DNA of 64,000 nt from a virus. Positions within the stretch are counted from its first letter, which is position 1; the number at the start of each line of letters is the position of its first letter. A program made the translations under genes and the position numbers. The notes under the pieces were generated by a model. That model saw nothing but the letters and a program-made list of their open reading frames with translations. It did not search any database and had not been told where the DNA came from. Shown piece by piece: positions 1 through 64,000 of this stretch. The stretch is taken from IMG/VR virus record IMGVR_UViG_3300050821_023931, positions 1 through 64,000 of that record; one strand, 5' to 3'.

Positions 1-242
1 TGTTTCCGGCCTCCAATTGAGGTGCTTCAACATCATGTTAGTTATAAACTCCTTTATTTCAGTATAATCCATACAATATTGTTTCTCTAAAACTGACCAT
101 ATGTGATCATAATCAACAGCCAAATAATGATTTTTTCTATTGTACATCACAGTATATCCTTCCGAATCTTTAATAATGATATTACCTGGATATTCTTTGT
201 CTAAAGAAACACTCCCTAACTTCGATATCAAAAAATCCTCCG
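1..242 (-). repeat. Dispersed repeat copy A (partner 41403-41644)
   Basis: Ungapped alignment of 1-240 with 41403-41642 gives 39 mismatches by hand count; 179-242 equals 41581-41644 exactly (64 nt). Confidence 0.95.
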
Positions 243-573
243 ATGATAAGGATTTAAATATTTTCCATTTCGCTAGAAGTAGGTTTTTAGTAACTAATAA
301 AGGACCAAAATCATGAGAACCTTCCATCACAATTACTGTTTCCTGACTATCCAGTTTAACATATAAACCACCTCTTAACAATTCACAACAAATACTAATA
401 CCTTTGTTATTTACTATCATATCAATAGCTTCTTGAAAATTCAAATTAAAATCTTCGGGTATTATTTTATCCACACCTTCTTGAAATGTTGAATCAAAAA
501 TTTCTTCCTTTTTTAGTTCTTGTAATTGTTGGATGCCTTTATTCCAAGCAAATAAATCTCTTTTATTTTTCAT
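1..573 (-). CDS. Hypothetical protein running off the left edge; its C-terminal visible 80 codons are a paralog of ORF 41364-41651
   Basis: Not in the ORF track. Hand translation from ATG at 573 (overlaps the stop of 570-1199) is open to position 1: MKNKRDLFAW...KWKIFKSLSSEDFLISKLGSVSLDKEYPGN...KHLNWRPET. Confidence 0.85.
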   Translation of the reverse strand, partial: MKNKRDLFAWNKGIQQLQELKKEEIFDSTFQEGVDKIIPEDFNLNFQEAIDMIVNNKGISICCELLRGGLYVKLDSQETVIVMEGSHDFGPLLVTKNLLLAKWKIFKSLSSEDFLISKLGSVSLDKEYPGNIIIKDSEGYTVMYNRKNHYLAVDYDHIWSVLEKQYCMDYTEIKEFITNMMLKHLNWRPET

Positions 574-1199
574 AACAATAGCCGTTTTTGGTTTATGTTG
601 TCTAAAAGGGCCTGGTGATTCTCACCAAACATTAAAGCTATTTTAGATGTTAAATTTACGGTTGCTTTCTTCAACTCTATAAAGAAAAGCTCAAGATCTA
701 CGGAATAGTCAACCACTATTTGATCAGGAAAAATGTATCCGATTAATGGTAATTTCTCAAAAGGAATGTCTATACAATCTTTTTGATCACCCATATACCT
801 TCTGTATGTTTTTTTACCACCAACATTAGATTCAAGGGCTACTTCCCAATCGAATTGATACCCATAACCATAAATGCTACTACCTATATTACCAGAAAAT
901 CTGCTTGGGTTATTAATACCATTACTTTTTAGGTCATCAAAACAAGAATTACCAATTATAGTTCGATAAATTATAACTTTTCGGATTCTCATTAGAGCTT
1001 CATGATACTCTATTACAGCTAATTTAATAGCCTGCTGAAGATCAATGAAAGTATGAGATTCAAATCCTTGTATATTTAGTGTTGTTAAAATTTCCTTTGG
1101 TGTATTATTAACAAAGAACTTACCTTCCTTATTAATATGAATATCAAACTCGGTTTTAATACCTTGAATTTCAAAATGTATTTTCTTAAACTTAGGCAT
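570..1199 (-). CDS. Hypothetical protein (probable early gene)
   Basis: 209-aa ORF preceded by TATATTTG. Confidence 0.7.
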   Translation of the reverse strand: MPKFKKIHFEIQGIKTEFDIHINKEGKFFVNNTPKEILTTLNIQGFESHTFIDLQQAIKLAVIEYHEALMRIRKVIIYRTIIGNSCFDDLKSNGINNPSRFSGNIGSSIYGYGYQFDWEVALESNVGGKKTYRRYMGDQKDCIDIPFEKLPLIGYIFPDQIVVDYSVDLELFFIELKKATVNLTSKIALMFGENHQALLDNINQKRLLL

Positions 1200-1218
1200 G
1201 ATTATATGTTTTAATACG

Positions 1219-1226
1219 CAAATATA
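1219..1226 (-). promoter_or_regulatory. Bacteroidota-type -7 promoter element TAnnTTTG (TATATTTG)
   Basis: Matches the Bacteroidota primary-sigma -7 consensus, ~20 nt upstream of the ATG at 1199. Confidence 0.7.
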
Positions 1227-1318
1227 ACAATATCTAAAACATTATACGTATTTTAGATATAAATGTTTTGAATTCACAAATATAATAATTAATTTTGATA
1301 CCTAAACCAGATAAAAAT

Positions 1319-1648
1319 ATGAAACAATTAAGATTTACAACAACTGAGCCTACGGGTATGGCTGGTATATTTTCTACACCATCTGATTTACTTGTAACAG
1401 TAGACAATGTTAATGAATTGATTAATAATGGTATCAAAGGACGTACTGCTTATATTCATGCGGATGCTGAAAACCTAGCAGGTTTCGATATACCACATTT
1501 TATCGATGGTGATATGGGTCAATTAGATCTTCCTATTGGTGAACAGAATATTGTAATGCTTCTGAAAAATGGTGAATATAAATGTCAGGCAGTCCTTCAA
1601 AATAGTGTTTTCGCACAAAATGCTTATTTGATTACACTCAAGAAATAA
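1319..1648 (+). CDS. Hypothetical protein
   Basis: ORF 1295-1648; ATG at 1319 is the likelier start. Confidence 0.6.
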   Translation: MKQLRFTTTEPTGMAGIFSTPSDLLVTVDNVNELINNGIKGRTAYIHADAENLAGFDIPHFIDGDMGQLDLPIGEQNIVMLLKNGEYKCQAVLQNSVFAQNAYLITLKK

Positions 1649-1654
1649 CTTTCT

Positions 1655-1951
1655 ATGGAAACCAAAAAAATAGTATGTAAAGTTGAGGTCGTAAGTGATG
1701 ATTATATTAATATGAATTGCCTTGTTCATGACTCGGGTATTTATGAAAGTCGTCGTTTCAAACGTAATTTGATTGAATATGCTATTATTGAAAGTATACT
1801 TAATGGTGAATCTGATTTAAACTTAAACAGTTATATCACTATAACTATAGTGACAAAGCCTGGAAGTATGCTTACTACATTTACTGTAGCAACTCCAGAT
1901 GAAGTCAGAATATGGTATAATAGTTGTAAAAATGTTGAGCAGAAAATATGA
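1655..1951 (+). CDS. Hypothetical protein
   Basis: 98-aa ORF with ATGA overlap to the next gene. Confidence 0.65.
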   Translation: METKKIVCKVEVVSDDYINMNCLVHDSGIYESRRFKRNLIEYAIIESILNGESDLNLNSYITITIVTKPGSMLTTFTVATPDEVRIWYNSCKNVEQKI

Positions 1952-2658
1952 AATTAAAAAAGTTCAGTAAAAATACTAAGACAGAAGATTTAGTCAAAGC
2001 CTTATCTATTTATGTTCAAAATATAGATCATGAAGCGTTAACAAGTACGAATGAAATACTTCACTGTCTTGATAATTATAATGATACATCACCAAATGAT
2101 TTTTATCTTTTCGGAATATACAATGATACTGATCATGTAGTAGGATTCTTACAATTTGTACATTTTAAGAAAGGAAAAATATTATTCATTGATTATATCG
2201 TGTTAGGCACCATAAGTAGATCTAAAGGTAGCTTTCAGGAAGTAATAGAGTTATTGAAAGTGTTTCTAATTAAAAATAAAATCGATTTTGATTATATTAT
2301 TTGTGAAGTTGAAGATAACCAGGGAAAAACAAGTTTGATTCGTTTATATAAAATGTTAGGCTTCAAAAAATTTGATATTCCATATGTTCAGCCCTATATC
2401 AGTAATAATTTTGATTTAGAGTTACTTGATGAAAGTTTCAATCAACCTTATGCTTTAATGGTTTATACTGACAAGACTGAAGTTGATAAGTATGAATTTT
2501 TGCGTATTTTGAATGTAATCTATTATGATCATTACAAAAAATGGTATGAAATGTTTCTAACAGACAACGAAATGTTAATTTATACGTATCATATAGATGT
2601 AATGAAAGCCAATCTAATCGGACACCTTGAAAAGGTTGGTATTGTAACTATCAAATAA
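1948..2658 (+). CDS. GNAT-family N-acetyltransferase
   Basis: VGFLQF...FIDYIVL...RSKGSF (motif A-like), IICEVE...IRLYKMLGFKK (motif B-like), YVQP. Confidence 0.7.
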   Translation: MKLKKFSKNTKTEDLVKALSIYVQNIDHEALTSTNEILHCLDNYNDTSPNDFYLFGIYNDTDHVVGFLQFVHFKKGKILFIDYIVLGTISRSKGSFQEVIELLKVFLIKNKIDFDYIICEVEDNQGKTSLIRLYKMLGFKKFDIPYVQPYISNNFDLELLDESFNQPYALMVYTDKTEVDKYEFLRILNVIYYDHYKKWYEMFLTDNEMLIYTYHIDVMKANLIGHLEKVGIVTIK

Positions 2659-2670
2659 CCCTTTTATTTT

Positions 2671-3102
2671 ATGGAAAACAAAAACTTTAGTATTGAAGAG
2701 TGTGAAGATTTAGTGGTATCTGTACCGGTAAAAACTATTCTGAAGATATGTAATCCTTTAGAATATGTTTGTTGGTGTGATCTTGATACACCTATAACTC
2801 CTGAAGAAGTATTTGAATACTCAAACAATAATCCTGGCCTAACTCAGCATATACAATCTGAGAAGTTTACCAGATTAGATCATATCAAGAAAATTACTTA
2901 TTTTTTACAAAATGATGCATTAGATCCAATAGAAATGGATGTGGGTGTTCCTGCTTTAGGATGTTATATTGAATGGATGATAATGGATGGTAATCACCGT
3001 TTCTTTGCTGCTATTCTAAAAAATCAAACCAATGTAAGAGTTGGTATATCTGGGTGTATAAGTTATGCTAAAGAACTAGGTCTTTTACCTTCAAAATTTT
3101 AA
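2671..3102 (+). CDS. ParB/Srx-like domain protein
   Basis: DPIEMD...IMDGNHRFFAA motif. Confidence 0.7.
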   Translation: MENKNFSIEECEDLVVSVPVKTILKICNPLEYVCWCDLDTPITPEEVFEYSNNNPGLTQHIQSEKFTRLDHIKKITYFLQNDALDPIEMDVGVPALGCYIEWMIMDGNHRFFAAILKNQTNVRVGISGCISYAKELGLLPSKF

Positions 3103-3114
3103 AAATAATTACAA

Positions 3115-3273
3115 ATGAAAAAGTGGGAATATAAAGTATTAGTTATGAATACTGAGAAGGAAGAAGAAAAAATGAATGAATTAGGTAAGGAGGGTTGGAA
3201 ATTAGTTTCCGTAAGACATTCTCCTATTGGTTTACATTCATATTATTTTAAAAGACCTTTAGGATTACAATAA
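3115..3273 (+). CDS. DUF4177-like small protein (52 aa)
   Basis: Not in track. MKKWEYKVL...MNELGKEGWKLVSV...YYFKRP fits the DUF4177 pattern. Confidence 0.75.
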   Translation: MKKWEYKVLVMNTEKEEEKMNELGKEGWKLVSVRHSPIGLHSYYFKRPLGLQ

Positions 3274-3861
3274 AGGTTCCGTTGATATTTCCTCTGGTTG
3301 ATTCCGGCCCTTACCCATTTTCTTAAGTTTCTCCTTACCCATATCAAGAAGTCTTTTATATTTCTTTACAGGTCTATCAGTTGGTTCTGGTGTTTTTGAA
3401 GCTGGGTTAGTTGTTCCGTATACTTGAGTAGATCTATTAGTAATATCAAACGATTCTTTTTTAGAAGTTTCAATAACATGATTTTGTATTCTAACTATTT
3501 CTGGAAGCCATGTATTATCTTTGGTGATACCATCAATAGTAACCATGAATACTTTTTTACTGTTATCTGAAAAAGTTAATCTAACCAACCCTTTTATTTG
3601 ATCACTCATATTATGAAATGTAGAAAGGTAAGGATCTACAGTATTCCATACAATACCAAGAGGTTTTTGAAATGATGTATCGAAGAAAACACTATTTAAA
3701 CTTTCAGTGATATATTTTCGCCAATCATCTAGTGAAAAATTAGATTTTGTTATGAAAGGAATTTCAAAATACTTATTTTTGTGTAAGTATTCGGTAAACC
3801 TATCACCTTCGGTTTTAGCTTGATTGCTCTTGATGAAATTATTATAGTTCATTACTGTCAT
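3265..3861 (-). CDS. Hypothetical protein, possible internal head protein
   Basis: 198 aa; N-terminus MTVMNYNNFIKSNQAKTE; CATATATAA element directly upstream. Confidence 0.6.
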   Translation of the reverse strand: MTVMNYNNFIKSNQAKTEGDRFTEYLHKNKYFEIPFITKSNFSLDDWRKYITESLNSVFFDTSFQKPLGIVWNTVDPYLSTFHNMSDQIKGLVRLTFSDNSKKVFMVTIDGITKDNTWLPEIVRIQNHVIETSKKESFDITNRSTQVYGTTNPASKTPEPTDRPVKKYKRLLDMGKEKLKKMGKGRNQPEEISTEPLL

Positions 3862-3876
3862 AATATTATATATGCA

Positions 3877-3902
3877 AAACTTTACTTATTAATCTTATAT
3901 TA
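3877..3902 (+). promoter_or_regulatory. Bipartite phage promoter AAACTTT-N12-TATATTA
   Basis: Same two-box, 12-nt spacing found at 7 other gene starts. Confidence 0.7.
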
Positions 3903-3907
3903 CAATT

Positions 3908-5086
3908 ATGGATATAGTTTATATTTCAGGACTTATAACAGAGATATTAAAGAAGGTTCATAAAGAACCACTTAAACATATTATAGATGATTCTAAAGGA
4001 GATCGTATAGTGTTTGCTTGTCCTTATTGTGGAGACTCTGATACGAACCCTGGTATAAAACGAGGTAATCTTCACTTTGATACCTGGCATTACAAATGTT
4101 ACAATGGTGGTTGTGGTAAATGGTGTTATCTCGATGATATATTAAAAGACTATTCATCTGATATAGATCCATTGAAAAAATTAGAAATGTTGGAGCAGCT
4201 TGATATATCCAAAGAGGAAAGTAAAAAATTTCAAGAATCTAAAATATTAAGTAATAAACTATCAGATTATCTTAAGAAGTTTGTTCATATTGATGATTTA
4301 GTAAATAAGATGGAGACCACCAGGAATATTTTCACTAATCTTAAACCAGTAGATCCTAAATCAGATGTTGGTAGATTTTTATCTGGTAGACATTTGAATA
4401 TTAATGATAATCTGTACGAAGCTGATTATTGGTATTCGGATGAGGCAACTTTCTCACAAAGAGTACTTGTAATATTTAACCGTGATAAAGAAAAGATAAT
4501 AGGTATGCAACTTAGATTTATTGCTAAGAATGCAAAACTAAGATATAAAACATCTACGTTTACCGAAATATATGAACTTGTCTATGGTGAAAAATTGACT
4601 CCAGAAGAAAGTTCTGTTTATGATAGAGTTGGTTATATATTTAATATTTTAAATATTGATTTTAATAAACCTGTCACCGTTTTCGAAGGGTATCTTGATA
4701 GTACTATTTTTCCTAATTCTGTTGGTATGACTGGTACAGAAACTGATATTAAATTTCTTTCTGAACAAGGTATTAAATTCAGATTCTTCTTTGATTATGA
4801 TAATGCTGGCCATATTGAAACAGAAGATCATATTAATGCCGGTGATACTGTATTTCTATGGGGTAAGTTTCTTAAATTATTACAAGCTCATTATAAAGAA
4901 GAAGGTGCTTCTATAGTAAGGCAGTTTAATTCTAAAAAAAGAGATTTAAATGAATGGATCACGGCACCTTATTATACAAATAAAATTGATTTAGAATCCT
5001 GTTTTTCTATGGATAAATTAGATATAATGTATACCATAAAACCTACTAAGAAATTAAGAAAACCGTTCGTTAAGAAAAGTTTGTAA
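3908..5086 (+). CDS. DNA primase, T4 gp61-like
   Basis: Zn finger CPYCGDS...YKCYNGGC; TOPRIM FEGYLDS and FDYDNAG. Confidence 0.9.
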   Translation: MDIVYISGLITEILKKVHKEPLKHIIDDSKGDRIVFACPYCGDSDTNPGIKRGNLHFDTWHYKCYNGGCGKWCYLDDILKDYSSDIDPLKKLEMLEQLDISKEESKKFQESKILSNKLSDYLKKFVHIDDLVNKMETTRNIFTNLKPVDPKSDVGRFLSGRHLNINDNLYEADYWYSDEATFSQRVLVIFNRDKEKIIGMQLRFIAKNAKLRYKTSTFTEIYELVYGEKLTPEESSVYDRVGYIFNILNIDFNKPVTVFEGYLDSTIFPNSVGMTGTETDIKFLSEQGIKFRFFFDYDNAGHIETEDHINAGDTVFLWGKFLKLLQAHYKEEGASIVRQFNSKKRDLNEWITAPYYTNKIDLESCFSMDKLDIMYTIKPTKKLRKPFVKKSL

Positions 5087-6056
5087 ATAGAACTCTTATT
5101 ATTTGTGAAATAGGAAATATTGATACAACATCTTTTGTAAAGACTGCTTGTTTATCTCTTCTATTACACCATTCTATTGAGCTATTAGATGTGTTAATTT
5201 GCGTTAGTAAAGAACCTACAGTATTACTAAAAGCTGTGACTGATGTTAGCCCACCAGCATCAGAATAAGCAGATATTGCTGCTGGTGTACTGCATATAGT
5301 TGTCCCAAAGGTATTATAAAAAGCATTATCTATTAAATATCCCGAATTTATAGTAGCAAAACCAGCATCTATTGTCATTGCTGGATCACTAAATTTTCTA
5401 ACAATTAAATTTGTTAGGTTCCAAGTAAAATATGTCGTTGTAGTACCACCACCACGACCTGAAGGACCAACTCTGAATTCTAAAAAACTGTTTGGGTGTG
5501 GTCTTATGAAAACTAGACAAATAGCTGATGCTGTTGCTGGTAGAGGACCACTAGCATTTCCTGCAAATATAATAAAATTAGCAGTTACCCATTGGAAGTT
5601 TAAAACTTTATTAATTATAACATCTTGATAGTATCCGGTACCTAAAATATAATCTGTTAATTGTAAAACCCCAGGCCCTATTTTAGGTGTCATATTTCTA
5701 TATACATGTACACTTTGAGGTACTGCATTTCCTTTATATAATACGTTATATGGTGTAACAGTTGTATCAGATGGTTTTTCAGAATTTTGTACTATATCTA
5801 AATATAAAACATTTGTTGGTGTATATGCTAAAGTTCCTGCTGGTATTTTAAAAATCTCATTGTTATACTTTGCATAACCTTCAGTCCAGCTCAAGGTACT
5901 ATTTAATAATTGTAATTTAAAACCACTAACAATTGCATTCTTACCGACTTGTGTCCCTGTTATATTTGGAAATATTTCTGAATAAGCATTTTGTAAATGT
6001 AGTAAATCCTGTGATGAGAAAGGATGTCCTGGTAGAGTTATAGCTAATTTTTTCAT
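5070..6056 (-). CDS. Putative tail fibre/receptor-binding-associated protein
   Basis: N-terminal GHPF..QDLLHLQNAY...IVSG...EG...NNEIF..PAG resembles Bacteroidota phage fibre N-termini; T/S/G-rich C-terminus; co-oriented with the giant structural gene. Confidence 0.5.
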   Translation of the reverse strand: MKKLAITLPGHPFSSQDLLHLQNAYSEIFPNITGTQVGKNAIVSGFKLQLLNSTLSWTEGYAKYNNEIFKIPAGTLAYTPTNVLYLDIVQNSEKPSDTTVTPYNVLYKGNAVPQSVHVYRNMTPKIGPGVLQLTDYILGTGYYQDVIINKVLNFQWVTANFIIFAGNASGPLPATASAICLVFIRPHPNSFLEFRVGPSGRGGGTTTTYFTWNLTNLIVRKFSDPAMTIDAGFATINSGYLIDNAFYNTFGTTICSTPAAISAYSDAGGLTSVTAFSNTVGSLLTQINTSNSSIEWCNRRDKQAVFTKDVVSIFPISQIIRVLFTNFS

Positions 6057-6064
6057 TCTTTTAT

Positions 6065-6562
6065 TTAGTAATTTTCATAGAATTTTATATAAAGATTCTT
6101 CGTTATATCGTCACCATTATATATATAAACTATTTTTTGTGGGATGTCTAGGTAATAAAGAAAATCATTAGCTATTTCTGACTCATCATAACTATTCATA
6201 ATTATTTTTTCAGGTAATGAAATATTACTATTAAGTGGTTGTTGTGTGATTTGTATATTAAAGTTATCCTCAACATATATGTTAAAAGCTGTTGAAAATG
6301 TACCCTGACAATGTATCGCTTTTCCATAACCATAAGGTGTATCTGTTCTGTTCTCTAATGTTATTGATAAAAGTTCCACCGAGGCCCCCTGTATCAATTG
6401 TACTACGGGATAACCATCACCCCTAGATACATGTTCGATGAAATTAGCATTGGATTCAATAATTATATTATAATAATATAAAGTAAGCAAAATATCATCC
6501 GTATTAAAGATAATTTCATTATCTATATTCTGTGGGACTCTAAAATTTACATTTGTGTTCAT
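6065..6562 (-). CDS. Hypothetical virion/baseplate-associated protein
   Basis: 165 aa, in an operon between two structural-type genes. Confidence 0.5.
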   Translation of the reverse strand: MNTNVNFRVPQNIDNEIIFNTDDILLTLYYYNIIIESNANFIEHVSRGDGYPVVQLIQGASVELLSITLENRTDTPYGYGKAIHCQGTFSTAFNIYVEDNFNIQITQQPLNSNISLPEKIIMNSYDESEIANDFLYYLDIPQKIVYIYNGDDITKNLYIKFYENY

Positions 6563-6571
6563 CTATAATAT

Positions 6572-9500
6572 TTATGATAATTGTATAGCTATAAAATAGC
6601 TTGTTCCAATAATAAGGTTTGATGTTGTTGGTTTATTAACCTTAGCAACAAACATAGTAGTACTGTTTGTTATAATATTACTACCATTGTATATGTAACT
6701 AGTTTGTTGTATCAAACCGTTAGGGTCAATCCCTGAATTTATAGTTAAAGACCCTGAACCCGTTTTAGGATTTGGTGTAATTGTAAATTCATTTACTATT
6801 CCTGTTGTTAAATCATAATTATTCAAGGTAATTAATAATATAAGATCATTATTAGCAACATTCTGAACATAATCAATAGTACTTATAGTTGTTGCTGAAG
6901 AATAATCTACAACACCACTTGTTGAATGGAATGGTTCACCTATAAGCTCTGTTTTATGGAAATGTTCGATAGCACCTTGAGCAAGTGATGGTAAATCTGT
7001 ACTAAGTGTTCCATCACCATATTTACTATTATTATGTCTAAATGTATAATTAAAACTGTTACCATAATTTATATTACTAACTAAATTTATTGATGGTATA
7101 GTATTGTAATAATTATATTTATTTGATAATTGATTATAATCTAATGGTAAAGGTAGTTGAGTAGAATTATCTATAGTTGTAGCATTTCTTAATTTAAAAT
7201 TCAAGGCTGCTCCAGGATCTACAGTATTACCAGAAGTTGAAGATCCAGAAACATACACATTACCAATTATAGCAAAAGATGAAATTAAAATCTTTCTATC
7301 CATTTTAGTATCATTATCTAATATAGAGCCACCAAGCATGTGTCCATTAAATACAGAATGGAAACCTCGACCAGTACTTAATTTATTTGTAGCTCTTGTG
7401 AAAATACTACTTGTTGATATATGATTGTAAATATTGCTAAGTGTTGTGGCTACTCTGTAACCAGAAATACTAGTAGGATCCATATCAGAAGTTATTGTAA
7501 ATGGGTCCATACTCATATACAATGATCTATTACGTGGATTGTTGTAAGAATTTAGATAGGTATTCCAATCATTAGATATTTCTACTTGTGTATCATTATA
7601 GTAACCGAAATAACCAGCTAACCAAATACCTCTGAACCAAAATCCGAGATTGAATTCTTGATAGCTTGTATTAACTAGACCTATATCATTTATAGGTTTT
7701 TGATTAAAGAAATCTTTATTTGGTGTTTCTTTATGTAAGAACATACCTCTCATCCAAACACCACCATGCCATATAGAACCTCTCATAATACCATTTATCC
7801 AAATAGAGGCGAAGTTATCTACATTACCAGTAAACCTGTAAGGATTTAATAAACTAAGATCTTGTGTAGTTAAACTTATTGATGTTATACCAGCTGTACC
7901 ATAAGTTCCATTAAATTTTTGATTATCAACATTAATTGTTGCTGATTGAGCTATATTTCTAGTACCTGTATTATCCGTTACATTAAATGACCAGTTATAA
8001 CCAAGCATCTGATTATAATAATTTGATACTATATTAGTAGGACTCAATAATTTCATATTGTCCATAACACTTAATACATCATAAGATCTAGTATTTGATT
8101 CTCCGGAAGTACCATTTGTTCCACTGGTTCCATAGATATTATCTAAATCATATTCAATAGTTAATTTATTACGTTGATACTGAAGATATACTTGATTGGA
8201 TCCTGAAGTACCAGCAGTACCTGATGTTGCTGCCATTGATATTGTAGGTATATCATTTACAACATAACCAGATCTCCATACAGACAAATCAAATACACCA
8301 CCTTCAAATACACCACAATCCCAAACAGATCTCCAGAAAGTTGAATTCGTTACTTCTGTTTCATCACCAGCATTTGCAACTATTGTTGTATGTGTATCGT
8401 CTGTTGTCCAATAACCTTTTTTCCAACGACTCTCACTGAAAGTACTTATTAAATTATCTGAAATAACGATACCATTTTGAACGAATTTACCATTGCTTGC
8501 TACCCATAATCCACCATCCCATACAGATCCATAAAATAAACCTTTCCTGAATTTCGATTGATAATTGAATTTACTTACATAATAATTATCAACAAAAATA
8601 TCGGTAGCTAAATTATACCAAGATGAATGTTTGAATATACCATTCTTCCATATACCTCTTGTCCATACAGCTGAGTAAATACTATTTAAAGGAACAGCTT
8701 TAAGACTCTTCCAAATACTGCTTATAGAGGTTTGATTGTTGAATAAATTAATACCGGTAATCGTTTGTGTATTTGATATAATAGATTCATTAAATGACAC
8801 AGACTCATTATTAAATCCTGAATCATCAGATATTAATTGTACATTATCACCAATACAATCACCAAAAATAATTTCATTTGGATCTGTAACATCGTCAACG
8901 ATACCCCCAAGCCAAACAGCATTTATAAATTTACCACCCTTAAATTTACTTTGTGTAACATCATAAGAGTCAATAACATAATTATTTAGTAATATTGCTT
9001 CACCACTAGCTGCTGTGTTGTATACAGCAGACCAAGAATCAGTTAAATTTTTGTTTTGAAATATAAGTTTTCCATTAACAGCTATACCATTACTATCTAA
9101 ATCAGAAGTATAAGTTACAGGGTAAAGATTACTCTTAAAAGCTGTAGAAACATTTTTAAGAATAGTAGATATACCATTATTTATTGTACTAGATCCTAAA
9201 GGTAATGAATTTATTACTTGAGAATAGAATGGTACACCGTTGTTAGAAATAGTAAATGTTAAATTTCCAGTAAACATATTACTAACCAGATTGAAATCTG
9301 ATGCTACATCAATACTAAAATATTTATCTTCATTTTGTAGAGATTTAGAATGCCATATACCACCATAGAATATACCACCACGGAATTCACCTCTGTACCA
9401 CTGACCACCTAACCAAAGAGAACTAACTTTTGGTAAAAGTAATGCTTCATCATTAATAGTATTACTAATCTGAACACCGAACTGTTGTGTAAAGTCAGAA

Positions 9501-12500
9501 TCCCATGTGTATGTTTTAAGATTACCATTTATATCAGTAACAACTGGTGATTCCCAAATACCACCATACCATACAGAAGATTCTGTGGCTAATTGATAAT
9601 TATTCGTTATCAAACTATTATTACCTGTATTATAGCTTTGACCATTAGGTAAATAATTCGCTGTGTTTCTACTGTACCATACACCACCAGTCCATATAGA
9701 ATATGGTAAATTATAATTTAAATTTTGATCAAAACTAAACCAACTACCAGATCGCCATTCACCATTAGACCATCTACCTCTTAACCATTCGGTATTATAA
9801 TGAACACCACCATTATTAAAACCGCCTATCCAAAGAGTATTGTAAAGTGTAGCACCTTCATTAACACCATATTTCCATATAAGTTTAAGTGAACTATTAT
9901 TATGTCCAGCCATCATAACACCAGATCTGAAAATATCGCTCATGAAGACACCATTATAGAATATAGAATCTCTTGATACTGAATTAATATCCCACTGAGC
10001 ATCTTCTGTGTTAGGTGTCACAACAAAAGTTTCTGTCTCTGTCCAACCACCATTTGTACCAAAACTATTACTTGCTGCTGTATGAAGTGTTATATCAGAC
10101 TCTGGACCTAATGAAAGATTTTGATTTAAGAATAATGTATTGTTTGTTTTGTAACGTATTATGTTTACACCATATTCACCAACTGTAAAGTTATTAAGTG
10201 TAAACCCATTTACCTTTTTATTCATATCTACAATTGCATAAAAAGAATCTTCTCTTAAATAATCATTAAACCTTACATAAACAAGGTCACCTGTTAAAAA
10301 TGGTTTTCCTGTAAGATCTATTGTAATCGTATAATTAGTATCATTAGTTGTTTTAACAAGTTCTGTTAAACCACCCCAATAATAACTTTCTGTATCACTG
10401 AACCATTGTGCTGTTGCTCCTGATGTAGAACCGAAGGCACCATTTCTAAAATTACCACCATTCCAAATACCATTGAATATCAGACCATCAAAATCTCCAC
10501 CATTCCAAACGTTATTACTTAAATAAGCTGTAGATAATGTATAAGTAAATGGTAAAGTGTCTGTATCACTAATCAAAGTATAATTAGTGATATCTTGATC
10601 ACCTGTAATTGTTAAAGGTTGATCCGAGAATAAAGTAATTTCTTCAGAATCAATAACAACATTAACAGCTTTAGGTAATGTTATTTGAACCGTTGCTAAT
10701 AAACCAAACGGATCATAACTATAATTCGTTATTCTAAATACACGACTTCTTGAACTACCTAGTAAATAAGAATTAACACCAGAAAAACCTCTTAATGTAA
10801 TGTAATCATTAACATTCCATAATAAATCATTCGCTGATGGGATCGTTAATGTTAATGTATTATTTGTAAATGATACTCTGTTATTTAATAGTAAATAATT
10901 TTCACCAAAGAAACTACTTTGTAAAGTTGTTGCTACGTATGTTCCTGAAGCCGGAATATATTGATTATAAGTAACAGATTTAAATTTCGATGTACCATTA
11001 CTGAAACCATATCTATCAAGGTTTAACCAGGCACCAGTATAGAAATCAAGATCTGTTTCACCAGATAAGAAAATTACATTATTTAATTTTCCTGATAATA
11101 CAGGATTAGAAGGGTTTACCGCACCTCTTAATGTATAGTTATTTACACTAGTTATGTCAGAATTCTCTATCATAATATCCTCACCAACGACTAAAGCACT
11201 AGACATTACTATACCTGTTTTTATAATATCTTTAAATGATATATTTGTTAAGGTAGTATCTGATGTTAAACTTATAGGGAAATTTGTTTGTACAAAATTA
11301 GTTCTGAATACCTGAGCGTATTGTGGTGCATATACAACAGCTTTATTTTGTGAAGCACTTAGAAATGTTGATATACCACTTGTTCCTGAATATTCTACAT
11401 ATACAGAATCCATTATAAGTGCACCTTTAACCCAGTTAAGTTTATCTGAAGCACTAATAAATTCTGGTGATGGATATTCAAGAAGAATTTCTATCTCTGA
11501 TTTAATAGAATTCAGATTTTTCTTATCTATAATTCTAAAAATTTGATTCATCCATATGTAAGGTTTTTGGCCTACTGGAAAGACATAAGATGGATCTGTA
11601 AGAGTATTTTCACACTGTATCGTAACATATAACTGATTATTTACTACAAATGTGCTAGTAACTGTTTGTTCACCAAATAATTCGATATACAATCTATTAA
11701 TATAAACATCTTCGCCAGGGACTTGAGATGATACTAATCCTGCTATAAATATATTTTGATTAGTCCATAAAGTAGCAATACTTATAGTTGAATCTAACCA
11801 TTCAGGCACATCACAAACAAGTAAAAGCTCTTCAATACCATTTGGATCAAATGATAATTTTCTAACTTCGTTTATATTTATTTTCTCTTCTTTAAATAAA
11901 CCTGGAATTCTTATAAGATCTGTTTTAGCTAACGGTGAAGCATCTTCTAAATACTGACCGTCTAAGTTATATAGTGCTGTTATTCTAAGAATAAGTTGAT
12001 TAGTATCAAGATTTAATTCAACATATGTTATATCATTTCTCCTTGAATCTGGTTCGATTCTACCAGATGCAAATGTAACATTATTATTGTCTGATAGTAC
12101 TAGACCTTCATGGAAAGTTGATATTGTTCCATTACCAAAATTTTCGAAAAGACCACCTTCAAAAATACCATCATACCATTCACCCTGGAAAATACCATTT
12201 AAGAATCTTGATTCTTTAGAATTATAGTTGTAATCTACATATTTTGGTGTATCCCATGAGCCAATAAATAAACCATTACTTGTATCAGAAATATAAGGAT
12301 CCCATACAGAACTTACAAGATGTGCTGTATATGGCGTTCCACCGACATTAAAGCTTACATTACCGGTTAAATATAAATTATACATCACACGTCCTGTAAT
12401 ATATGGTGAATTAACACTATCAAGAACAAAAGGATACGTTGTAGAATTTGTATGTTTGTAACCATTAATTAATACATCAACATCAAAATTTCTATTAGTA

Positions 12501-15500
12501 GTATATTGGTTAAGATCCTTTAAATTATGCTCAAGTCTATTATTAGATGGTTGTGGTCCTACTGGTATTGTTTTAGATGTTGCTGGTGTATGAATTCCTG
12601 GTAATTTTAATCTTGTTGCTATACCACTATTTAAAGTATATGTTGTAAATGAAGGTGTAGCTTTTTGTATACCATCAAATAAATTAACAAAGAATAGACC
12701 TTCTTGTGAAACAGATATTGCTGGATCACTTGCGTATTTTCGTACAACTGGTGATCCACTAGTTGAGTACATATCTGTTACACTGGTAACATTATAAGAA
12801 GCAGCAACACTATTATTAATTAATTTGGTTGAATAATTTATTGAGAATTTATTAATCTTAGTTGATGTATCATACAAATAAATACTTGTTGTATCTAATG
12901 CTATTTTATTTGCTATAGCTTGATAATTAATCTTATCTGCTATCATACCAGTTACTACAGGAGTGTTGATAGTTCCCCAATCTGTAATAACAGATAAATT
13001 AGCCGTATTAAATTTAGAACCACTTTTTAAAGCATTAACCTGTATCGTATTATTGTTTATTGTAGTCGTATAATTTATATAAGCACCACTCAACTCAATT
13101 ATATTATCTACAACATAACCAGAAGTTGACTCTGATGAAAGTTGAAGATTGAATACAGCTCCACTAGTTGAAGCTAAACCAACAAGACCTGAAGCCATGT
13201 TAGCATTTGTAGTAATACCAGTATTTATTTCTTCAAGTCTGTTAATAGTAAAAGGCTTACCATTGGTTGCTGAATGATTAGCACCAGCTTTTGTTTGTGC
13301 AACTAATAAGGTTCCTTCATAAGTTAATGTGTAATTAGTAAACGAACTATTTGTAATATCTAATAAAGTTCTTACAAGTATTACTTGACTCTCATCACCG
13401 AGAATAAAATTTACCCATCCACCATAAATGCCAGGATTAAATCCATCAATAGAAGATTGTGCTGGACTATATGCAGAAGTTGAATAAAGACCATTTGTAC
13501 CAAAAGCAAAAGATGATGTACCATTTATAGGTGTGAAATCAGATAATTTATAAAGTGTAACAGCACCATTCTCAAAAGTTTCAGTAAATGTTATTGTATC
13601 ACTAGCTACCTGAGCAATAGTACCAACTTCATAATTTATTGTATTCAACGATCCTGATGTACCATTTAAATAGATAGGTGATGTGTTGACCGTATTTCCA
13701 CCAATTAAAATATTAAATATATCATATCCACCAGTATTTGAACCTAATAATTGTATAGTACCATTTGTACCACCAGATATATTTACTGTTCCGGTATCTA
13801 ATGTTCCTGTTATTGTTGTAGCAGTTAAAGAAGCTGTAGTTCCTGTACTTCTGAATATATCAAGAGATTGTCCTTTAAGATTAACTGTGTAACCATTAGA
13901 AATTATCTTATCTCTAAGTCTTCTTAACATATAATCCTGATCCTGACTAAATGGATTTATAAGTGTTTTAGCTATCGTTGTAACACCATCATTTATCTGA
14001 ACAACATAAGGCACATTGTTATTATTAAAAGTTAAATTACCATAATAGAATGGATCTAACGCTATTCCACCAAAAGGATTTGAATTGAAATCGTAATATG
14101 ACCCAGTATATGAACCCTGTGTACCATAAACACTATTATAACCATAAATGAAACTATAAGAACTTCCAGATGTTGCAGCACTAGATCCTGAAGAACCATA
14201 AATGTTATACAACACCAATATATTATCATTACTCACTGCTATATCAATAGGTGTAACAGAATATTCAAAAGCTAAACCACTTGATGAGAAATTACTAATT
14301 ACTTCAGGTGTGGGTAATACAAAATTATCTGAATTAGATTTTACGCTAACAGAACCATTAGCTAAAATAACAGCCTTACTTTTAAATGAAACAAGTTTAC
14401 TTATATTTGGAAGATTATCAGATATCAAAGTTCTATTTAATGTGGGGTTACCATTTGTTCCAGATATAGCTTCTAAACGAACCAAACTAGTATTATCTGT
14501 ATAATATACTAAGTAGTTTGAATGATCCGTAAAACTTGAAACTGATATAAGATTAGCTTCGTCAAAAACTAAATCATTCTCAGAATGATTGTATAATACT
14601 TCTGAACCATTTAATATGCTTAAATTAACTGAACCGTTTTCGTTAATATCATTTATAGGTTTAGTCATACCAATATCGACTGGTATAAAATAACTCCAAC
14701 CAGCTGTAGAAGCTGATAAATTTTTACTTACATATAAGGTATCCGTATTATCATAGAAATATAAACTGATACCACTCGTTGAAGAGTTCTTGATAAATTG
14801 TAAATCTTTTACTGTTCCTGTATGAAGTGTATAACTAACAGATGCTGTTGCTGAATCTATCAATTTTATTTTCGTACCATCCGAAACAGCAAACATTGTT
14901 TTTCCTTGATACGATACAGAAGAGAATTTCTTATCATTAACAGAAATAGACGATGAAGTTCCTGTTATTAAAGCTGTAGTTACAGTACCTGTATTATCAA
15001 ATAATTGGTATAAAGAAGGAGAAGATACACCAACTAAACCATATAAAAGTGTATCTGTACCAGCTATATCAACGAGATTAGAAAGTACAACAGTACTAGT
15101 GAAAGCATTAGTAGCTTCTTGTACAATAGTATCATTTAAGACATAATTGAAATTACCACATCTGTCTAATGTTCGTACCGGTATATTTAAAATATTATAA
15201 TTAGAACCTGGGTTCTCTTTAAACTGTTTGTATCGGCCTTTAGTAACGGTGTTATTTTGATATATGCAATTTGTTACAGCATCATAAGTAATGATGTTTC
15301 CATTATTAACAAGTATATAATTAGAACTTTGTGAAATATTTGAGTCATATTGTGGTTCAACACTATAGAATGTATCATCTTGTGTACCACCTATTATTAT
15401 TCTGTCTGGAACTTGTTGTGATCTGTATATTTCTCCTCCGTTAGTACCAAAGGATGTATTTACAGTCATATACAAATCATTAGTAGCTTTATTAAGAAAC

Positions 15501-18500
15501 TCTGACCAAACATTAGCTCCAGGAGTAATTATTTCAGATTCCATTCTATAAACAGTACCATCATTGAATAAAAGATACAGACAAATACAATCAAAGGTTC
15601 CTGTGTTAAAAGTATCACAAGTTAAATCTATGATTCCTGGAATAGTGTCTATTAAAGTAGATGTTATTGCACCTATTGAAGATATAGCTAGTTCATATAA
15701 ACTATCTGCTAACATAACATAAAGATAAGTGTATCCGGATAAGTTAATACCTGTTATTAACCGATAACTTGTGTTGTATGTTAGTGTAAATGGTGTTCCA
15801 ATACTTAGTAGTCTAGTTGATGTTGTAAAATATACATGACTTGCCGTACCAACTAATACATGTACTAAATCTAATATAGGCTCATTCGTTAACGATATAA
15901 GTTCTGTAGGTTGTGTTGAAATATTATTAGTAACCTGAATTTGGTACTGATTACCTTCATCATTTATAGATGAGAAATATATTGTATTAGTATCAGGACC
16001 AAATACCATTCTTAATGGTGTAAAGTTTAAAACAGGAATAGAGTTTACATAAAGATTAGGTAAACTTTCGTTAACCTTTATTAATCTTTCTATTGTAGAT
16101 GGATCAGGACTTTTATCATCACTTAACCAATATTGATAAGAAGTTGTAGAATTTACAAGATCTAGTAATCTTAATTTTGTATTAGGATTATTAAATCCTG
16201 CAATACCGGAAACGAAATCTGTAAAGCCTATTACAGTAGAGTCTGCTGGGTATAACTCACTGGCAGCATTATATAAAAGTCTAGCATTCTGATAACCGAG
16301 TCTGATATTATTGACTTGGTAACTTAAAGCATTATTTGGGTTTAATTCATTCGTAGTAACACTATTATCTAATGAAGAAATATAGATTCTTTTTATTCTT
16401 TGTGTAGTACCAAAATCAGATGGTTCATTAACAATAAAATAAAAAGTATTGAATATAGTTGTTAATGTATCGTCAACTGTGATTGTAGAAACAGGATATT
16501 GTATATCAGAAATATCTTCAGTATATATTAGAGTTGGTGAAGAACTTAATATGAAAACATTGTTTTGTAAATTTAATGATACTTGATATATTAAATTACC
16601 CTGATATAAAAACAGAGATGTTTTTTCTGTATTTTTAACCCGTATACCATTCATATAACCATATGAAATTGTGTTAGCAATACTAAATCCTGTTACACCT
16701 TGATTAACAGTATTTGTATTAATACTGTAAATTTGACCATTTCTTAAATAAAGAATATCATTAAAGTTTAAAGAAACATCTGTTGTTAAAAGAAAATCTG
16801 CTTCTTCTACGGTAGCATTATTGAAATTATCAGCAATCCATATATCTTTATAAACAATGATTTTAGTTTGTGTCTGTGTAGAGACTGTTATATTATTAAT
16901 AGAATTAATATAATCAGCATTTTTAGTCTGTTGAATAATTTGAAACTGTGTCTTATCTTTACTAACTCTTAACCATCTGTATTCAGTTACACTTATATTA
17001 TTTGTAATTACATCAAAATCATCAAGAAAATAAACCCAAGGAGAATTGTCTGATGTAACCATTTTACTAATACGGTTAAAAGCAAATATTTCTTTCTCTG
17101 GATTATTCAATATTATACCGATAACATCAAGACTATCTGTATTCGTATTATATTCAATCACACGTTGATAAATTCTATCAGCAAACCAGAACAGACCAGT
17201 TTGTAATTCAAGAACATCAATACTATTGTTAATTACAACCAATGGTAATTGATTAGCCTCTGGAGGATTCGGATTATCTAATGTATCATCAAGACCATTG
17301 TATATTTTAAGTCTAGTACCATACTGATCTCTATTGATAATATTGAATTGTTGATTATTAAATACATTCGGGCTTATATTATCAAAATCTTGGAATATTA
17401 TATTGTAATCATTTTGATAAAACGACGGTTGGTCTAATTGTATCCATCCATTACCATCTACATATATAACACTTGGTGCTGAATTCGATTGATTAGTAGC
17501 ATCATTTCTACTTCTGTTGTTTAGAATACCACCATTGCTTTTATCTTTGAATACGCCAAGACCAGTAAGATATGTTCCACCTCTAAAATCAATGCTATCA
17601 ACCCCAGCGTTCTCAATCGATCCATTTAGAAATATACCATTCTTGAATAACCCTCTTTTCCAAAAACCGTTATTCCAGGTTCCGTTATACCATATAGAGT
17701 CACCAAGAGCAAAAGTATTATCTACATTTTCTGCTTGAGCATCAAAACTATTAGTCATGATTCCTTCCATCCAAACACCTGATAACCAAACACCCGATAG
17801 GTAAATACCGTTATTAAAATTACCATTTTTCCAATATCCTGAACGCCATACTGCTTGTATATTGGTATTTGTTAAATCATCACTAAAAATAGAATTAAAG
17901 TTACCATTTTTGAAAATATTGTCTTGAATAAGACCAGAATTAAAATCACCATTCTCCCAAATAGAAGTACCAACAACATTATAACTTCTCTCATTTATTA
18001 ATTCATAATCAATAAATATATCAGATGCTGATATGTTAGGTATAAATGATGTGTCAAGTGTGATTGTAAGATCATATTTGTTAATGTCTATAATTCTAAG
18101 TTTAGTGTCAATATTAGTTTTTACATTAGTAATTCTGTTTTCTGTTGTATTACTATCGATATTAACAACTAATGTTATTTGTCTAACAATATTAATGTTG
18201 GCAACTTCTACCCAATCCCAATATTTAAAATCATCTATACTCTCTACAGATAATGTGAGAGTATCTCTTGTACCATTTAATATATCTGTAAAAACCGTAA
18301 GAGTTCCTTTTTTATAACCAGTCTGCCAGCTTCCAGCATTCCATACACCCTTACAGAAGTTAGATTTAGAAATTCTTGCATATTGAAGGTTTAATGGTAT
18401 TGAAGGAACAACTGCATTAATGACAACAGCAAATCTTAATCTTTCTTGAAGATCCGCTGTATAAAGTATATTTATAATTGGGAATACATTCATATTTAAG

Positions 18501-19945
18501 AATGATTCACCTATCTGATCCGAATAAGATTGTAAGTAAGTATTACCAATAACACTTTTGATATATGATATCAATATTTCATCACCTATTTTAAAATGAC
18601 TTAGGTATTGTTGATCAATTTCTATGTTTACACTAGTTCCATTTTGATAGATATTTAATATTCTAAAAGTAGAAGCACCAACCCATGAACCATTTATCCA
18701 TATAATATCTTTAACTAAAATATCAGTAGCAATACCTGTTACTGGTGTAGAGTCGAATATTCCACCTTCCCAAATAACGGTTGAATATTCGGAAGATGCT
18801 TGGCCAGATTTGAATATACCATTCCAAAATTTACCACCTTGTAAGGCTATATTTGTATAACTTCCAGAAAGTATATCAGTATCGAAAAAGCGTCCTGTAT
18901 CAAATGAGTTTGGTTTAATTGGTGAATCGCTAATAAGAATTTCCAAATTAAAATATCCTATCTCTTTAAATAAACGTTGAGTTATATCTGTTGTAATAGC
19001 AGATAATTCAGTATTTATTTCTTTTATGAATACACTGTTATCAACAATAGAATCAATATTAAAAACTCTATCATTTTTACCAAGATTAATATATTTGTTT
19101 TTGAGTCTAAGTTGTATTGAAAACCCAGCATTATATGCTTGTTGAAGTTCATATGGTAATGATAGAAATTGAATTTTATCATCAGTTATGTTTAAATAAT
19201 GATTGTTTAAATAAATTCGTCCAATATTTCCACTAACAAAAATATTATATCCAGCACCATTAAAATTATTAGCAAAAGTTACTATATTAATTCTTGAACT
19301 ATCATTTGGATCCTTTATAGAACCAAATTGGTTAAGTTCTTGATATTTACCTGTTTTATTAGAATTATATTTACTTGTAAATGCACCATATTGTATGGAT
19401 CCTCCTATTACGGTACCTTGTGTAAATTGAGCTGGTGTATTAATATATTTATTGTTGAATTTAGCTGAATTTGTTTGAACAGGATTTTCTGAATCACCAT
19501 TTTCTGAAATTTTAAATTCTCCAAACAAACCACTGTTAAAAATTCCACCATTAAATTCACCTCTAACAAATACTGATTTAGAAAGATATGCTTCCTTGAT
19601 ATCATTAACGCCTGGTGAGGTTAAATAAACCGTTGGTGGATTAATTATTAAACTAGTAATACCAGCTGATGTAAAGGATTCATTACCTATTGTAATAGGA
19701 ATGTTAAGAGTAATACTATTTGAATTATTAGTATTATCTATATCTAAAATCGTATATCCAGCAGCAAAAGGATCATAAAGATTATAGGCTGGATTTTCAG
19801 GTTTAGTAAATTTCGTGTTATCATAATTACCTCCATGTATAAATACTCTATCACCAATTGAAAGATTAGAATCTAATTCAGTATAAAATTTTAGATAGTT
19901 ACCATTTAAATCTACATAATTTAAAAGTTTAACACTATTTGACAT
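6572..19945 (-). CDS. Giant virion structural protein (4457 aa) with (W/F)xxGx pentapeptide beta-helix-like blocks
   Basis: Uninterrupted 13.4-kb ORF rich in N/T/S/I/G; repeats such as WYNGTWNNGFWKRGLFKNGIFLNG; GATATATAAA upstream. Confidence 0.75.
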   Translation of the reverse strand: MSNSVKLLNYVDLNGNYLKFYTELDSNLSIGDRVFIHGGNYDNTKFTKPENPAYNLYDPFAAGYTILDIDNTNNSNSITLNIPITIGNESFTSAGITSLIINPPTVYLTSPGVNDIKEAYLSKSVFVRGEFNGGIFNSGLFGEFKISENGDSENPVQTNSAKFNNKYINTPAQFTQGTVIGGSIQYGAFTSKYNSNKTGKYQELNQFGSIKDPNDSSRINIVTFANNFNGAGYNIFVSGNIGRIYLNNHYLNITDDKIQFLSLPYELQQAYNAGFSIQLRLKNKYINLGKNDRVFNIDSIVDNSVFIKEINTELSAITTDITQRLFKEIGYFNLEILISDSPIKPNSFDTGRFFDTDILSGSYTNIALQGGKFWNGIFKSGQASSEYSTVIWEGGIFDSTPVTGIATDILVKDIIWINGSWVGASTFRILNIYQNGTSVNIEIDQQYLSHFKIGDEILISYIKSVIGNTYLQSYSDQIGESFLNMNVFPIINILYTADLQERLRFAVVINAVVPSIPLNLQYARISKSNFCKGVWNAGSWQTGYKKGTLTVFTDILNGTRDTLTLSVESIDDFKYWDWVEVANINIVRQITLVVNIDSNTTENRITNVKTNIDTKLRIIDINKYDLTITLDTSFIPNISASDIFIDYELINERSYNVVGTSIWENGDFNSGLIQDNIFKNGNFNSIFSDDLTNTNIQAVWRSGYWKNGNFNNGIYLSGVWLSGVWMEGIMTNSFDAQAENVDNTFALGDSIWYNGTWNNGFWKRGLFKNGIFLNGSIENAGVDSIDFRGGTYLTGLGVFKDKSNGGILNNRSRNDATNQSNSAPSVIYVDGNGWIQLDQPSFYQNDYNIIFQDFDNISPNVFNNQQFNIINRDQYGTRLKIYNGLDDTLDNPNPPEANQLPLVVINNSIDVLELQTGLFWFADRIYQRVIEYNTNTDSLDVIGIILNNPEKEIFAFNRISKMVTSDNSPWVYFLDDFDVITNNISVTEYRWLRVSKDKTQFQIIQQTKNADYINSINNITVSTQTQTKIIVYKDIWIADNFNNATVEEADFLLTTDVSLNFNDILYLRNGQIYSINTNTVNQGVTGFSIANTISYGYMNGIRVKNTEKTSLFLYQGNLIYQVSLNLQNNVFILSSSPTLIYTEDISDIQYPVSTITVDDTLTTIFNTFYFIVNEPSDFGTTQRIKRIYISSLDNSVTTNELNPNNALSYQVNNIRLGYQNARLLYNAASELYPADSTVIGFTDFVSGIAGFNNPNTKLRLLDLVNSTTSYQYWLSDDKSPDPSTIERLIKVNESLPNLYVNSIPVLNFTPLRMVFGPDTNTIYFSSINDEGNQYQIQVTNNISTQPTELISLTNEPILDLVHVLVGTASHVYFTTSTRLLSIGTPFTLTYNTSYRLITGINLSGYTYLYVMLADSLYELAISSIGAITSTLIDTIPGIIDLTCDTFNTGTFDCICLYLLFNDGTVYRMESEIITPGANVWSEFLNKATNDLYMTVNTSFGTNGGEIYRSQQVPDRIIIGGTQDDTFYSVEPQYDSNISQSSNYILVNNGNIITYDAVTNCIYQNNTVTKGRYKQFKENPGSNYNILNIPVRTLDRCGNFNYVLNDTIVQEATNAFTSTVVLSNLVDIAGTDTLLYGLVGVSSPSLYQLFDNTGTVTTALITGTSSSISVNDKKFSSVSYQGKTMFAVSDGTKIKLIDSATASVSYTLHTGTVKDLQFIKNSSTSGISLYFYDNTDTLYVSKNLSASTAGWSYFIPVDIGMTKPINDINENGSVNLSILNGSEVLYNHSENDLVFDEANLISVSSFTDHSNYLVYYTDNTSLVRLEAISGTNGNPTLNRTLISDNLPNISKLVSFKSKAVILANGSVSVKSNSDNFVLPTPEVISNFSSSGLAFEYSVTPIDIAVSNDNILVLYNIYGSSGSSAATSGSSYSFIYGYNSVYGTQGSYTGSYYDFNSNPFGGIALDPFYYGNLTFNNNNVPYVVQINDGVTTIAKTLINPFSQDQDYMLRRLRDKIISNGYTVNLKGQSLDIFRSTGTTASLTATTITGTLDTGTVNISGGTNGTIQLLGSNTGGYDIFNILIGGNTVNTSPIYLNGTSGSLNTINYEVGTIAQVASDTITFTETFENGAVTLYKLSDFTPINGTSSFAFGTNGLYSTSAYSPAQSSIDGFNPGIYGGWVNFILGDESQVILVRTLLDITNSSFTNYTLTYEGTLLVAQTKAGANHSATNGKPFTINRLEEINTGITTNANMASGLVGLASTSGAVFNLQLSSESTSGYVVDNIIELSGAYINYTTTINNNTIQVNALKSGSKFNTANLSVITDWGTINTPVVTGMIADKINYQAIANKIALDTTSIYLYDTSTKINKFSINYSTKLINNSVAASYNVTSVTDMYSTSGSPVVRKYASDPAISVSQEGLFFVNLFDGIQKATPSFTTYTLNSGIATRLKLPGIHTPATSKTIPVGPQPSNNRLEHNLKDLNQYTTNRNFDVDVLINGYKHTNSTTYPFVLDSVNSPYITGRVMYNLYLTGNVSFNVGGTPYTAHLVSSVWDPYISDTSNGLFIGSWDTPKYVDYNYNSKESRFLNGIFQGEWYDGIFEGGLFENFGNGTISTFHEGLVLSDNNNVTFASGRIEPDSRRNDITYVELNLDTNQLILRITALYNLDGQYLEDASPLAKTDLIRIPGLFKEEKININEVRKLSFDPNGIEELLLVCDVPEWLDSTISIATLWTNQNIFIAGLVSSQVPGEDVYINRLYIELFGEQTVTSTFVVNNQLYVTIQCENTLTDPSYVFPVGQKPYIWMNQIFRIIDKKNLNSIKSEIEILLEYPSPEFISASDKLNWVKGALIMDSVYVEYSGTSGISTFLSASQNKAVVYAPQYAQVFRTNFVQTNFPISLTSDTTLTNISFKDIIKTGIVMSSALVVGEDIMIENSDITSVNNYTLRGAVNPSNPVLSGKLNNVIFLSGETDLDFYTGAWLNLDRYGFSNGTSKFKSVTYNQYIPASGTYVATTLQSSFFGENYLLLNNRVSFTNNTLTLTIPSANDLLWNVNDYITLRGFSGVNSYLLGSSRSRVFRITNYSYDPFGLLATVQITLPKAVNVVIDSEEITLFSDQPLTITGDQDITNYTLISDTDTLPFTYTLSTAYLSNNVWNGGDFDGLIFNGIWNGGNFRNGAFGSTSGATAQWFSDTESYYWGGLTELVKTTNDTNYTITIDLTGKPFLTGDLVYVRFNDYLREDSFYAIVDMNKKVNGFTLNNFTVGEYGVNIIRYKTNNTLFLNQNLSLGPESDITLHTAASNSFGTNGGWTETETFVVTPNTEDAQWDINSVSRDSIFYNGVFMSDIFRSGVMMAGHNNSSLKLIWKYGVNEGATLYNTLWIGGFNNGGVHYNTEWLRGRWSNGEWRSGSWFSFDQNLNYNLPYSIWTGGVWYSRNTANYLPNGQSYNTGNNSLITNNYQLATESSVWYGGIWESPVVTDINGNLKTYTWDSDFTQQFGVQISNTINDEALLLPKVSSLWLGGQWYRGEFRGGIFYGGIWHSKSLQNEDKYFSIDVASDFNLVSNMFTGNLTFTISNNGVPFYSQVINSLPLGSSTINNGISTILKNVSTAFKSNLYPVTYTSDLDSNGIAVNGKLIFQNKNLTDSWSAVYNTAASGEAILLNNYVIDSYDVTQSKFKGGKFINAVWLGGIVDDVTDPNEIIFGDCIGDNVQLISDDSGFNNESVSFNESIISNTQTITGINLFNNQTSISSIWKSLKAVPLNSIYSAVWTRGIWKNGIFKHSSWYNLATDIFVDNYYVSKFNYQSKFRKGLFYGSVWDGGLWVASNGKFVQNGIVISDNLISTFSESRWKKGYWTTDDTHTTIVANAGDETEVTNSTFWRSVWDCGVFEGGVFDLSVWRSGYVVNDIPTISMAATSGTAGTSGSNQVYLQYQRNKLTIEYDLDNIYGTSGTNGTSGESNTRSYDVLSVMDNMKLLSPTNIVSNYYNQMLGYNWSFNVTDNTGTRNIAQSATINVDNQKFNGTYGTAGITSISLTTQDLSLLNPYRFTGNVDNFASIWINGIMRGSIWHGGVWMRGMFLHKETPNKDFFNQKPINDIGLVNTSYQEFNLGFWFRGIWLAGYFGYYNDTQVEISNDWNTYLNSYNNPRNRSLYMSMDPFTITSDMDPTSISGYRVATTLSNIYNHISTSSIFTRATNKLSTGRGFHSVFNGHMLGGSILDNDTKMDRKILISSFAIIGNVYVSGSSTSGNTVDPGAALNFKLRNATTIDNSTQLPLPLDYNQLSNKYNYYNTIPSINLVSNINYGNSFNYTFRHNNSKYGDGTLSTDLPSLAQGAIEHFHKTELIGEPFHSTSGVVDYSSATTISTIDYVQNVANNDLILLITLNNYDLTTGIVNEFTITPNPKTGSGSLTINSGIDPNGLIQQTSYIYNGSNIITNSTTMFVAKVNKPTTSNLIIGTSYFIAIQLS

Positions 19946-19967
19946 CCAGACATATTTTATTATTGCC

Positions 19968-19977
19968 TTTATATATC
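19968..19977 (-). promoter_or_regulatory. Putative late promoter GATATATAAA
   Basis: ATATATA core recurs upstream of structural genes; analogous to the T4 late TATAAATA. Confidence 0.6.
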
Positions 19978-20025
19978 AAAAGAATAATTATTTCAATAGA
20001 TAATCGAGATGTTTTTTAAAAAATA

Positions 20026-20045
20026 AAAGGCCCCGAAGGGCCTTT
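20026..20045 (-). terminator. Intrinsic terminator with C(UUCG)G tetraloop after dnaK
   Basis: Minus strand AAAGGCCC-TTCG-GGGCCTTT followed by a T-rich run. Confidence 0.85.
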
Positions 20046-20048
20046 ATA

Positions 20049-21920
20049 TTATTTTACTTCTTCATAATCTACAGTTTCAGCATCTTGAGGTGTCTCTGAA
20101 GCTTCTGTTTGAGCTTCTGTTGTAGCAGAATTTGATTGTATTTCACCATAAAACTTACTAAGCTCCTGATTAAGACTTGTAGTTAAAGAATCCATTTTCG
20201 TAAAGTCTTTAGAATTCTTAGCTTCTATGAGATCTTTAATTAAAGTTTCAACTGAAGACTTAGTTGCTGGTGTCACTTTGTCACCATATTCTTTGAATTG
20301 TTTTTCGGCCTGAAATATTGTTGATTCAACAGCATTAAGTTTCTCAACTTCCTCTTTGAATTTCTTATCAGCTTCAGCATTTGCTTCCGCTTCACTTTTC
20401 ATTCGTTCTATTTCTTCTTTTGTTAGAGATGTTTTATTATCAATTCTGATAGATTGTTGTTTACCAGTATTTTTTTCTCTTGCTGTAACAGTAAGTATAC
20501 TGTTTGCATCTACACTGAATTTAACTTCTATCTGAGGTGTTCCACGCATTCCTGGGGGAATTCCATCAAGAGTAAATTTACCAAGAGATTTATTATCAGA
20601 AGCTCTTGTTCTTTCACCTTGTAAAACATGTATTTCAACAGATGTTTGATTGTCTGAAGCTGTAGAATAAACTTCTGTTTTTTCTGTTGGTATAGTTGTA
20701 TTACCATCAATCATCTTTGTAAAAACGCTTCCAAAAGTTTCTATACCAAGTGAAATTGGTAAAACGTCTAAAAGTAAAATATCAGTTGTTTCTCCAGTCA
20801 AAACGCCACCTTGCAGAGCTGCACCCTCAGAGACACAAAGATCCAAATTCAATGTTTTATTAAGTTTTTTACCAAAGAATTCTTCTAATTTTGTTTGTAA
20901 AGAAGGTATGCGACAGCTCCCACCAACAAGTAAGATATCGTCAATTGATGTTATATCGATATTTTCTTTTTTTAGACATTTATCACATAAATCAATAATT
21001 CTATTATTGAAAAATTCTATCAACTGTTCGAATTTTGATCTACTAATTGTTTTATTTAAATGTAAAGGTACACCATTTAAAACTGTTATATACGGAAGAG
21101 AAATATCAGAAGAAGGGCTAGAGCTTAATTCGCATTTTAGTTTTTCGGATGCTTCTATAAGTCTTTGTAAAGACATTGTGTCTTTTCTTAGATCAAATCC
21201 AGTTTCTGTGAGAAACTCAGTGGCAACATAATTTATAATTGCCTCATCCACAAGAAATCCACCTAAATCTAAATCGCCATGGGTTGATACTATCTCAAAA
21301 ATATTATCTGAAATATTTACAACTGAAATATCTACAGTGGAACCTCCAGCATCAACAACTATTACAGTTTTTTCAGTATCATCTGGATATTTCACATTTA
21401 AACAACCAGCTGTAGGCTCACTAATAATCCTTTCAACTTGAAGATTGCTTATAATACCAGCATTTTTAGTTGCTTCTCTTTCTTCATTATTAAAGAAAGC
21501 TGGTACTGTAATAACAGCTCTTGTTATTTCTTCACCCAAATAATCTTCAGCAGTTTTCTTCAATTTTTGAAGTATCATGGCTGATATTTCTTCTGGTGAA
21601 TAAACTCGGTCACCAATTTGAACAGCAGCCCTACCGTTTGAATTTACAATTTTGTAGGGGCGTTTTAAATCTTTCACTTGATCATACGTTTTACCCATTA
21701 ATCTCTTAATGTTATAGATGGTATTCTCTGGATTCATGTTGGCTTGTCTTTTTGCTGAATCGCCAACCTTTATACCATCTTTCGTGAAAGCCACCCAACT
21801 TGGGGTAGTGTATAAACCTTCAGAATTAGGTATAGTTTTTACTTCCCCACCTTCGATAATTGATACAGCAGAATTTGAGCTTCCCAAATCTATTCCGATT
21901 ATTTTGTTTGATTTTGACAT
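20049..21920 (-). CDS. dnaK: Hsp70 chaperone DnaK (divergent)
   Basis: GIDLGSSNS, IKRLMG, AVITVPAFF, DILLLDVLPISLGIET, GTPQIEVKF; C-terminus DYEEVK. Confidence 0.95.
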   Translation of the reverse strand: MSKSNKIIGIDLGSSNSAVSIIEGGEVKTIPNSEGLYTTPSWVAFTKDGIKVGDSAKRQANMNPENTIYNIKRLMGKTYDQVKDLKRPYKIVNSNGRAAVQIGDRVYSPEEISAMILQKLKKTAEDYLGEEITRAVITVPAFFNNEEREATKNAGIISNLQVERIISEPTAGCLNVKYPDDTEKTVIVVDAGGSTVDISVVNISDNIFEIVSTHGDLDLGGFLVDEAIINYVATEFLTETGFDLRKDTMSLQRLIEASEKLKCELSSSPSSDISLPYITVLNGVPLHLNKTISRSKFEQLIEFFNNRIIDLCDKCLKKENIDITSIDDILLVGGSCRIPSLQTKLEEFFGKKLNKTLNLDLCVSEGAALQGGVLTGETTDILLLDVLPISLGIETFGSVFTKMIDGNTTIPTEKTEVYSTASDNQTSVEIHVLQGERTRASDNKSLGKFTLDGIPPGMRGTPQIEVKFSVDANSILTVTAREKNTGKQQSIRIDNKTSLTKEEIERMKSEAEANAEADKKFKEEVEKLNAVESTIFQAEKQFKEYGDKVTPATKSSVETLIKDLIEAKNSKDFTKMDSLTTSLNQELSKFYGEIQSNSATTEAQTEASETPQDAETVDYEEVK

Positions 21921-21921
21921 A

Positions 21922-22362
21922 TTATTTTATTGTTATAGTTTTAGCCTTTTCAGGTTCGATTGTTTTTACTGGTATAATAATACTTAGTATTCCATCTTTC
22001 AATTCTGATGTAATATCTTCAACATCATACTCACCAGTAATAGTGAATTCAGCCTTACCTTTTGATGATTTAATCCATTCCTTTTGGATGAATTTTTTGT
22101 GCTCTTCAATGTCTTTTTTGTATTTTAGCCCTTCATCTTTTACTTCAACAGTAAGTATATCTTTGTCGATAGTAATTGAAATATTTTCTTTTTTTATACT
22201 TGGTGCAAGTATTTCAATTAAATAACTTGTCTCGTTTTGACTAACATTTGCTGGTAATCTTGCTTCTAACTCTTCTGTTAAGGCTTTCAAAAGCTCTTCT
22301 GTTAATTCTTCTCCGACTTTAAGAATTTTCTTCAAATCGAAATCTTTTAAACTGTATTTCAT
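21922..22362 (-). CDS. Small heat-shock protein Hsp20 (alpha-crystallin domain)
   Basis: ANVSQNETSYLIEILAPSIKKENISI...ITSELKDGILSIIIP...KTITIK; adjacent to dnaK. Confidence 0.85.
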   Translation of the reverse strand: MKYSLKDFDLKKILKVGEELTEELLKALTEELEARLPANVSQNETSYLIEILAPSIKKENISITIDKDILTVEVKDEGLKYKKDIEEHKKFIQKEWIKSSKGKAEFTITGEYDVEDITSELKDGILSIIIPVKTIEPEKAKTITIK

Positions 22363-22415
22363 GGTAGTATAATTTATTTTGTAATTGTTGGATTCAAATT
22401 GTTTGCCATATTAAT

Positions 22416-22441
22416 TTATATGACAAATTGTCCTAAAGTTT
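22416..22441 (-). promoter_or_regulatory. Bipartite promoter AAACTTT-N12-CATATAA (hsp20-dnaK)
   Basis: Exact 12-nt spacer. Confidence 0.7.
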
Positions 22442-22491
22442 TTATAAGGCCTGTAAAAATTACCTATATACTATAGAAAGAAAGTTTTTGT

Positions 22492-23439
22492 ATGATTCAC
22501 AATTTTGGTGATGATATTATTTTATATGAAGGTGATATGTTAGAATTATCACCTAAATATATCAAAGATTCCAGTGTTGAACTTTTGTTGGTAGACCCTC
22601 CGTACAATATTGGAAAAGATGGTAAAGATGGTTGGGATACTTTTGTTTCTGAGGCAGCATATTATGATTTTTTATCAAAAGTATTTAAAGAAGCTGATCG
22701 TATATTAAAACCTTCTGGTACAGTTTATATTTTTCATCAGAAATTTAAAGACTTGTGTTGGATACATGATCATCTGACAAAAGTGTACAAGTTCAATTTT
22801 AAGCAGTTGATCACTTGGAATAAAAAATTTAATGGGTGTCGGCTGGAAGGATATCTTGAGGGATATACATCACAAGTAAATAAGAATAGAAATTATCCAA
22901 CAATGTCGGAGAATATATTATTCTTTTCTAAACAGCCCGATCATTTTGAAAACCCATTTGTGAGAGTGATGAAAGAAAATATGAAAAAGTTAAACTTGAC
23001 TCAAACTCATTTAAGTAAACTTATAAAAACTAGGAATGGAAAAAAAAGTGGTTGGTCATCCACAAAACTAAACGGTAGACAACTTCCTACACGAGATCAA
23101 TGGAAAAAACTTTGTGAATATTTTCGGATAGAAGATAAGTACGACTTATTGATAAATATGTATGAAGAAGAAAGATATTATTTTTCTTGTCAGGGTGAGT
23201 TACACTCTGTATGGAATTATTCTATAGATTTTGATAGCTGGCATGTCTCAGCAAAACCGATTACTTTATATCAAAGTATTTTTCGTCATTCATATAGGCC
23301 TGGAAGTCTAATTGTTGATTTATTCTGTGGTTCGGGTAGTGTTATCGCTGCCAGTCTAAAAGAAGCTTGTAAATTAATCACTTTTGAAAATAAATCTGAA
23401 TATGTTAAAAATATAATATCTGATTTATTGGAAGATTAA
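22492..23439 (+). CDS. Beta-class N6A/N4C DNA methyltransferase with an inserted Xre-like HTH
   Basis: Catalytic DPPY near the N-terminus, SAM-binding DLFCGSGS near the C-terminus, HxxxKP motif; insert MKKLNLTQTHLSK...QLPTRDQWKKLC. Confidence 0.88.
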   Translation: MIHNFGDDIILYEGDMLELSPKYIKDSSVELLLVDPPYNIGKDGKDGWDTFVSEAAYYDFLSKVFKEADRILKPSGTVYIFHQKFKDLCWIHDHLTKVYKFNFKQLITWNKKFNGCRLEGYLEGYTSQVNKNRNYPTMSENILFFSKQPDHFENPFVRVMKENMKKLNLTQTHLSKLIKTRNGKKSGWSSTKLNGRQLPTRDQWKKLCEYFRIEDKYDLLINMYEEERYYFSCQGELHSVWNYSIDFDSWHVSAKPITLYQSIFRHSYRPGSLIVDLFCGSGSVIAASLKEACKLITFENKSEYVKNIISDLLED

Positions 23440-23456
23440 AAATTAAGATATATGTA

Positions 23457-25004
23457 ATGCCTAAACCAAGAGGATATTGGACTAAAGAAAAATGTCATAC
23501 AGAAGCCTTAAAATATAAAACAAGGAAAGAATTTGTTGAAAATGCTAAAAGTGCATATACATCAGCTTATAAAAATGATTGGATAAAGGATATTTGTTCT
23601 CATATGGAATATCATGGTACACGATTTATTCGTTGTGTTTATGTATATGAGTTTGTTGATAATTACGTTTATGTTGGTTTAACATATAATACTAAAAGAA
23701 GAGATAAAGAACATAAAAATGGTTTGAAAAGTGCTGTTTATAAACATATTAAAGAAACTGGGTTAATACCAAATTTCATACCAGGTGATTATATTCCCGT
23801 AGAAGAAGCACAAAAATTAGAAGGGGAAACAGTTCAGAAATATAAACTAAATGGTTGGTGTATATTGAACAAAGCAAAAACAGGTAATTTAGGTGGTAGT
23901 GTTTTAATATGGAACAAAGAAAAATGTGCTCAAGAAGCCCTAAAGTTTAATAGTAGAAATATTTTCAGAATAAATTCTAAATCATATAGAGCAGCTCTTG
24001 CAAACGGTTGGTTAAATGAAATTTGTCAACATATGACCGAAGGGAATAAACCAATAACTTATTGGACTAAAGAAAAATGTCATGAAGAAGCTTTGAAATA
24101 TAAACATAAAACAGTTTTTGAAAAATCATCTACTAGTGCTTATCGAGTTTCTTGTGAAAATGGTTGGTATAAAGAAATTTGTTCCCATATGGAAGTGATA
24201 ATTAAACCAGATGGATACTGGACAAAAGAAGCATGTAAAGAGGAAGCTGTGAAATACAAATCAAGAACAACATTCTTTAAAAACTCTATAAGTGCTTATA
24301 AAGCAGCTTATAGAAGTGGTTGTTTAAATGAAATTTGTCAGCATATGGTTTCAAACAAAAAACCTAATGGTTACTGGGGTAAAGAAAATTGTGCTGAAGA
24401 AGCTTTGAAATATAAATCAAGAAGTGAGTTTTATAAAAAATCTGGTGCTGCTTATAATTCAGCACATAAAAACAAATGGCTTGAAGAAATTTGTACACAT
24501 ATGGAATATTTACAAAAACCTAATGGTTTTTGGAATAAAGAACGTTGTCGAGAAGAAGCTTTGAAATACAAAAATAAAAATGAATTTATTATATCATCCA
24601 AAGCTGGTTATTCTAAAGCATCTAAAAATGGTTGGTTAGACGAAATATGTTCTCATATGATATCAATAAGAAAATTTAGTGGTTATTGGACATATGATAA
24701 ATGTAAAGAAGAGGCTTTGAAATACAATACAAAGAATGATTTTTATATAAATTCAAAGGGTGCTTATCTATCAGCTTATAGAAAGGGATGGTATGAAGAA
24801 ATATGTTCTCATATGGTTTCACCATTAAAACCAAATGGTTACTGGACATACCAAACATGTAAAGAAGAGGCTTTGAAATACAAAACAAATGTAGAATTTA
24901 GAAAAAAAATGTCTGGGGCTTACAATGTAGCTTATAAAAACAGTTGGTTAGATGAAATATGTTCTCATATGATTCCACCAAAAAATAAAAGAAAATCTAA
25001 ATAA
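23457..25004 (+). CDS. GIY-YIG endonuclease with eight ~52-aa tandem repeats (1 + nuclease + 7)
   Basis: CVYVYEF..NYVYVGLT..KRRDKEH...E...LNK; repeat KPxGYWTKExCxEEALKY...AYxxA..NGWLxEICSHM. Confidence 0.85.
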   Translation: MPKPRGYWTKEKCHTEALKYKTRKEFVENAKSAYTSAYKNDWIKDICSHMEYHGTRFIRCVYVYEFVDNYVYVGLTYNTKRRDKEHKNGLKSAVYKHIKETGLIPNFIPGDYIPVEEAQKLEGETVQKYKLNGWCILNKAKTGNLGGSVLIWNKEKCAQEALKFNSRNIFRINSKSYRAALANGWLNEICQHMTEGNKPITYWTKEKCHEEALKYKHKTVFEKSSTSAYRVSCENGWYKEICSHMEVIIKPDGYWTKEACKEEAVKYKSRTTFFKNSISAYKAAYRSGCLNEICQHMVSNKKPNGYWGKENCAEEALKYKSRSEFYKKSGAAYNSAHKNKWLEEICTHMEYLQKPNGFWNKERCREEALKYKNKNEFIISSKAGYSKASKNGWLDEICSHMISIRKFSGYWTYDKCKEEALKYNTKNDFYINSKGAYLSAYRKGWYEEICSHMVSPLKPNGYWTYQTCKEEALKYKTNVEFRKKMSGAYNVAYKNSWLDEICSHMIPPKNKRKSK

Positions 25005-25056
25005 ACTTACTTTTAACTTCTGAACAGAATACATATATAAAGACTTTGTCTGATAT

Positions 25057-25419
25057 ATGGTGAAAGAGGACTTAAATAACTTCAAAGATATAGTAAAGCC
25101 TTTCGTGAGTTATTTTAAATCTCTAGTAGATCATGATGATTATCTTATACTTTATAGAAAATGGGCTCTTTGTAATTTAAATCTTGATACACTCATTGAT
25201 GTGATAGGTGACACAAATCAAGAAATAAAAGTACAAACACCTCTTAAAGTTCTTCTTGATTATTACAGATTTTTTGAAATTAAAAACAAACTTTTTCTAA
25301 CTGATTTATCTATTTCTGAATTACAAACTAATTGGATTAAACTATTAGAATACAGAAATATATGTATAAAAAATACTATTCTAATGAATCTTTATTATCA
25401 TGATTCGTTAGATCTTTAA
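25057..25419 (+). CDS. Hypothetical protein
   Basis: 120-aa ORF with ATATATAA upstream. Confidence 0.6.
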   Translation: MVKEDLNNFKDIVKPFVSYFKSLVDHDDYLILYRKWALCNLNLDTLIDVIGDTNQEIKVQTPLKVLLDYYRFFEIKNKLFLTDLSISELQTNWIKLLEYRNICIKNTILMNLYYHDSLDL

Positions 25420-26152
25420 TTCGAACCATCCAATTTTTCTGTCCCCTTTTTTCTAACTCAAATCCAGGCACAAACTTTTTTGTCATAAATTTAACCAATG
25501 TTGTTTTAGCTGCTTTTAAATTAGAGTAATGATGTCCAACGGTTTCAACCATAAGATTAAATTCGTATTCATCTTTATCTTTTAAAAATTCATTGATTCT
25601 ATTAATGGTACCTTTGAATACAGTAAAAAATTCTCCTTTGTTATTACCAGCTATTGACTCTTTTTGTTCTTCATAAACATTGGGAAGTTTATATCTAGGT
25701 TGTTTTGGTTCCGGATCATGACGAACTTTTATGGTTTGTCCAAAAAAGAATTCATCTTCACTCATTACACCATACCAATCTTTATTTCTTCTTAAATCAA
25801 CTTCAATTAAACCAATATCAAGGAAATCTTTACATATAGAAGCTGCTAATTCTAAATCGCTGTGATCTTTCTTTTGTATATAAAACATAGGTACAACGAC
25901 TGATACCTTATGTAAATGTTTTGACCAATTGTTTGCTTGACATATTACTTTAAAGCAAAAAGATGATTTAACTTCTAATCCCCAAAATATACCATCTTTT
26001 ACCGCTAAAATATCTATTCTTTTATCACCACCGGTTCCACTCATAGATACTTCCTTGTAAACGGTCCAACCAAGAAACTCTAAATATTTTACGGCTCTAG
26101 CAGCCAAGTCAGATTCCGTAAATTTTGCTGTTTTCTTAATTTTAGCTGACAT
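25376..26152 (-). CDS. PD-(D/E)xK superfamily nuclease
   Basis: E...VYKEV...RIDILAVK..WGLEVKSSF...QA. Confidence 0.7.
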   Translation of the reverse strand: MSAKIKKTAKFTESDLAARAVKYLEFLGWTVYKEVSMSGTGGDKRIDILAVKDGIFWGLEVKSSFCFKVICQANNWSKHLHKVSVVVPMFYIQKKDHSDLELAASICKDFLDIGLIEVDLRRNKDWYGVMSEDEFFFGQTIKVRHDPEPKQPRYKLPNVYEEQKESIAGNNKGEFFTVFKGTINRINEFLKDKDEYEFNLMVETVGHHYSNLKAAKTTLVKFMTKKFVPGFELEKRGQKNWMVRIKDLTNHDNKDSLE

Positions 26153-26209
26153 CTATATTTTTAATGTTTCTTTATATAGAAAGCTCATATGGTTCCAAAA
26201 GTTATTTTT

Positions 26210-26218
26210 AATATATAC
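26210..26218 (+). promoter_or_regulatory. Putative late promoter AATATATAC
   Basis: Upstream of the tail sheath gene. Confidence 0.55.
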
Positions 26219-26238
26219 TTTCAAACTTTCTAAAATTA

Positions 26239-29200
26239 ATGGCTATTAACATTGCTGATTATGGTGATCCTGGTATAATTATAAACGAAAAGGATTTTTC
26301 TCTATATACGATTTCAGGTTCTGATAATAACGTAACTACGCTTATTATTGGTGTTAGTCGTCAAGGACCTATGAATCTACCTATTCAAGTTAATTCTCCA
26401 GAAAATTTTGAGGAGATCTTCGGATCGTTAGACCGGACTTTGGAGAGAAAAGGATCATTCTTTCATCAAACCGTTGAAAACTTACTAGCTAGTGGTTCCA
26501 CTGTTACTTGTATCAATCTTTTATTGACAGACCCCCAATTTGATTTATATAATTGGATGTCTTTCTCAACGACAGCTTTTGTTCAAAATTCACCTGTTCG
26601 TAGTAATGCTGTAGATAGTTTTTATGATAAGAGAGGATTCTGGAAAAGATCTCCGGATCAATTATTAACGGTAGCAAATAATAGTTCGGTTGATGCAAAC
26701 CCGAGACTTTTTAACCTAGTCAATATGGGTGGTAAGGCTGTATCAGTTCTTATCAGACAATCGGCAAACAAAAATTTTGATATTACTTTAGAAGATTGGT
26801 ATGGTGGTCGTCATTTGGTACCTAATTATCTTCATCCACTAGATTTTGTTTCAGATTACCTGGTAGAAATGTTTGTTTTTGAGGGAAGATGGGATAATTA
26901 TAGAGTATTATCAACAGATCCTAAATTAGGTAAATACTTTAATTCTAATGGTCTTAAAAAAGAACTAATTCAAAATTTTGTAAATGAAAAAAGTTCTAAT
27001 TTTATACAAAGATATGAAGGAACTTTTATTCCATATTTTGCTGATATTAAAGGTAATGATATGTGGCTTCCTAGTCTTGTTAATGATGATATTGATACAT
27101 TAGGTATTTTAGTAGTCCAGGATATAGATAAGTTTGAAATGAGTAATCCATCTGATTATATGGTTGATATTCTTGGGGCCAGTCTTGAAGAAAATAGAAC
27201 TGATGTAATAGATTTCCTTTCATATAAAGAAAATATTGTTGATTTACTTGTTTTAGATGAGATGATGGTCGATCAGATTGGTAATGATTTTGGTTTTGAT
27301 TTAACAGGTTATTTAGGTTCTACTTCTGGAACTTATTATGCAGGAAGAAGGATTGGTTATGCTGAGGGGTATGTACAAGGTTGTCGTCTAAAACCTCTTA
27401 TATTAAGTTCTACTGGAACAGTAACTGTTAATCCGTTCGATTGTGATACTGAAGCTTATGTTATTTTTAAAGGTCAACAATTTACTTTAAGTGATGATAT
27501 TAGTTATGTATTTGCCTTGCATGAAAACATATCAACGAACATGCAAGCTTTGATGTTGTTTTATGTAGACATTACTGGTATTCATATGACTATTGGTGCT
27601 CAATCTTCTATAAATGGATCTATGAAATTTCCTTATATGGATCCTGACAACACGTTAGTCCTTGGATATTATAGATTTTATCAGATTGGTTTACAGTATT
27701 ACATAGAACTTCCTGTAGGAGTAACAATAGATATTAATGGTTTTATATTACCGTATAGATTAGGTAGTGAGACAGCACCAAAGATACATTTTCAAGATGT
27801 TCCGTATGCTTGGCAGATTAATTTATATTTTGAAAATGTAAAAACAGTTACTGGATACGATTATAATGTTAACCGAATATATTATTTATGGTCCATATTA
27901 TCACAAAAGTTAGTTCAGAAAGTATCCATGGTTCTTGATGTAAATAGTAATAAGAAAGTTATTAATTTTATTGAACCTGGTGATGATAATACAGGAAGAT
28001 GGCTTAGAATAGGTGTGCTCGATACAACAGCAAATATTAGAGATACTATTTCTGTGAATTTAGAATTAGCTATTTATTTTGCTGACGTTGATTTTATATT
28101 CCAAGATGAAAATATATTAAGAACTACAGATAATCCATTTGTGATTGGTCAAGATGGTATCGTGGGTAGAGACAGTATGCTTTATCAAGCTTATAAGCAG
28201 AGTTTTGTTAATACTGGTGATCACTTCTTTTTAGAATTGGCTACTGAAATTAATACACAGTTTATTTTTGATAATGGTAATAATTTGCTTGTGTTACAAA
28301 CGGGACCTATTGAAAATTATCTCAATCTTAAAATATTTGTATACGGTTCACAATATAACGATGGTGAGTTTAATGTTATTGGAGAGACTTATTATAATAA
28401 TTATTATGCTTTGGTTTTAGATAAACCTATTGTTGCTGAATCTGTGGCGGAATTAGGAATTTTTGATGCTTCAGTTTTACAGTATTTAAATTTGTATATG
28501 GTAAATGATATACTTTATGCTGACTATAAAGTTGATCCTAACCAAACTGAAGTTTTTCAAAATATAGTTAAACCAAACAATCCTAATAGTTTTAGAAAAA
28601 CTGTTGAGATACAGCAAATACTTAATAACAACATAATACTTGTAGATGCTACTAAATATGTTAATTTATTAAATGTTGGTGATTTCTTACTAGCTGATAC
28701 AACTAGTGATCCATTTTACAGCGAACAAGGCTTTAGAAAAAGGGATTGGGTTAGAATTATTGATATTGTAGCTTATGCACAAAATACTAGTTGGTTGTTA
28801 ATTGAAGCTGATGCTGCTATTAATATAACTAATCTTAATGGTAGTCTTCAAACTACAGGTTTTGTAAAAGTTGAAAATTATGTGAATACTTATAATTTAC
28901 ATACATTCGATGGTTTTAAAGTAAGACCAGAATCTATGCCGGATGGTACAGAAACAAGACTTAACGATATTCTTAATTTAGTTGCTCCAGGAACTAAATT
29001 GTTCGATCAAATTACTGATCCAGAGATATTGGAATGGCGATATTTGGTAGATTCGTTTGGTCTTGGACTTACAACAAATTGTAAACAACAATTGGCTGAC
29101 ATTTGTGGGGCAAAAACATTAGGTTTAGGCTTCCTGAATTTACCTTCTGCAAAAAGTTTTAAAAAATCAACAAGTCCAACATTTACAGATCCTACCTATG

Positions 29201-29943
29201 GTAATCTTTCTATTCAGCAAATAGTTAATGGTGGTTCAAGGGTTACTTCGGGAAGTTTCCAATTTGGTTTAGCTGATGGTGTAGGTATAAGTAATGTTGC
29301 TTATTTCTTCCCTTATGTTATTATCAATGATGATGGAAGGCCATCTTTTGTTCCTCCGGCCAGCTTTGCTGCTAGTTTATTCTTATCAAAATATACTACT
29401 AGAGATAGTCAAATTACACCATGGACGATTATGGCTGGTGCTGATCGAGGATTTATAGCTGGGATAGCTGGTACAGAAATGGAGTTTACACAAAACGATT
29501 TGAATCTATTAAATCTATTAAGAGTAAATCCTATACAAACACATCTTACTAAATTCTATGCTATAGCCTCTGATAACACAGCTGAATCTAAGAATAGTGT
29601 TTTAGGTAATATACATGTTCGTGAGGCTTTAATAAGTTTAGAAAGTTCATTAAGATCAATGCTTAAATCTTTCCAATGGAAATTCAGTATACCTTCAGTA
29701 CGAGCTGAAATTCTTAGACAAGCTAATAATATATGTCAGAATTATTTTACACAAAATGCTATAGCTAATTATAAAAATATATGTGATGAAACGAATAATA
29801 CACCAGATCTTATTGATGCACAGATAGGTGTTTTGGATACTTTTGTTGAACCAATAGCTGGAATGGGAACGATTGTTTTAAATATTGGTGTTGATAAAAC
29901 TGGCGGAATTCAAGTAAATGAGACAACTTCACAAATTTTTTAA
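26239..29943 (+). CDS. Tail sheath protein, T4 gp18-like, with large insertions
   Basis: PGIIINEKD...IGVSRQGPMNLP...FEEIFG N-terminus; C-terminus IHVREALI...NICDETNNTPDLID...DTFVEP. Confidence 0.9.
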   Translation: MAINIADYGDPGIIINEKDFSLYTISGSDNNVTTLIIGVSRQGPMNLPIQVNSPENFEEIFGSLDRTLERKGSFFHQTVENLLASGSTVTCINLLLTDPQFDLYNWMSFSTTAFVQNSPVRSNAVDSFYDKRGFWKRSPDQLLTVANNSSVDANPRLFNLVNMGGKAVSVLIRQSANKNFDITLEDWYGGRHLVPNYLHPLDFVSDYLVEMFVFEGRWDNYRVLSTDPKLGKYFNSNGLKKELIQNFVNEKSSNFIQRYEGTFIPYFADIKGNDMWLPSLVNDDIDTLGILVVQDIDKFEMSNPSDYMVDILGASLEENRTDVIDFLSYKENIVDLLVLDEMMVDQIGNDFGFDLTGYLGSTSGTYYAGRRIGYAEGYVQGCRLKPLILSSTGTVTVNPFDCDTEAYVIFKGQQFTLSDDISYVFALHENISTNMQALMLFYVDITGIHMTIGAQSSINGSMKFPYMDPDNTLVLGYYRFYQIGLQYYIELPVGVTIDINGFILPYRLGSETAPKIHFQDVPYAWQINLYFENVKTVTGYDYNVNRIYYLWSILSQKLVQKVSMVLDVNSNKKVINFIEPGDDNTGRWLRIGVLDTTANIRDTISVNLELAIYFADVDFIFQDENILRTTDNPFVIGQDGIVGRDSMLYQAYKQSFVNTGDHFFLELATEINTQFIFDNGNNLLVLQTGPIENYLNLKIFVYGSQYNDGEFNVIGETYYNNYYALVLDKPIVAESVAELGIFDASVLQYLNLYMVNDILYADYKVDPNQTEVFQNIVKPNNPNSFRKTVEIQQILNNNIILVDATKYVNLLNVGDFLLADTTSDPFYSEQGFRKRDWVRIIDIVAYAQNTSWLLIEADAAINITNLNGSLQTTGFVKVENYVNTYNLHTFDGFKVRPESMPDGTETRLNDILNLVAPGTKLFDQITDPEILEWRYLVDSFGLGLTTNCKQQLADICGAKTLGLGFLNLPSAKSFKKSTSPTFTDPTYGNLSIQQIVNGGSRVTSGSFQFGLADGVGISNVAYFFPYVIINDDGRPSFVPPASFAASLFLSKYTTRDSQITPWTIMAGADRGFIAGIAGTEMEFTQNDLNLLNLLRVNPIQTHLTKFYAIASDNTAESKNSVLGNIHVREALISLESSLRSMLKSFQWKFSIPSVRAEILRQANNICQNYFTQNAIANYKNICDETNNTPDLIDAQIGVLDTFVEPIAGMGTIVLNIGVDKTGGIQVNETTSQIF

Positions 29944-29962
29944 AATATTTTTTATTTTTTAT

Positions 29963-29988
29963 AAACTTTAATTGGATAGCCTATATAA
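29963..29988 (+). promoter_or_regulatory. Bipartite promoter AAACTTT-N12-TATATAA (gp32)
   Basis: Exact consensus. Confidence 0.75.
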
Positions 29989-30064
29989 ATATCACAAGGA
30001 ACATGTTCGCTGCCCCTAATTAAGGCCCTTTGGTAAATAACAAACATATAAACAATTAAATACT

Positions 30065-31078
30065 ATGAGTAAAGATCTATTTCGCTTAGACGCAAAGAAA
30101 ACAACAAATTTTACGGAACAAAAAAGTTTCGTACCAGAAGGTATTTATAAACCTTCTACAAAAACAGCTAAAGATGCACGTGAGGGTTATTCTTCAATAA
30201 TCAGATTACTGCCTAATTTCACACAGAAAAAAGAAGTAGAGGATAATGCGATTCGTATTACTACTTTCTATGTAAACATAGAAGAATATCCGGAACTTAA
30301 CGGAAAGATTTTTTCTAAAACAAACTTCGCTGAAAAATGTCCTCTTGGTACTCTTTACAAAAGATTAAAAGATAGTAAAAGTAGTGAGGATAATGATAAA
30401 TGTGATTTATTCAAAAAATCTACTAAATATTATTCTTATATTCTTGTAATAGAGGATGAAAATGCTCCTGATCTTGAAGGTAAAGTATTGATTTGGGAAT
30501 TTGGTATCAAAATAAAAGAGAAAATCGATATTGAAATGAAGGGTAAAAACAGAAAAAAAGAATCATGTAATGTATATGATCTTGCTGTTGGAAAAGATCT
30601 TCAAATTCTTATCACTGGTGCTGGTCAAATGACTAATTATGATAAATGTGTATTTGTTGAACAACCATCACCTATTTTCTTAAAAGGAAAAGGTGTTATA
30701 CCAACTGAAGAAGACGAAGATGGTAGAGTTATTATTGCTCAAGATATGCAAGAACCTCTTGTTAAATTTCTTCTTAAAAGAAAGAAAAATTTAGAAGAAT
30801 TAGCACCTATTCCATGGGATGATGAAATGGTTGATAAAGTAAATCAAGTAATGGAATACTTGAATGGTTCTACACCAATTGCTTCAGCCAAACAATCAAT
30901 CAAGCAAGTTTCTTCTAAAAGAACAGTTGTTATTGATGACGAAGATGATGCTGATGCACCTGTTGAAAAACCTAAAGCTACAGCGAAAGCGAGTACTAAA
31001 GTAAATACTTCTACAGCAAAAGCTACAATGACAGCCAATCAATTCTTTGGTGATCTTGATGATGAGGATGATGAATAG
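30065..31078 (+). CDS. Single-stranded DNA-binding protein, T4 gp32-like
   Basis: IIRLLP, CPLG, YYSYILVIED..PDLEGKVLIWEFGIKI, NYDKC.F; acidic C-terminal tail. Confidence 0.9.
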   Translation: MSKDLFRLDAKKTTNFTEQKSFVPEGIYKPSTKTAKDAREGYSSIIRLLPNFTQKKEVEDNAIRITTFYVNIEEYPELNGKIFSKTNFAEKCPLGTLYKRLKDSKSSEDNDKCDLFKKSTKYYSYILVIEDENAPDLEGKVLIWEFGIKIKEKIDIEMKGKNRKKESCNVYDLAVGKDLQILITGAGQMTNYDKCVFVEQPSPIFLKGKGVIPTEEDEDGRVIIAQDMQEPLVKFLLKRKKNLEELAPIPWDDEMVDKVNQVMEYLNGSTPIASAKQSIKQVSSKRTVVIDDEDDADAPVEKPKATAKASTKVNTSTAKATMTANQFFGDLDDEDDE

Positions 31079-31099
31079 TCTCTAGTAAAAAGTAATTTA

Positions 31100-31140
31100 A
31101 CAAAAAAGGAATGTTTTATTAAAAAACATTCCTTTTTTGT
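31100..31140 (+). terminator. Intrinsic terminator after the SSB gene
   Basis: 18-bp inverted repeat ACAAAAAAGGAATGTTTT/AAAACATTCCTTTTTTGT. Confidence 0.8.
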
Positions 31141-31145
31141 TTGAC

Positions 31146-31170
31146 AACTTTAAGCAGTTTAGCTATATAA
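31146..31170 (+). promoter_or_regulatory. Bipartite promoter AACTTT-N12-TATATAA
   Basis: Same spacing as the other copies. Confidence 0.7.
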
Positions 31171-31191
31171 ATAAAAAGAAAAACTTGTAAT

Positions 31192-32361
31192 ATGTATTAT
31201 AAATATAAGTTCGATGGAAAAGGTGAACCTAAAAAAATTATTAGAGAAGAAGGTGACTCTTATATAATGAGTGATGGTGCTCATATAAAAAAAGGACTTT
31301 TCGAAACGTTATTCACTAAATATGAAGGTAATATTAATGAATCAGTATCTATGTATCCTAATAATAACAATTTGAGAAATACTGGATTACCTGTAATTCA
31401 TAATGCTGGAATGATAGATGATGATTCACCTATAGATCCAGATACTTTTTTCAAACAGGGTGCTGTACAAATGCATAGTAGAATTGAATATGATAAAAAC
31501 AATTTAGATAATCCTAATTATCAAAATAAAATTAAACAGGAATCAAGAGACTTAGGTTCTATTGTATTAGATGAAAATGCTAGACATAAACTATACAACA
31601 ATACTATTCCTAATCTGAATGTGCAAGTAGGTCATTCTACTGATAGTGTAGTAAATCCTAATGAGTATGTATCACCTTATGGTTCAAATGTACAAAATAT
31701 AAAAAAGAGCCAACTTAATCCAATGGCTATGGACCCAATGTTTTCGGATGCTAAAATTGAAGGCTCTGTTAAAACAAATAATCCTGGATCTGTAATGCCT
31801 ACTGTTAACAGCAGTACATATCAACAAGATTTATATCTACAACAGCAACAGAATCAACAATCTTTTCAGAATCAACAGTCTGTTCAGAATCCTCTTTTTA
31901 AAAAAATGAAGAGAAAACATTCACATACATTTTCTATTAAATATACTAAGTTTATAGCAGATCCTGATTTTATTAAAATAATGGATTCTAATATGGAAGA
32001 TAGTTTAGTTGAATTATTTGCTGAGGAATTTACAAATGAGGTGATGAAAGATCGTGCTACTATTAAACAAATGTTTATTGATGAGCTTGAACTTGTTGTG
32101 TATGGTAAGAAAAAGACTAAACCAAAAAAGATAGTTACTAAAAAATCGAAAACCGTTGAAATTGAAACGGAAAAGGAAACTGAAGTAACAATTGTTGAGT
32201 CTAAAAAAGATTTAAATATAGATCCTATTTCAGGTAAGAGATTTGCACCAGTCGACCCAAGATATGCTCATTTGAATTTACCACCAGTTCTCGAAGATGA
32301 CGATGATGATGGGACTACAGTTACAATATTAAATGAAGGAATGTCAGAAGAATTAGAATAA
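31192..32361 (+). CDS. Hypothetical protein, largely low-complexity (N/Q-rich)
   Basis: 389 aa; carries the YVSPYGS...DPMFSDAKIE motif shared with 53042-54034. Confidence 0.7.
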   Translation: MYYKYKFDGKGEPKKIIREEGDSYIMSDGAHIKKGLFETLFTKYEGNINESVSMYPNNNNLRNTGLPVIHNAGMIDDDSPIDPDTFFKQGAVQMHSRIEYDKNNLDNPNYQNKIKQESRDLGSIVLDENARHKLYNNTIPNLNVQVGHSTDSVVNPNEYVSPYGSNVQNIKKSQLNPMAMDPMFSDAKIEGSVKTNNPGSVMPTVNSSTYQQDLYLQQQQNQQSFQNQQSVQNPLFKKMKRKHSHTFSIKYTKFIADPDFIKIMDSNMEDSLVELFAEEFTNEVMKDRATIKQMFIDELELVVYGKKKTKPKKIVTKKSKTVEIETEKETEVTIVESKKDLNIDPISGKRFAPVDPRYAHLNLPPVLEDDDDDGTTVTILNEGMSEELE

Positions 32362-32367
32362 TATAGT

Positions 32368-32565
32368 ATGAAAAAAACATCAACTTATATGACTTATTGT
32401 TTTAAATGTGATGAATATTTATATTACTATCCAGCTAAACTAGTTTTAGAAACAACAAAAGATAGCATTATTAGTAACAGGACCAGAATAATTTCTCTTT
32501 CATGTAATACTTGTGGTAGAACTGGCAATTATGAATTTCCTGAAGAGTTTGAAAAGATAAATTAG
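32368..32565 (+). CDS. Small zinc-ribbon protein
   Basis: CFKC...CNTCG. Confidence 0.6.
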   Translation: MKKTSTYMTYCFKCDEYLYYYPAKLVLETTKDSIISNRTRIISLSCNTCGRTGNYEFPEEFEKIN

Positions 32566-32615
32566 TATATCAGAAAGAATTATTCAGATAAATACAATAA
32601 ATTATTTAAGTCATA

Positions 32616-34289
32616 ATGCGTAGCAGTAAATTTATAAAGTTGGATGTTGATGTTCTAATGGAATGGATATATGATGACCAGAATTTTTTAACAGAGGATT
32701 ATCGTGTTGTAGTTAATACCATAAATGATACTAGAGCTTTTAGTCAGCAAGCCATGACAGGACTTGTTAATACTGTTACAGATAATCAGACAGAGAACAA
32801 TTTATTTCCAATTGATGTAAATAAATGGGGTATCCTTGATCCTAATCAATCTACTAACCGCTATAATTATATTCAATATCAGGAATATCCCGGAAATGTC
32901 CCAGAAAGATATGATATTGTAGTATTACATTTTCCTATTGAATATACTTTTACGAATTATTTAGGTGTAGTACTTGAAATTTCTTGTTTAAATTATTCAC
33001 AAACAGAAAAAATAACTTTATCAAATTACTTTTTTGATAAAACAATTGTTTCAAGAAATTCTGATTTAGGTCTTACTGCACCACCGTTTATGTTTGAGGA
33101 AAGAATGTGGGGTAAGAATATACAGATTATGGTACCATCACCTTATTATGTTTCAAGAGAGGTAGTACCAAGTACTGCTTATGGAGTTACACCGGGATCT
33201 ATAAATGCTGATCTTGCAGGTAATACAGGAATTGGTTTATCACCACAATCTCCTATTTTTGTTGATTTTGGATTCCTTACAACAAAGAATACTACATTGT
33301 TACAAACGGCATATTATAGTACGGTTATGTATGGTGTAACATTACCTCAGGTACCTGATTTTGCAACCTTAGCTGTTACTATTGCTCATGCAACAGACGG
33401 TGATTATTTTGAGATAAATGGTCTTTATAACGGAGATATAAGTGACTTTAATAACTTCATGATACAAGCAGCAAATAATGGAAATAGTAGTTATATAATA
33501 TTTGATGTAACCGTGACTGAGAAGACTAGTGTTACAGGAACTTATTCTTTTCAAATGACTGAAAATTGGGAACAACCTATTACATTCAGACCTATAATAT
33601 TTTATTCAAATACAACAGCTGCTATACAAGTTACTATGCGTATAGTTCAGAATACTGACCAAACAAATATACTTATTCGAACTGTAACATATGCTATGTT
33701 ACAGAATGAAGTTTCTAAATATTCAAGGAATCTTACTAAGATAAATGTTGCAAATACTTTCAAGCCAAAACTTTATAATGCTAAACCGGATCAGATAATT
33801 TTTAATAATGCTGATCAGAGACTTACCAAAACTCAGACTATTCAAGTACCTTATCCTGTAATATATGACAGATTTAATATTTTAGTTAAGAATTTATCTG
33901 AACAAGTAAATGATACCACTTGGTATGGTCTTGGTCAAAGTCAAATTTTATTATTTCCTTCACCATCTGACAATATTGTAAAATTTGCTATTGGTAAAGG
34001 TTCTACAGCTGCTGGTATGGTACCGTTTCAAATACAAACTGGTGCTGATGTAGAATTAGTATTTAAGTCAGCTTCTAAATTAATAAAAGCAAGTCTTTGG
34101 GTTGAATCAGGACAAGTTGACTTTACACAAGGTATGATCGTATTTCGTATCTTAGCCAATCAAATGGATGATATTGAAAAGATAGAAAAAGATGGTTTCG
34201 ATCAATATTATATTACTATTACAGATCCTGTTTCTACAGTAACAACAATCCTTTATGCTGGAAGATATTTATTATATAATACAAAATAA
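32616..34289 (+). CDS. Putative virion structural protein
   Basis: 557 aa; T/N/Y-rich, beta-like composition similar to the other structural ORFs. Confidence 0.55.
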   Translation: MRSSKFIKLDVDVLMEWIYDDQNFLTEDYRVVVNTINDTRAFSQQAMTGLVNTVTDNQTENNLFPIDVNKWGILDPNQSTNRYNYIQYQEYPGNVPERYDIVVLHFPIEYTFTNYLGVVLEISCLNYSQTEKITLSNYFFDKTIVSRNSDLGLTAPPFMFEERMWGKNIQIMVPSPYYVSREVVPSTAYGVTPGSINADLAGNTGIGLSPQSPIFVDFGFLTTKNTTLLQTAYYSTVMYGVTLPQVPDFATLAVTIAHATDGDYFEINGLYNGDISDFNNFMIQAANNGNSSYIIFDVTVTEKTSVTGTYSFQMTENWEQPITFRPIIFYSNTTAAIQVTMRIVQNTDQTNILIRTVTYAMLQNEVSKYSRNLTKINVANTFKPKLYNAKPDQIIFNNADQRLTKTQTIQVPYPVIYDRFNILVKNLSEQVNDTTWYGLGQSQILLFPSPSDNIVKFAIGKGSTAAGMVPFQIQTGADVELVFKSASKLIKASLWVESGQVDFTQGMIVFRILANQMDDIEKIEKDGFDQYYITITDPVSTVTTILYAGRYLLYNTK

Positions 34290-34300
34290 TACAAAATAAT

Positions 34301-34459
34301 ATGGAAGAAAAGAAATATGTTTTAGAAGGTGTTTTTACTGAATTTGGTAATACATCATCATATCCTGGAAGAATCTATGGTCTTCATGTTTGGGATAAGA
34401 AAAAGAAACGTTGGAAAGTTGATCCTCTATTTGAAAAAGAATTGGGTATTCAAAAATAG
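34301..34459 (+). CDS. 52-aa protein resembling the prohead protease (gp21) N-terminus
   Basis: Not in track. MEEKKYVLEGVFTEFGNTSSYPGRIYG... Confidence 0.55.
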   Translation: MEEKKYVLEGVFTEFGNTSSYPGRIYGLHVWDKKKKRWKVDPLFEKELGIQK

Positions 34460-34477
34460 TTTTTGTAATTTTACTTT

Positions 34478-34810
34478 ATGATTATAAAAGTATATGACAA
34501 AGTTATTAAAAACGAAGGTAATTGGGTTCCTAACGAATTTGATGCCTGGGGTCGAGGAGTTGGTATTGGAGAAATAATATCAATTGTTGGAAATTATGGT
34601 CAGATTCGTTGGCCGAATGGTATACATTTAGAAAATCTATCACATTTGAAATTAATGCCTTTAAAAAAGAATCATATTATATGTCCTAAATGTAAATCAA
34701 CCGATACTTATGAAACAGTAACAATAGAAGGTTGTAATAACTGTGGATTTTTTAAAGATTATCATAATTGGGATCATAATGAACCAGATTTTTACTATGA
34801 AGAAAGTTAA
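34478..34810 (+). CDS. Hypothetical protein with a C-terminal zinc ribbon
   Basis: CPKC...CNNCG. Confidence 0.6.
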   Translation: MIIKVYDKVIKNEGNWVPNEFDAWGRGVGIGEIISIVGNYGQIRWPNGIHLENLSHLKLMPLKKNHIICPKCKSTDTYETVTIEGCNNCGFFKDYHNWDHNEPDFYYEES

Positions 34811-34819
34811 ATGAATAGT

Positions 34820-35098
34820 TTATAAATCCATATCACTTGATATGGTTATCCCGAAATTCATACCATCACTATTTACATATTTTGTATAAGATCTTCCGTA
34901 AGATCCGGCATCAGGTTGTTTAACTGGTTGTGGTCTTGATACTGGTTCTGCTCTTCTTGAACAATCTATGACGGGCACAGAACTATTTGGTGCTGGATTA
35001 TTTTCAATTATTTGTTCTTGTGTTTGAACTACAGTAACGGTATAATACTTATTAGTGTAATGATTTAATACTTTCCCCTGATTATTGTTATAATACAT
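34820..35098 (-). CDS. Hypothetical protein
   Basis: 92 aa; CATATATAA upstream at 35113-35121. Confidence 0.55.
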   Translation of the reverse strand: MYYNNNQGKVLNHYTNKYYTVTVVQTQEQIIENNPAPNSSVPVIDCSRRAEPVSRPQPVKQPDAGSYGRSYTKYVNSDGMNFGITISSDMDL

Positions 35099-35166
35099 AA
35101 GGCTTTTTCTTTTTATATATGAAAAGATTTGGCTGAACTGATATATAATGAAAATAGAAATTATTT

Positions 35167-36375
35167 ATGTCATTAAAATACTTTGATTCATTTAGCAAGT
35201 TTTTAGAAAATAAAACTGAAGCTGGTGATACAGATATAAAATCTAAATTTCTTAGAAGAGATCCAGATAAACTTATTCATAAAGCTAAGGATAACATGTA
35301 TTCTTTAAATTTTGATCACGCACTTGAATTATTTTCTAAAGCTTTCAGGAATGCTAGAGAAGAGGATAAAGATGAAGCTGTAGAAGAAATAATGTCAGCT
35401 ATAGATTCATTTGAAGTAGAAAAATTACCTAATCTAGATGATGATCAGAAAGAAGAGTTTAAAAAATTTGAAGATGATTTAGATTTATCTTTTATTGAAT
35501 CAGATAGAAAATTAAAAGCTGCTTTAAGAAAGATTGATAATGCTGAGGATAAAATTACAGATGCTGAAGAAGCTCTAAAAAATAAGGATCTTATAAAAGC
35601 TGCTGAATATATTAAGGATGCTGAAAGAAAAATAGATAAAGCTTATTTTAAGAAAATTGAAGATAGTGAAGCCTCTGATGAGGATAAAGAAACCGTTAGA
35701 CATAAAATAGCTGATGTAATAAGTAAAATAGCAACTGTCCAGGCTGATATAAAAGAAGAGACAGAAAATATTAGTGATGAAGCTGAAAAGGAAAGAGTCA
35801 ATAAAAAATTAGATAAAAGAGAACTTGAAGTTGTAGCTAATTTAGAAGATCCTACTCTACCTTCAGCTGCGGTTGGTACAATAGGTACACATATTAATAA
35901 TACGGAGCAAACAACAAATGAACCAGCTAAAACTGATGATACTGTTAAAAGTAATGTTACTACTACTTCAGAGACTGAAAAAGCAAAAGAGGAAGATATA
36001 GTAAACAAAGAAAATGTTCTTCAAGTTGCTTTAGATCCAGAACTATATAAAAATCCTAAATTTAAAAAGACTTTAAATGAAATAGATGCTAATAGACTCG
36101 CAATAATTCTATGGAATGCTATGGATGGGTTAGGTACAAATGAAGAAATTTTATTTAATGCATTACGTTCACCACAGCTTAAAAATATAGCAGATTATTC
36201 ATATCTATCCGATGTTTACAAAAAAATATCTGCTCAAAAAGGAGATGATCCAGTACAAGATCTTTACTTAGCAATATATGATACTCTTATGGGTCAGACA
36301 GAATTAACTACTTCTGAAAGAGATGAATTAGCAGATATTATACTTAATAAGATTAAAGACTCTTTTAAAAAATAA
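35167..36375 (+). CDS. Helical protein with a C-terminal annexin-like repeat; putative internal head protein
   Basis: DANRLAIILWNAMDGLGTNEEILFNAL...Y...DLY.AI; N-terminus KYFDSFSKFLE. Confidence 0.7.
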   Translation: MSLKYFDSFSKFLENKTEAGDTDIKSKFLRRDPDKLIHKAKDNMYSLNFDHALELFSKAFRNAREEDKDEAVEEIMSAIDSFEVEKLPNLDDDQKEEFKKFEDDLDLSFIESDRKLKAALRKIDNAEDKITDAEEALKNKDLIKAAEYIKDAERKIDKAYFKKIEDSEASDEDKETVRHKIADVISKIATVQADIKEETENISDEAEKERVNKKLDKRELEVVANLEDPTLPSAAVGTIGTHINNTEQTTNEPAKTDDTVKSNVTTTSETEKAKEEDIVNKENVLQVALDPELYKNPKFKKTLNEIDANRLAIILWNAMDGLGTNEEILFNALRSPQLKNIADYSYLSDVYKKISAQKGDDPVQDLYLAIYDTLMGQTELTTSERDELADIILNKIKDSFKK

Positions 36376-36384
36376 GTACTATAA

Positions 36385-36963
36385 ATGCAACCAAATTCTA
36401 ATAATAGTCAGTTTGTCTTTTGTTTACCAACAGATTTTGTTCCAGATGTTTTGGAATATAAATATAGAAAACATTTACAAAATTATCATCTACCTTTTGA
36501 AACTGTAGTTGATTATTTAAATTCATCGATAAAAGAATTTGATATGCCATCTTTAACTTTTCAGACAGTCGAGCAAACTACTCGTTATGGAAAAAAAATA
36601 GGTTATAGAGGTGGGGGAAGCCCATATGATGTTTATAATAATAAACTAAATATCACATTCAGATCTATTAATAACCATGCTAATTATTTCATTATGCGAG
36701 ATTGCTTAATGTATCATTATATAAATTCATCTAATATATTTGTATCACCATTTCTTGTTTATGTATTAGATTTTTATTATAATGAAAATTTTATTTATAC
36801 TTTTAAAGAATTAATACCTACTGGTTTAACAGATTTTAAATTGGCTTATCATGATCAAGACAATGACGAAAAAATATTTTCAGTAACGGCTATCTATAAT
36901 TATTTAGAAATAGAATATTTACTTCATGATAAGCCACAACTTCCACCAAAAAAGCATCTATAA
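36385..36963 (+). CDS. Tail tube-fold protein, T4 gp3-like (tail completion)
   Basis: KEFDMPSLTF...LNITFRSINNHANYFIM...YTFKELIPTGL.DFKLAY...FSVTAIY. Confidence 0.65.
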   Translation: MQPNSNNSQFVFCLPTDFVPDVLEYKYRKHLQNYHLPFETVVDYLNSSIKEFDMPSLTFQTVEQTTRYGKKIGYRGGGSPYDVYNNKLNITFRSINNHANYFIMRDCLMYHYINSSNIFVSPFLVYVLDFYYNENFIYTFKELIPTGLTDFKLAYHDQDNDEKIFSVTAIYNYLEIEYLLHDKPQLPPKKHL

Positions 36964-36988
36964 CTATTATTAGATTCTTAAAAATTGT

Positions 36989-37387
36989 ATGGAAGAAAGA
37001 AACGAAATCCTTAAGGCCAATATACTTGCCTTATTCAAATTATTTGATAATGCTACACATGTAATTGTAAATTATATGATAAGTCATAATGCATTTACAC
37101 AGAATTTTCAAGATTTGATTATTAATAATAATAAACTTACTCAACTCTCGAAGTTAGAAGATCCGAAACCACCATTTTTTCATTCTCAAAATGAAATGCA
37201 TAATTATTATAATGATCTTTTTGTACAACCAAAACATGAACCGGTTGAACCTAAACCTGTACCCTTCAAAAATGAAACTGAGTGTTTACAATCACAACTT
37301 ATAGAAGCTTTAGCAAAAGAGGATTATTTAAAAGCAGCACATATCAGGGATTATGCTAACGAATTTAAAATTAATTTGCAAGCATAA
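36989..37387 (+). CDS. Protein with a C-terminal UVR (UvrB/UvrC) coiled-coil motif
   Basis: LQSQLIEALAKEDYLKAAHIRD. Confidence 0.7.
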   Translation: MEERNEILKANILALFKLFDNATHVIVNYMISHNAFTQNFQDLIINNNKLTQLSKLEDPKPPFFHSQNEMHNYYNDLFVQPKHEPVEPKPVPFKNETECLQSQLIEALAKEDYLKAAHIRDYANEFKINLQA

Positions 37388-37390
37388 TCA

Positions 37391-37416
37391 AAACTTTATT
37401 TTTAAAACCAATATAA
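37391..37416 (+). promoter_or_regulatory. Bipartite promoter AAACTTT-N12-AATATAA (S1 gene)
   Basis: 12-nt spacer. Confidence 0.65.
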
Positions 37417-37449
37417 CTATAAGTTAACCACTTTTAAATATAACTATAA

Positions 37450-38604
37450 ATGATTAGAACACTAGAACCAGAAATTGATATCTTCGATGATATTACATCC
37501 TTAATTAAGGTAAGAAAGGGTGAAAAAATTTTAAGTAGAGAACCTTATGCTGCCGAGCTTTATAATTTAATGCTTGGATATGACACATATGATTCTTCTA
37601 CGAATACTTTAGCAGAAGGAGATGTTGTTGAAGGTAGAATAGTTCAAATGACAGAACTGTATCTTGCTGTTGACATTCGCTCAAAAGATTATCTCTATAT
37701 TGACATGAGGTCTGATGAGTCTCTAGCAATTAGAGAATCTGGTAAAACTATTGGTGATAAAATATCTGTACTTGTTACACATTTTAAAACTGATCCATAT
37801 GATGCTAGAGGAAGTTTTACTAAGTATTTAAGACAAGTTGTTGAAGTAAAAATGAAGGAGGATTCTGATACTGAAACAATGTTCAAATGTTACATCAAAG
37901 AATTGACTCCGGCTGGTTATCTTGTTGATATTGTTCGTGAGGGTCTTAAATTTGCAGCCTTTATGCCTAATACTCTTGCTGGTGTAAATAAACTACATGA
38001 TCCACAATCATTAGTTGGTACCACAATGGATATTATGTTAGATGGTTACAGTTATGAAAAGAAAACCTTCATTGCTTCCAGAAAGAAATATTTAGAGACT
38101 TTGATTCCTTCAACTATCAAGAAAATGGATATCACTGATGCTGAAGGTAATTATTTACCATACGAAGGTGTTGTTACTGGTGTATCTGATTTTGGTGTGT
38201 TTGTTGAAGTTTATGGTTGTGTTACTGGACTTATTCATAAGTCTAATATTGAGCCTGAACTTAAAATTGATACAATTCAGCCAGGTAAAATTATAGCTTT
38301 CTATATTAAAGAGAAACTAGCTAAGAAATTAATACTTACTAGAGTTATTCGTGAGACAATTTGGGATACCATAAGAGGTGGTCGAATATACGATGGTATA
38401 GTGAAAGATATTAAATCATTTGGTGCTCTTATCCGTTTGGATGAAGAAACAATAGGTCTTATACACAATTTAGAAATGGTAAAAGGTGGCTTTACATTAA
38501 AAGCTGGTGATACTGCTCGTGTAAAAGTTCTTTCTGTTAATAGAGAAGATAGAAAAATTTTCTTGACTATGGCTCCTAAAAAGACCTCTAAACCAGCTAA
38601 ATAA
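37450..38604 (+). CDS. rpsA: Ribosomal protein S1 homolog (about four S1 domains)
   Basis: GDVVEGRIV; AAFMP; YEGVVTGVSDFGVFVE..GLIHKSNI; GIVKDIKSFGALIRL..GLIH..GD..RVKVLSVN. Confidence 0.85.
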   Translation: MIRTLEPEIDIFDDITSLIKVRKGEKILSREPYAAELYNLMLGYDTYDSSTNTLAEGDVVEGRIVQMTELYLAVDIRSKDYLYIDMRSDESLAIRESGKTIGDKISVLVTHFKTDPYDARGSFTKYLRQVVEVKMKEDSDTETMFKCYIKELTPAGYLVDIVREGLKFAAFMPNTLAGVNKLHDPQSLVGTTMDIMLDGYSYEKKTFIASRKKYLETLIPSTIKKMDITDAEGNYLPYEGVVTGVSDFGVFVEVYGCVTGLIHKSNIEPELKIDTIQPGKIIAFYIKEKLAKKLILTRVIRETIWDTIRGGRIYDGIVKDIKSFGALIRLDEETIGLIHNLEMVKGGFTLKAGDTARVKVLSVNREDRKIFLTMAPKKTSKPAK

Positions 38605-38627
38605 ATCCTGCTAACAAGTAGGTAAAC

Positions 38628-38662
38628 AAAAACCTCCAGTATATTTTACTGGAGGTTTTTTT
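38628..38662 (+). terminator. Intrinsic terminator after the S1 gene
   Basis: AAAAACCTCCAGTA-loop-TACTGGAGGTTTTTTT. Confidence 0.85.
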
Positions 38663-38678
38663 ATTATGTAAATTGTTT

Positions 38679-38686
38679 TATATTTG
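38679..38686 (+). promoter_or_regulatory. Bacteroidota-type -7 element TATATTTG
   Basis: 21 nt upstream of the DHFR ATG. Confidence 0.7.
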
Positions 38687-38707
38687 TGTTTATAACAAAG
38701 TTTTTAT

Positions 38708-39214
38708 ATGAATGCTATTGTATGTGTTGATGTTAATGGTGGTATCGGTTTAGATACAGATCTCTTATTTCATTTCTCAAAAGATATGAAACGATTCAAA
38801 TCTCTTACTCAGAATTCCGTAGTAATTATGGGTAGGAAAACTTTCGAGACTTTTCCCAGTCCTTTGAAAAATAGAATAAATATTGTTCTTACTAAACAAA
38901 TTGACTATGTTAAAGAGGGTGTTATCGTAACAAATAAAGAAAATATTAACAGTATTTTAAGTAGGCCTGAATTTAAAGATATGTCTGTTTGGATTATTGG
39001 TGGAGCCGAGATATATGAGTTATTTCGTGATGAAATAACTTGCTGGGAAATAACATATGTCCCAGAGGTTGTTGAAAGTAATGTGAATATCAGTGAACTT
39101 ATTAAATGTATAAGAAGTACTTGGTATCGGTCAGAGATAACTGAAAATATTGATTTTGATAAAAAAACTGATACAGAAAAAACCTTTTATTTTGAAACAT
39201 ATAAACCATGCTAG
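38708..39214 (+). CDS. folA: Dihydrofolate reductase
   Basis: GIG..DL...DMKRFKSLT..VVIMGRKT..PLKNRINIVLT..WIIGGAEIY. Confidence 0.95.
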   Translation: MNAIVCVDVNGGIGLDTDLLFHFSKDMKRFKSLTQNSVVIMGRKTFETFPSPLKNRINIVLTKQIDYVKEGVIVTNKENINSILSRPEFKDMSVWIIGGAEIYELFRDEITCWEITYVPEVVESNVNISELIKCIRSTWYRSEITENIDFDKKTDTEKTFYFETYKPC

Positions 39215-39858
39215 TAGTAGAATCTAAATATAGAGAAATTGCCCGGTATATCATTTTCATGAAAATGGCTGAGAACCTGGCTAAATTAAGTTGTGATCCT
39301 AAACGGCAGGTTGGAGCTTTGCTTATTAAGAAGGACTTTAAAAATGTTATTAGTATTGGTATCAATGGTACTATACCTGGAGCATCAAACAGACGTTCTA
39401 GCATGGAGACAGGATCTTCCGGACTGAGACATGCTGAAAGGAATTGTTTGGTTATGGCTAATGTTACAAACCCAAAAGAGTATATGTTATTCTGTACTTT
39501 ATCACCTTGCCCAGATTGTGCTGGTGATATTGCTGTAGCAGGTATTGATACTGTTTATTATAAGGATATTTACCCAAGTGGTTTTAAGGCTGGCCAGATA
39601 GCCATGACAGAAGCAGATATTAATGTTGAATCTATATGGGCTAAATTAAACAGACTGTTTACCGATATCGTTCATGGATCCATGGTCCTTTACAGAGAAT
39701 CTTTTTATAGTAAAACTATAACTAATGAAGGTGTAACCATATTAACAAAAAAGTATCTCGAAAAATTCGGGATACCTTTTGATGATAATTTAGATATGAC
39801 AGACTGGAAATACGACTTTGTTGGAAGTTTTACCAAATATCTGTATAGTGTTGTTTAG
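39208..39858 (+). CDS. dCMP deaminase
   Basis: RQVGAL, GING, HAERN, SPCPDCA. Confidence 0.9.
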   Translation: MLVVESKYREIARYIIFMKMAENLAKLSCDPKRQVGALLIKKDFKNVISIGINGTIPGASNRRSSMETGSSGLRHAERNCLVMANVTNPKEYMLFCTLSPCPDCAGDIAVAGIDTVYYKDIYPSGFKAGQIAMTEADINVESIWAKLNRLFTDIVHGSMVLYRESFYSKTITNEGVTILTKKYLEKFGIPFDDNLDMTDWKYDFVGSFTKYLYSVV

Positions 39859-40196
39859 TATTTATTAAACTCGGCGTAGATGTTATTAACTTTTTTAACA
39901 AGATTTTCATCCGCTACTTCGTTTCTCAACATACTTCTGTGGCTATTTAAAATAGCGATCATGTGACTAAGTTTAGCAACAAGATCTTTGTTTTTAATTT
40001 CAGTCTCTTCAGGAGTAGTTGCTGCTGGTTCAGCTGGTGTTTGATCTTCACCGAAATCAACTGAATCGTTAGTAGTTGAAGCTGGTGGTGTAGCTGTTCC
40101 TGATGAGGAAGCTGTAGTTGTTTGTTTATCTTCTTCGAATTCTAAATTTTCATTAGCTTTAGTAAATTCGTGGAATGATTTAAGTTTTCTTTCCAT
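39855..40196 (-). CDS. Acidic small protein, putative prohead core/internal protein
   Basis: N-terminus KLKSFHEFTKANE; two ATATATA elements upstream. Confidence 0.6.
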   Translation of the reverse strand: MERKLKSFHEFTKANENLEFEEDKQTTTASSSGTATPPASTTNDSVDFGEDQTPAEPAATTPEETEIKNKDLVAKLSHMIAILNSHRSMLRNEVADENLVKKVNNIYAEFNKY

Positions 40197-40295
40197 AGGT
40201 TTTATTCTGTTTTAAGTATTTTATAGATTTATATATCTCAGACTCTATATATCAATTGTAATTATGGTGAAAATATTTTTTGAATATATAAATAC

Positions 40296-40460
40296 ATGAG
40301 TGATATAAAATTAGATACAGCAATTAAATGTTCTAACTGTGGATGTGTGACCAATGTTGTGAAAACTTTATGTCCTATAAGTGAGACAAAAGGTAAACAA
40401 TCTTATATTAATATATGTACAAAATGTTTTCTTAAAAAGTGTTTATCTATTTTTAAATAA
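40296..40460 (+). CDS. Small zinc-finger protein (54 aa)
   Basis: Not in track. CSNCG...ICTKC; AATATATAAA upstream. Confidence 0.6.
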   Translation: MSDIKLDTAIKCSNCGCVTNVVKTLCPISETKGKQSYINICTKCFLKKCLSIFK

Positions 40461-40496
40461 ATGCGTGAGGGAGCCAGCGAACCCTTATAGATACTA

Positions 40497-40838
40497 GTGA
40501 TGAAAACTATTTATCTTATTCGTTCAATATCCAAAGAAGGAGATCCTACCTACAAAATTGGTATAACAAGTAAAGAATTTGTATCCAAAAGATTACAAGA
40601 ATTACAGACAGGTAATGCAGGCGTTTTAGATGTTTTATATCGGTTTGAAACTAAGATTGGTGAACAGGTTGAAAGAGCTGTACAAAATTATTATAGCGTT
40701 GGTCGATTAAACAGAGAATGGTTTGATATTGATTATCTAAAAGTAGATGATTTTTTAAGTGTTTGTGAGAAAACAGAAAATAATATAGCCTTGATGATTT
40801 CGGAGAATACATACTTTCAAAATAAAAGAGGCTTTTAG
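40497..40838 (+). CDS. T5orf172/GIY-YIG-like protein
   Basis: IYLI..YKIGIT...KRLQELQTGN...E...REWF. Confidence 0.8.
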   Translation: MMKTIYLIRSISKEGDPTYKIGITSKEFVSKRLQELQTGNAGVLDVLYRFETKIGEQVERAVQNYYSVGRLNREWFDIDYLKVDDFLSVCEKTENNIALMISENTYFQNKRGF

Positions 40839-40849
40839 AGCCTCTTTTT
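40824..40849. terminator. Bidirectional terminator between convergent genes
   Basis: AAAAGAGGCT-tttag-AGCCTCTTTT. Confidence 0.75.
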
Positions 40850-40850
40850 A

Positions 40851-41309
40851 TTAACCAATTACTTTAATATTTTCTGGTGGAACCGTTTCATCAAGAGTGA
40901 TGTCACCACCTACTAAATCAGGATGAGCATCCATATAAATATCAAATAACATATCCCAGTCGGTCTCACCAGTTTCTTCATCCTCCATTAAATCAGAATT
41001 CCAATAAGTATTTTCCTCTGGGTATAGATCATAATAACTATCAGGTGTAATTGTTATCTCTAATAGTACTGTGTCACCACCAACTCTCTGTATACCAGGA
41101 TCACCTAAAACTGTATGAATTACAGGTATTATTCTACCATAATTAGGAGAAAGACCTTCTTTCATTATATTTTCTAAATATTTAGGTTCCGTTCTGTGGT
41201 ATAATTTAACACCATTAGGAAACATAGCTGTTAATTTATTTACAAAAATATCTTGAAAATACGATTCGCTATACTCGAAATTTTCAAATGTTTTAATGTA
41301 AATACCCAT
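40851..41309 (-). CDS. ADP-ribosyltransferase-fold (Tpt1/KptA C-domain-like) protein
   Basis: LYHRT...LENIMKEGLSP...VLLEI...VPPENI; N-terminus IKTFENFE. Confidence 0.6.
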   Translation of the reverse strand: MGIYIKTFENFEYSESYFQDIFVNKLTAMFPNGVKLYHRTEPKYLENIMKEGLSPNYGRIIPVIHTVLGDPGIQRVGGDTVLLEITITPDSYYDLYPEENTYWNSDLMEDEETGETDWDMLFDIYMDAHPDLVGGDITLDETVPPENIKVIG

Positions 41310-41363
41310 GATATAAATTTATAAATTTGATGTATATATGCTGTTTAGAATAGATGATGTTAT

Positions 41364-41651
41364 TTAGTTCTCCAATAGAGGTGTTTCTCTACAGGCTTCG
41401 GGTGTTTCCGGCCTCCAGTTGAGATGCTTCAAGAACATGTTAGTTATAAATAATTGTATATCAGTATAATTCATGTTATATTGCTTCTCAAAAACTGACC
41501 ATATTATTGTATAATCAACATAAAACCAAGCATTTTTTCTATTGTACATAACAACAAATCCATCTAAATCTTTAATCACAATATTACCTGGATATTCTTT
41601 GTCTAAAGAAACACTCCCTAACTTCGATATCAAAAAATCCTCCGCTGTCAT
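41364..41651 (-). CDS. Hypothetical protein, stand-alone copy B of the repeated cassette
   Basis: Paralog of the domain encoded at 1-240. Confidence 0.8.
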   Translation of the reverse strand: MTAEDFLISKLGSVSLDKEYPGNIVIKDLDGFVVMYNRKNAWFYVDYTIIWSVFEKQYNMNYTDIQLFITNMFLKHLNWRPETPEACRETPLLEN

Positions 41652-41667
41652 TTATATGAGTTATTAT

Positions 41668-42093
41668 TTAAGATATCCATAGTGCCTCAAAAATATCTTT
41701 TTGTCTTTCTTTTATACATTCGTCAACTCCTATAACTTTACCCATCATAAGGTCTCTGATATAAGAAAATGTTTCAATATCTAAGCCGGTTTCAGTAAGC
41801 ATTTTATCTTCGTATAGTATGTAACCACTATTCATATTTTTTGATTCATGAATAATTACAAGGAATTTATCTTCTATACCATAACAAATTCCTAAGACGT
41901 TGTTTTTAACGACTCTTTCAAACCTAAACTCCAGAAAATACATTTTTTTATTGAACTGAAATATCAATTTAATTTCTGCTGAAGCATGACCACTACCGGA
42001 CAGATCACTTGCAGAAATATTGTTCTTAAGAATTAAATTCTTTATTTTTTGTGAAATCGTCTTCATTTTAGTTTTGTTTAAAGTTCGAAACAT
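41668..42093 (-). CDS. Hypothetical protein
   Basis: 141-aa ORF in a minus-strand cluster. Confidence 0.55.
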   Translation of the reverse strand: MFRTLNKTKMKTISQKIKNLILKNNISASDLSGSGHASAEIKLIFQFNKKMYFLEFRFERVVKNNVLGICYGIEDKFLVIIHESKNMNSGYILYEDKMLTETGLDIETFSYIRDLMMGKVIGVDECIKERQKDIFEALWIS

Positions 42094-43352
42094 ACATATA
42101 CTTCAGCATCATTATGATAGAACCCAGACTTACCAACACTTTTGTAATCTGGTATGTTATTCCATTTTGAATGTCTTGTTGTTCTAACAGAAGCACCATT
42201 ATATTCCAACGTAGGTCTACCACTATTTGTAATACTGGTCATTTTAAAATCATAAATTCCTGTTGGTAGAGATTCTTTTGCACCTTCACTAAGTCCTTTT
42301 ACAGGAAATATAACAACTTTAAATTTAGGAGCTTTTTTGTTTTTTTCGTAATAACTTAAAATCTCTCTTTCTATCTGATATATTGATTTGCTACCAGATA
42401 TTTTTGTCCATTTAGTGTCAGCTTTTATGTTCTTAGACAGTTCTCTTGCTTCGTTAAGATAATCAGTATAAGATTTCTTTGCTTCTTTACCAAGAAGAAT
42501 CAAAAAAGCATTTTTATATTCTTGAATGAGTTCGTTGATAAGTTTTTTACTACGTTCACCATCATTATCACCAATTTTAGCAAATGACACAAGTAATTTT
42601 TTGATATTTGGTGTATCACATATAGTTACAAATTTATCAAAATCAACTCCTGGATTTTCTGTACGATTAAAGTACAACAAGGCACCGAATTCTGTGTTAG
42701 TCATGTTGCCTTTATTGTACATAACATCAAGAAGCTTCATATCTTCTATGAAAGAAGTACTAAGAATTCTGTTTTTAATAATTTCATTCTTTTGAGTTGG
42801 TTTTGTTTCAGTCTTCCAGCCATAATCTCTTATAGCACTTATCGCTGATAAATAACCATCAAAACCATCATAGAAATTAGTTATATTTAGATCAAATATT
42901 ACTTTAAGGGCCAAAGCAAAACCTCTGTCATAATATTTACCGGTTCCATTATAAAACTTGAAGTGATTCAAATAAACCAAAAGTTTTAATATGTTTTGAT
43001 CACTAATATCATCAGTGTGGTATATACGTACTTGTATAGGATGTTCTGGTGCAGTATAGAATAGTAATCTTCTGAAACCATCCAATAGTACATATTCACC
43101 ATCTGTTTTCTCCAGAAGAAAGAAGTTTTGGTATTCGTATATTTCTAATGGAGGATTCTTTTCTAGCTTTTCTTCTCTGTTATGAGAATCGATCTCTCTG
43201 TTATATTCTTCCAGGTTGATCCCTTTTTTAGTTAAATTACCTTTCAAATATGAACTAAGTTTTTTAGCTGATACTGTATTAATTGTATAATCTACACCAA
43301 GAAAATTATCATGTAACTTGGCCGTCGTTTCTATTTTGAATGTGTTTTTCAT
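42078..43352 (-). CDS. Protein with a ParB-like N-terminal domain
   Basis: YVLLDGFRRLL motif. Confidence 0.6.
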   Translation of the reverse strand: MKNTFKIETTAKLHDNFLGVDYTINTVSAKKLSSYLKGNLTKKGINLEEYNREIDSHNREEKLEKNPPLEIYEYQNFFLLEKTDGEYVLLDGFRRLLFYTAPEHPIQVRIYHTDDISDQNILKLLVYLNHFKFYNGTGKYYDRGFALALKVIFDLNITNFYDGFDGYLSAISAIRDYGWKTETKPTQKNEIIKNRILSTSFIEDMKLLDVMYNKGNMTNTEFGALLYFNRTENPGVDFDKFVTICDTPNIKKLLVSFAKIGDNDGERSKKLINELIQEYKNAFLILLGKEAKKSYTDYLNEARELSKNIKADTKWTKISGSKSIYQIEREILSYYEKNKKAPKFKVVIFPVKGLSEGAKESLPTGIYDFKMTSITNSGRPTLEYNGASVRTTRHSKWNNIPDYKSVGKSGFYHNDAEVYVCFEL

Positions 43353-43431
43353 AAGTTAAAACTTTATACGTTTTTTGAATATAAACGCAAATAAGTAAAA
43401 AAGGTTGTAAAAACCTAAAAATTCACAACTT

Positions 43432-43665
43432 TTATGTAAAATCAGTTTTACTTCTATAAATTGCAATAGCCTCTCGCATCTTCTCAGCACATTCTTCGAT
43501 AGAATTACCTTTGACTACCGGGAATCGATCATCTGACTTAGATGAAAAATGAGAGAAATATTTACAAGTCCAAACAGTATCAGAACCACCATCCGGCATA
43601 AAACATAAACCGAATGGTTCCCCATTGTAAGTATGTTTAGGTATTTTTGATAATATATCTGTCAT
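43432..43665 (-). CDS. Hypothetical protein
   Basis: 77-aa ORF. Confidence 0.55.
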   Translation of the reverse strand: MTDILSKIPKHTYNGEPFGLCFMPDGGSDTVWTCKYFSHFSSKSDDRFPVVKGNSIEECAEKMREAIAIYRSKTDFT

Positions 43666-43667
43666 AT

Positions 43668-43859
43668 TTACTTCTCATTTTTTATATAGCCGTTTGATAT
43701 TCCTGAACAGAATGCTACAACAGCTAATATAAACCAATACCTAAAATCATAAACAGATATTTTAAGTAGAAACAATAAACATAATTGTAAAGCAATCAAT
43801 TCTAAGTTCCTCATACAAAATGAAAAAACTACTAGAAATATTTGAATTAAGTTATTCAT
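43668..43859 (-). CDS. Small membrane protein
   Basis: Hydrophobic segments. Confidence 0.5.
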   Translation of the reverse strand: MNNLIQIFLVVFSFCMRNLELIALQLCLLFLLKISVYDFRYWFILAVVAFCSGISNGYIKNEK

Positions 43860-43863
43860 ATTT

Positions 43864-44451
43864 TTATTCTTTTGATGGTATTATGTTAGAAAACAAAGCC
43901 TCAGTCTCAATTATACCAACAGTAGCATCAAAACTTGTTTCGCTATGTTGTTCTATTCTAAGATAATTTTGCTCATTTTTATCCATATAATCAAAACAAA
44001 CCATTTCTAAAGAACTTTCTATATTCGTTGTTTCTACATCTCTAACAAAACAAGGCTTTTCATTTTGTAGAAGGAATTCTATACCATTATAAGTAATCTT
44101 ATTTGGTGCTGTTTGATTTTCAACAATAGAATCCGCTAGTGTTTCATCAATAGCACCCATATTTACTCTTTCTGTTACAATAATACGAAGACCATTCATA
44201 TCATCCATATAAATATACTTATTAATTGTACCATCGGTAATCTTAAATTCAAATGAGAATACATTATTACTCCAGTCAAACTCTATTTCTTGAATGACTT
44301 CCCAGGCTTTTCCGATATAATCTATAAACCAGCCAGGATGAATATCTGTGATTTTTAGGTTTAATGGATCGTAATTCAATTCAGATTCATCATTTTTGTA
44401 TGATGTAAAACCAAAAAGGTTTTTTAAAAAGTTAAAGATTCTTTTGATCAT
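43864..44451 (-). CDS. DUF4178-like protein
   Basis: DI.PGWFIDY.GKAWEV...EFDW...FEFKI; P.KI.YNG.EF; DY.D..E..YL.IEQ; TACCTTTG promoter at 44477-44484. Confidence 0.7.
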   Translation of the reverse strand: MIKRIFNFLKNLFGFTSYKNDESELNYDPLNLKITDIHPGWFIDYIGKAWEVIQEIEFDWSNNVFSFEFKITDGTINKYIYMDDMNGLRIIVTERVNMGAIDETLADSIVENQTAPNKITYNGIEFLLQNEKPCFVRDVETTNIESSLEMVCFDYMDKNEQNYLRIEQHSETSFDATVGIIETEALFSNIIPSKE

Positions 44452-44592
44452 GTTTGATATGTTTTTATTTTATAAACAAAGGTAAAAAGAATTATATGAA
44501 AATACTAAATAAAACAGAAATAATGTAGTTTTCGTCTTCTGTATAAGATAGCTGGCCGTATATATAATTCATAATTATAGAAAGAAACCTAA

Positions 44593-47500
44593 ATGTTACA
44601 GTTATTAAATCAGTCGTTATCAGATTTACAATTTTTAAATGTTAACGAAACTGTTTATTTCTATTTTGATAATAGTGGTTATTATACAGGTGGTACACAA
44701 GGAACTTCTGGTACATCTGGTTCTGTCTTTGTAGATCCGTTAAATTTACTTGGTACAGAAAAATATGTATGGAATTTTGATGCTGCGGATTCAACACCAG
44801 ATAAAGCTATACAAACTACTATTGGACCAGATCCTGTAAACAGGGAGGTGAGTTTTCAAAATCCTGGACCAAGAACTGTAGAATTAAAAATATATGATGC
44901 TGGTACCAGTGGTGCTGTTATTTATGATGAGTCTATAAATTTTAGTGTATATCAATTTGCTTCTGAGATTATAGGTCCTGAGTTTGTGCAGGTGAATCAA
45001 ACTGGAAATTTCCAAACTTTAGAAGGTCCTGGTGATGATGTGACCTATAATTGGTATAATAATGGTGTTTTAGAGAAATCGGCTAGTTTAGATACTGATT
45101 CAGAACCACATATGTATTCTATTGCTTTTACTGTTAATATGACAAGAGCTTCTATAAAACTTGTTATGAATCATGGTAATGGTACACAAATACTTCAATT
45201 TGTTTGTGTTGTATCCAGAGGTAATGCAACACAAGGTCAAAAATATGAATCCGATGTAACACCTAAACTTTTGTTCTTTAATAAAGAAGGTGATTGTTTA
45301 AATTTCAATTATAATGTTTATCAGGATGATCGTTCCCAATGGGAAGGAGATATGATATTTCATGTTAACGGTGATGATACATTTAAAACACAAGCTTTGT
45401 ATATTTTTGAATCTGTACCACCAGTAACAATAGATCAATCAAGTTTAATACTGGATAAATTTCAAGTCTTTAATCAATTTGGTATAGATTTTCAGCCTAC
45501 AAATACAATAGCTAAAACTGTTTATAATATTGATAAAATTGAAGCTGTTAATAATTCATCAGATTTTTATACAAAATGGGTATATGGAAACAATTTTCAT
45601 ATTATATTTCCTATTGGTTCCGAGGTTTATTTTGAAAATGTTAATTATTATAACATTACTAACAGTACGACCATTAATACACCTTTATCCGGTACAGCCA
45701 TACCAGATTTTAATTCTTTTCCTGGATTCGGTATACAAACATTTACTGTGTTAGGTACTAAACAAGATGCTATTCTAATTCTTACGACTACCAATAATAA
45801 TGTATACAATAGTAATTATGCTTCAGCTACTAATTTCTATACCTATTCTACAACTACACAAATATATAAAACTGCTCAGGGAGCATTAGTCAACATACAA
45901 CCTGGGACAATAGTAGGTTTAAATATTATTAAAGTCTTTAGTACTGATTTATATCTTACTACACCTACTGTAGATGACGAATTGAACCCAGAATGGAATG
46001 AAAATGGTTTCGAATATCTTTTATATGATCAAAAAAGTTTGACTATAGTAAATAGTCAATTTAATGATGGTGTTTATAATGTGAAATTTCTAAATTCTGA
46101 TCTTACAAATAAACTTTTAACTAAATATTATAAAGTTGATTGTATTAATTTGTTGGATCTTATGCCTAATCCAAGAATGGGTTTTAGAATAGATATAACG
46201 TTTAGAACAACTAGAATTTTATTATCAACGAACCCAGTAGATTTTATACCAGCCAGTACACTACCTTTTTTACTTAGTAAAAATCTTATCATATATGAAG
46301 CTATACCAACAAAAGATTTTACTCCTGGATTATTGCAGACTGGTGTTAGTTTTAATTTTGAAGACAATGGAACTAATAATCCTAATTTTGTTGGAACTTA
46401 TGATTGTATTAAAGTTGATCAAATATTAAATATTGTAACACCAAATAATACAGATACTACAGGATGGAGTATTAGAATGTATAATACTGATAGTTACAGT
46501 GCTCTGGCCTCTCTTGTAAGATTTTCTAATTTTATTGATACTCAACCTCTAGTATATGATTTAGCAACAAGGAATTCATATATTGAGATGTTGACACTTC
46601 AAATAGTGATAAACAATATATCCACTTATAATATACATTTTAAAACTATAGATTTTAACTTTGATAATGGTGATATGGATAGTTTATATGTATTTATTAA
46701 AAACTATATTAATACAAATATAAAAGGTGTTGGTGCTTTTGTTGATAGAGATAATGTAAGAATACTTGAATTCCCAGGATATTCTATAACTACTTTAACT
46801 ATGGGTTGGCAGTATGGTTTTACGATTAAACATAATGTCATACATTCAACATTACTTCCACAATATGGTCTTGCCGGAAATGCTGTTATAAGTCTTAACA
46901 CAAGTGATTATAATGGATTTGTTTATTATAGAACATCTACAAATACTGTTCATATATTTATCTGGGATGATGTAAATTCTGTCGCTGCATGGTATACTAT
47001 GGGTGATACAAAAAAGGTGGTATGGGTTGAAACTACTGGATCTATAGAATATCAACAAAGCACTTTAGGTTCGGCGTATTTAGTTGATACAGTATTATCG
47101 TTTTATCAAACTGGTAATCTATCCGATATTAATTTGGGTCGAGATATACAAGCATATCAATTTGTTAATGCTTATCAAAGTGTGTTTGCAAATTATGGTT
47201 TGGAATTATTTATAAATGGTAGTGACTTGTGTATAACAAGAATACAATTACTTAATTCTACTAGTACTACTGAAGATTATTCTATTATTGGGTTCTTTGC
47301 TTTAACGCAAGCATATTTCACCCCAGCACTTCCGGGTGAAATAACAGAGTCTTATCCTACAGGACTTACCTCAGGGACTGCTGGTATGGCCACTTATACA
47401 CAATTAACACAAGAAGTAAGATTTCAAAGTGTTGAGATGTTTCAGGTTGCTACTCCAGTTATAGCAGAGAAAAACCATTTTATAGGTCTTTATGCTGCAC

Positions 47501-50457
47501 TTAAAAGTATTTCAGCAAACTATCAAAGAAAAATAGAGATATTTTCTATTGATAAAACATTCGGTTTGATTATAAAAATTAATGGAATTAATTATTCTGT
47601 TGCTTATGATGACATTTTTGATAACTCTTTAGTAGGTTATGATACAATTGACTCAACAATGGGTAATTCTTCTGAATCTTTTTTATTGAATGATCTAATT
47701 GATATTCAACGAATATTAATGAATTTTGGTAATCAGGAATTTACAATAGGACAAGAGACCTCATCAAATGATAGTTCTGTTGGTCTAAAATATTATAGAG
47801 AACTTGAAAGTCTTGGTGTGATAATATACCTTGAACGTTCTTCTTTCTTGGATCCTTTATACTCTTCTTCTGGTGGAGGAGCATACGGTGAAAGACCTTA
47901 TGATACACTCGTTATTGAATCTAAATACCCAAATGTACCTGTAACGTTTAGTGTTACCGGTGCTCTCGATTATAGAATTAAAAATAAGGAAATAGAATTT
48001 ATTGATATTGGTGCAACAATGACAGTATCTATAAACTCTGTAAATTATACATTAAATAATATTCCTTCAACACAATCTATTCCTGATACTTTAGAATTAT
48101 TTGTTACTACATATGCAGGACAATTATTTCAAATTGGTATTATAGTGGATCACTATTATTTAGAAAATTTCCCTTATGACAGATCGACTAGTCTTTTATT
48201 TTATACTCTTGCTGATACTACAAGGATTAATATTACAGTATGGACAGGTAAAAATTCTATTCCTGGAAAAGAAACTTATATTATTAATGATTATGCACCT
48301 GGGAATGTAGGTATAATACTTGCTGGTAATGAATTAGCAACAACAGACACTAATATTGACCTTGAAGCAGCTGGTCTTGCTACAGCAATGATAATCGCTG
48401 TTACTGGTGCTAAATTTCCATTAAATAATCAAGAATATAATATAATTTATCTTGCTTCAGACCGTGTTGGATTATCTTATCAGGGACCTTTCTGGCCAAG
48501 CTCAGATGATTTAGGTACAACTCTTCCACAAAGGGTACCTGGATTTGATTGGGAATTATTATCTGAACCTGGTACATCACTTGTTTATGGCACTTCGGGA
48601 ACATCTGGTTTGGTAGAGAATTTAATTATTAAAAGTAGACAATTTCTAAGATATCCAAGAGAAGGATATATGGGTGATACACCAAAGAAGATTCAAGCTC
48701 GTTGGCTTGATGATACGGATACATCAATGTTCTTCTATGAATTTACAGGAAATCAATTAAACGTTACAGATCATGGTGCTTATACTTATGTAGGACCAAC
48801 ACCTTTATTTTCTGATTCGTATAATTTATATCTTAACAGTAATCCTAATAAAGATCTTACAAAAGTAGCTGATCCAAGATATCAACAAACAGTATTTGAA
48901 GATCTTACCTATAATATAGAATTCCTAGATTCAGAAACTGATATTAATCCTCAACCAACACCTTTACAAATATTTATAGGTTATAGAGGAGATCTTGAAG
49001 GTGTAAATACAAGGACTTTAATTATTGAAAGAGTTGAAGATATCAATATAACAATTAATACTGAACCACAGGATCCGACTCGTACATTCTTGCCTTGGGT
49101 TAATATTATGACTTTCGATAGTACTACCAATGAACTTACACTGTCAAGTAACAGAGGTGTGTTAACAAATGCTAACAATAATACTTATAAACCTTATAGT
49201 TTTTTAGATGCTGGATTTTTAATTGGACATCTTGTTCAAATTAATGGTGTTGATAGTAATTCTGCTTATAATGCAATGTCATTTAAAAATAATGGTTTTA
49301 TTGGTGAGATTGCCATTGTTGGTATAAACAAAATCACATTTAAAAATACTACTACACTAGTAGATGAGGTTAGTTATTCAATAATTAAAAATCCTCTTCC
49401 ACCTTTTAATCAAATTCCTGCCGGTTTAAGTGTTACAATAGCTGTAGTTCCTCAACAGATTGCTCAAATTAATATAAATGGTCAAACAGAAATAGAAGAT
49501 GACCGTTTTCTGGCCATGTTCAATATTCTTGGTGGTAAAATTCTTCATAGAGATGTTTTTATATTCAAAGATTATGATATTCAAGAAGCCGGAATTGACT
49601 GGATATTCTTGAATGAAAAAAGAAAAGAAATGCTTTTAATAAGAAATGATATTTACAATTATATCGGTTCTTATAAAGCCGTTATTCATGCTATCAATTA
49701 TTTTGGTTATAATGATGTAAGTTTCAATGAGTATTATTTGAATATCGATAAAACCTCTAACAATTTTGGTAAATTAGTAAAAGTTGAAATTCCTAATATA
49801 TTTGATAACAGTACTCCTGGGTGGAATGCTAATGATTACATAACAAAAACATTACCTAATCCAAGATTCCAAAAGACTGGTTTATTCAATTTAACCTATA
49901 GATTAACGGACACCAATGGTAATAATGTACTAAATTATACTTTAGATGAAGTTACTATTAAACTACTCGGTTTAAAATCTTGGTTACAAGATCAAACAAT
50001 ACCACCAGGTAAAAGAATTAAAGATATAACTGGTGTTGGTGAAGATAACCAAACCACTTATTTAGTACATGATGTTAGAAAAATTATGAAGGTTAAAACA
50101 AGACAAACTTTATCACCTGTAGTTGTGTCCAGAGTAGAAGTTTATCTTCAACCTATTGTAAATGTTGGTGAGACATATAATGTTCATATAGTATTTGGTA
50201 CGGAAGATACAACTACTATGCCTGACTATTATCATTTGAAAATTAGTACTTTTGCTGCGGATCCAGACATTAAGACCACTGGATATAGACTGGCTCCAGT
50301 ACAAACAAAAAATGAATATAGAACAGATCTTACAGGGTACAATTTTACTGTTGACCGCTATACGGATCCTTTCATACTGATAGAAATATTTTCAGACAAT
50401 AACTACGGTGCTACATTCAAATTCCGTAAAACTTATGATATTTCTAATAGTTTATAA
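44593..50457 (+). CDS. Large virion structural protein (1954 aa), probable baseplate component
   Basis: PKD/Ig-like N-terminus (YVWNF...PGPRTVEL); C-terminus YIGSYKAVIHAINYFGY; TATATATAA upstream. Confidence 0.65.
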   Translation: MLQLLNQSLSDLQFLNVNETVYFYFDNSGYYTGGTQGTSGTSGSVFVDPLNLLGTEKYVWNFDAADSTPDKAIQTTIGPDPVNREVSFQNPGPRTVELKIYDAGTSGAVIYDESINFSVYQFASEIIGPEFVQVNQTGNFQTLEGPGDDVTYNWYNNGVLEKSASLDTDSEPHMYSIAFTVNMTRASIKLVMNHGNGTQILQFVCVVSRGNATQGQKYESDVTPKLLFFNKEGDCLNFNYNVYQDDRSQWEGDMIFHVNGDDTFKTQALYIFESVPPVTIDQSSLILDKFQVFNQFGIDFQPTNTIAKTVYNIDKIEAVNNSSDFYTKWVYGNNFHIIFPIGSEVYFENVNYYNITNSTTINTPLSGTAIPDFNSFPGFGIQTFTVLGTKQDAILILTTTNNNVYNSNYASATNFYTYSTTTQIYKTAQGALVNIQPGTIVGLNIIKVFSTDLYLTTPTVDDELNPEWNENGFEYLLYDQKSLTIVNSQFNDGVYNVKFLNSDLTNKLLTKYYKVDCINLLDLMPNPRMGFRIDITFRTTRILLSTNPVDFIPASTLPFLLSKNLIIYEAIPTKDFTPGLLQTGVSFNFEDNGTNNPNFVGTYDCIKVDQILNIVTPNNTDTTGWSIRMYNTDSYSALASLVRFSNFIDTQPLVYDLATRNSYIEMLTLQIVINNISTYNIHFKTIDFNFDNGDMDSLYVFIKNYINTNIKGVGAFVDRDNVRILEFPGYSITTLTMGWQYGFTIKHNVIHSTLLPQYGLAGNAVISLNTSDYNGFVYYRTSTNTVHIFIWDDVNSVAAWYTMGDTKKVVWVETTGSIEYQQSTLGSAYLVDTVLSFYQTGNLSDINLGRDIQAYQFVNAYQSVFANYGLELFINGSDLCITRIQLLNSTSTTEDYSIIGFFALTQAYFTPALPGEITESYPTGLTSGTAGMATYTQLTQEVRFQSVEMFQVATPVIAEKNHFIGLYAALKSISANYQRKIEIFSIDKTFGLIIKINGINYSVAYDDIFDNSLVGYDTIDSTMGNSSESFLLNDLIDIQRILMNFGNQEFTIGQETSSNDSSVGLKYYRELESLGVIIYLERSSFLDPLYSSSGGGAYGERPYDTLVIESKYPNVPVTFSVTGALDYRIKNKEIEFIDIGATMTVSINSVNYTLNNIPSTQSIPDTLELFVTTYAGQLFQIGIIVDHYYLENFPYDRSTSLLFYTLADTTRINITVWTGKNSIPGKETYIINDYAPGNVGIILAGNELATTDTNIDLEAAGLATAMIIAVTGAKFPLNNQEYNIIYLASDRVGLSYQGPFWPSSDDLGTTLPQRVPGFDWELLSEPGTSLVYGTSGTSGLVENLIIKSRQFLRYPREGYMGDTPKKIQARWLDDTDTSMFFYEFTGNQLNVTDHGAYTYVGPTPLFSDSYNLYLNSNPNKDLTKVADPRYQQTVFEDLTYNIEFLDSETDINPQPTPLQIFIGYRGDLEGVNTRTLIIERVEDINITINTEPQDPTRTFLPWVNIMTFDSTTNELTLSSNRGVLTNANNNTYKPYSFLDAGFLIGHLVQINGVDSNSAYNAMSFKNNGFIGEIAIVGINKITFKNTTTLVDEVSYSIIKNPLPPFNQIPAGLSVTIAVVPQQIAQININGQTEIEDDRFLAMFNILGGKILHRDVFIFKDYDIQEAGIDWIFLNEKRKEMLLIRNDIYNYIGSYKAVIHAINYFGYNDVSFNEYYLNIDKTSNNFGKLVKVEIPNIFDNSTPGWNANDYITKTLPNPRFQKTGLFNLTYRLTDTNGNNVLNYTLDEVTIKLLGLKSWLQDQTIPPGKRIKDITGVGEDNQTTYLVHDVRKIMKVKTRQTLSPVVVSRVEVYLQPIVNVGETYNVHIVFGTEDTTTMPDYYHLKISTFAADPDIKTTGYRLAPVQTKNEYRTDLTGYNFTVDRYTDPFILIEIFSDNNYGATFKFRKTYDISNSL

Positions 50458-50465
50458 ATATTGAA

Positions 50466-52001
50466 TTATTTCATGTGAGAACAAATTTCGTTTAACCAAC
50501 CGTTCCTATATGCAGCATCATAAGTTCTTCTACATTTCTCACAAAACTCTTTTTTCTTAGTATATTTTGAAGCTTCTTCTCGACAAATTTCTATTGTATA
50601 ATATCCAGAAGGTTTTTGAGGACTAGTCATATATTCACATATTTCATCTAACCAATTATTTTTGCACGCTATAGTATAAGCACTACCAGAATTTTTTTGA
50701 AATTCACCTCTAGTTTTATATTTTAAAGCTTCTTTAGCACATGTGTCAAAGTTCCATTTTCTTCTGCTTTCATTAGATCTAGCATCTTTCATATGTAAAC
50801 AAACAGTATCAAAAATTTTTAGATTTTTAAGTTTAACATAAGCAGTAAGATATTTTTTATGAAATTCAGTCTTATTTTCACAGGATTTAGCAGCATTTAT
50901 ACAACGTTCTTCTGTCCAGTAATGACGAAGTCTAATTTGTTCCATATGTTGAGTTATATCATACCATTTATTTTTTAAAGCTTTAGAATAGGCTGAAGGA
51001 CTATTAATTTTGAGATCATCTTTATTAATATATTTGAGAGCTTCTTTTTTACATCTCTCATAAGTCCAATAACCGTTAGGTTTTTTAATTTCAATCATAT
51101 GAGAACAAATTTCATCTAACCATTTATTTTTTGATGCTGGATTATAAGCTAAAGAATTATTTTGAAATTCACCTCTAGTTTTATATTTTAAAGCTTCTTG
51201 AGCACATTTTTCTTTTGTCCATTTTATGTTATTGCTACCTAACGCACCACCTTTCGCTTTATTTAATACCTTCCAGCCATTACTTCTATACTCAGATATA
51301 TAAAAGTTCTCGAATTTACCAACTTCATCAGCAGGATATAAACCAATATTTTTAACATTATATTCTTTACAATGGTTTTCGTAGTGTTTAAATACTTGAC
51401 TATTATCCTTATCTTTAGTAAAATGTTCTTTTATTCTTCTATCAATACTACTTGATATACCTACATAAGCATGGTTATCAGTAAACTCAACAATATAAAC
51501 ATATCTTCTGGTTTTATTTCCTTGTGGTATCATATGTGAACATATTTCTTCTAACCAACCACTTTTACATGCTGCAACATAAGCTGCTTTAGAATTTTTT
51601 CCGAATACATTCCTAATATCATATTTCAAAGATTCGATTAAACATAATTCTTTAGTCCAATAATGATCAGGCTTCTTCCTGTTTTCCATATGCGAACATA
51701 TTTTATCAATCCAACCATGACTTAGTGCTGAATTATAAGCACTACCACATTTTCTTTGAAAATCTATTTTCTTTGTATATTTTGAGGCTTCTTCAGCACA
51801 TTTTTCTTTAGTCCAATATCCTACAGGTTTTACAATTTTTATCATATGAGAACAAATTTCATCATACCACCCATTTTTTATAGCAGAACAACGAGCACTA
51901 CCACAATTTTTTATAAATTCTACTTTTGTATTATACTTTAGAGCTTCTTCATGACATTTTTCTTTAGTCCAATATCCTGAAGGTTTTATATTCTTATTCA
52001 T
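50466..52001 (-). CDS. GIY-YIG endonuclease with eight ~52-aa repeats (3 + nuclease + 5)
   Basis: YVYIVEF..HAYVGIS..RRIKEH...E...LNKAKGG; same repeat as 23457-25004. Confidence 0.85.
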   Translation of the reverse strand: MNKNIKPSGYWTKEKCHEEALKYNTKVEFIKNCGSARCSAIKNGWYDEICSHMIKIVKPVGYWTKEKCAEEASKYTKKIDFQRKCGSAYNSALSHGWIDKICSHMENRKKPDHYWTKELCLIESLKYDIRNVFGKNSKAAYVAACKSGWLEEICSHMIPQGNKTRRYVYIVEFTDNHAYVGISSSIDRRIKEHFTKDKDNSQVFKHYENHCKEYNVKNIGLYPADEVGKFENFYISEYRSNGWKVLNKAKGGALGSNNIKWTKEKCAQEALKYKTRGEFQNNSLAYNPASKNKWLDEICSHMIEIKKPNGYWTYERCKKEALKYINKDDLKINSPSAYSKALKNKWYDITQHMEQIRLRHYWTEERCINAAKSCENKTEFHKKYLTAYVKLKNLKIFDTVCLHMKDARSNESRRKWNFDTCAKEALKYKTRGEFQKNSGSAYTIACKNNWLDEICEYMTSPQKPSGYYTIEICREEASKYTKKKEFCEKCRRTYDAAYRNGWLNEICSHMK

Positions 52002-52006
52002 AAATA

Positions 52007-52032
52007 TTATATGAGTTATGAATATAAAGTTT
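52007..52032 (-). promoter_or_regulatory. Bipartite promoter AAACTTT-N12-CATATAA
   Basis: Exact 12-nt spacer, immediately upstream of the ATG at 52001. Confidence 0.7.
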
Positions 52033-52043
52033 TGATAAAAAGG

Positions 52044-52083
52044 TAATAAAAAAGAGAAGTTTTTAGGCTTCTCTTTTTTATTA
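52044..52083 (-). terminator. Intrinsic terminator
   Basis: TAATAAAAAAGAGAAG / CTTCTCTTTTTTATTA inverted repeat. Confidence 0.75.
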
Positions 52084-52120
52084 AAAATATTTTTGTTTAC
52101 TCAGCTTTCAGAATCTTTAA

Positions 52121-52315
52121 CTATTCTTCGTCGTTTGAATATTCTCTAACGTCAAGTAGTTTTAATATACCATCTTTTGTTCCATCATTAAGTTGCCAAT
52201 TTTCATAAGCTGCCCGATCTTCTGCTGTAAAAAGATTTACCCTAAGAACTAAATCAAATAATTCCGAATGATTTTCAAAACCATTCTGTCTTGCTGCTGC
52301 ATCTAAGTCTTCCAT
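52121..52315 (-). CDS. Hypothetical protein
   Basis: 64-aa ORF. Confidence 0.55.
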   Translation of the reverse strand: MEDLDAAARQNGFENHSELFDLVLRVNLFTAEDRAAYENWQLNDGTKDGILKLLDVREYSNDEE

Positions 52316-52328
52316 TTGTATCTTAATT

Positions 52329-52604
52329 TTAGTTTTGTGAAATTAAATTTTTACAATATCTGGAAACATTGAATACTTTATCAAGTATGTCCTGGTCTTT
52401 TGGTAATTCAACCAGAACTAAAGCTTCAGCCATTTCGGGAGCATTATTTTTTAGATAGGCTGCTCTATACTTATTGAAGTATTTCTCAACATCTACTTTT
52501 TCACCAATTTTCATAAGCGTGAAGGTATCCTTATCAAAAAAGCAGGCTGGTGTTTCAATGTTTTCTAAATAGATTTGATTTTTGTTATTTCTAACATGTA
52601 GCAT
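52329..52604 (-). CDS. Hypothetical protein
   Basis: 91-aa ORF. Confidence 0.6.
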   Translation of the reverse strand: MLHVRNNKNQIYLENIETPACFFDKDTFTLMKIGEKVDVEKYFNKYRAAYLKNNAPEMAEALVLVELPKDQDILDKVFNVSRYCKNLISQN

Positions 52605-52608
52605 AGAA

Positions 52609-52974
52609 TTAATTGGATTTAGTTATTTGTTTTATTGTTTCCTGTGATACTTCATAATAGTAGTACAGAGTATCTGTATCATTATTCATAAAAAAGTTTT
52701 TTGTATATGTTCCATTTCTAATAGTATCACCAACTTGCACATTAAACTTAGTATGTTTTGTAGTTCTATGTGTTATAATTTCTTTTGTATCGATATCTTT
52801 AAGAAATATAATAGTGTATTCAGAAGTGTAAATATAACTTGTAGGTTTGACTAATATTTTAGTAACAACCAAATTTCTACCATTAAAATTCCGAACTCTT
52901 ATTTGTCCTTTTTTTGAAGCACATCCAACAACCACAATACCTATAATTAGTAATAATATCTTTATATGCTTCAT
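52609..52974 (-). CDS. Putative lipoprotein
   Basis: MKHIK-hydrophobic-VVG|C lipobox. Confidence 0.65.
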   Translation of the reverse strand: MKHIKILLLIIGIVVVGCASKKGQIRVRNFNGRNLVVTKILVKPTSYIYTSEYTIIFLKDIDTKEIITHRTTKHTKFNVQVGDTIRNGTYTKNFFMNNDTDTLYYYYEVSQETIKQITKSN

Positions 52975-52992
52975 AATTCAAAAAACTTTTTG

Positions 52993-53016
52993 TAATTTTG
53001 TTATATCACAAATATA
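52993..53016. promoter_or_regulatory. Face-to-face Bacteroidota-type -7 elements (TAATTTTG on +, TATATTTG on -)
   Basis: 52993-53000 (+) and 53009-53016 (-), between divergent genes. Confidence 0.6.
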
Positions 53017-53041
53017 GATATTATAATTAAAAAACAAAACT

Positions 53042-54034
53042 ATGAAAACATATCAAGATTTAAAAAATCTTTTAGTATTTGACATTGAGACTGTTAAACT
53101 AACAAAAACTTTTTCTGGATTAAGCGAAGGTATGCAAAAAGCTTGGAAAAAAACTTGTGATAAACCATCAGTTACAGATAATGGTGGTCCTGCTACGTTT
53201 GAACAATTGTATACGACTAAAGCTGCTTTATTTGCTGAATTTTCAAAAGTTATTTCCATATCTTATGGCGTTTTCACTGAGACAGCCGACAGAAATCTTC
53301 AACTAACCGTTAGTGAAATTAGTGGTCATGATGAAGTGGAGATACTTACTAAATTTAATGAAGTAGTAAACAAGATTGGTTATAATTTAGTTATGGTAGG
53401 TCATAATATTAAATTCTTTGATATGCCTTTTCTATGTAAAAGATTTCTTATTAATGGTTTATTGATTCCACAACACATGGATATAAGAGGTAAGAAACCT
53501 TGGGAGATTAAACACCTAGATACAGCGGAGATTTGGAATTTTGGTAATCTTAAAGGATCTATGCCTTTGAGTACTATTACAACTGTTCTTGGTATACCAT
53601 CAAGTAAAGATGATATTGACGGTTCAATGGTTGATAGTACATACTATAATGAAGAAAATGGTTTAGCACGAATTACTTTGTATTGTTGCAAAGATGTTGT
53701 TGCTACAGCTCAAGCATATTTAAGAATGAATAGTACACCAGTTATACCAGACGAAAATGTTACTATGCCGGAAATTGATTTGGTTGCCTTAGATCCTGAA
53801 ATGTTTTTTAAACAAGGTAACTCTTACATGAAAAAGGTTATTGATTTTGAAAAAGAAAAATTAGAAAATATTGATTTCAAAAATAAAAAACAAACATCAA
53901 CCACAACAGTAACTCCAGATAAAAATGAAGATACTGGTTTAAATGTGAAAGATTACGTATCACCATATGGTTCTAAAATGGAACCAGTAATAAAAGATCC
54001 TTTATTTTCTGATGCTAAAATAGAATCTAAATAA
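53042..54034 (+). CDS. PolB-related DEDDy 3'-5' exonuclease
   Basis: FDIETV, GHNIKFFDMPFL, YCCKDV. Confidence 0.88.
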   Translation: MKTYQDLKNLLVFDIETVKLTKTFSGLSEGMQKAWKKTCDKPSVTDNGGPATFEQLYTTKAALFAEFSKVISISYGVFTETADRNLQLTVSEISGHDEVEILTKFNEVVNKIGYNLVMVGHNIKFFDMPFLCKRFLINGLLIPQHMDIRGKKPWEIKHLDTAEIWNFGNLKGSMPLSTITTVLGIPSSKDDIDGSMVDSTYYNEENGLARITLYCCKDVVATAQAYLRMNSTPVIPDENVTMPEIDLVALDPEMFFKQGNSYMKKVIDFEKEKLENIDFKNKKQTSTTTVTPDKNEDTGLNVKDYVSPYGSKMEPVIKDPLFSDAKIESK

Positions 54035-54041
54035 TTTCTAT

Positions 54042-54581
54042 ATGAAAATACTTTTAACCTTTATTCTATTTTTGCTTTCATTAACTGGTAAGTCTCAAAC
54101 ATGTATTGTTTACTTCGAAGCTGAAAGAAAAGGTGATGTAAATTTCACCTGGCAAATTAAGAGTGACGAAAAAGAATTAACATATTTGATTCAATGCTCT
54201 AATGATAAGTTAAATTTCACTGATATGTATAAGTATAAAACTGAGCATAGAACTATCAATGTTTCTTTATTTTCGGATTATACTTATTTTCGGCTAAAAA
54301 TCATGATTAATAAAGATTGTTATATTTATTCAGATATACTTTATTTAAAAAACGATCAGCCTATTCAAATATGTCCAGATGTTACCGGGGCTCATATAGT
54401 TTATATTACCAGTAAAGAAGAAGGTACTTGTTACATTTACAATAAAAGTAATACCCAGTTTTTATCATATTCGATTACTGAAGGCTATAATCAAATCTAT
54501 TATCATTTACCCAATGATGAATATACAGTAAAAGTATTTACTGAGAATTTTGTCCAACAAATTAAAATATTTGTAAAATGA
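54042..54581 (+). CDS. Secreted protein resembling an Ig-like domain plus T9SS type A sorting domain
   Basis: Signal peptide; F.A..V.F.W..E..Y.I..S.D..F..YFRLK..YS; C-terminus G.N.I..LP..Y.VKV..KIFVK. Confidence 0.6.
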   Translation: MKILLTFILFLLSLTGKSQTCIVYFEAERKGDVNFTWQIKSDEKELTYLIQCSNDKLNFTDMYKYKTEHRTINVSLFSDYTYFRLKIMINKDCYIYSDILYLKNDQPIQICPDVTGAHIVYITSKEEGTCYIYNKSNTQFLSYSITEGYNQIYYHLPNDEYTVKVFTENFVQQIKIFVK

Positions 54582-54838
54582 AAAAAATACTAATTATAAT
54601 ATTCTTCATCTTATCACAAACTATCAATTGTTACTCTTCTGATGGTAAACAAGTAGTAATAGTTTGTCATGCAGATGAAGTGAGTAATATAATAAATCCT
54701 CTATTAGATAGAGGTTATACTGTTGCTTCAATGACAGCAGAAAATGTATCTATAGCAATCGAAACACATTCTTTTATGATTTCTAAAGGATTAATCATCA
54801 TAGTATTAAATAAACCAGTACCAAACATAAAGAAATAA
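54578..54838 (+). CDS. Small secreted protein
   Basis: Signal peptide; IN.LL..GY.V motif. Confidence 0.55.
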   Translation: MKKILIIIFFILSQTINCYSSDGKQVVIVCHADEVSNIINPLLDRGYTVASMTAENVSIAIETHSFMISKGLIIIVLNKPVPNIKK

Positions 54839-54840
54839 TT

Positions 54841-55125
54841 ATGAATACTCACTATCTAAAACAAATTCGTAAAATATACGAAACAAAGTTTAAAAAGGAT
54901 GAAAATGGATATACTTTATTCGTTATTGATCATAAAAACCAACATGTTAGTAAATATGATTCTATAACATCTTTTATAAATGAATTTGTTAATTATGATG
55001 AACTAACCGGTATGTGGTCTATGTATGCTTCAATCTTTTATAAAGAAAGAATTTCAAAGAGACTACATAAAGCTGAGCAAAGACGAAAGTATTATGTAGC
55101 ATTAGAAGAATTAAAACAACAATAA
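54841..55125 (+). CDS. Hypothetical protein
   Basis: 94-aa ORF. Confidence 0.55.
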   Translation: MNTHYLKQIRKIYETKFKKDENGYTLFVIDHKNQHVSKYDSITSFINEFVNYDELTGMWSMYASIFYKERISKRLHKAEQRRKYYVALEELKQQ

Positions 55126-55126
55126 A

Positions 55127-56449
55127 TTAAGCTACTACCTTGGCTTTACTTAATCTGCCAAGTGTAGTAGTTTTTACTTCTTTATAAACAGAATGCTCTT
55201 TAATCTCTGCTGTAAATTCAAATATATCACCTTCAGTGAACTCTTCTAATTCCTTACCACCTAAAGAGTCAGCAACAATGAAGCTTTTATTTAGTTTACC
55301 AAATTTCTTAAAAATGTTACCATTTTCATCTTTGAATGTCCATAAATACCAGGTACCATATTCACCCTCACCACTTTTAACATCTTCTAATATGAGTCTT
55401 AAAACGGCCTTCTCTCCTACTTTACCAATCCATACAGATTCTTTATCTTTAAGCAATTGCTCTTGTCTCTCAAGACCTCTATAGTAAGAATTTATAGCCG
55501 GTGCAATTATCATAGCTTCATATAGTCTGATTTTGTTTCTTCCGGTTAAATCATTCAATACTTTATTGTGCTCAAGTTCAAATACCTCATCAAGAGGTGG
55601 GTTAGTTTTAGTACCTTTTAAAACTACATGTTCTGTTAAAGGTAGATTTTCAAAGTAGTGTCTTATTTTACCACAAATAGATTCATTGATACTTGTATTC
55701 AAAACAATATCCTTATCGAAAAGTATTTTCTCTAATTTATCATTAGTGGCCTTTCCATAGTTTGTTCTCCAGCATTCACCAACTCTTCTACCATGTCTAT
55801 CAGTTTCAGAATCATACAATTTTTTTATGTATCCTTCTTCAATAATTAATTTGTTCGCTAATGTAATTACAAGATCCAGTGAATGAGCAGTATTCCATTG
55901 ACTTTGGACATTTTTAAAGTTGAAAGGTGTGAGACCAGTTATTTCCGTTTTGAATTCATTTATGATATCAAACGCTGATACAAATGATTCTGGATTAAGG
56001 CCGATGAAATGTTTCATACAGCTTTTACCAACTTTTATAAAAGCATTCTTAGAATCTTTAAGAATGAATGATTTGTTTCGAGCTATTTTTCTGTTACAAT
56101 GCTCACAGTGCATGTTAGTAACATCTTGATATTTAACTGGTAATTCATCCTCAACGTCTATAGTAAAATGACTAAGACTTTCGTGGTTTACTATGGCAAA
56201 TAAAGCATAATCACCATTCAATTTAAATAATGAAGCAACATTGATAGTCACATCGATAACTTGAAAAAATTCTGATATCAGTTCAGTTTCTCCTGGAACA
56301 GATATTTCCTTATTATAAATATCAGACAATTCCATTGTAGGCTCGGATAATCCGAACTTTACAGCAGCACGAACTACAGCTTTGAAAGCTTTACGAAGTT
56401 CGTACTCTTTTTCTTTAAGAATAGTAATATTTATAATTTTTTCAGTCAT
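55127..56449 (-). CDS. Phage protein with a Zn finger and a probable C-terminal OB fold
   Basis: CEHC...VGKSC; WIGKVGEK...G.YG...F.DENGN...IKEH..YK..TTL.R. Confidence 0.65.
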   Translation of the reverse strand: MTEKIINITILKEKEYELRKAFKAVVRAAVKFGLSEPTMELSDIYNKEISVPGETELISEFFQVIDVTINVASLFKLNGDYALFAIVNHESLSHFTIDVEDELPVKYQDVTNMHCEHCNRKIARNKSFILKDSKNAFIKVGKSCMKHFIGLNPESFVSAFDIINEFKTEITGLTPFNFKNVQSQWNTAHSLDLVITLANKLIIEEGYIKKLYDSETDRHGRRVGECWRTNYGKATNDKLEKILFDKDIVLNTSINESICGKIRHYFENLPLTEHVVLKGTKTNPPLDEVFELEHNKVLNDLTGRNKIRLYEAMIIAPAINSYYRGLERQEQLLKDKESVWIGKVGEKAVLRLILEDVKSGEGEYGTWYLWTFKDENGNIFKKFGKLNKSFIVADSLGGKELEEFTEGDIFEFTAEIKEHSVYKEVKTTTLGRLSKAKVVA

Positions 56450-56595
56450 TACAATAAAGGTTTTTCAGGATGAAAGATTTCAATATGTACAAAATGATTG
56501 TTGATTTGTAATTCAACATGTCCACAATAAGGACAAACATGACCAAAACATTCCTGTTCAAGGTCTTCTATTTCAATAATATTATTTTCGCTCAT
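56449..56595 (-). CDS. Small Zn-binding protein
   Basis: ATG at 56595, MSENN...CPYCGH. Confidence 0.5.
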   Translation of the reverse strand: MSENNIIEIEDLEQECFGHVCPYCGHVELQINNHFVHIEIFHPEKPLL

Positions 56596-56950
56596 TTTGT
56601 TGCCATTTAATAAAATCTGTAATACATTCAAAGATTGCTTCAATGCATGGTCCTGTACCCATAAATGAAGGGTTTTTATCATCAAGACTTTTTATATGAC
56701 ATGAAGATGAGTAAATTATCAATTCAAAATCTTTACAGAAAGCCTTTTCTAATTTTAAAACTACCGGCATTAATTCATTCCAGTCAGAATGATAGGAAAA
56801 TTGATAAAGATTATAACCATATTCTTCACCATCAATCATTTTATGGTATCTATTAGGTAGATGTTCATATTTACCAAGTAACCAGCCTTCATGTTTAGCA
56901 ATTATTTTATTACCTTCAATAATTTTTTCTTCGTTCATATTAGTAACCAT
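56582..56950 (-). CDS. Hypothetical phage protein
   Basis: NKIIA...YHSDWNELMPVV.K.E pattern. Confidence 0.65.
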   Translation of the reverse strand: MVTNMNEEKIIEGNKIIAKHEGWLLGKYEHLPNRYHKMIDGEEYGYNLYQFSYHSDWNELMPVVLKLEKAFCKDFELIIYSSSCHIKSLDDKNPSFMGTGPCIEAIFECITDFIKWQQNERK

Positions 56951-57024
56951 AATGTATTTAACGGCTAAAACTAATAAATGTTTTCGAATATAAAAAATAT
57001 TTTGATATTTTCCTTTAAATTTTA

Positions 57025-58113
57025 CTATAAAATACCCTTAGTCAGCTTTTTATAATTTGTAAAGACTTCTTTATCAAAGATATTGATCATTTCATCTTTT
57101 ATCTCAGATTCCATGTTTTCTTGAAGTTTTATGAAATCTACTGTAATAGTTTCAATTTCCCAGTTAAAAGTATCAGGATCCAGTTTTAGTTCTAATTGAG
57201 GTTCTTTTACCTTGTTTGTATCAAACATCTCTACACGTTCAAAAACATGATTCTCCATTAAACCAAGTAAAGACTTCCTGGCCTTCTTACTATCCAATAA
57301 TAAATTACTATTTAATACTAGGTCCACCATATCATGAGATACATTACTTGATGATAATTTAACCAAGTCTTCTTCTGTAGCAATTTCCAAGGTTTTATAT
57401 TCTGGAGAATAAGTATTTTCATAAGTATCAATTTCACCAGTTTTCATATCTAGGATAAAAACAGCTTTAGTATCATTTTTATCGGCCCTGTCCATATGAT
57501 ATGGTGCTCCCACATAAGTAAAATTACCATAAGTTTGACGTATATGAATGTGTCCTGAAAACACATGATTAAAATGTTTAAAAGCATTAAGTCTTACAAG
57601 TGTGTCAATAGCTTTCCTTTCATTGTCAAAAGCTCCTTGAAGTTCGCTGTGACAAAAAACATAGTCACATTGTTTATTAGCAAGCAAAAGACTCATTTGT
57701 TCATCACGGTTTTCGATCCAAGGTAGAATGTATATTTTTTTATTATCCTGTGTGATTATTTTAGGTCTTTCATAAAAGAATAGATTATCAATATGTTTGA
57801 GCCATCTTAAACTATTTTGTGTTGGGTCTATGATAGAATACATATCGTGATTACCTATCATTACATGTGTAGGTAATATCTTTGTTGTAGCTTCAAATAT
57901 TTCCTGGGCCAGTAATAATGCCGGAATATAAATGGATGTTCTATCATGAAATATATCACCAAGAAAGTATAAATGATCACCTGGTCTGGCTTTATCTTTA
58001 AGCATTGGTATAAACCATTCAAAAAAGTAGTCTCTTGCACTTTTTACCCACTTTTCAGCGTGTAAAGCATGAACTCCCAAATGTATATCCGAAATAATAA
58101 AAGATTTACTCAT
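57025..58113 (-). CDS. Recombination endonuclease subunit, T4 gp47/Mre11/SbcD-like
   Basis: SDIHLG, LGDIFHDR, GNHD, CH, SGHIH. Confidence 0.92.
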   Translation of the reverse strand: MSKSFIISDIHLGVHALHAEKWVKSARDYFFEWFIPMLKDKARPGDHLYFLGDIFHDRTSIYIPALLLAQEIFEATTKILPTHVMIGNHDMYSIIDPTQNSLRWLKHIDNLFFYERPKIITQDNKKIYILPWIENRDEQMSLLLANKQCDYVFCHSELQGAFDNERKAIDTLVRLNAFKHFNHVFSGHIHIRQTYGNFTYVGAPYHMDRADKNDTKAVFILDMKTGEIDTYENTYSPEYKTLEIATEEDLVKLSSSNVSHDMVDLVLNSNLLLDSKKARKSLLGLMENHVFERVEMFDTNKVKEPQLELKLDPDTFNWEIETITVDFIKLQENMESEIKDEMINIFDKEVFTNYKKLTKGIL

Positions 58114-58183
58114 GTATTATTATATATTAAAAATGAGCTTTAGTTGTAATACTTAGATATATAAAGAAAACAGAACTTAAACA

Positions 58184-59035
58184 ATGGCTTGGTATGGTAG
58201 CAGCTCAAATAGTAAAAAGAAAAAAACTACCCAGAAAAAAGAAAAAGTGAGTACAACCAATGTTCAAGAGAAGGTCATGGGAACAGCAATGGTAAGGATT
58301 GTTGAAACCAAAAAAGATATTATTTTCAAAAGTAAAGAACCATTTCAAATGGAAGATATGAAAGAAGAAACTGAACCAGTTAAAATTATTAAAGAGGAAA
58401 TTAAACCCATAGAGCCTATTAAAATTGTAGAAGCTACTGTTACTGAAATACCTATAGCAGTTAAAGAAATACTTCCAGTTATTGAAACTCCTGTTGAAGT
58501 AAAGGCTCCTGTGATCGAAAAAGTTATACCAGTTAAAATTGTAGTTGAAGAGAATATAATAGAACCAGTTATACCAGAAATTATTCCAGAAATAATTGAA
58601 GAATCGAAAATAGAGGTTCCTGAAGTAATACAAATCACTAATGTGGAAGAAGTTGTTCCTTCAATTACACCTATAGAAGAACCTGTAGAAAAAGATTTAA
58701 ACCCTTTAGATTTAATTAATAAAGCAAATCTTCCAGATGATGCAGAAATAGTTCTTACCGAAGAAGAATTAAAAAGTATGCTTTCTAAAATAGAAATGAA
58801 TGTGAAAGAAAGTATAGTAATGGGTGAAGTTGGGTATACAGAACCTATATTTCCTATTGATAGTAAAGCAGAGAAATTCAGACAACTTTCTAAAAAACCA
58901 TTCGAACTAAGATATAAAGGAATCAAAATATTTGATTCCTATACAAATAAAAGAAAGGTTCAGTTTGAATTTACTCATGTATTTGTTGGTGATAGAAAAT
59001 ATCCTTATCAAAATTTAACTATCCTTAATAAGTAA
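58184..59035 (+). CDS. Hypothetical protein with a P/E/V/I/K-rich low-complexity centre
   Basis: 283 aa; GATATATAAA upstream. Confidence 0.65.
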   Translation: MAWYGSSSNSKKKKTTQKKEKVSTTNVQEKVMGTAMVRIVETKKDIIFKSKEPFQMEDMKEETEPVKIIKEEIKPIEPIKIVEATVTEIPIAVKEILPVIETPVEVKAPVIEKVIPVKIVVEENIIEPVIPEIIPEIIEESKIEVPEVIQITNVEEVVPSITPIEEPVEKDLNPLDLINKANLPDDAEIVLTEEELKSMLSKIEMNVKESIVMGEVGYTEPIFPIDSKAEKFRQLSKKPFELRYKGIKIFDSYTNKRKVQFEFTHVFVGDRKYPYQNLTILNK

Positions 59036-59049
59036 AAGATATATAGAAT

Positions 59050-60855
59050 ATGACAAAGTTTTTTAAGAAATTTGATAGTTTTATGAATGAAGGTGCTATG
59101 ATTGATCTTAGTACTATATTTGTATCAGCCGTTTTTGGAAGAAGTCTTTTTGAATATAGAAAAGTCAATCTTAAATTATGTGTTAGTGGTATTAATAATA
59201 TTCTTGAAAAATCTTTTAATGAGTTTACTTCCAATAATGTTAATGAGGCTGTATCTGTAGACCGTTATGATCAGGCTATGGAATATTTAAATTTGTATAT
59301 TGAAAAATTAGAAACTTTTATCGATTCTTTAAATAAGAAAATTATTGATAAAGAACAAGCAAAAGAATTAGTTGATCTTATAAAAAAAATAGACAAACAA
59401 TATTTCTCTCCTGCTATAAATGATATTTTAGCTGAACATTTAAAAGATTTTAATAAATTAAGGCTAATAACAAAACCTTACACCTCTAGTATAGACTCTA
59501 AACCATTTGTTATAAGTAAACAAGATATAGAAAAAAAGACCGCTGACCTAGCTGTATTAAAAGATTCGTATCTTGATTTGGTTAGAGATCAATCTGATAT
59601 AGAATATGGTATAGAAAATAATAAACCTTTACCCGATCCTGATTTTACTGTACAATTTTCACCAGGACAAAATAAAACACAAAATTCAGATCCTAAAAAT
59701 CCAGATTTTTTACAAATACAAGAATGGCTTAAGAAATTCCCTGAACTACTAAATATGTTCACCAAATTTAGATTCGATGAGAAAGTCTCGATGAGAAATA
59801 TAGAAGCACTTATTAAAGATATAATACTATACAGGGATTATGTGGGACATTTACCAAAACCAGTAGATCAATATGAATTATTCGATGAATTATCAAATGA
59901 TATTAAGGATTTAAAAAGTAAATTTAAAGTAAACAACACTACAGAAATAACAAAAAATAAACCTACACCATGGAGTAATGGTAAAAAGGAAACTTTAACA
60001 AACTATTTAATTGAAAATTATAAAAAACAAATAAATGAATATTTAGTAGATATTGCTAAAAGTAAATTTACTAATCCTACAGCTAAAGCCCGTGTAGAGT
60101 ATAATAAGATTTTGGAAAAAAGTTGGGTTGAATATAAAGACGAATTATTTGAAAAATGGAAAGATTATTATCTTATAGATAAACTAAGTAAGTTTTTTGA
60201 AATTGGTATAAAAATGACGACTACAAAATTACATGATTATAAAGATAATACTGATAATGATGTTGCTCAAAGGGTCCTTGAAAAATTACCTTTTATTGAT
60301 GCTAGTAGTTTAGAATCTGGTATTTCACATATAACAGCAGGAAATTTTTATATGGTACCTATTCTTGGTAATAATGATCATCCAACGCCACACTGCATTA
60401 TATTCTTTATACCAAATAATATAGAACAAATTGATAATCATGCTGGGTTATGGGCTATTCCTATAGCAAAGGTAAAATTTAATAATTTTAAATATAAAGT
60501 TGAACAATTCTTTCTTGATAGCTCCAACAATTTACTTTCTTCATCACCCATTTTCTTAGTTACTAATACCAAAGCTAATTTAGATATAGATGGTCAGAAA
60601 ATACTTCTTGTTAAAGTTGTACCTAATGAATTCAATATGTTAAAAATGCGATATATCAGAGTTGAAAATCCTGATACTGATAGAAAAGAAAATAGACTGT
60701 ATATAGGATCACCAATTTTTAAACTATTAGCATCTGAGATGAAAGACAAATTTAAAATTGATAAAAATAGTTTACATATAAAATATTATCCTAAAGATAA
60801 AGATGATATTGAAACCTATTTCTTCAGACAAAAAAGAACTAAAAAAGACAATTAA
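59050..60855 (+). CDS. Hypothetical protein, putative internal head protein
   Basis: N-terminus KFFKKFDSFMNE and internal KSFNEFTSNNVNE; GATATATAG upstream. Confidence 0.65.
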   Translation: MTKFFKKFDSFMNEGAMIDLSTIFVSAVFGRSLFEYRKVNLKLCVSGINNILEKSFNEFTSNNVNEAVSVDRYDQAMEYLNLYIEKLETFIDSLNKKIIDKEQAKELVDLIKKIDKQYFSPAINDILAEHLKDFNKLRLITKPYTSSIDSKPFVISKQDIEKKTADLAVLKDSYLDLVRDQSDIEYGIENNKPLPDPDFTVQFSPGQNKTQNSDPKNPDFLQIQEWLKKFPELLNMFTKFRFDEKVSMRNIEALIKDIILYRDYVGHLPKPVDQYELFDELSNDIKDLKSKFKVNNTTEITKNKPTPWSNGKKETLTNYLIENYKKQINEYLVDIAKSKFTNPTAKARVEYNKILEKSWVEYKDELFEKWKDYYLIDKLSKFFEIGIKMTTTKLHDYKDNTDNDVAQRVLEKLPFIDASSLESGISHITAGNFYMVPILGNNDHPTPHCIIFFIPNNIEQIDNHAGLWAIPIAKVKFNNFKYKVEQFFLDSSNNLLSSSPIFLVTNTKANLDIDGQKILLVKVVPNEFNMLKMRYIRVENPDTDRKENRLYIGSPIFKLLASEMKDKFKIDKNSLHIKYYPKDKDDIETYFFRQKRTKKDN

Positions 60856-60859
60856 ACTT

Positions 60860-61234
60860 ATGAGTATTTTAAAATTTTCAGACTGGAAAAAACAACAAAC
60901 AATAAATGAGGATCTTGATATGACACAAAATCTGAAAGATCTCGAAATGGATAGAACCGATGCTCAGGCAATAATTTCTAGGATAGATTCTATTAAAACT
61001 ATTACAACACCAGAACAACTTGATTCTACTAAAGAATCAGTTTTTAATCAATACAAAGATAAGAAAGGAACTGCTACAGTAGCTGCTTTATCTTTATTGG
61101 ATCTTGAAAGTCAACATAGACTTTATCAGATTAAAACTCAAGATGCTAGCAAGAAATTCACAGAAACTATTACAAGTCTCGATGAAACTATAAAATCTTT
61201 GAAAGATAAAGCAACAGCTAACCCTAACGAATAA
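60860..61234 (+). CDS. Coiled-coil protein, putative internal head protein
   Basis: Likely start MSILKFSDWKKQQTINE. Confidence 0.55.
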   Translation: MSILKFSDWKKQQTINEDLDMTQNLKDLEMDRTDAQAIISRIDSIKTITTPEQLDSTKESVFNQYKDKKGTATVAALSLLDLESQHRLYQIKTQDASKKFTETITSLDETIKSLKDKATANPNE

Positions 61235-61253
61235 ATAATATCCTATATAAGAT

Positions 61254-62696
61254 ATGGCTGATGAAAATGAATTTTTAGCAATCGATGAAAGTCTTGATAA
61301 TATAGAAAGTATTGTAGGTGAAATACGTGATACAGTTAATAAACAAGATGAATCAGAAGATGATTTTGTCTCTTCTGACAAAGCTGATTTTTATGAAACT
61401 GTAAAAAGTATAAACACTACTCTCGAAAGTGTAAATAGTTATTTTCAAAATATGGGATCTTCTAAGGTTGATAATCTTCAGGAGCCTATAGAACCTATTG
61501 AGGATATCACCAATGATAGAATTTCTGATCAATTAATAGAAACTACTAAAGTAGATAATGCTATGCTTGTGGATCATTTGACCGAAATAAATGATACACT
61601 TAAAGAAATAAAATCTTTTAACAATCCTGAAAATACAACTAATATTAGTCCAGAAGAAACCAATAAAATAGAAAACATCAATAAATCGTCTCAAGGTATA
61701 GATCAGGAGATGAAAACTATAGCTGAACTACAAGAAAGTATTTCTAGTACTAATATAAACAATCAAGGTACCGATATTCTATCAGAATTAAAAGGTGTGT
61801 CTGGTGTAAATTGGCAAGATGAATTGATTGAGCCTTTACAGCAATTAAGAGATATTATAAATGAGCCAGTATTAAAAGATAATATAACAAGTGTTTTAGA
61901 TAGCTTATCCTCTAAAAATATTGATTTGTCAAAAATACAAGAACTTGAAAAAATATTACCAAATATTACGAGTTCTCTCAAAGATTTTAAATTAGACCCG
62001 GCAGCATTTAAGGACCTAGAAGAATTCGAAGAAAATATTAATAATATCAAAACCGTTATGGCTTCAAATAAGTCATCTAATGATTTTGAAAGTCTTGAAA
62101 AAGCTAATAATCCAATATCACAAATAAATACTATACCAGTAACAAATGTGTCAGATGATATGAATTATATTCCTGGTCAAAATGCTATGACTGACACATC
62201 TGATTTTGATACAGAGACTTCTGAAATTAATATTGCAAAAGAAACTAATACTGAATCTAATTTAAAAAAAACTCCTGATGTATTAACACTTGAACATAAT
62301 CAAGAAGCAGCTACGTCGGATTTTGTTGTAGAACCACATAGTTCTCAACAAATAATGCATTCTGAGAATACCACTGATAATCCTTTAGAGACTTCTAATA
62401 GTACAAACTCACAAATGACAAAACTGGTTGAGCTTGTACAGAAACAAAATGATCTATTAAATTCTTTTATCCAAATAAAAACAACTGACCCAGAAAAAGA
62501 TAATAAACCAGAAAAACCTATAATGGAAATGGGTAGTGCACAAAGTAAAGAAGCTGGTACCACTGAATCCGCTGATGATGCTACAAATATCGTATTACAA
62601 CAATTGGTCTCAATAATGGGTATATTAAATTCTAGTATATCAGAACTTTCTTCTTCAATGATGGCTTCTAGGAATAAACCAATAAAATTGAACTAA
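61254..62696 (+). CDS. Acidic coiled-coil protein (possible hub/tape-measure-associated)
   Basis: 480 aa, helical and low-complexity; function inferred only from composition. Confidence 0.5.
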   Translation: MADENEFLAIDESLDNIESIVGEIRDTVNKQDESEDDFVSSDKADFYETVKSINTTLESVNSYFQNMGSSKVDNLQEPIEPIEDITNDRISDQLIETTKVDNAMLVDHLTEINDTLKEIKSFNNPENTTNISPEETNKIENINKSSQGIDQEMKTIAELQESISSTNINNQGTDILSELKGVSGVNWQDELIEPLQQLRDIINEPVLKDNITSVLDSLSSKNIDLSKIQELEKILPNITSSLKDFKLDPAAFKDLEEFEENINNIKTVMASNKSSNDFESLEKANNPISQINTIPVTNVSDDMNYIPGQNAMTDTSDFDTETSEINIAKETNTESNLKKTPDVLTLEHNQEAATSDFVVEPHSSQQIMHSENTTDNPLETSNSTNSQMTKLVELVQKQNDLLNSFIQIKTTDPEKDNKPEKPIMEMGSAQSKEAGTTESADDATNIVLQQLVSIMGILNSSISELSSSMMASRNKPIKLN

Positions 62697-63124
62697 TCTT
62701 TCATTAGTTTCTCAAGATGATCAAGTCGCTCAGCATTTACCATAGCAAAGTTAACTTCTCTCTCAGATTTATTTGGTGATAAGTTCTCTGGGAAATAACC
62801 AACATTTTTATAAAAAGTATCATCATCAATTTCTTCACTATCGATATTAAATACTCGGTAACAGGACTCATTACTAATTATAAGATATAAAGGAACAATA
62901 GATTTTTCACAATCCATTACGACAAAAATATCATTTCCGGATAATGATTCTTTTAAGAAATTATCTGACATTTTGATAAATGCCCAAGGAGAAACACTGG
63001 ATAATAAATCAAAGAAACCAACTGTTTTTACCAGAACCGTTATAGTATAACACCAGATATCAACAACTTCGATATCTCTTCTGTTATTAAATCCTTTTAT
63101 AATGCGTAATGTTAGATTGTTCAT
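62693..63124 (-). CDS. Hypothetical protein (probable early gene)
   Basis: TACATTTG element at 63151-63158. Confidence 0.6.
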   Translation of the reverse strand: MNNLTLRIIKGFNNRRDIEVVDIWCYTITVLVKTVGFFDLLSSVSPWAFIKMSDNFLKESLSGNDIFVVMDCEKSIVPLYLIISNESCYRVFNIDSEEIDDDTFYKNVGYFPENLSPNKSEREVNFAMVNAERLDHLEKLMKD

Positions 63125-63293
63125 ATTTTTATTAATCGTTGTATGATAGTCAAATGTAAAACTTTTTTCGGTAACACAAAAATAAAATAATTAAAATTTT
63201 GGTAATGTGGATAATTTTATAATGAAATAATTAATATTTTCTAAAACTTATATTGGTTTTACTATAAAAGTATTAATATCAAACATCAATAAC

Positions 63294-63812
63294 ATGAATG
63301 AATTAGAATCCTTGGGGTTTTCTGTTGATAAAAAGAAAACAAACACTAAATACGGCTTTTTTAAAAGTATTCAAGTATTTTTTAACAAAATACGCATATT
63401 TCTAATCTATAGAAACATTCTAAAAAGGAATAGTATAATTCTATGGGAAAGATTTAATATTCGATTTGATGATGTATATCGTTTATATACAGTAATCATC
63501 ATTCCACCAGAAACAATGTCGCTACTTTCTATGAAAGATAATAAGTACCATATGGTATTTCAGCAGGAAGTCGTTACACAAATAACAAGTTATATAAAAG
63601 CTGTTAGTGGTTATTTAAAAACAGTTGGTATGGGTGAAGAGTGGTATGGTTTGACTGAAATGACAGAAATAGATCAAATGAATTATAAAATAGTAATTAG
63701 TTTTGCTTTTTTTGATACAGTTAAAGTAGCTAACTGGTTGCTAACTATAGGACTGGTTTCTTTTATTGGTTTCTTTATCTGGTTTATTTGGTACATAAAA
63801 CAAATAATTTAA
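63294..63812 (+). CDS. Hypothetical protein with a C-terminal transmembrane helix
   Basis: WLLTIGLVSFIGFFIWFIWY; AAACTTA-N12-TATAAAA at 63244-63269. Confidence 0.65.
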   Translation: MNELESLGFSVDKKKTNTKYGFFKSIQVFFNKIRIFLIYRNILKRNSIILWERFNIRFDDVYRLYTVIIIPPETMSLLSMKDNKYHMVFQQEVVTQITSYIKAVSGYLKTVGMGEEWYGLTEMTEIDQMNYKIVISFAFFDTVKVANWLLTIGLVSFIGFFIWFIWYIKQII

Positions 63813-63821
63813 CATTTCTGA

Positions 63822-63847
63822 AAACTTTCAAAATTAAGCTTATATAA
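63822..63847 (+). promoter_or_regulatory. Bipartite promoter AAACTTT-N12-TATATAA
   Basis: Exact consensus. Confidence 0.75.
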
Positions 63848-63871
63848 ACTCTAACTAAAACATTTTAACAT

Positions 63872-64000
63872 ATGCCAAATTTTCATAATATAGAAGCTGA
63901 TATCGAAAATGATTTAAACGATATCATTGAAAAACTTGCTTTTCCTGAGGGAATAAAATTCAAAATTTTAGGTGTCGAGAAGCAAAAGACTCTTTTTAAA
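63872..64000 (+). CDS. Partial hypothetical protein running off the right edge
   Basis: MPNFHNIEADIENDLNDIIEKLAFPEGIKFKILGVEKQKTLFK, open to the window end. Confidence 0.6.
   Translation, partial: MPNFHNIEADIENDLNDIIEKLAFPEGIKFKILGVEKQKTLFK

Follow-up and report, generated by a model that had tools for sequence, protein, structure and literature searches.

In GIY-YIG homing endonucleases, the nuclease is tolerant of sequence and the binding modules are separate from it. I-TevI, I-BmoI and the T4 Seg proteins are built in this way, with the nuclease tethered to its binding modules like beads on a string, and free-standing genes of the T4 Seg type show presence/absence polymorphism. GIY-YIG restriction enzymes also exist (Eco29kI and Hpy188I). 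The specificity of TALE arrays is dominated by a handful of RVDs, and polydactyl C2H2 zinc fingers are joined by the linker TGEKP. The T5orf172 homing endonucleases carry repeated CapR, DUF723 or DUF4379 DNA-binding domains (Barth et al. 2023, PMC10448857), and their intragenic repeats have been proposed to promote recombination and rapid shifts in specificity (PMC10448857).

The window analysed here comprises 64,000 nucleotides of the IMG/VR virus record IMGVR_UViG_3300050821_023931 (positions 1 to 64,000) and contains two genes, ORF A and ORF B, whose products share with I-TevI, I-BmoI and T4 Seg the catalytic residues, the predicted fold of the GIY-YIG core and the beads-on-a-string arrangement. 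They differ from these enzymes in the binding part. No NUMOD or IENR element was detected with the Pfam models for NUMOD1/3/4 and IENR (E ≤ 1 for A and B, E ≤ 10 for the 16 single repeats), nor did Pfam reveal a zinc-finger linker or a C-terminal HTH in A or B. Instead, the binding part in this family consists of 3–18 copies of one undescribed module and the nuclease is placed anywhere in the array, not N-terminally. The T5orf172 systems likewise join a phage GIY-YIG-clan nuclease to repeated, independently folded binding domains (PMC10448857), but their repeats are of zinc-finger type with Pfam models, whereas the repeat of A and B is all-helical, with no Pfam match and no support for metal binding. 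Were each module a DNA reader, the family would amount to a natural collection of array-type readers already joined to a monomeric nuclease and would be of interest for protein-only genome targeting; were they to bind non-specifically, they would still form a widespread new nucleic-acid-binding domain left unnamed by annotation pipelines.

Gene organisation

ORF A (23457..25004, plus strand) encodes 515 residues and ORF B (50466..52001, minus strand) 511. The first-pass annotation had placed both genes exactly here, with eight copies of a repeat of about 52 residues in each and the nuclease behind repeat 1 in one gene and behind repeat 3 in the other, and all of this holds. The period is 52 residues (156 nt), and the nuclease follows repeat 1 in A and repeat 3 in B. 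In ORF A, repeat A1 (23463..23612) is followed by the GIY-YIG catalytic core of about 95 residues (23613..23894, about residues 53–146, located with Pfam and Foldseek) and then by repeats A2–A8, which together span 23895..24977 (A2 23895–24044, A3 24048–24197, A4 24204–24353, A5 24360–24509, A6 24516–24665, A7 24672–24821 and A8 24828–24977; all on the plus strand). In ORF B, where every feature lies on the minus strand, repeats B1–B3 occupy 51525..51986 (B1 51837–51986, B2 51681–51830, B3 51525–51674), the core lies at 51237..51524 (about residues 160–255, Pfam) and repeats B4–B8 span 50469..51236 (B4 51087–51236, B5 50934–51083, B6 50784–50933, B7 50622–50771, B8 50469–50615). B6 is a degenerate copy, 18–33% identical to the remaining repeats. 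All 16 repeats match the repeat profile at E 1e-22 to 1e-29; searching the whole 75.6-kb record with it gave no copies beyond these.

An N6/N4 DNA methyltransferase gene (22492..23439, plus strand; Pfam N6_N4_Mtase, E 2e-32) stops 17 bp short of ORF A and is probably a conserved gene beside which ORF A sits. A terminator-like bidirectional hairpin with an 18-bp stem (52044..52083) lies 43 bp upstream of ORF B and divides it from the genes that precede it. The carrier of both genes is a low-GC soil huge phage, represented by a fragment. The one sequencing run matched to it is soil-metagenome DNA and probably its source, and no RNA run is listed.

The GIY-YIG core

The core of B matches the Pfam GIY-YIG model (PF01541) over residues 167–241 with 33.1 bits (E 7e-8), above the cut-off of 22.6. 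The core of A scores 18.4 bits over residues 60–130, under the cut-off, and aligns column by column with B and 58 homologues. Y62, Y72, G74, R82, E122 and N138 (numbered as in A) do not vary among the 60 aligned sequences, A and B included, so that the tyrosine of GIY, the Tyr-x-Gly of YIG and the arginine, glutamate and asparagine of the catalytic set are present in both proteins. The predicted fold of the core of A matches the I-TevI catalytic domain (1mk0; Foldseek probability 0.99, target-normalised TM 0.63, rmsd 3.8 over 96 columns), and the structural neighbours among viral proteins are I-TevI-like, SegD-like and group I intron endonucleases. The invariant residues, the Pfam matches and the fold match to 1mk0 support the initial assignment of both proteins to the GIY-YIG nucleases, with a structure of the I-TevI/Seg type. 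Scans of A and B against Pfam, NCBIfam and PHROGs returned only GIY-YIG and phrog_20046, which has no function attached. Short matches on the repeats below the Pfam cut-offs (DEPDC5_CTD, DUF7667, DUF7808, SERRATE_Ars2_N, KIP1 and others) were treated as spurious. The repeat is unrelated to the Ssn GIY-YIG ssDNA nucleases, which consist of a single domain.

Fold and sequence of the module

AlphaFold2 predicts the repeat with confidence as a three-helix fold (pLDDT 90.6 for a single repeat) in which helices 2 and 3 form a helix-turn-helix-like pair. For the whole of ORF A the mean pLDDT is 91 and the pTM just 0.39, with confidence dropping at each linker; the units therefore look independent, and packing between repeats is not confidently predicted. 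By its 52-residue period, its WTKE start and its spaced aromatics, the repeat may resemble Myb/SANT domains. The repeat profile found no relative in the PDB by sequence, and Foldseek with one repeat gave no matches. VIA-align with one repeat gave a best Z of 2.9 (an FF domain), with the Myb-like protein Cdc5 (6jui) at Z 2.1 and winged-helix/HTH proteins near 2 in lower rows; all rows are within noise. That solved DNA-binding domains include no fold relative of the module by either structural search counts against a DNA-binding reading.

The scaffold of the repeat proposed in the first-pass annotation is real, with C11 and M48 invariant and W6, E14, A15, K17, F24, Y32, I44, C45 and H47 at least 90% conserved. 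The KPxGYW linker between repeats is also conserved. All repeats are basic (pI 7.9–9.3); each has five conserved acidic positions, an uncommon feature in a DNA reader. The same annotation had suggested zinc stabilisation through Cys/Cys/His, and this is not borne out. The candidate ligands are only three, namely C10 (about 86–89%), C44 (about 88%) and H46 (98–99%); C10 is swapped for valine, leucine or isoleucine, and its loss is independent of that of C44 (odds ratio 0.99, p = 1).

The repeat family

The family comprises 8,528 clusters at 50% identity (6,304 clusters at E ≤ 1e-10) and extends over phages, bacteria and archaeal MAGs. The nuclease is found at every array position, and GIY-YIG accounts for 226 of 233 non-repeat segments. 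Arrays without a nuclease also occur. The repeat is further fused to an MTES_1575/Vsr-like nuclease, to SF2 helicases (ResIII/DEAD), to a helicase together with Methyltransf_8, and to an HTH_23 protein. Fusion to several unlike DNA and RNA enzymes marks the repeat as a portable, putatively nucleic-acid-targeting module; in the proteins with the Rrp8-type methyltransferase, RNA is a possible ligand. Distribution in cellular genomes is patchy: within one class, a single genome among 300 others has the repeat, yet one MAG has at least five genes. A single-repeat query of genome contigs gave four loci.

The family is large, yet undescribed and unnamed: no model in the Pfam copy used covers the repeat, no solved structure was found, and we found no literature that describes the 52-residue repeat or names PF26058 or PF27981. 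These two newer Pfam accessions, absent from the copy used, are listed in a precomputed table on a minority of the repeat-family matches. INT_rpt (PF14882), whose pattern is loosely similar, gave one weak match (E 0.026) to P0099, in a segment outside the repeats. The sole links to the repeats of the T5orf172 systems run through DUF723, which is a weak language-model neighbour of the family (score 0.75) and is also listed for P0271 in the precomputed table; a local Pfam scan of P0271 did not return it.

Mobility

The Vibrio schizotequatroviruses ValKK3, phi-Grn1 and Va3 carry zero, one and two family genes, respectively, at one intergenic site, with flanks 93–98% identical and a junction duplication of about 48 bp. 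This copy-number polymorphism is the behaviour of free-standing homing endonucleases, as in the Seg-type genes of T4. One 68-kb Rhizobium phage has eight matching places, including genes that flank the primase gene on both sides. For the window phage, a methyltransferase query gave no close relatives (the nearest phage methyltransferases share 32% identity), and identity to its Hsp70 relatives does not exceed 60%, with no synteny around them. This phage most probably carries ORF A and ORF B as selfish passengers.

Proposed mode of action and recognition

Our data suggest that A and B are probably intact, free-standing homing-type GIY-YIG endonuclease genes, in which the core lies within an eight-module DNA-binding array and which would be mobile by cutting nuclease-free alleles. 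In the proposed mechanism, an I-TevI-like core is set on short tethers into a string of eight three-helix modules. The modules would act as DNA-binding arms, with contacts through conserved basic residues and exposed helix faces. The array as a whole would then cover a long footprint tolerant of degeneracy, within which the embedded core would cut, and the genes would spread by cleaving nuclease-free alleles near their insertion sites. The enzyme fusions, the basic pI, the three-helix HTH-like fold and the mobile family members together argue that the module most probably binds nucleic acid. The first-pass annotation had read it as an HTH-like unit with a simple residue code; the modular, HTH-like part of that reading stands, and the simple code is not supported. 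Arrays of up to 18 repeats exceed any plausible specific site, which counts against the proposed mechanism.

Each module might instead use several exposed residues, most of them on helix 3, to read a few base pairs in the combinatorial manner of zinc fingers. The position of the nuclease would then set the cut, retargeting would proceed by shuffling, duplication or deletion of modules, and the same reader would aim helicases and methyltransferases; we consider this doubtful. Polydactyl C2H2 zinc fingers resemble the repeats of A and B in being small independent modules with a short conserved linker and several variable exposed positions per module. In contrast to the finger, the module of A and B has 52 residues and three predicted helices, a metal site is unsupported, and DNA binding is putative.

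A rather improbable reading is that the repeats confer merely non-specific or structure-specific affinity for nucleic acid (avidity, sliding or tethering) or bind protein, the nucleases being domesticated for degradation of host DNA or competition between phages and not for site-specific homing. The same arrays sit on SF2 helicases and helicase-methyltransferases, which need no long specific site; arrays of 16–18 repeats and arrays without a nuclease exist; and the surface variation is evenly spread, as expected of drift. Against this, the zero, one or two copies at one site and the genes flanking the primase gene fit site-directed mobility, and the conserved linker, like the number of clusters matching at E ≤ 1e-10, speaks for constraint on the geometry of binding.

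The code envisaged in the first-pass annotation was TALE-like, with the two residues after the AY motif setting the bases read by each repeat and the arrays predictably reprogrammable. TALE and TALE-like arrays do have in common with A and B that helical repeats of constant length follow one another in tandem in a protein directed at nucleic acid. The di-residues (columns 33–34) are identical to those first listed, but they are not uniquely variable. Among the 16 window repeats, which have a mean pairwise identity of about 48%, column 25 (after the Phe) has an entropy of 3.33 bits, higher than that of either post-AY column (3.0 and 2.35 bits), and some dozen columns lie above 2 bits. Over 1,168 repeats, variability peaks in the column immediately following AY (3.68 bits, the highest of 48), which in the predicted structure is exposed on helix 3, the latter helix of the HTH-like pair; this and the conserved linker would suit a code. 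However, entropies close to 3 bits or higher occur in no fewer than 11 further columns, and the variable positions extend across the exposed surface of each of the three helices. Among 1,547 unique repeats, 203 different di-residues occur (6.5 bits in total), the commonest making up 5.5% and the top seven together about 28%, and no strong covariation between helix-3 columns was found in this set. Compared with TALEs, the repeats of A and B are far more divergent and have neither a small set of di-residues nor confident superhelical packing (pTM 0.39). A simple code of this type is thus very improbable.

Equally remote is a restriction-modification-like pair of ORF A, as a GIY-YIG restriction enzyme of the kind known from Eco29kI and Hpy188I, with the upstream methyltransferase: the methyltransferase is intact, on the same strand and 17 bp away, but ORF B has no methyltransferase neighbour, and the family members examined in Vibrio, Rhizobium and Burkholderia phages adjoin unrelated genes.

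Repeat arrays of ORF A and ORF B

ORF A (23457–25004, + strand, 515 aa) and ORF B (50466–52001, − strand, 511 aa) are both open frames, and each encodes eight 52-aa units. Each array is interrupted by a non-repeat segment of about 95 aa, after repeat 1 in A and after repeat 3 in B. The period of 156 nt is detectable at the DNA level with 60–80% identity between copies, so the copies are old rather than recently duplicated. A profile of the 16 copies, when run against the 75.6-kb record, matched precisely those 16 places (E 1e-22 to 1e-29) and no additional copies. The first-pass annotation had described two such genes with eight ~52-aa repeats each, the nuclease at different positions in the two arrays and a list of the two residues following the conserved AY; the frames, the profile matches, the non-repeat segment and the repeat alignment confirm this description. 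The pairwise identity between repeats averages 48%, and B6 is a degenerate copy. There is no positional orthology between the repeats of A and those of B, save for a modified start common to A2 and B4, the copies directly after the nuclease.

The nuclease core

The Pfam GIY-YIG model scores B over the gathering threshold and A slightly under it. When A and B are aligned with 58 homologues, Y62, Y72, G74, R82, E122 and N138 (A numbering) never vary; they correspond to the GIY, YIG, Arg, Glu and Asn positions that define the GIY-YIG superfamily. The AF2 model of A has a mean pLDDT of 91, and its core matches the catalytic domain of I-TevI (1mk0) with a Foldseek probability of 0.99 (TM 0.63 on the target). 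Behind family members, the nearest predicted viral structures are I-TevI-like, SegD-like and group I intron endonucleases. With the catalytic residues invariant and the modelled core I-TevI-like, A and B look catalytically competent and are of the homing-endonuclease structural type.

Structure and variability of the repeat

AF2 predicts the repeat fold confidently both within A and alone (single-repeat pLDDT 90.6). The 50-aa unit has predicted helices at 8–15, 21–27 and 29–37, followed by a one-turn fourth helix at 41–44, and the spacing of the conserved W, C, A, Y, F, A-Y, A, W, L, I, C and M is that of a hydrophobic core. All repeats are basic (pI 7.9–9.3). The KPxGYW linker is conserved (P 81%, W 95%). 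The pTM of the whole protein is just 0.39 for A and confidence drops at every linker; thus, the model shows the repeats as separate beads with no rigid solenoid. No sequence relatives of the repeat were found in Pfam, NCBIfam or the PDB, and no solved fold stands out as resembling it (VIA best Z 2.9; nothing with Foldseek). The PHROGs entry for the repeat family, phrog_20046, is labelled function unknown.

The entropy of each column was calculated from 1,168 repeats of 120 proteins. Entropy is highest directly after AY, at 3.68 bits; columns 28, 35, 24, 11, 2, 48, 26, 21, 18, 33 and 9 come close behind, all near or over 3 bits. On the predicted helices, the variable columns fall on the exposed faces of helix 1 (9, 11, 12), helix 2 (21, 24, 25) and helix 3 (28, 29, 32, 33, 35, 36), with similar mean entropy across the three. 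Of the 400 pairs that the two residues after AY could form, 203 occur in the 1,547 unique repeats examined; NS leads with 5.5%, and the top seven together reach about 28%. The columns of helix 3 covary weakly. TALE repeats have a near-constant scaffold with a handful of specificity di-residues, a pattern that the spread of entropy, the number of di-residues and the weak covariation do not resemble. A simple TALE-like code in the two residues after AY, as had been proposed, is therefore not borne out. N, S, T, K, R and Q are frequent on the exposed side of helix 3, and zinc-finger-like reading through several residues per module may apply; conservation of the linker suggests that a ligand is bound in a defined geometry.

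Stabilisation by zinc through a C/C/H set had also been proposed. The repeat has only three candidate metal ligands (C10, C44 and H46). About one-tenth of repeats have V, L or I in place of C10, the kind of substitution expected for a residue buried in the core, and C44 gives way to T or S; the presence of one cysteine is independent of the other (odds ratio 0.99, p = 1). The sequences thus do not support metal binding. H46, in the C-x-H-M motif, is 98–99% conserved across about 1,500 repeats, above any hydrophobic core residue.

The repeat family

The repeat profile matched 8,528 cluster representatives among 1.84 billion at E ≤ 1e-3, 6,304 of them at E ≤ 1e-10. Full-length relatives (283–902 aa) form at least 3,990 clusters, with 1,898 shorter. 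They come from phages, Vibrio, Shewanella, Colwellia, Photobacterium, a Rickettsiaceae MAG and an archaeal MAG; where annotated, they are solely 'GIY-YIG nuclease family protein'. Arrays consist of between 3 and 18 repeats, with the nuclease found at every possible position and all four orders seen in three-repeat proteins; the difference in register between A and B is therefore a general property of the family and not peculiar to this phage.

GIY-YIG accounts for 226 of 233 non-repeat segments. Among the other architectures of the homologous proteins, P0068 fuses an MTES_1575/Vsr-like nuclease to the repeats, and P0250–P0253 and P0257 carry a ResIII/DEAD helicase and then 9–10 repeats (domains confirmed on P0251). 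In about fifteen metagenome proteins (P0242, P0248, P0254–P0260, P0262–P0265, P0267–P0270 and P0272; confirmed on P0242 and P0258), 3–11 repeats precede an SF2 helicase with an Rrp8-type Methyltransf_8 domain; this recurrent architecture is an undescribed class of enzyme, for which RNA or DNA may be the substrate. P0271 is an HTH_23-bearing GIY-YIG protein with repeats, and P0266 (metagenome, 1,589 aa) is a eukaryote-type chromatin protein (DDT/bromodomain/PHD/WSD) with two repeats near its C-terminus. As the repeat has moved among several kinds of nucleic-acid enzyme, it would most simply be a nucleic-acid-binding module. The strongest rival reading is that the repeats are non-specific affinity arms; in its favour are their fusion to helicases, arrays too long for a single specific site and surface variation that is evenly distributed.

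Among described systems, the nearest are I-TevI, I-BmoI and the Seg enzymes, which resemble the present family in their core, in the logic of tethered modules and in lifestyle, and the T5orf172 homing endonucleases with their repeated CapR/DUF723/DUF4379 domains, a repeat architecture proposed by Barth et al. to speed specificity change (PMC10448857). What sets the family apart from both is the nature of the module, the length of its homotypic arrays and a nuclease that can be embedded anywhere in the array, and a literature search found no description of the 52-aa module.

Mobility of family members

Database searches found no close relative of the phage in which the A and B loci could be compared. 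In Vibrio schizotequatroviruses, a single site with flanks 93–98% identical holds no gene in ValKK3 (a ~190-bp spacer; locus L085, 4580–4769), one in phi-Grn1 (phiGrn1_0289; L099, 4617–5800) and two in tandem in Va3 (L004, 3618–6090). Comparison of the three shows that ~48 bp of spacer sequence is repeated at every junction of the inserted genes; it could be a regulatory or target region carried with the cassette. The profile matches eight places in Rhizobium phage RHph_TM3_3_9 (68 kb), among them genes flanking its primase gene on both sides, and in BcepSauron the family gene stands alone on the strand opposite its neighbours. The repeat is sporadic in cellular genomes: of 300 others in one class, a single genome carries it, yet a Cellvibrionaceae MAG (5 Mb; contigs C3, C47 and C97) has at least five separate repeat-bearing genes, three of which share one contig and lie within 66 kb. 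Free-standing homing endonuclease genes show this kind of distribution, and A and B are probably of this type too.

Genomic context

The window belongs to an IMG/VR record whose completeness CheckV puts at 14%. This record represents part of a huge phage genome, with a GC content of 28–33% throughout and no tRNA genes found; one soil-metagenome sequencing run contains its DNA. Two giant ORFs, of 4,457 aa (6572–19945, − strand) and 1,954 aa (44593–50457, + strand; no Pfam match at E ≤ 0.001), probably encode virion or injected proteins. A phage-type Hsp70 (20049–21920, −; E 2e-198) adjoins Hsp20 (21922–22362, −). At least 80 IMG/VR contigs, many of them 100–500 kb long, carry relatives of this Hsp70 with 50–60% identity, and the surrounding gene order is not common to them and the window. 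A gene for a DNA methyltransferase and one that is PolB-exonuclease-like are also present in the record.

Both A and B are intergenic and adjoin larger genes, as is usual for free-standing homing endonuclease genes. ORF A starts 17 bp downstream of the methyltransferase gene, which is intact; that the two form a restriction-modification pair is a weak reading, as B and the homologues examined have no methyltransferase neighbour. Just downstream of ORF A, a 258-aa ORF (25376–26152, −) overlaps the end of a 120-aa ORF and gives a weak NERD (nuclease-related) match, under the cut-off. ORF B and the 1,954-aa gene converge. A strong bidirectional terminator-like hairpin with an 18-bp stem (52044–52083) separates ORF B from small genes upstream of it and may isolate or gate expression of ORF B.
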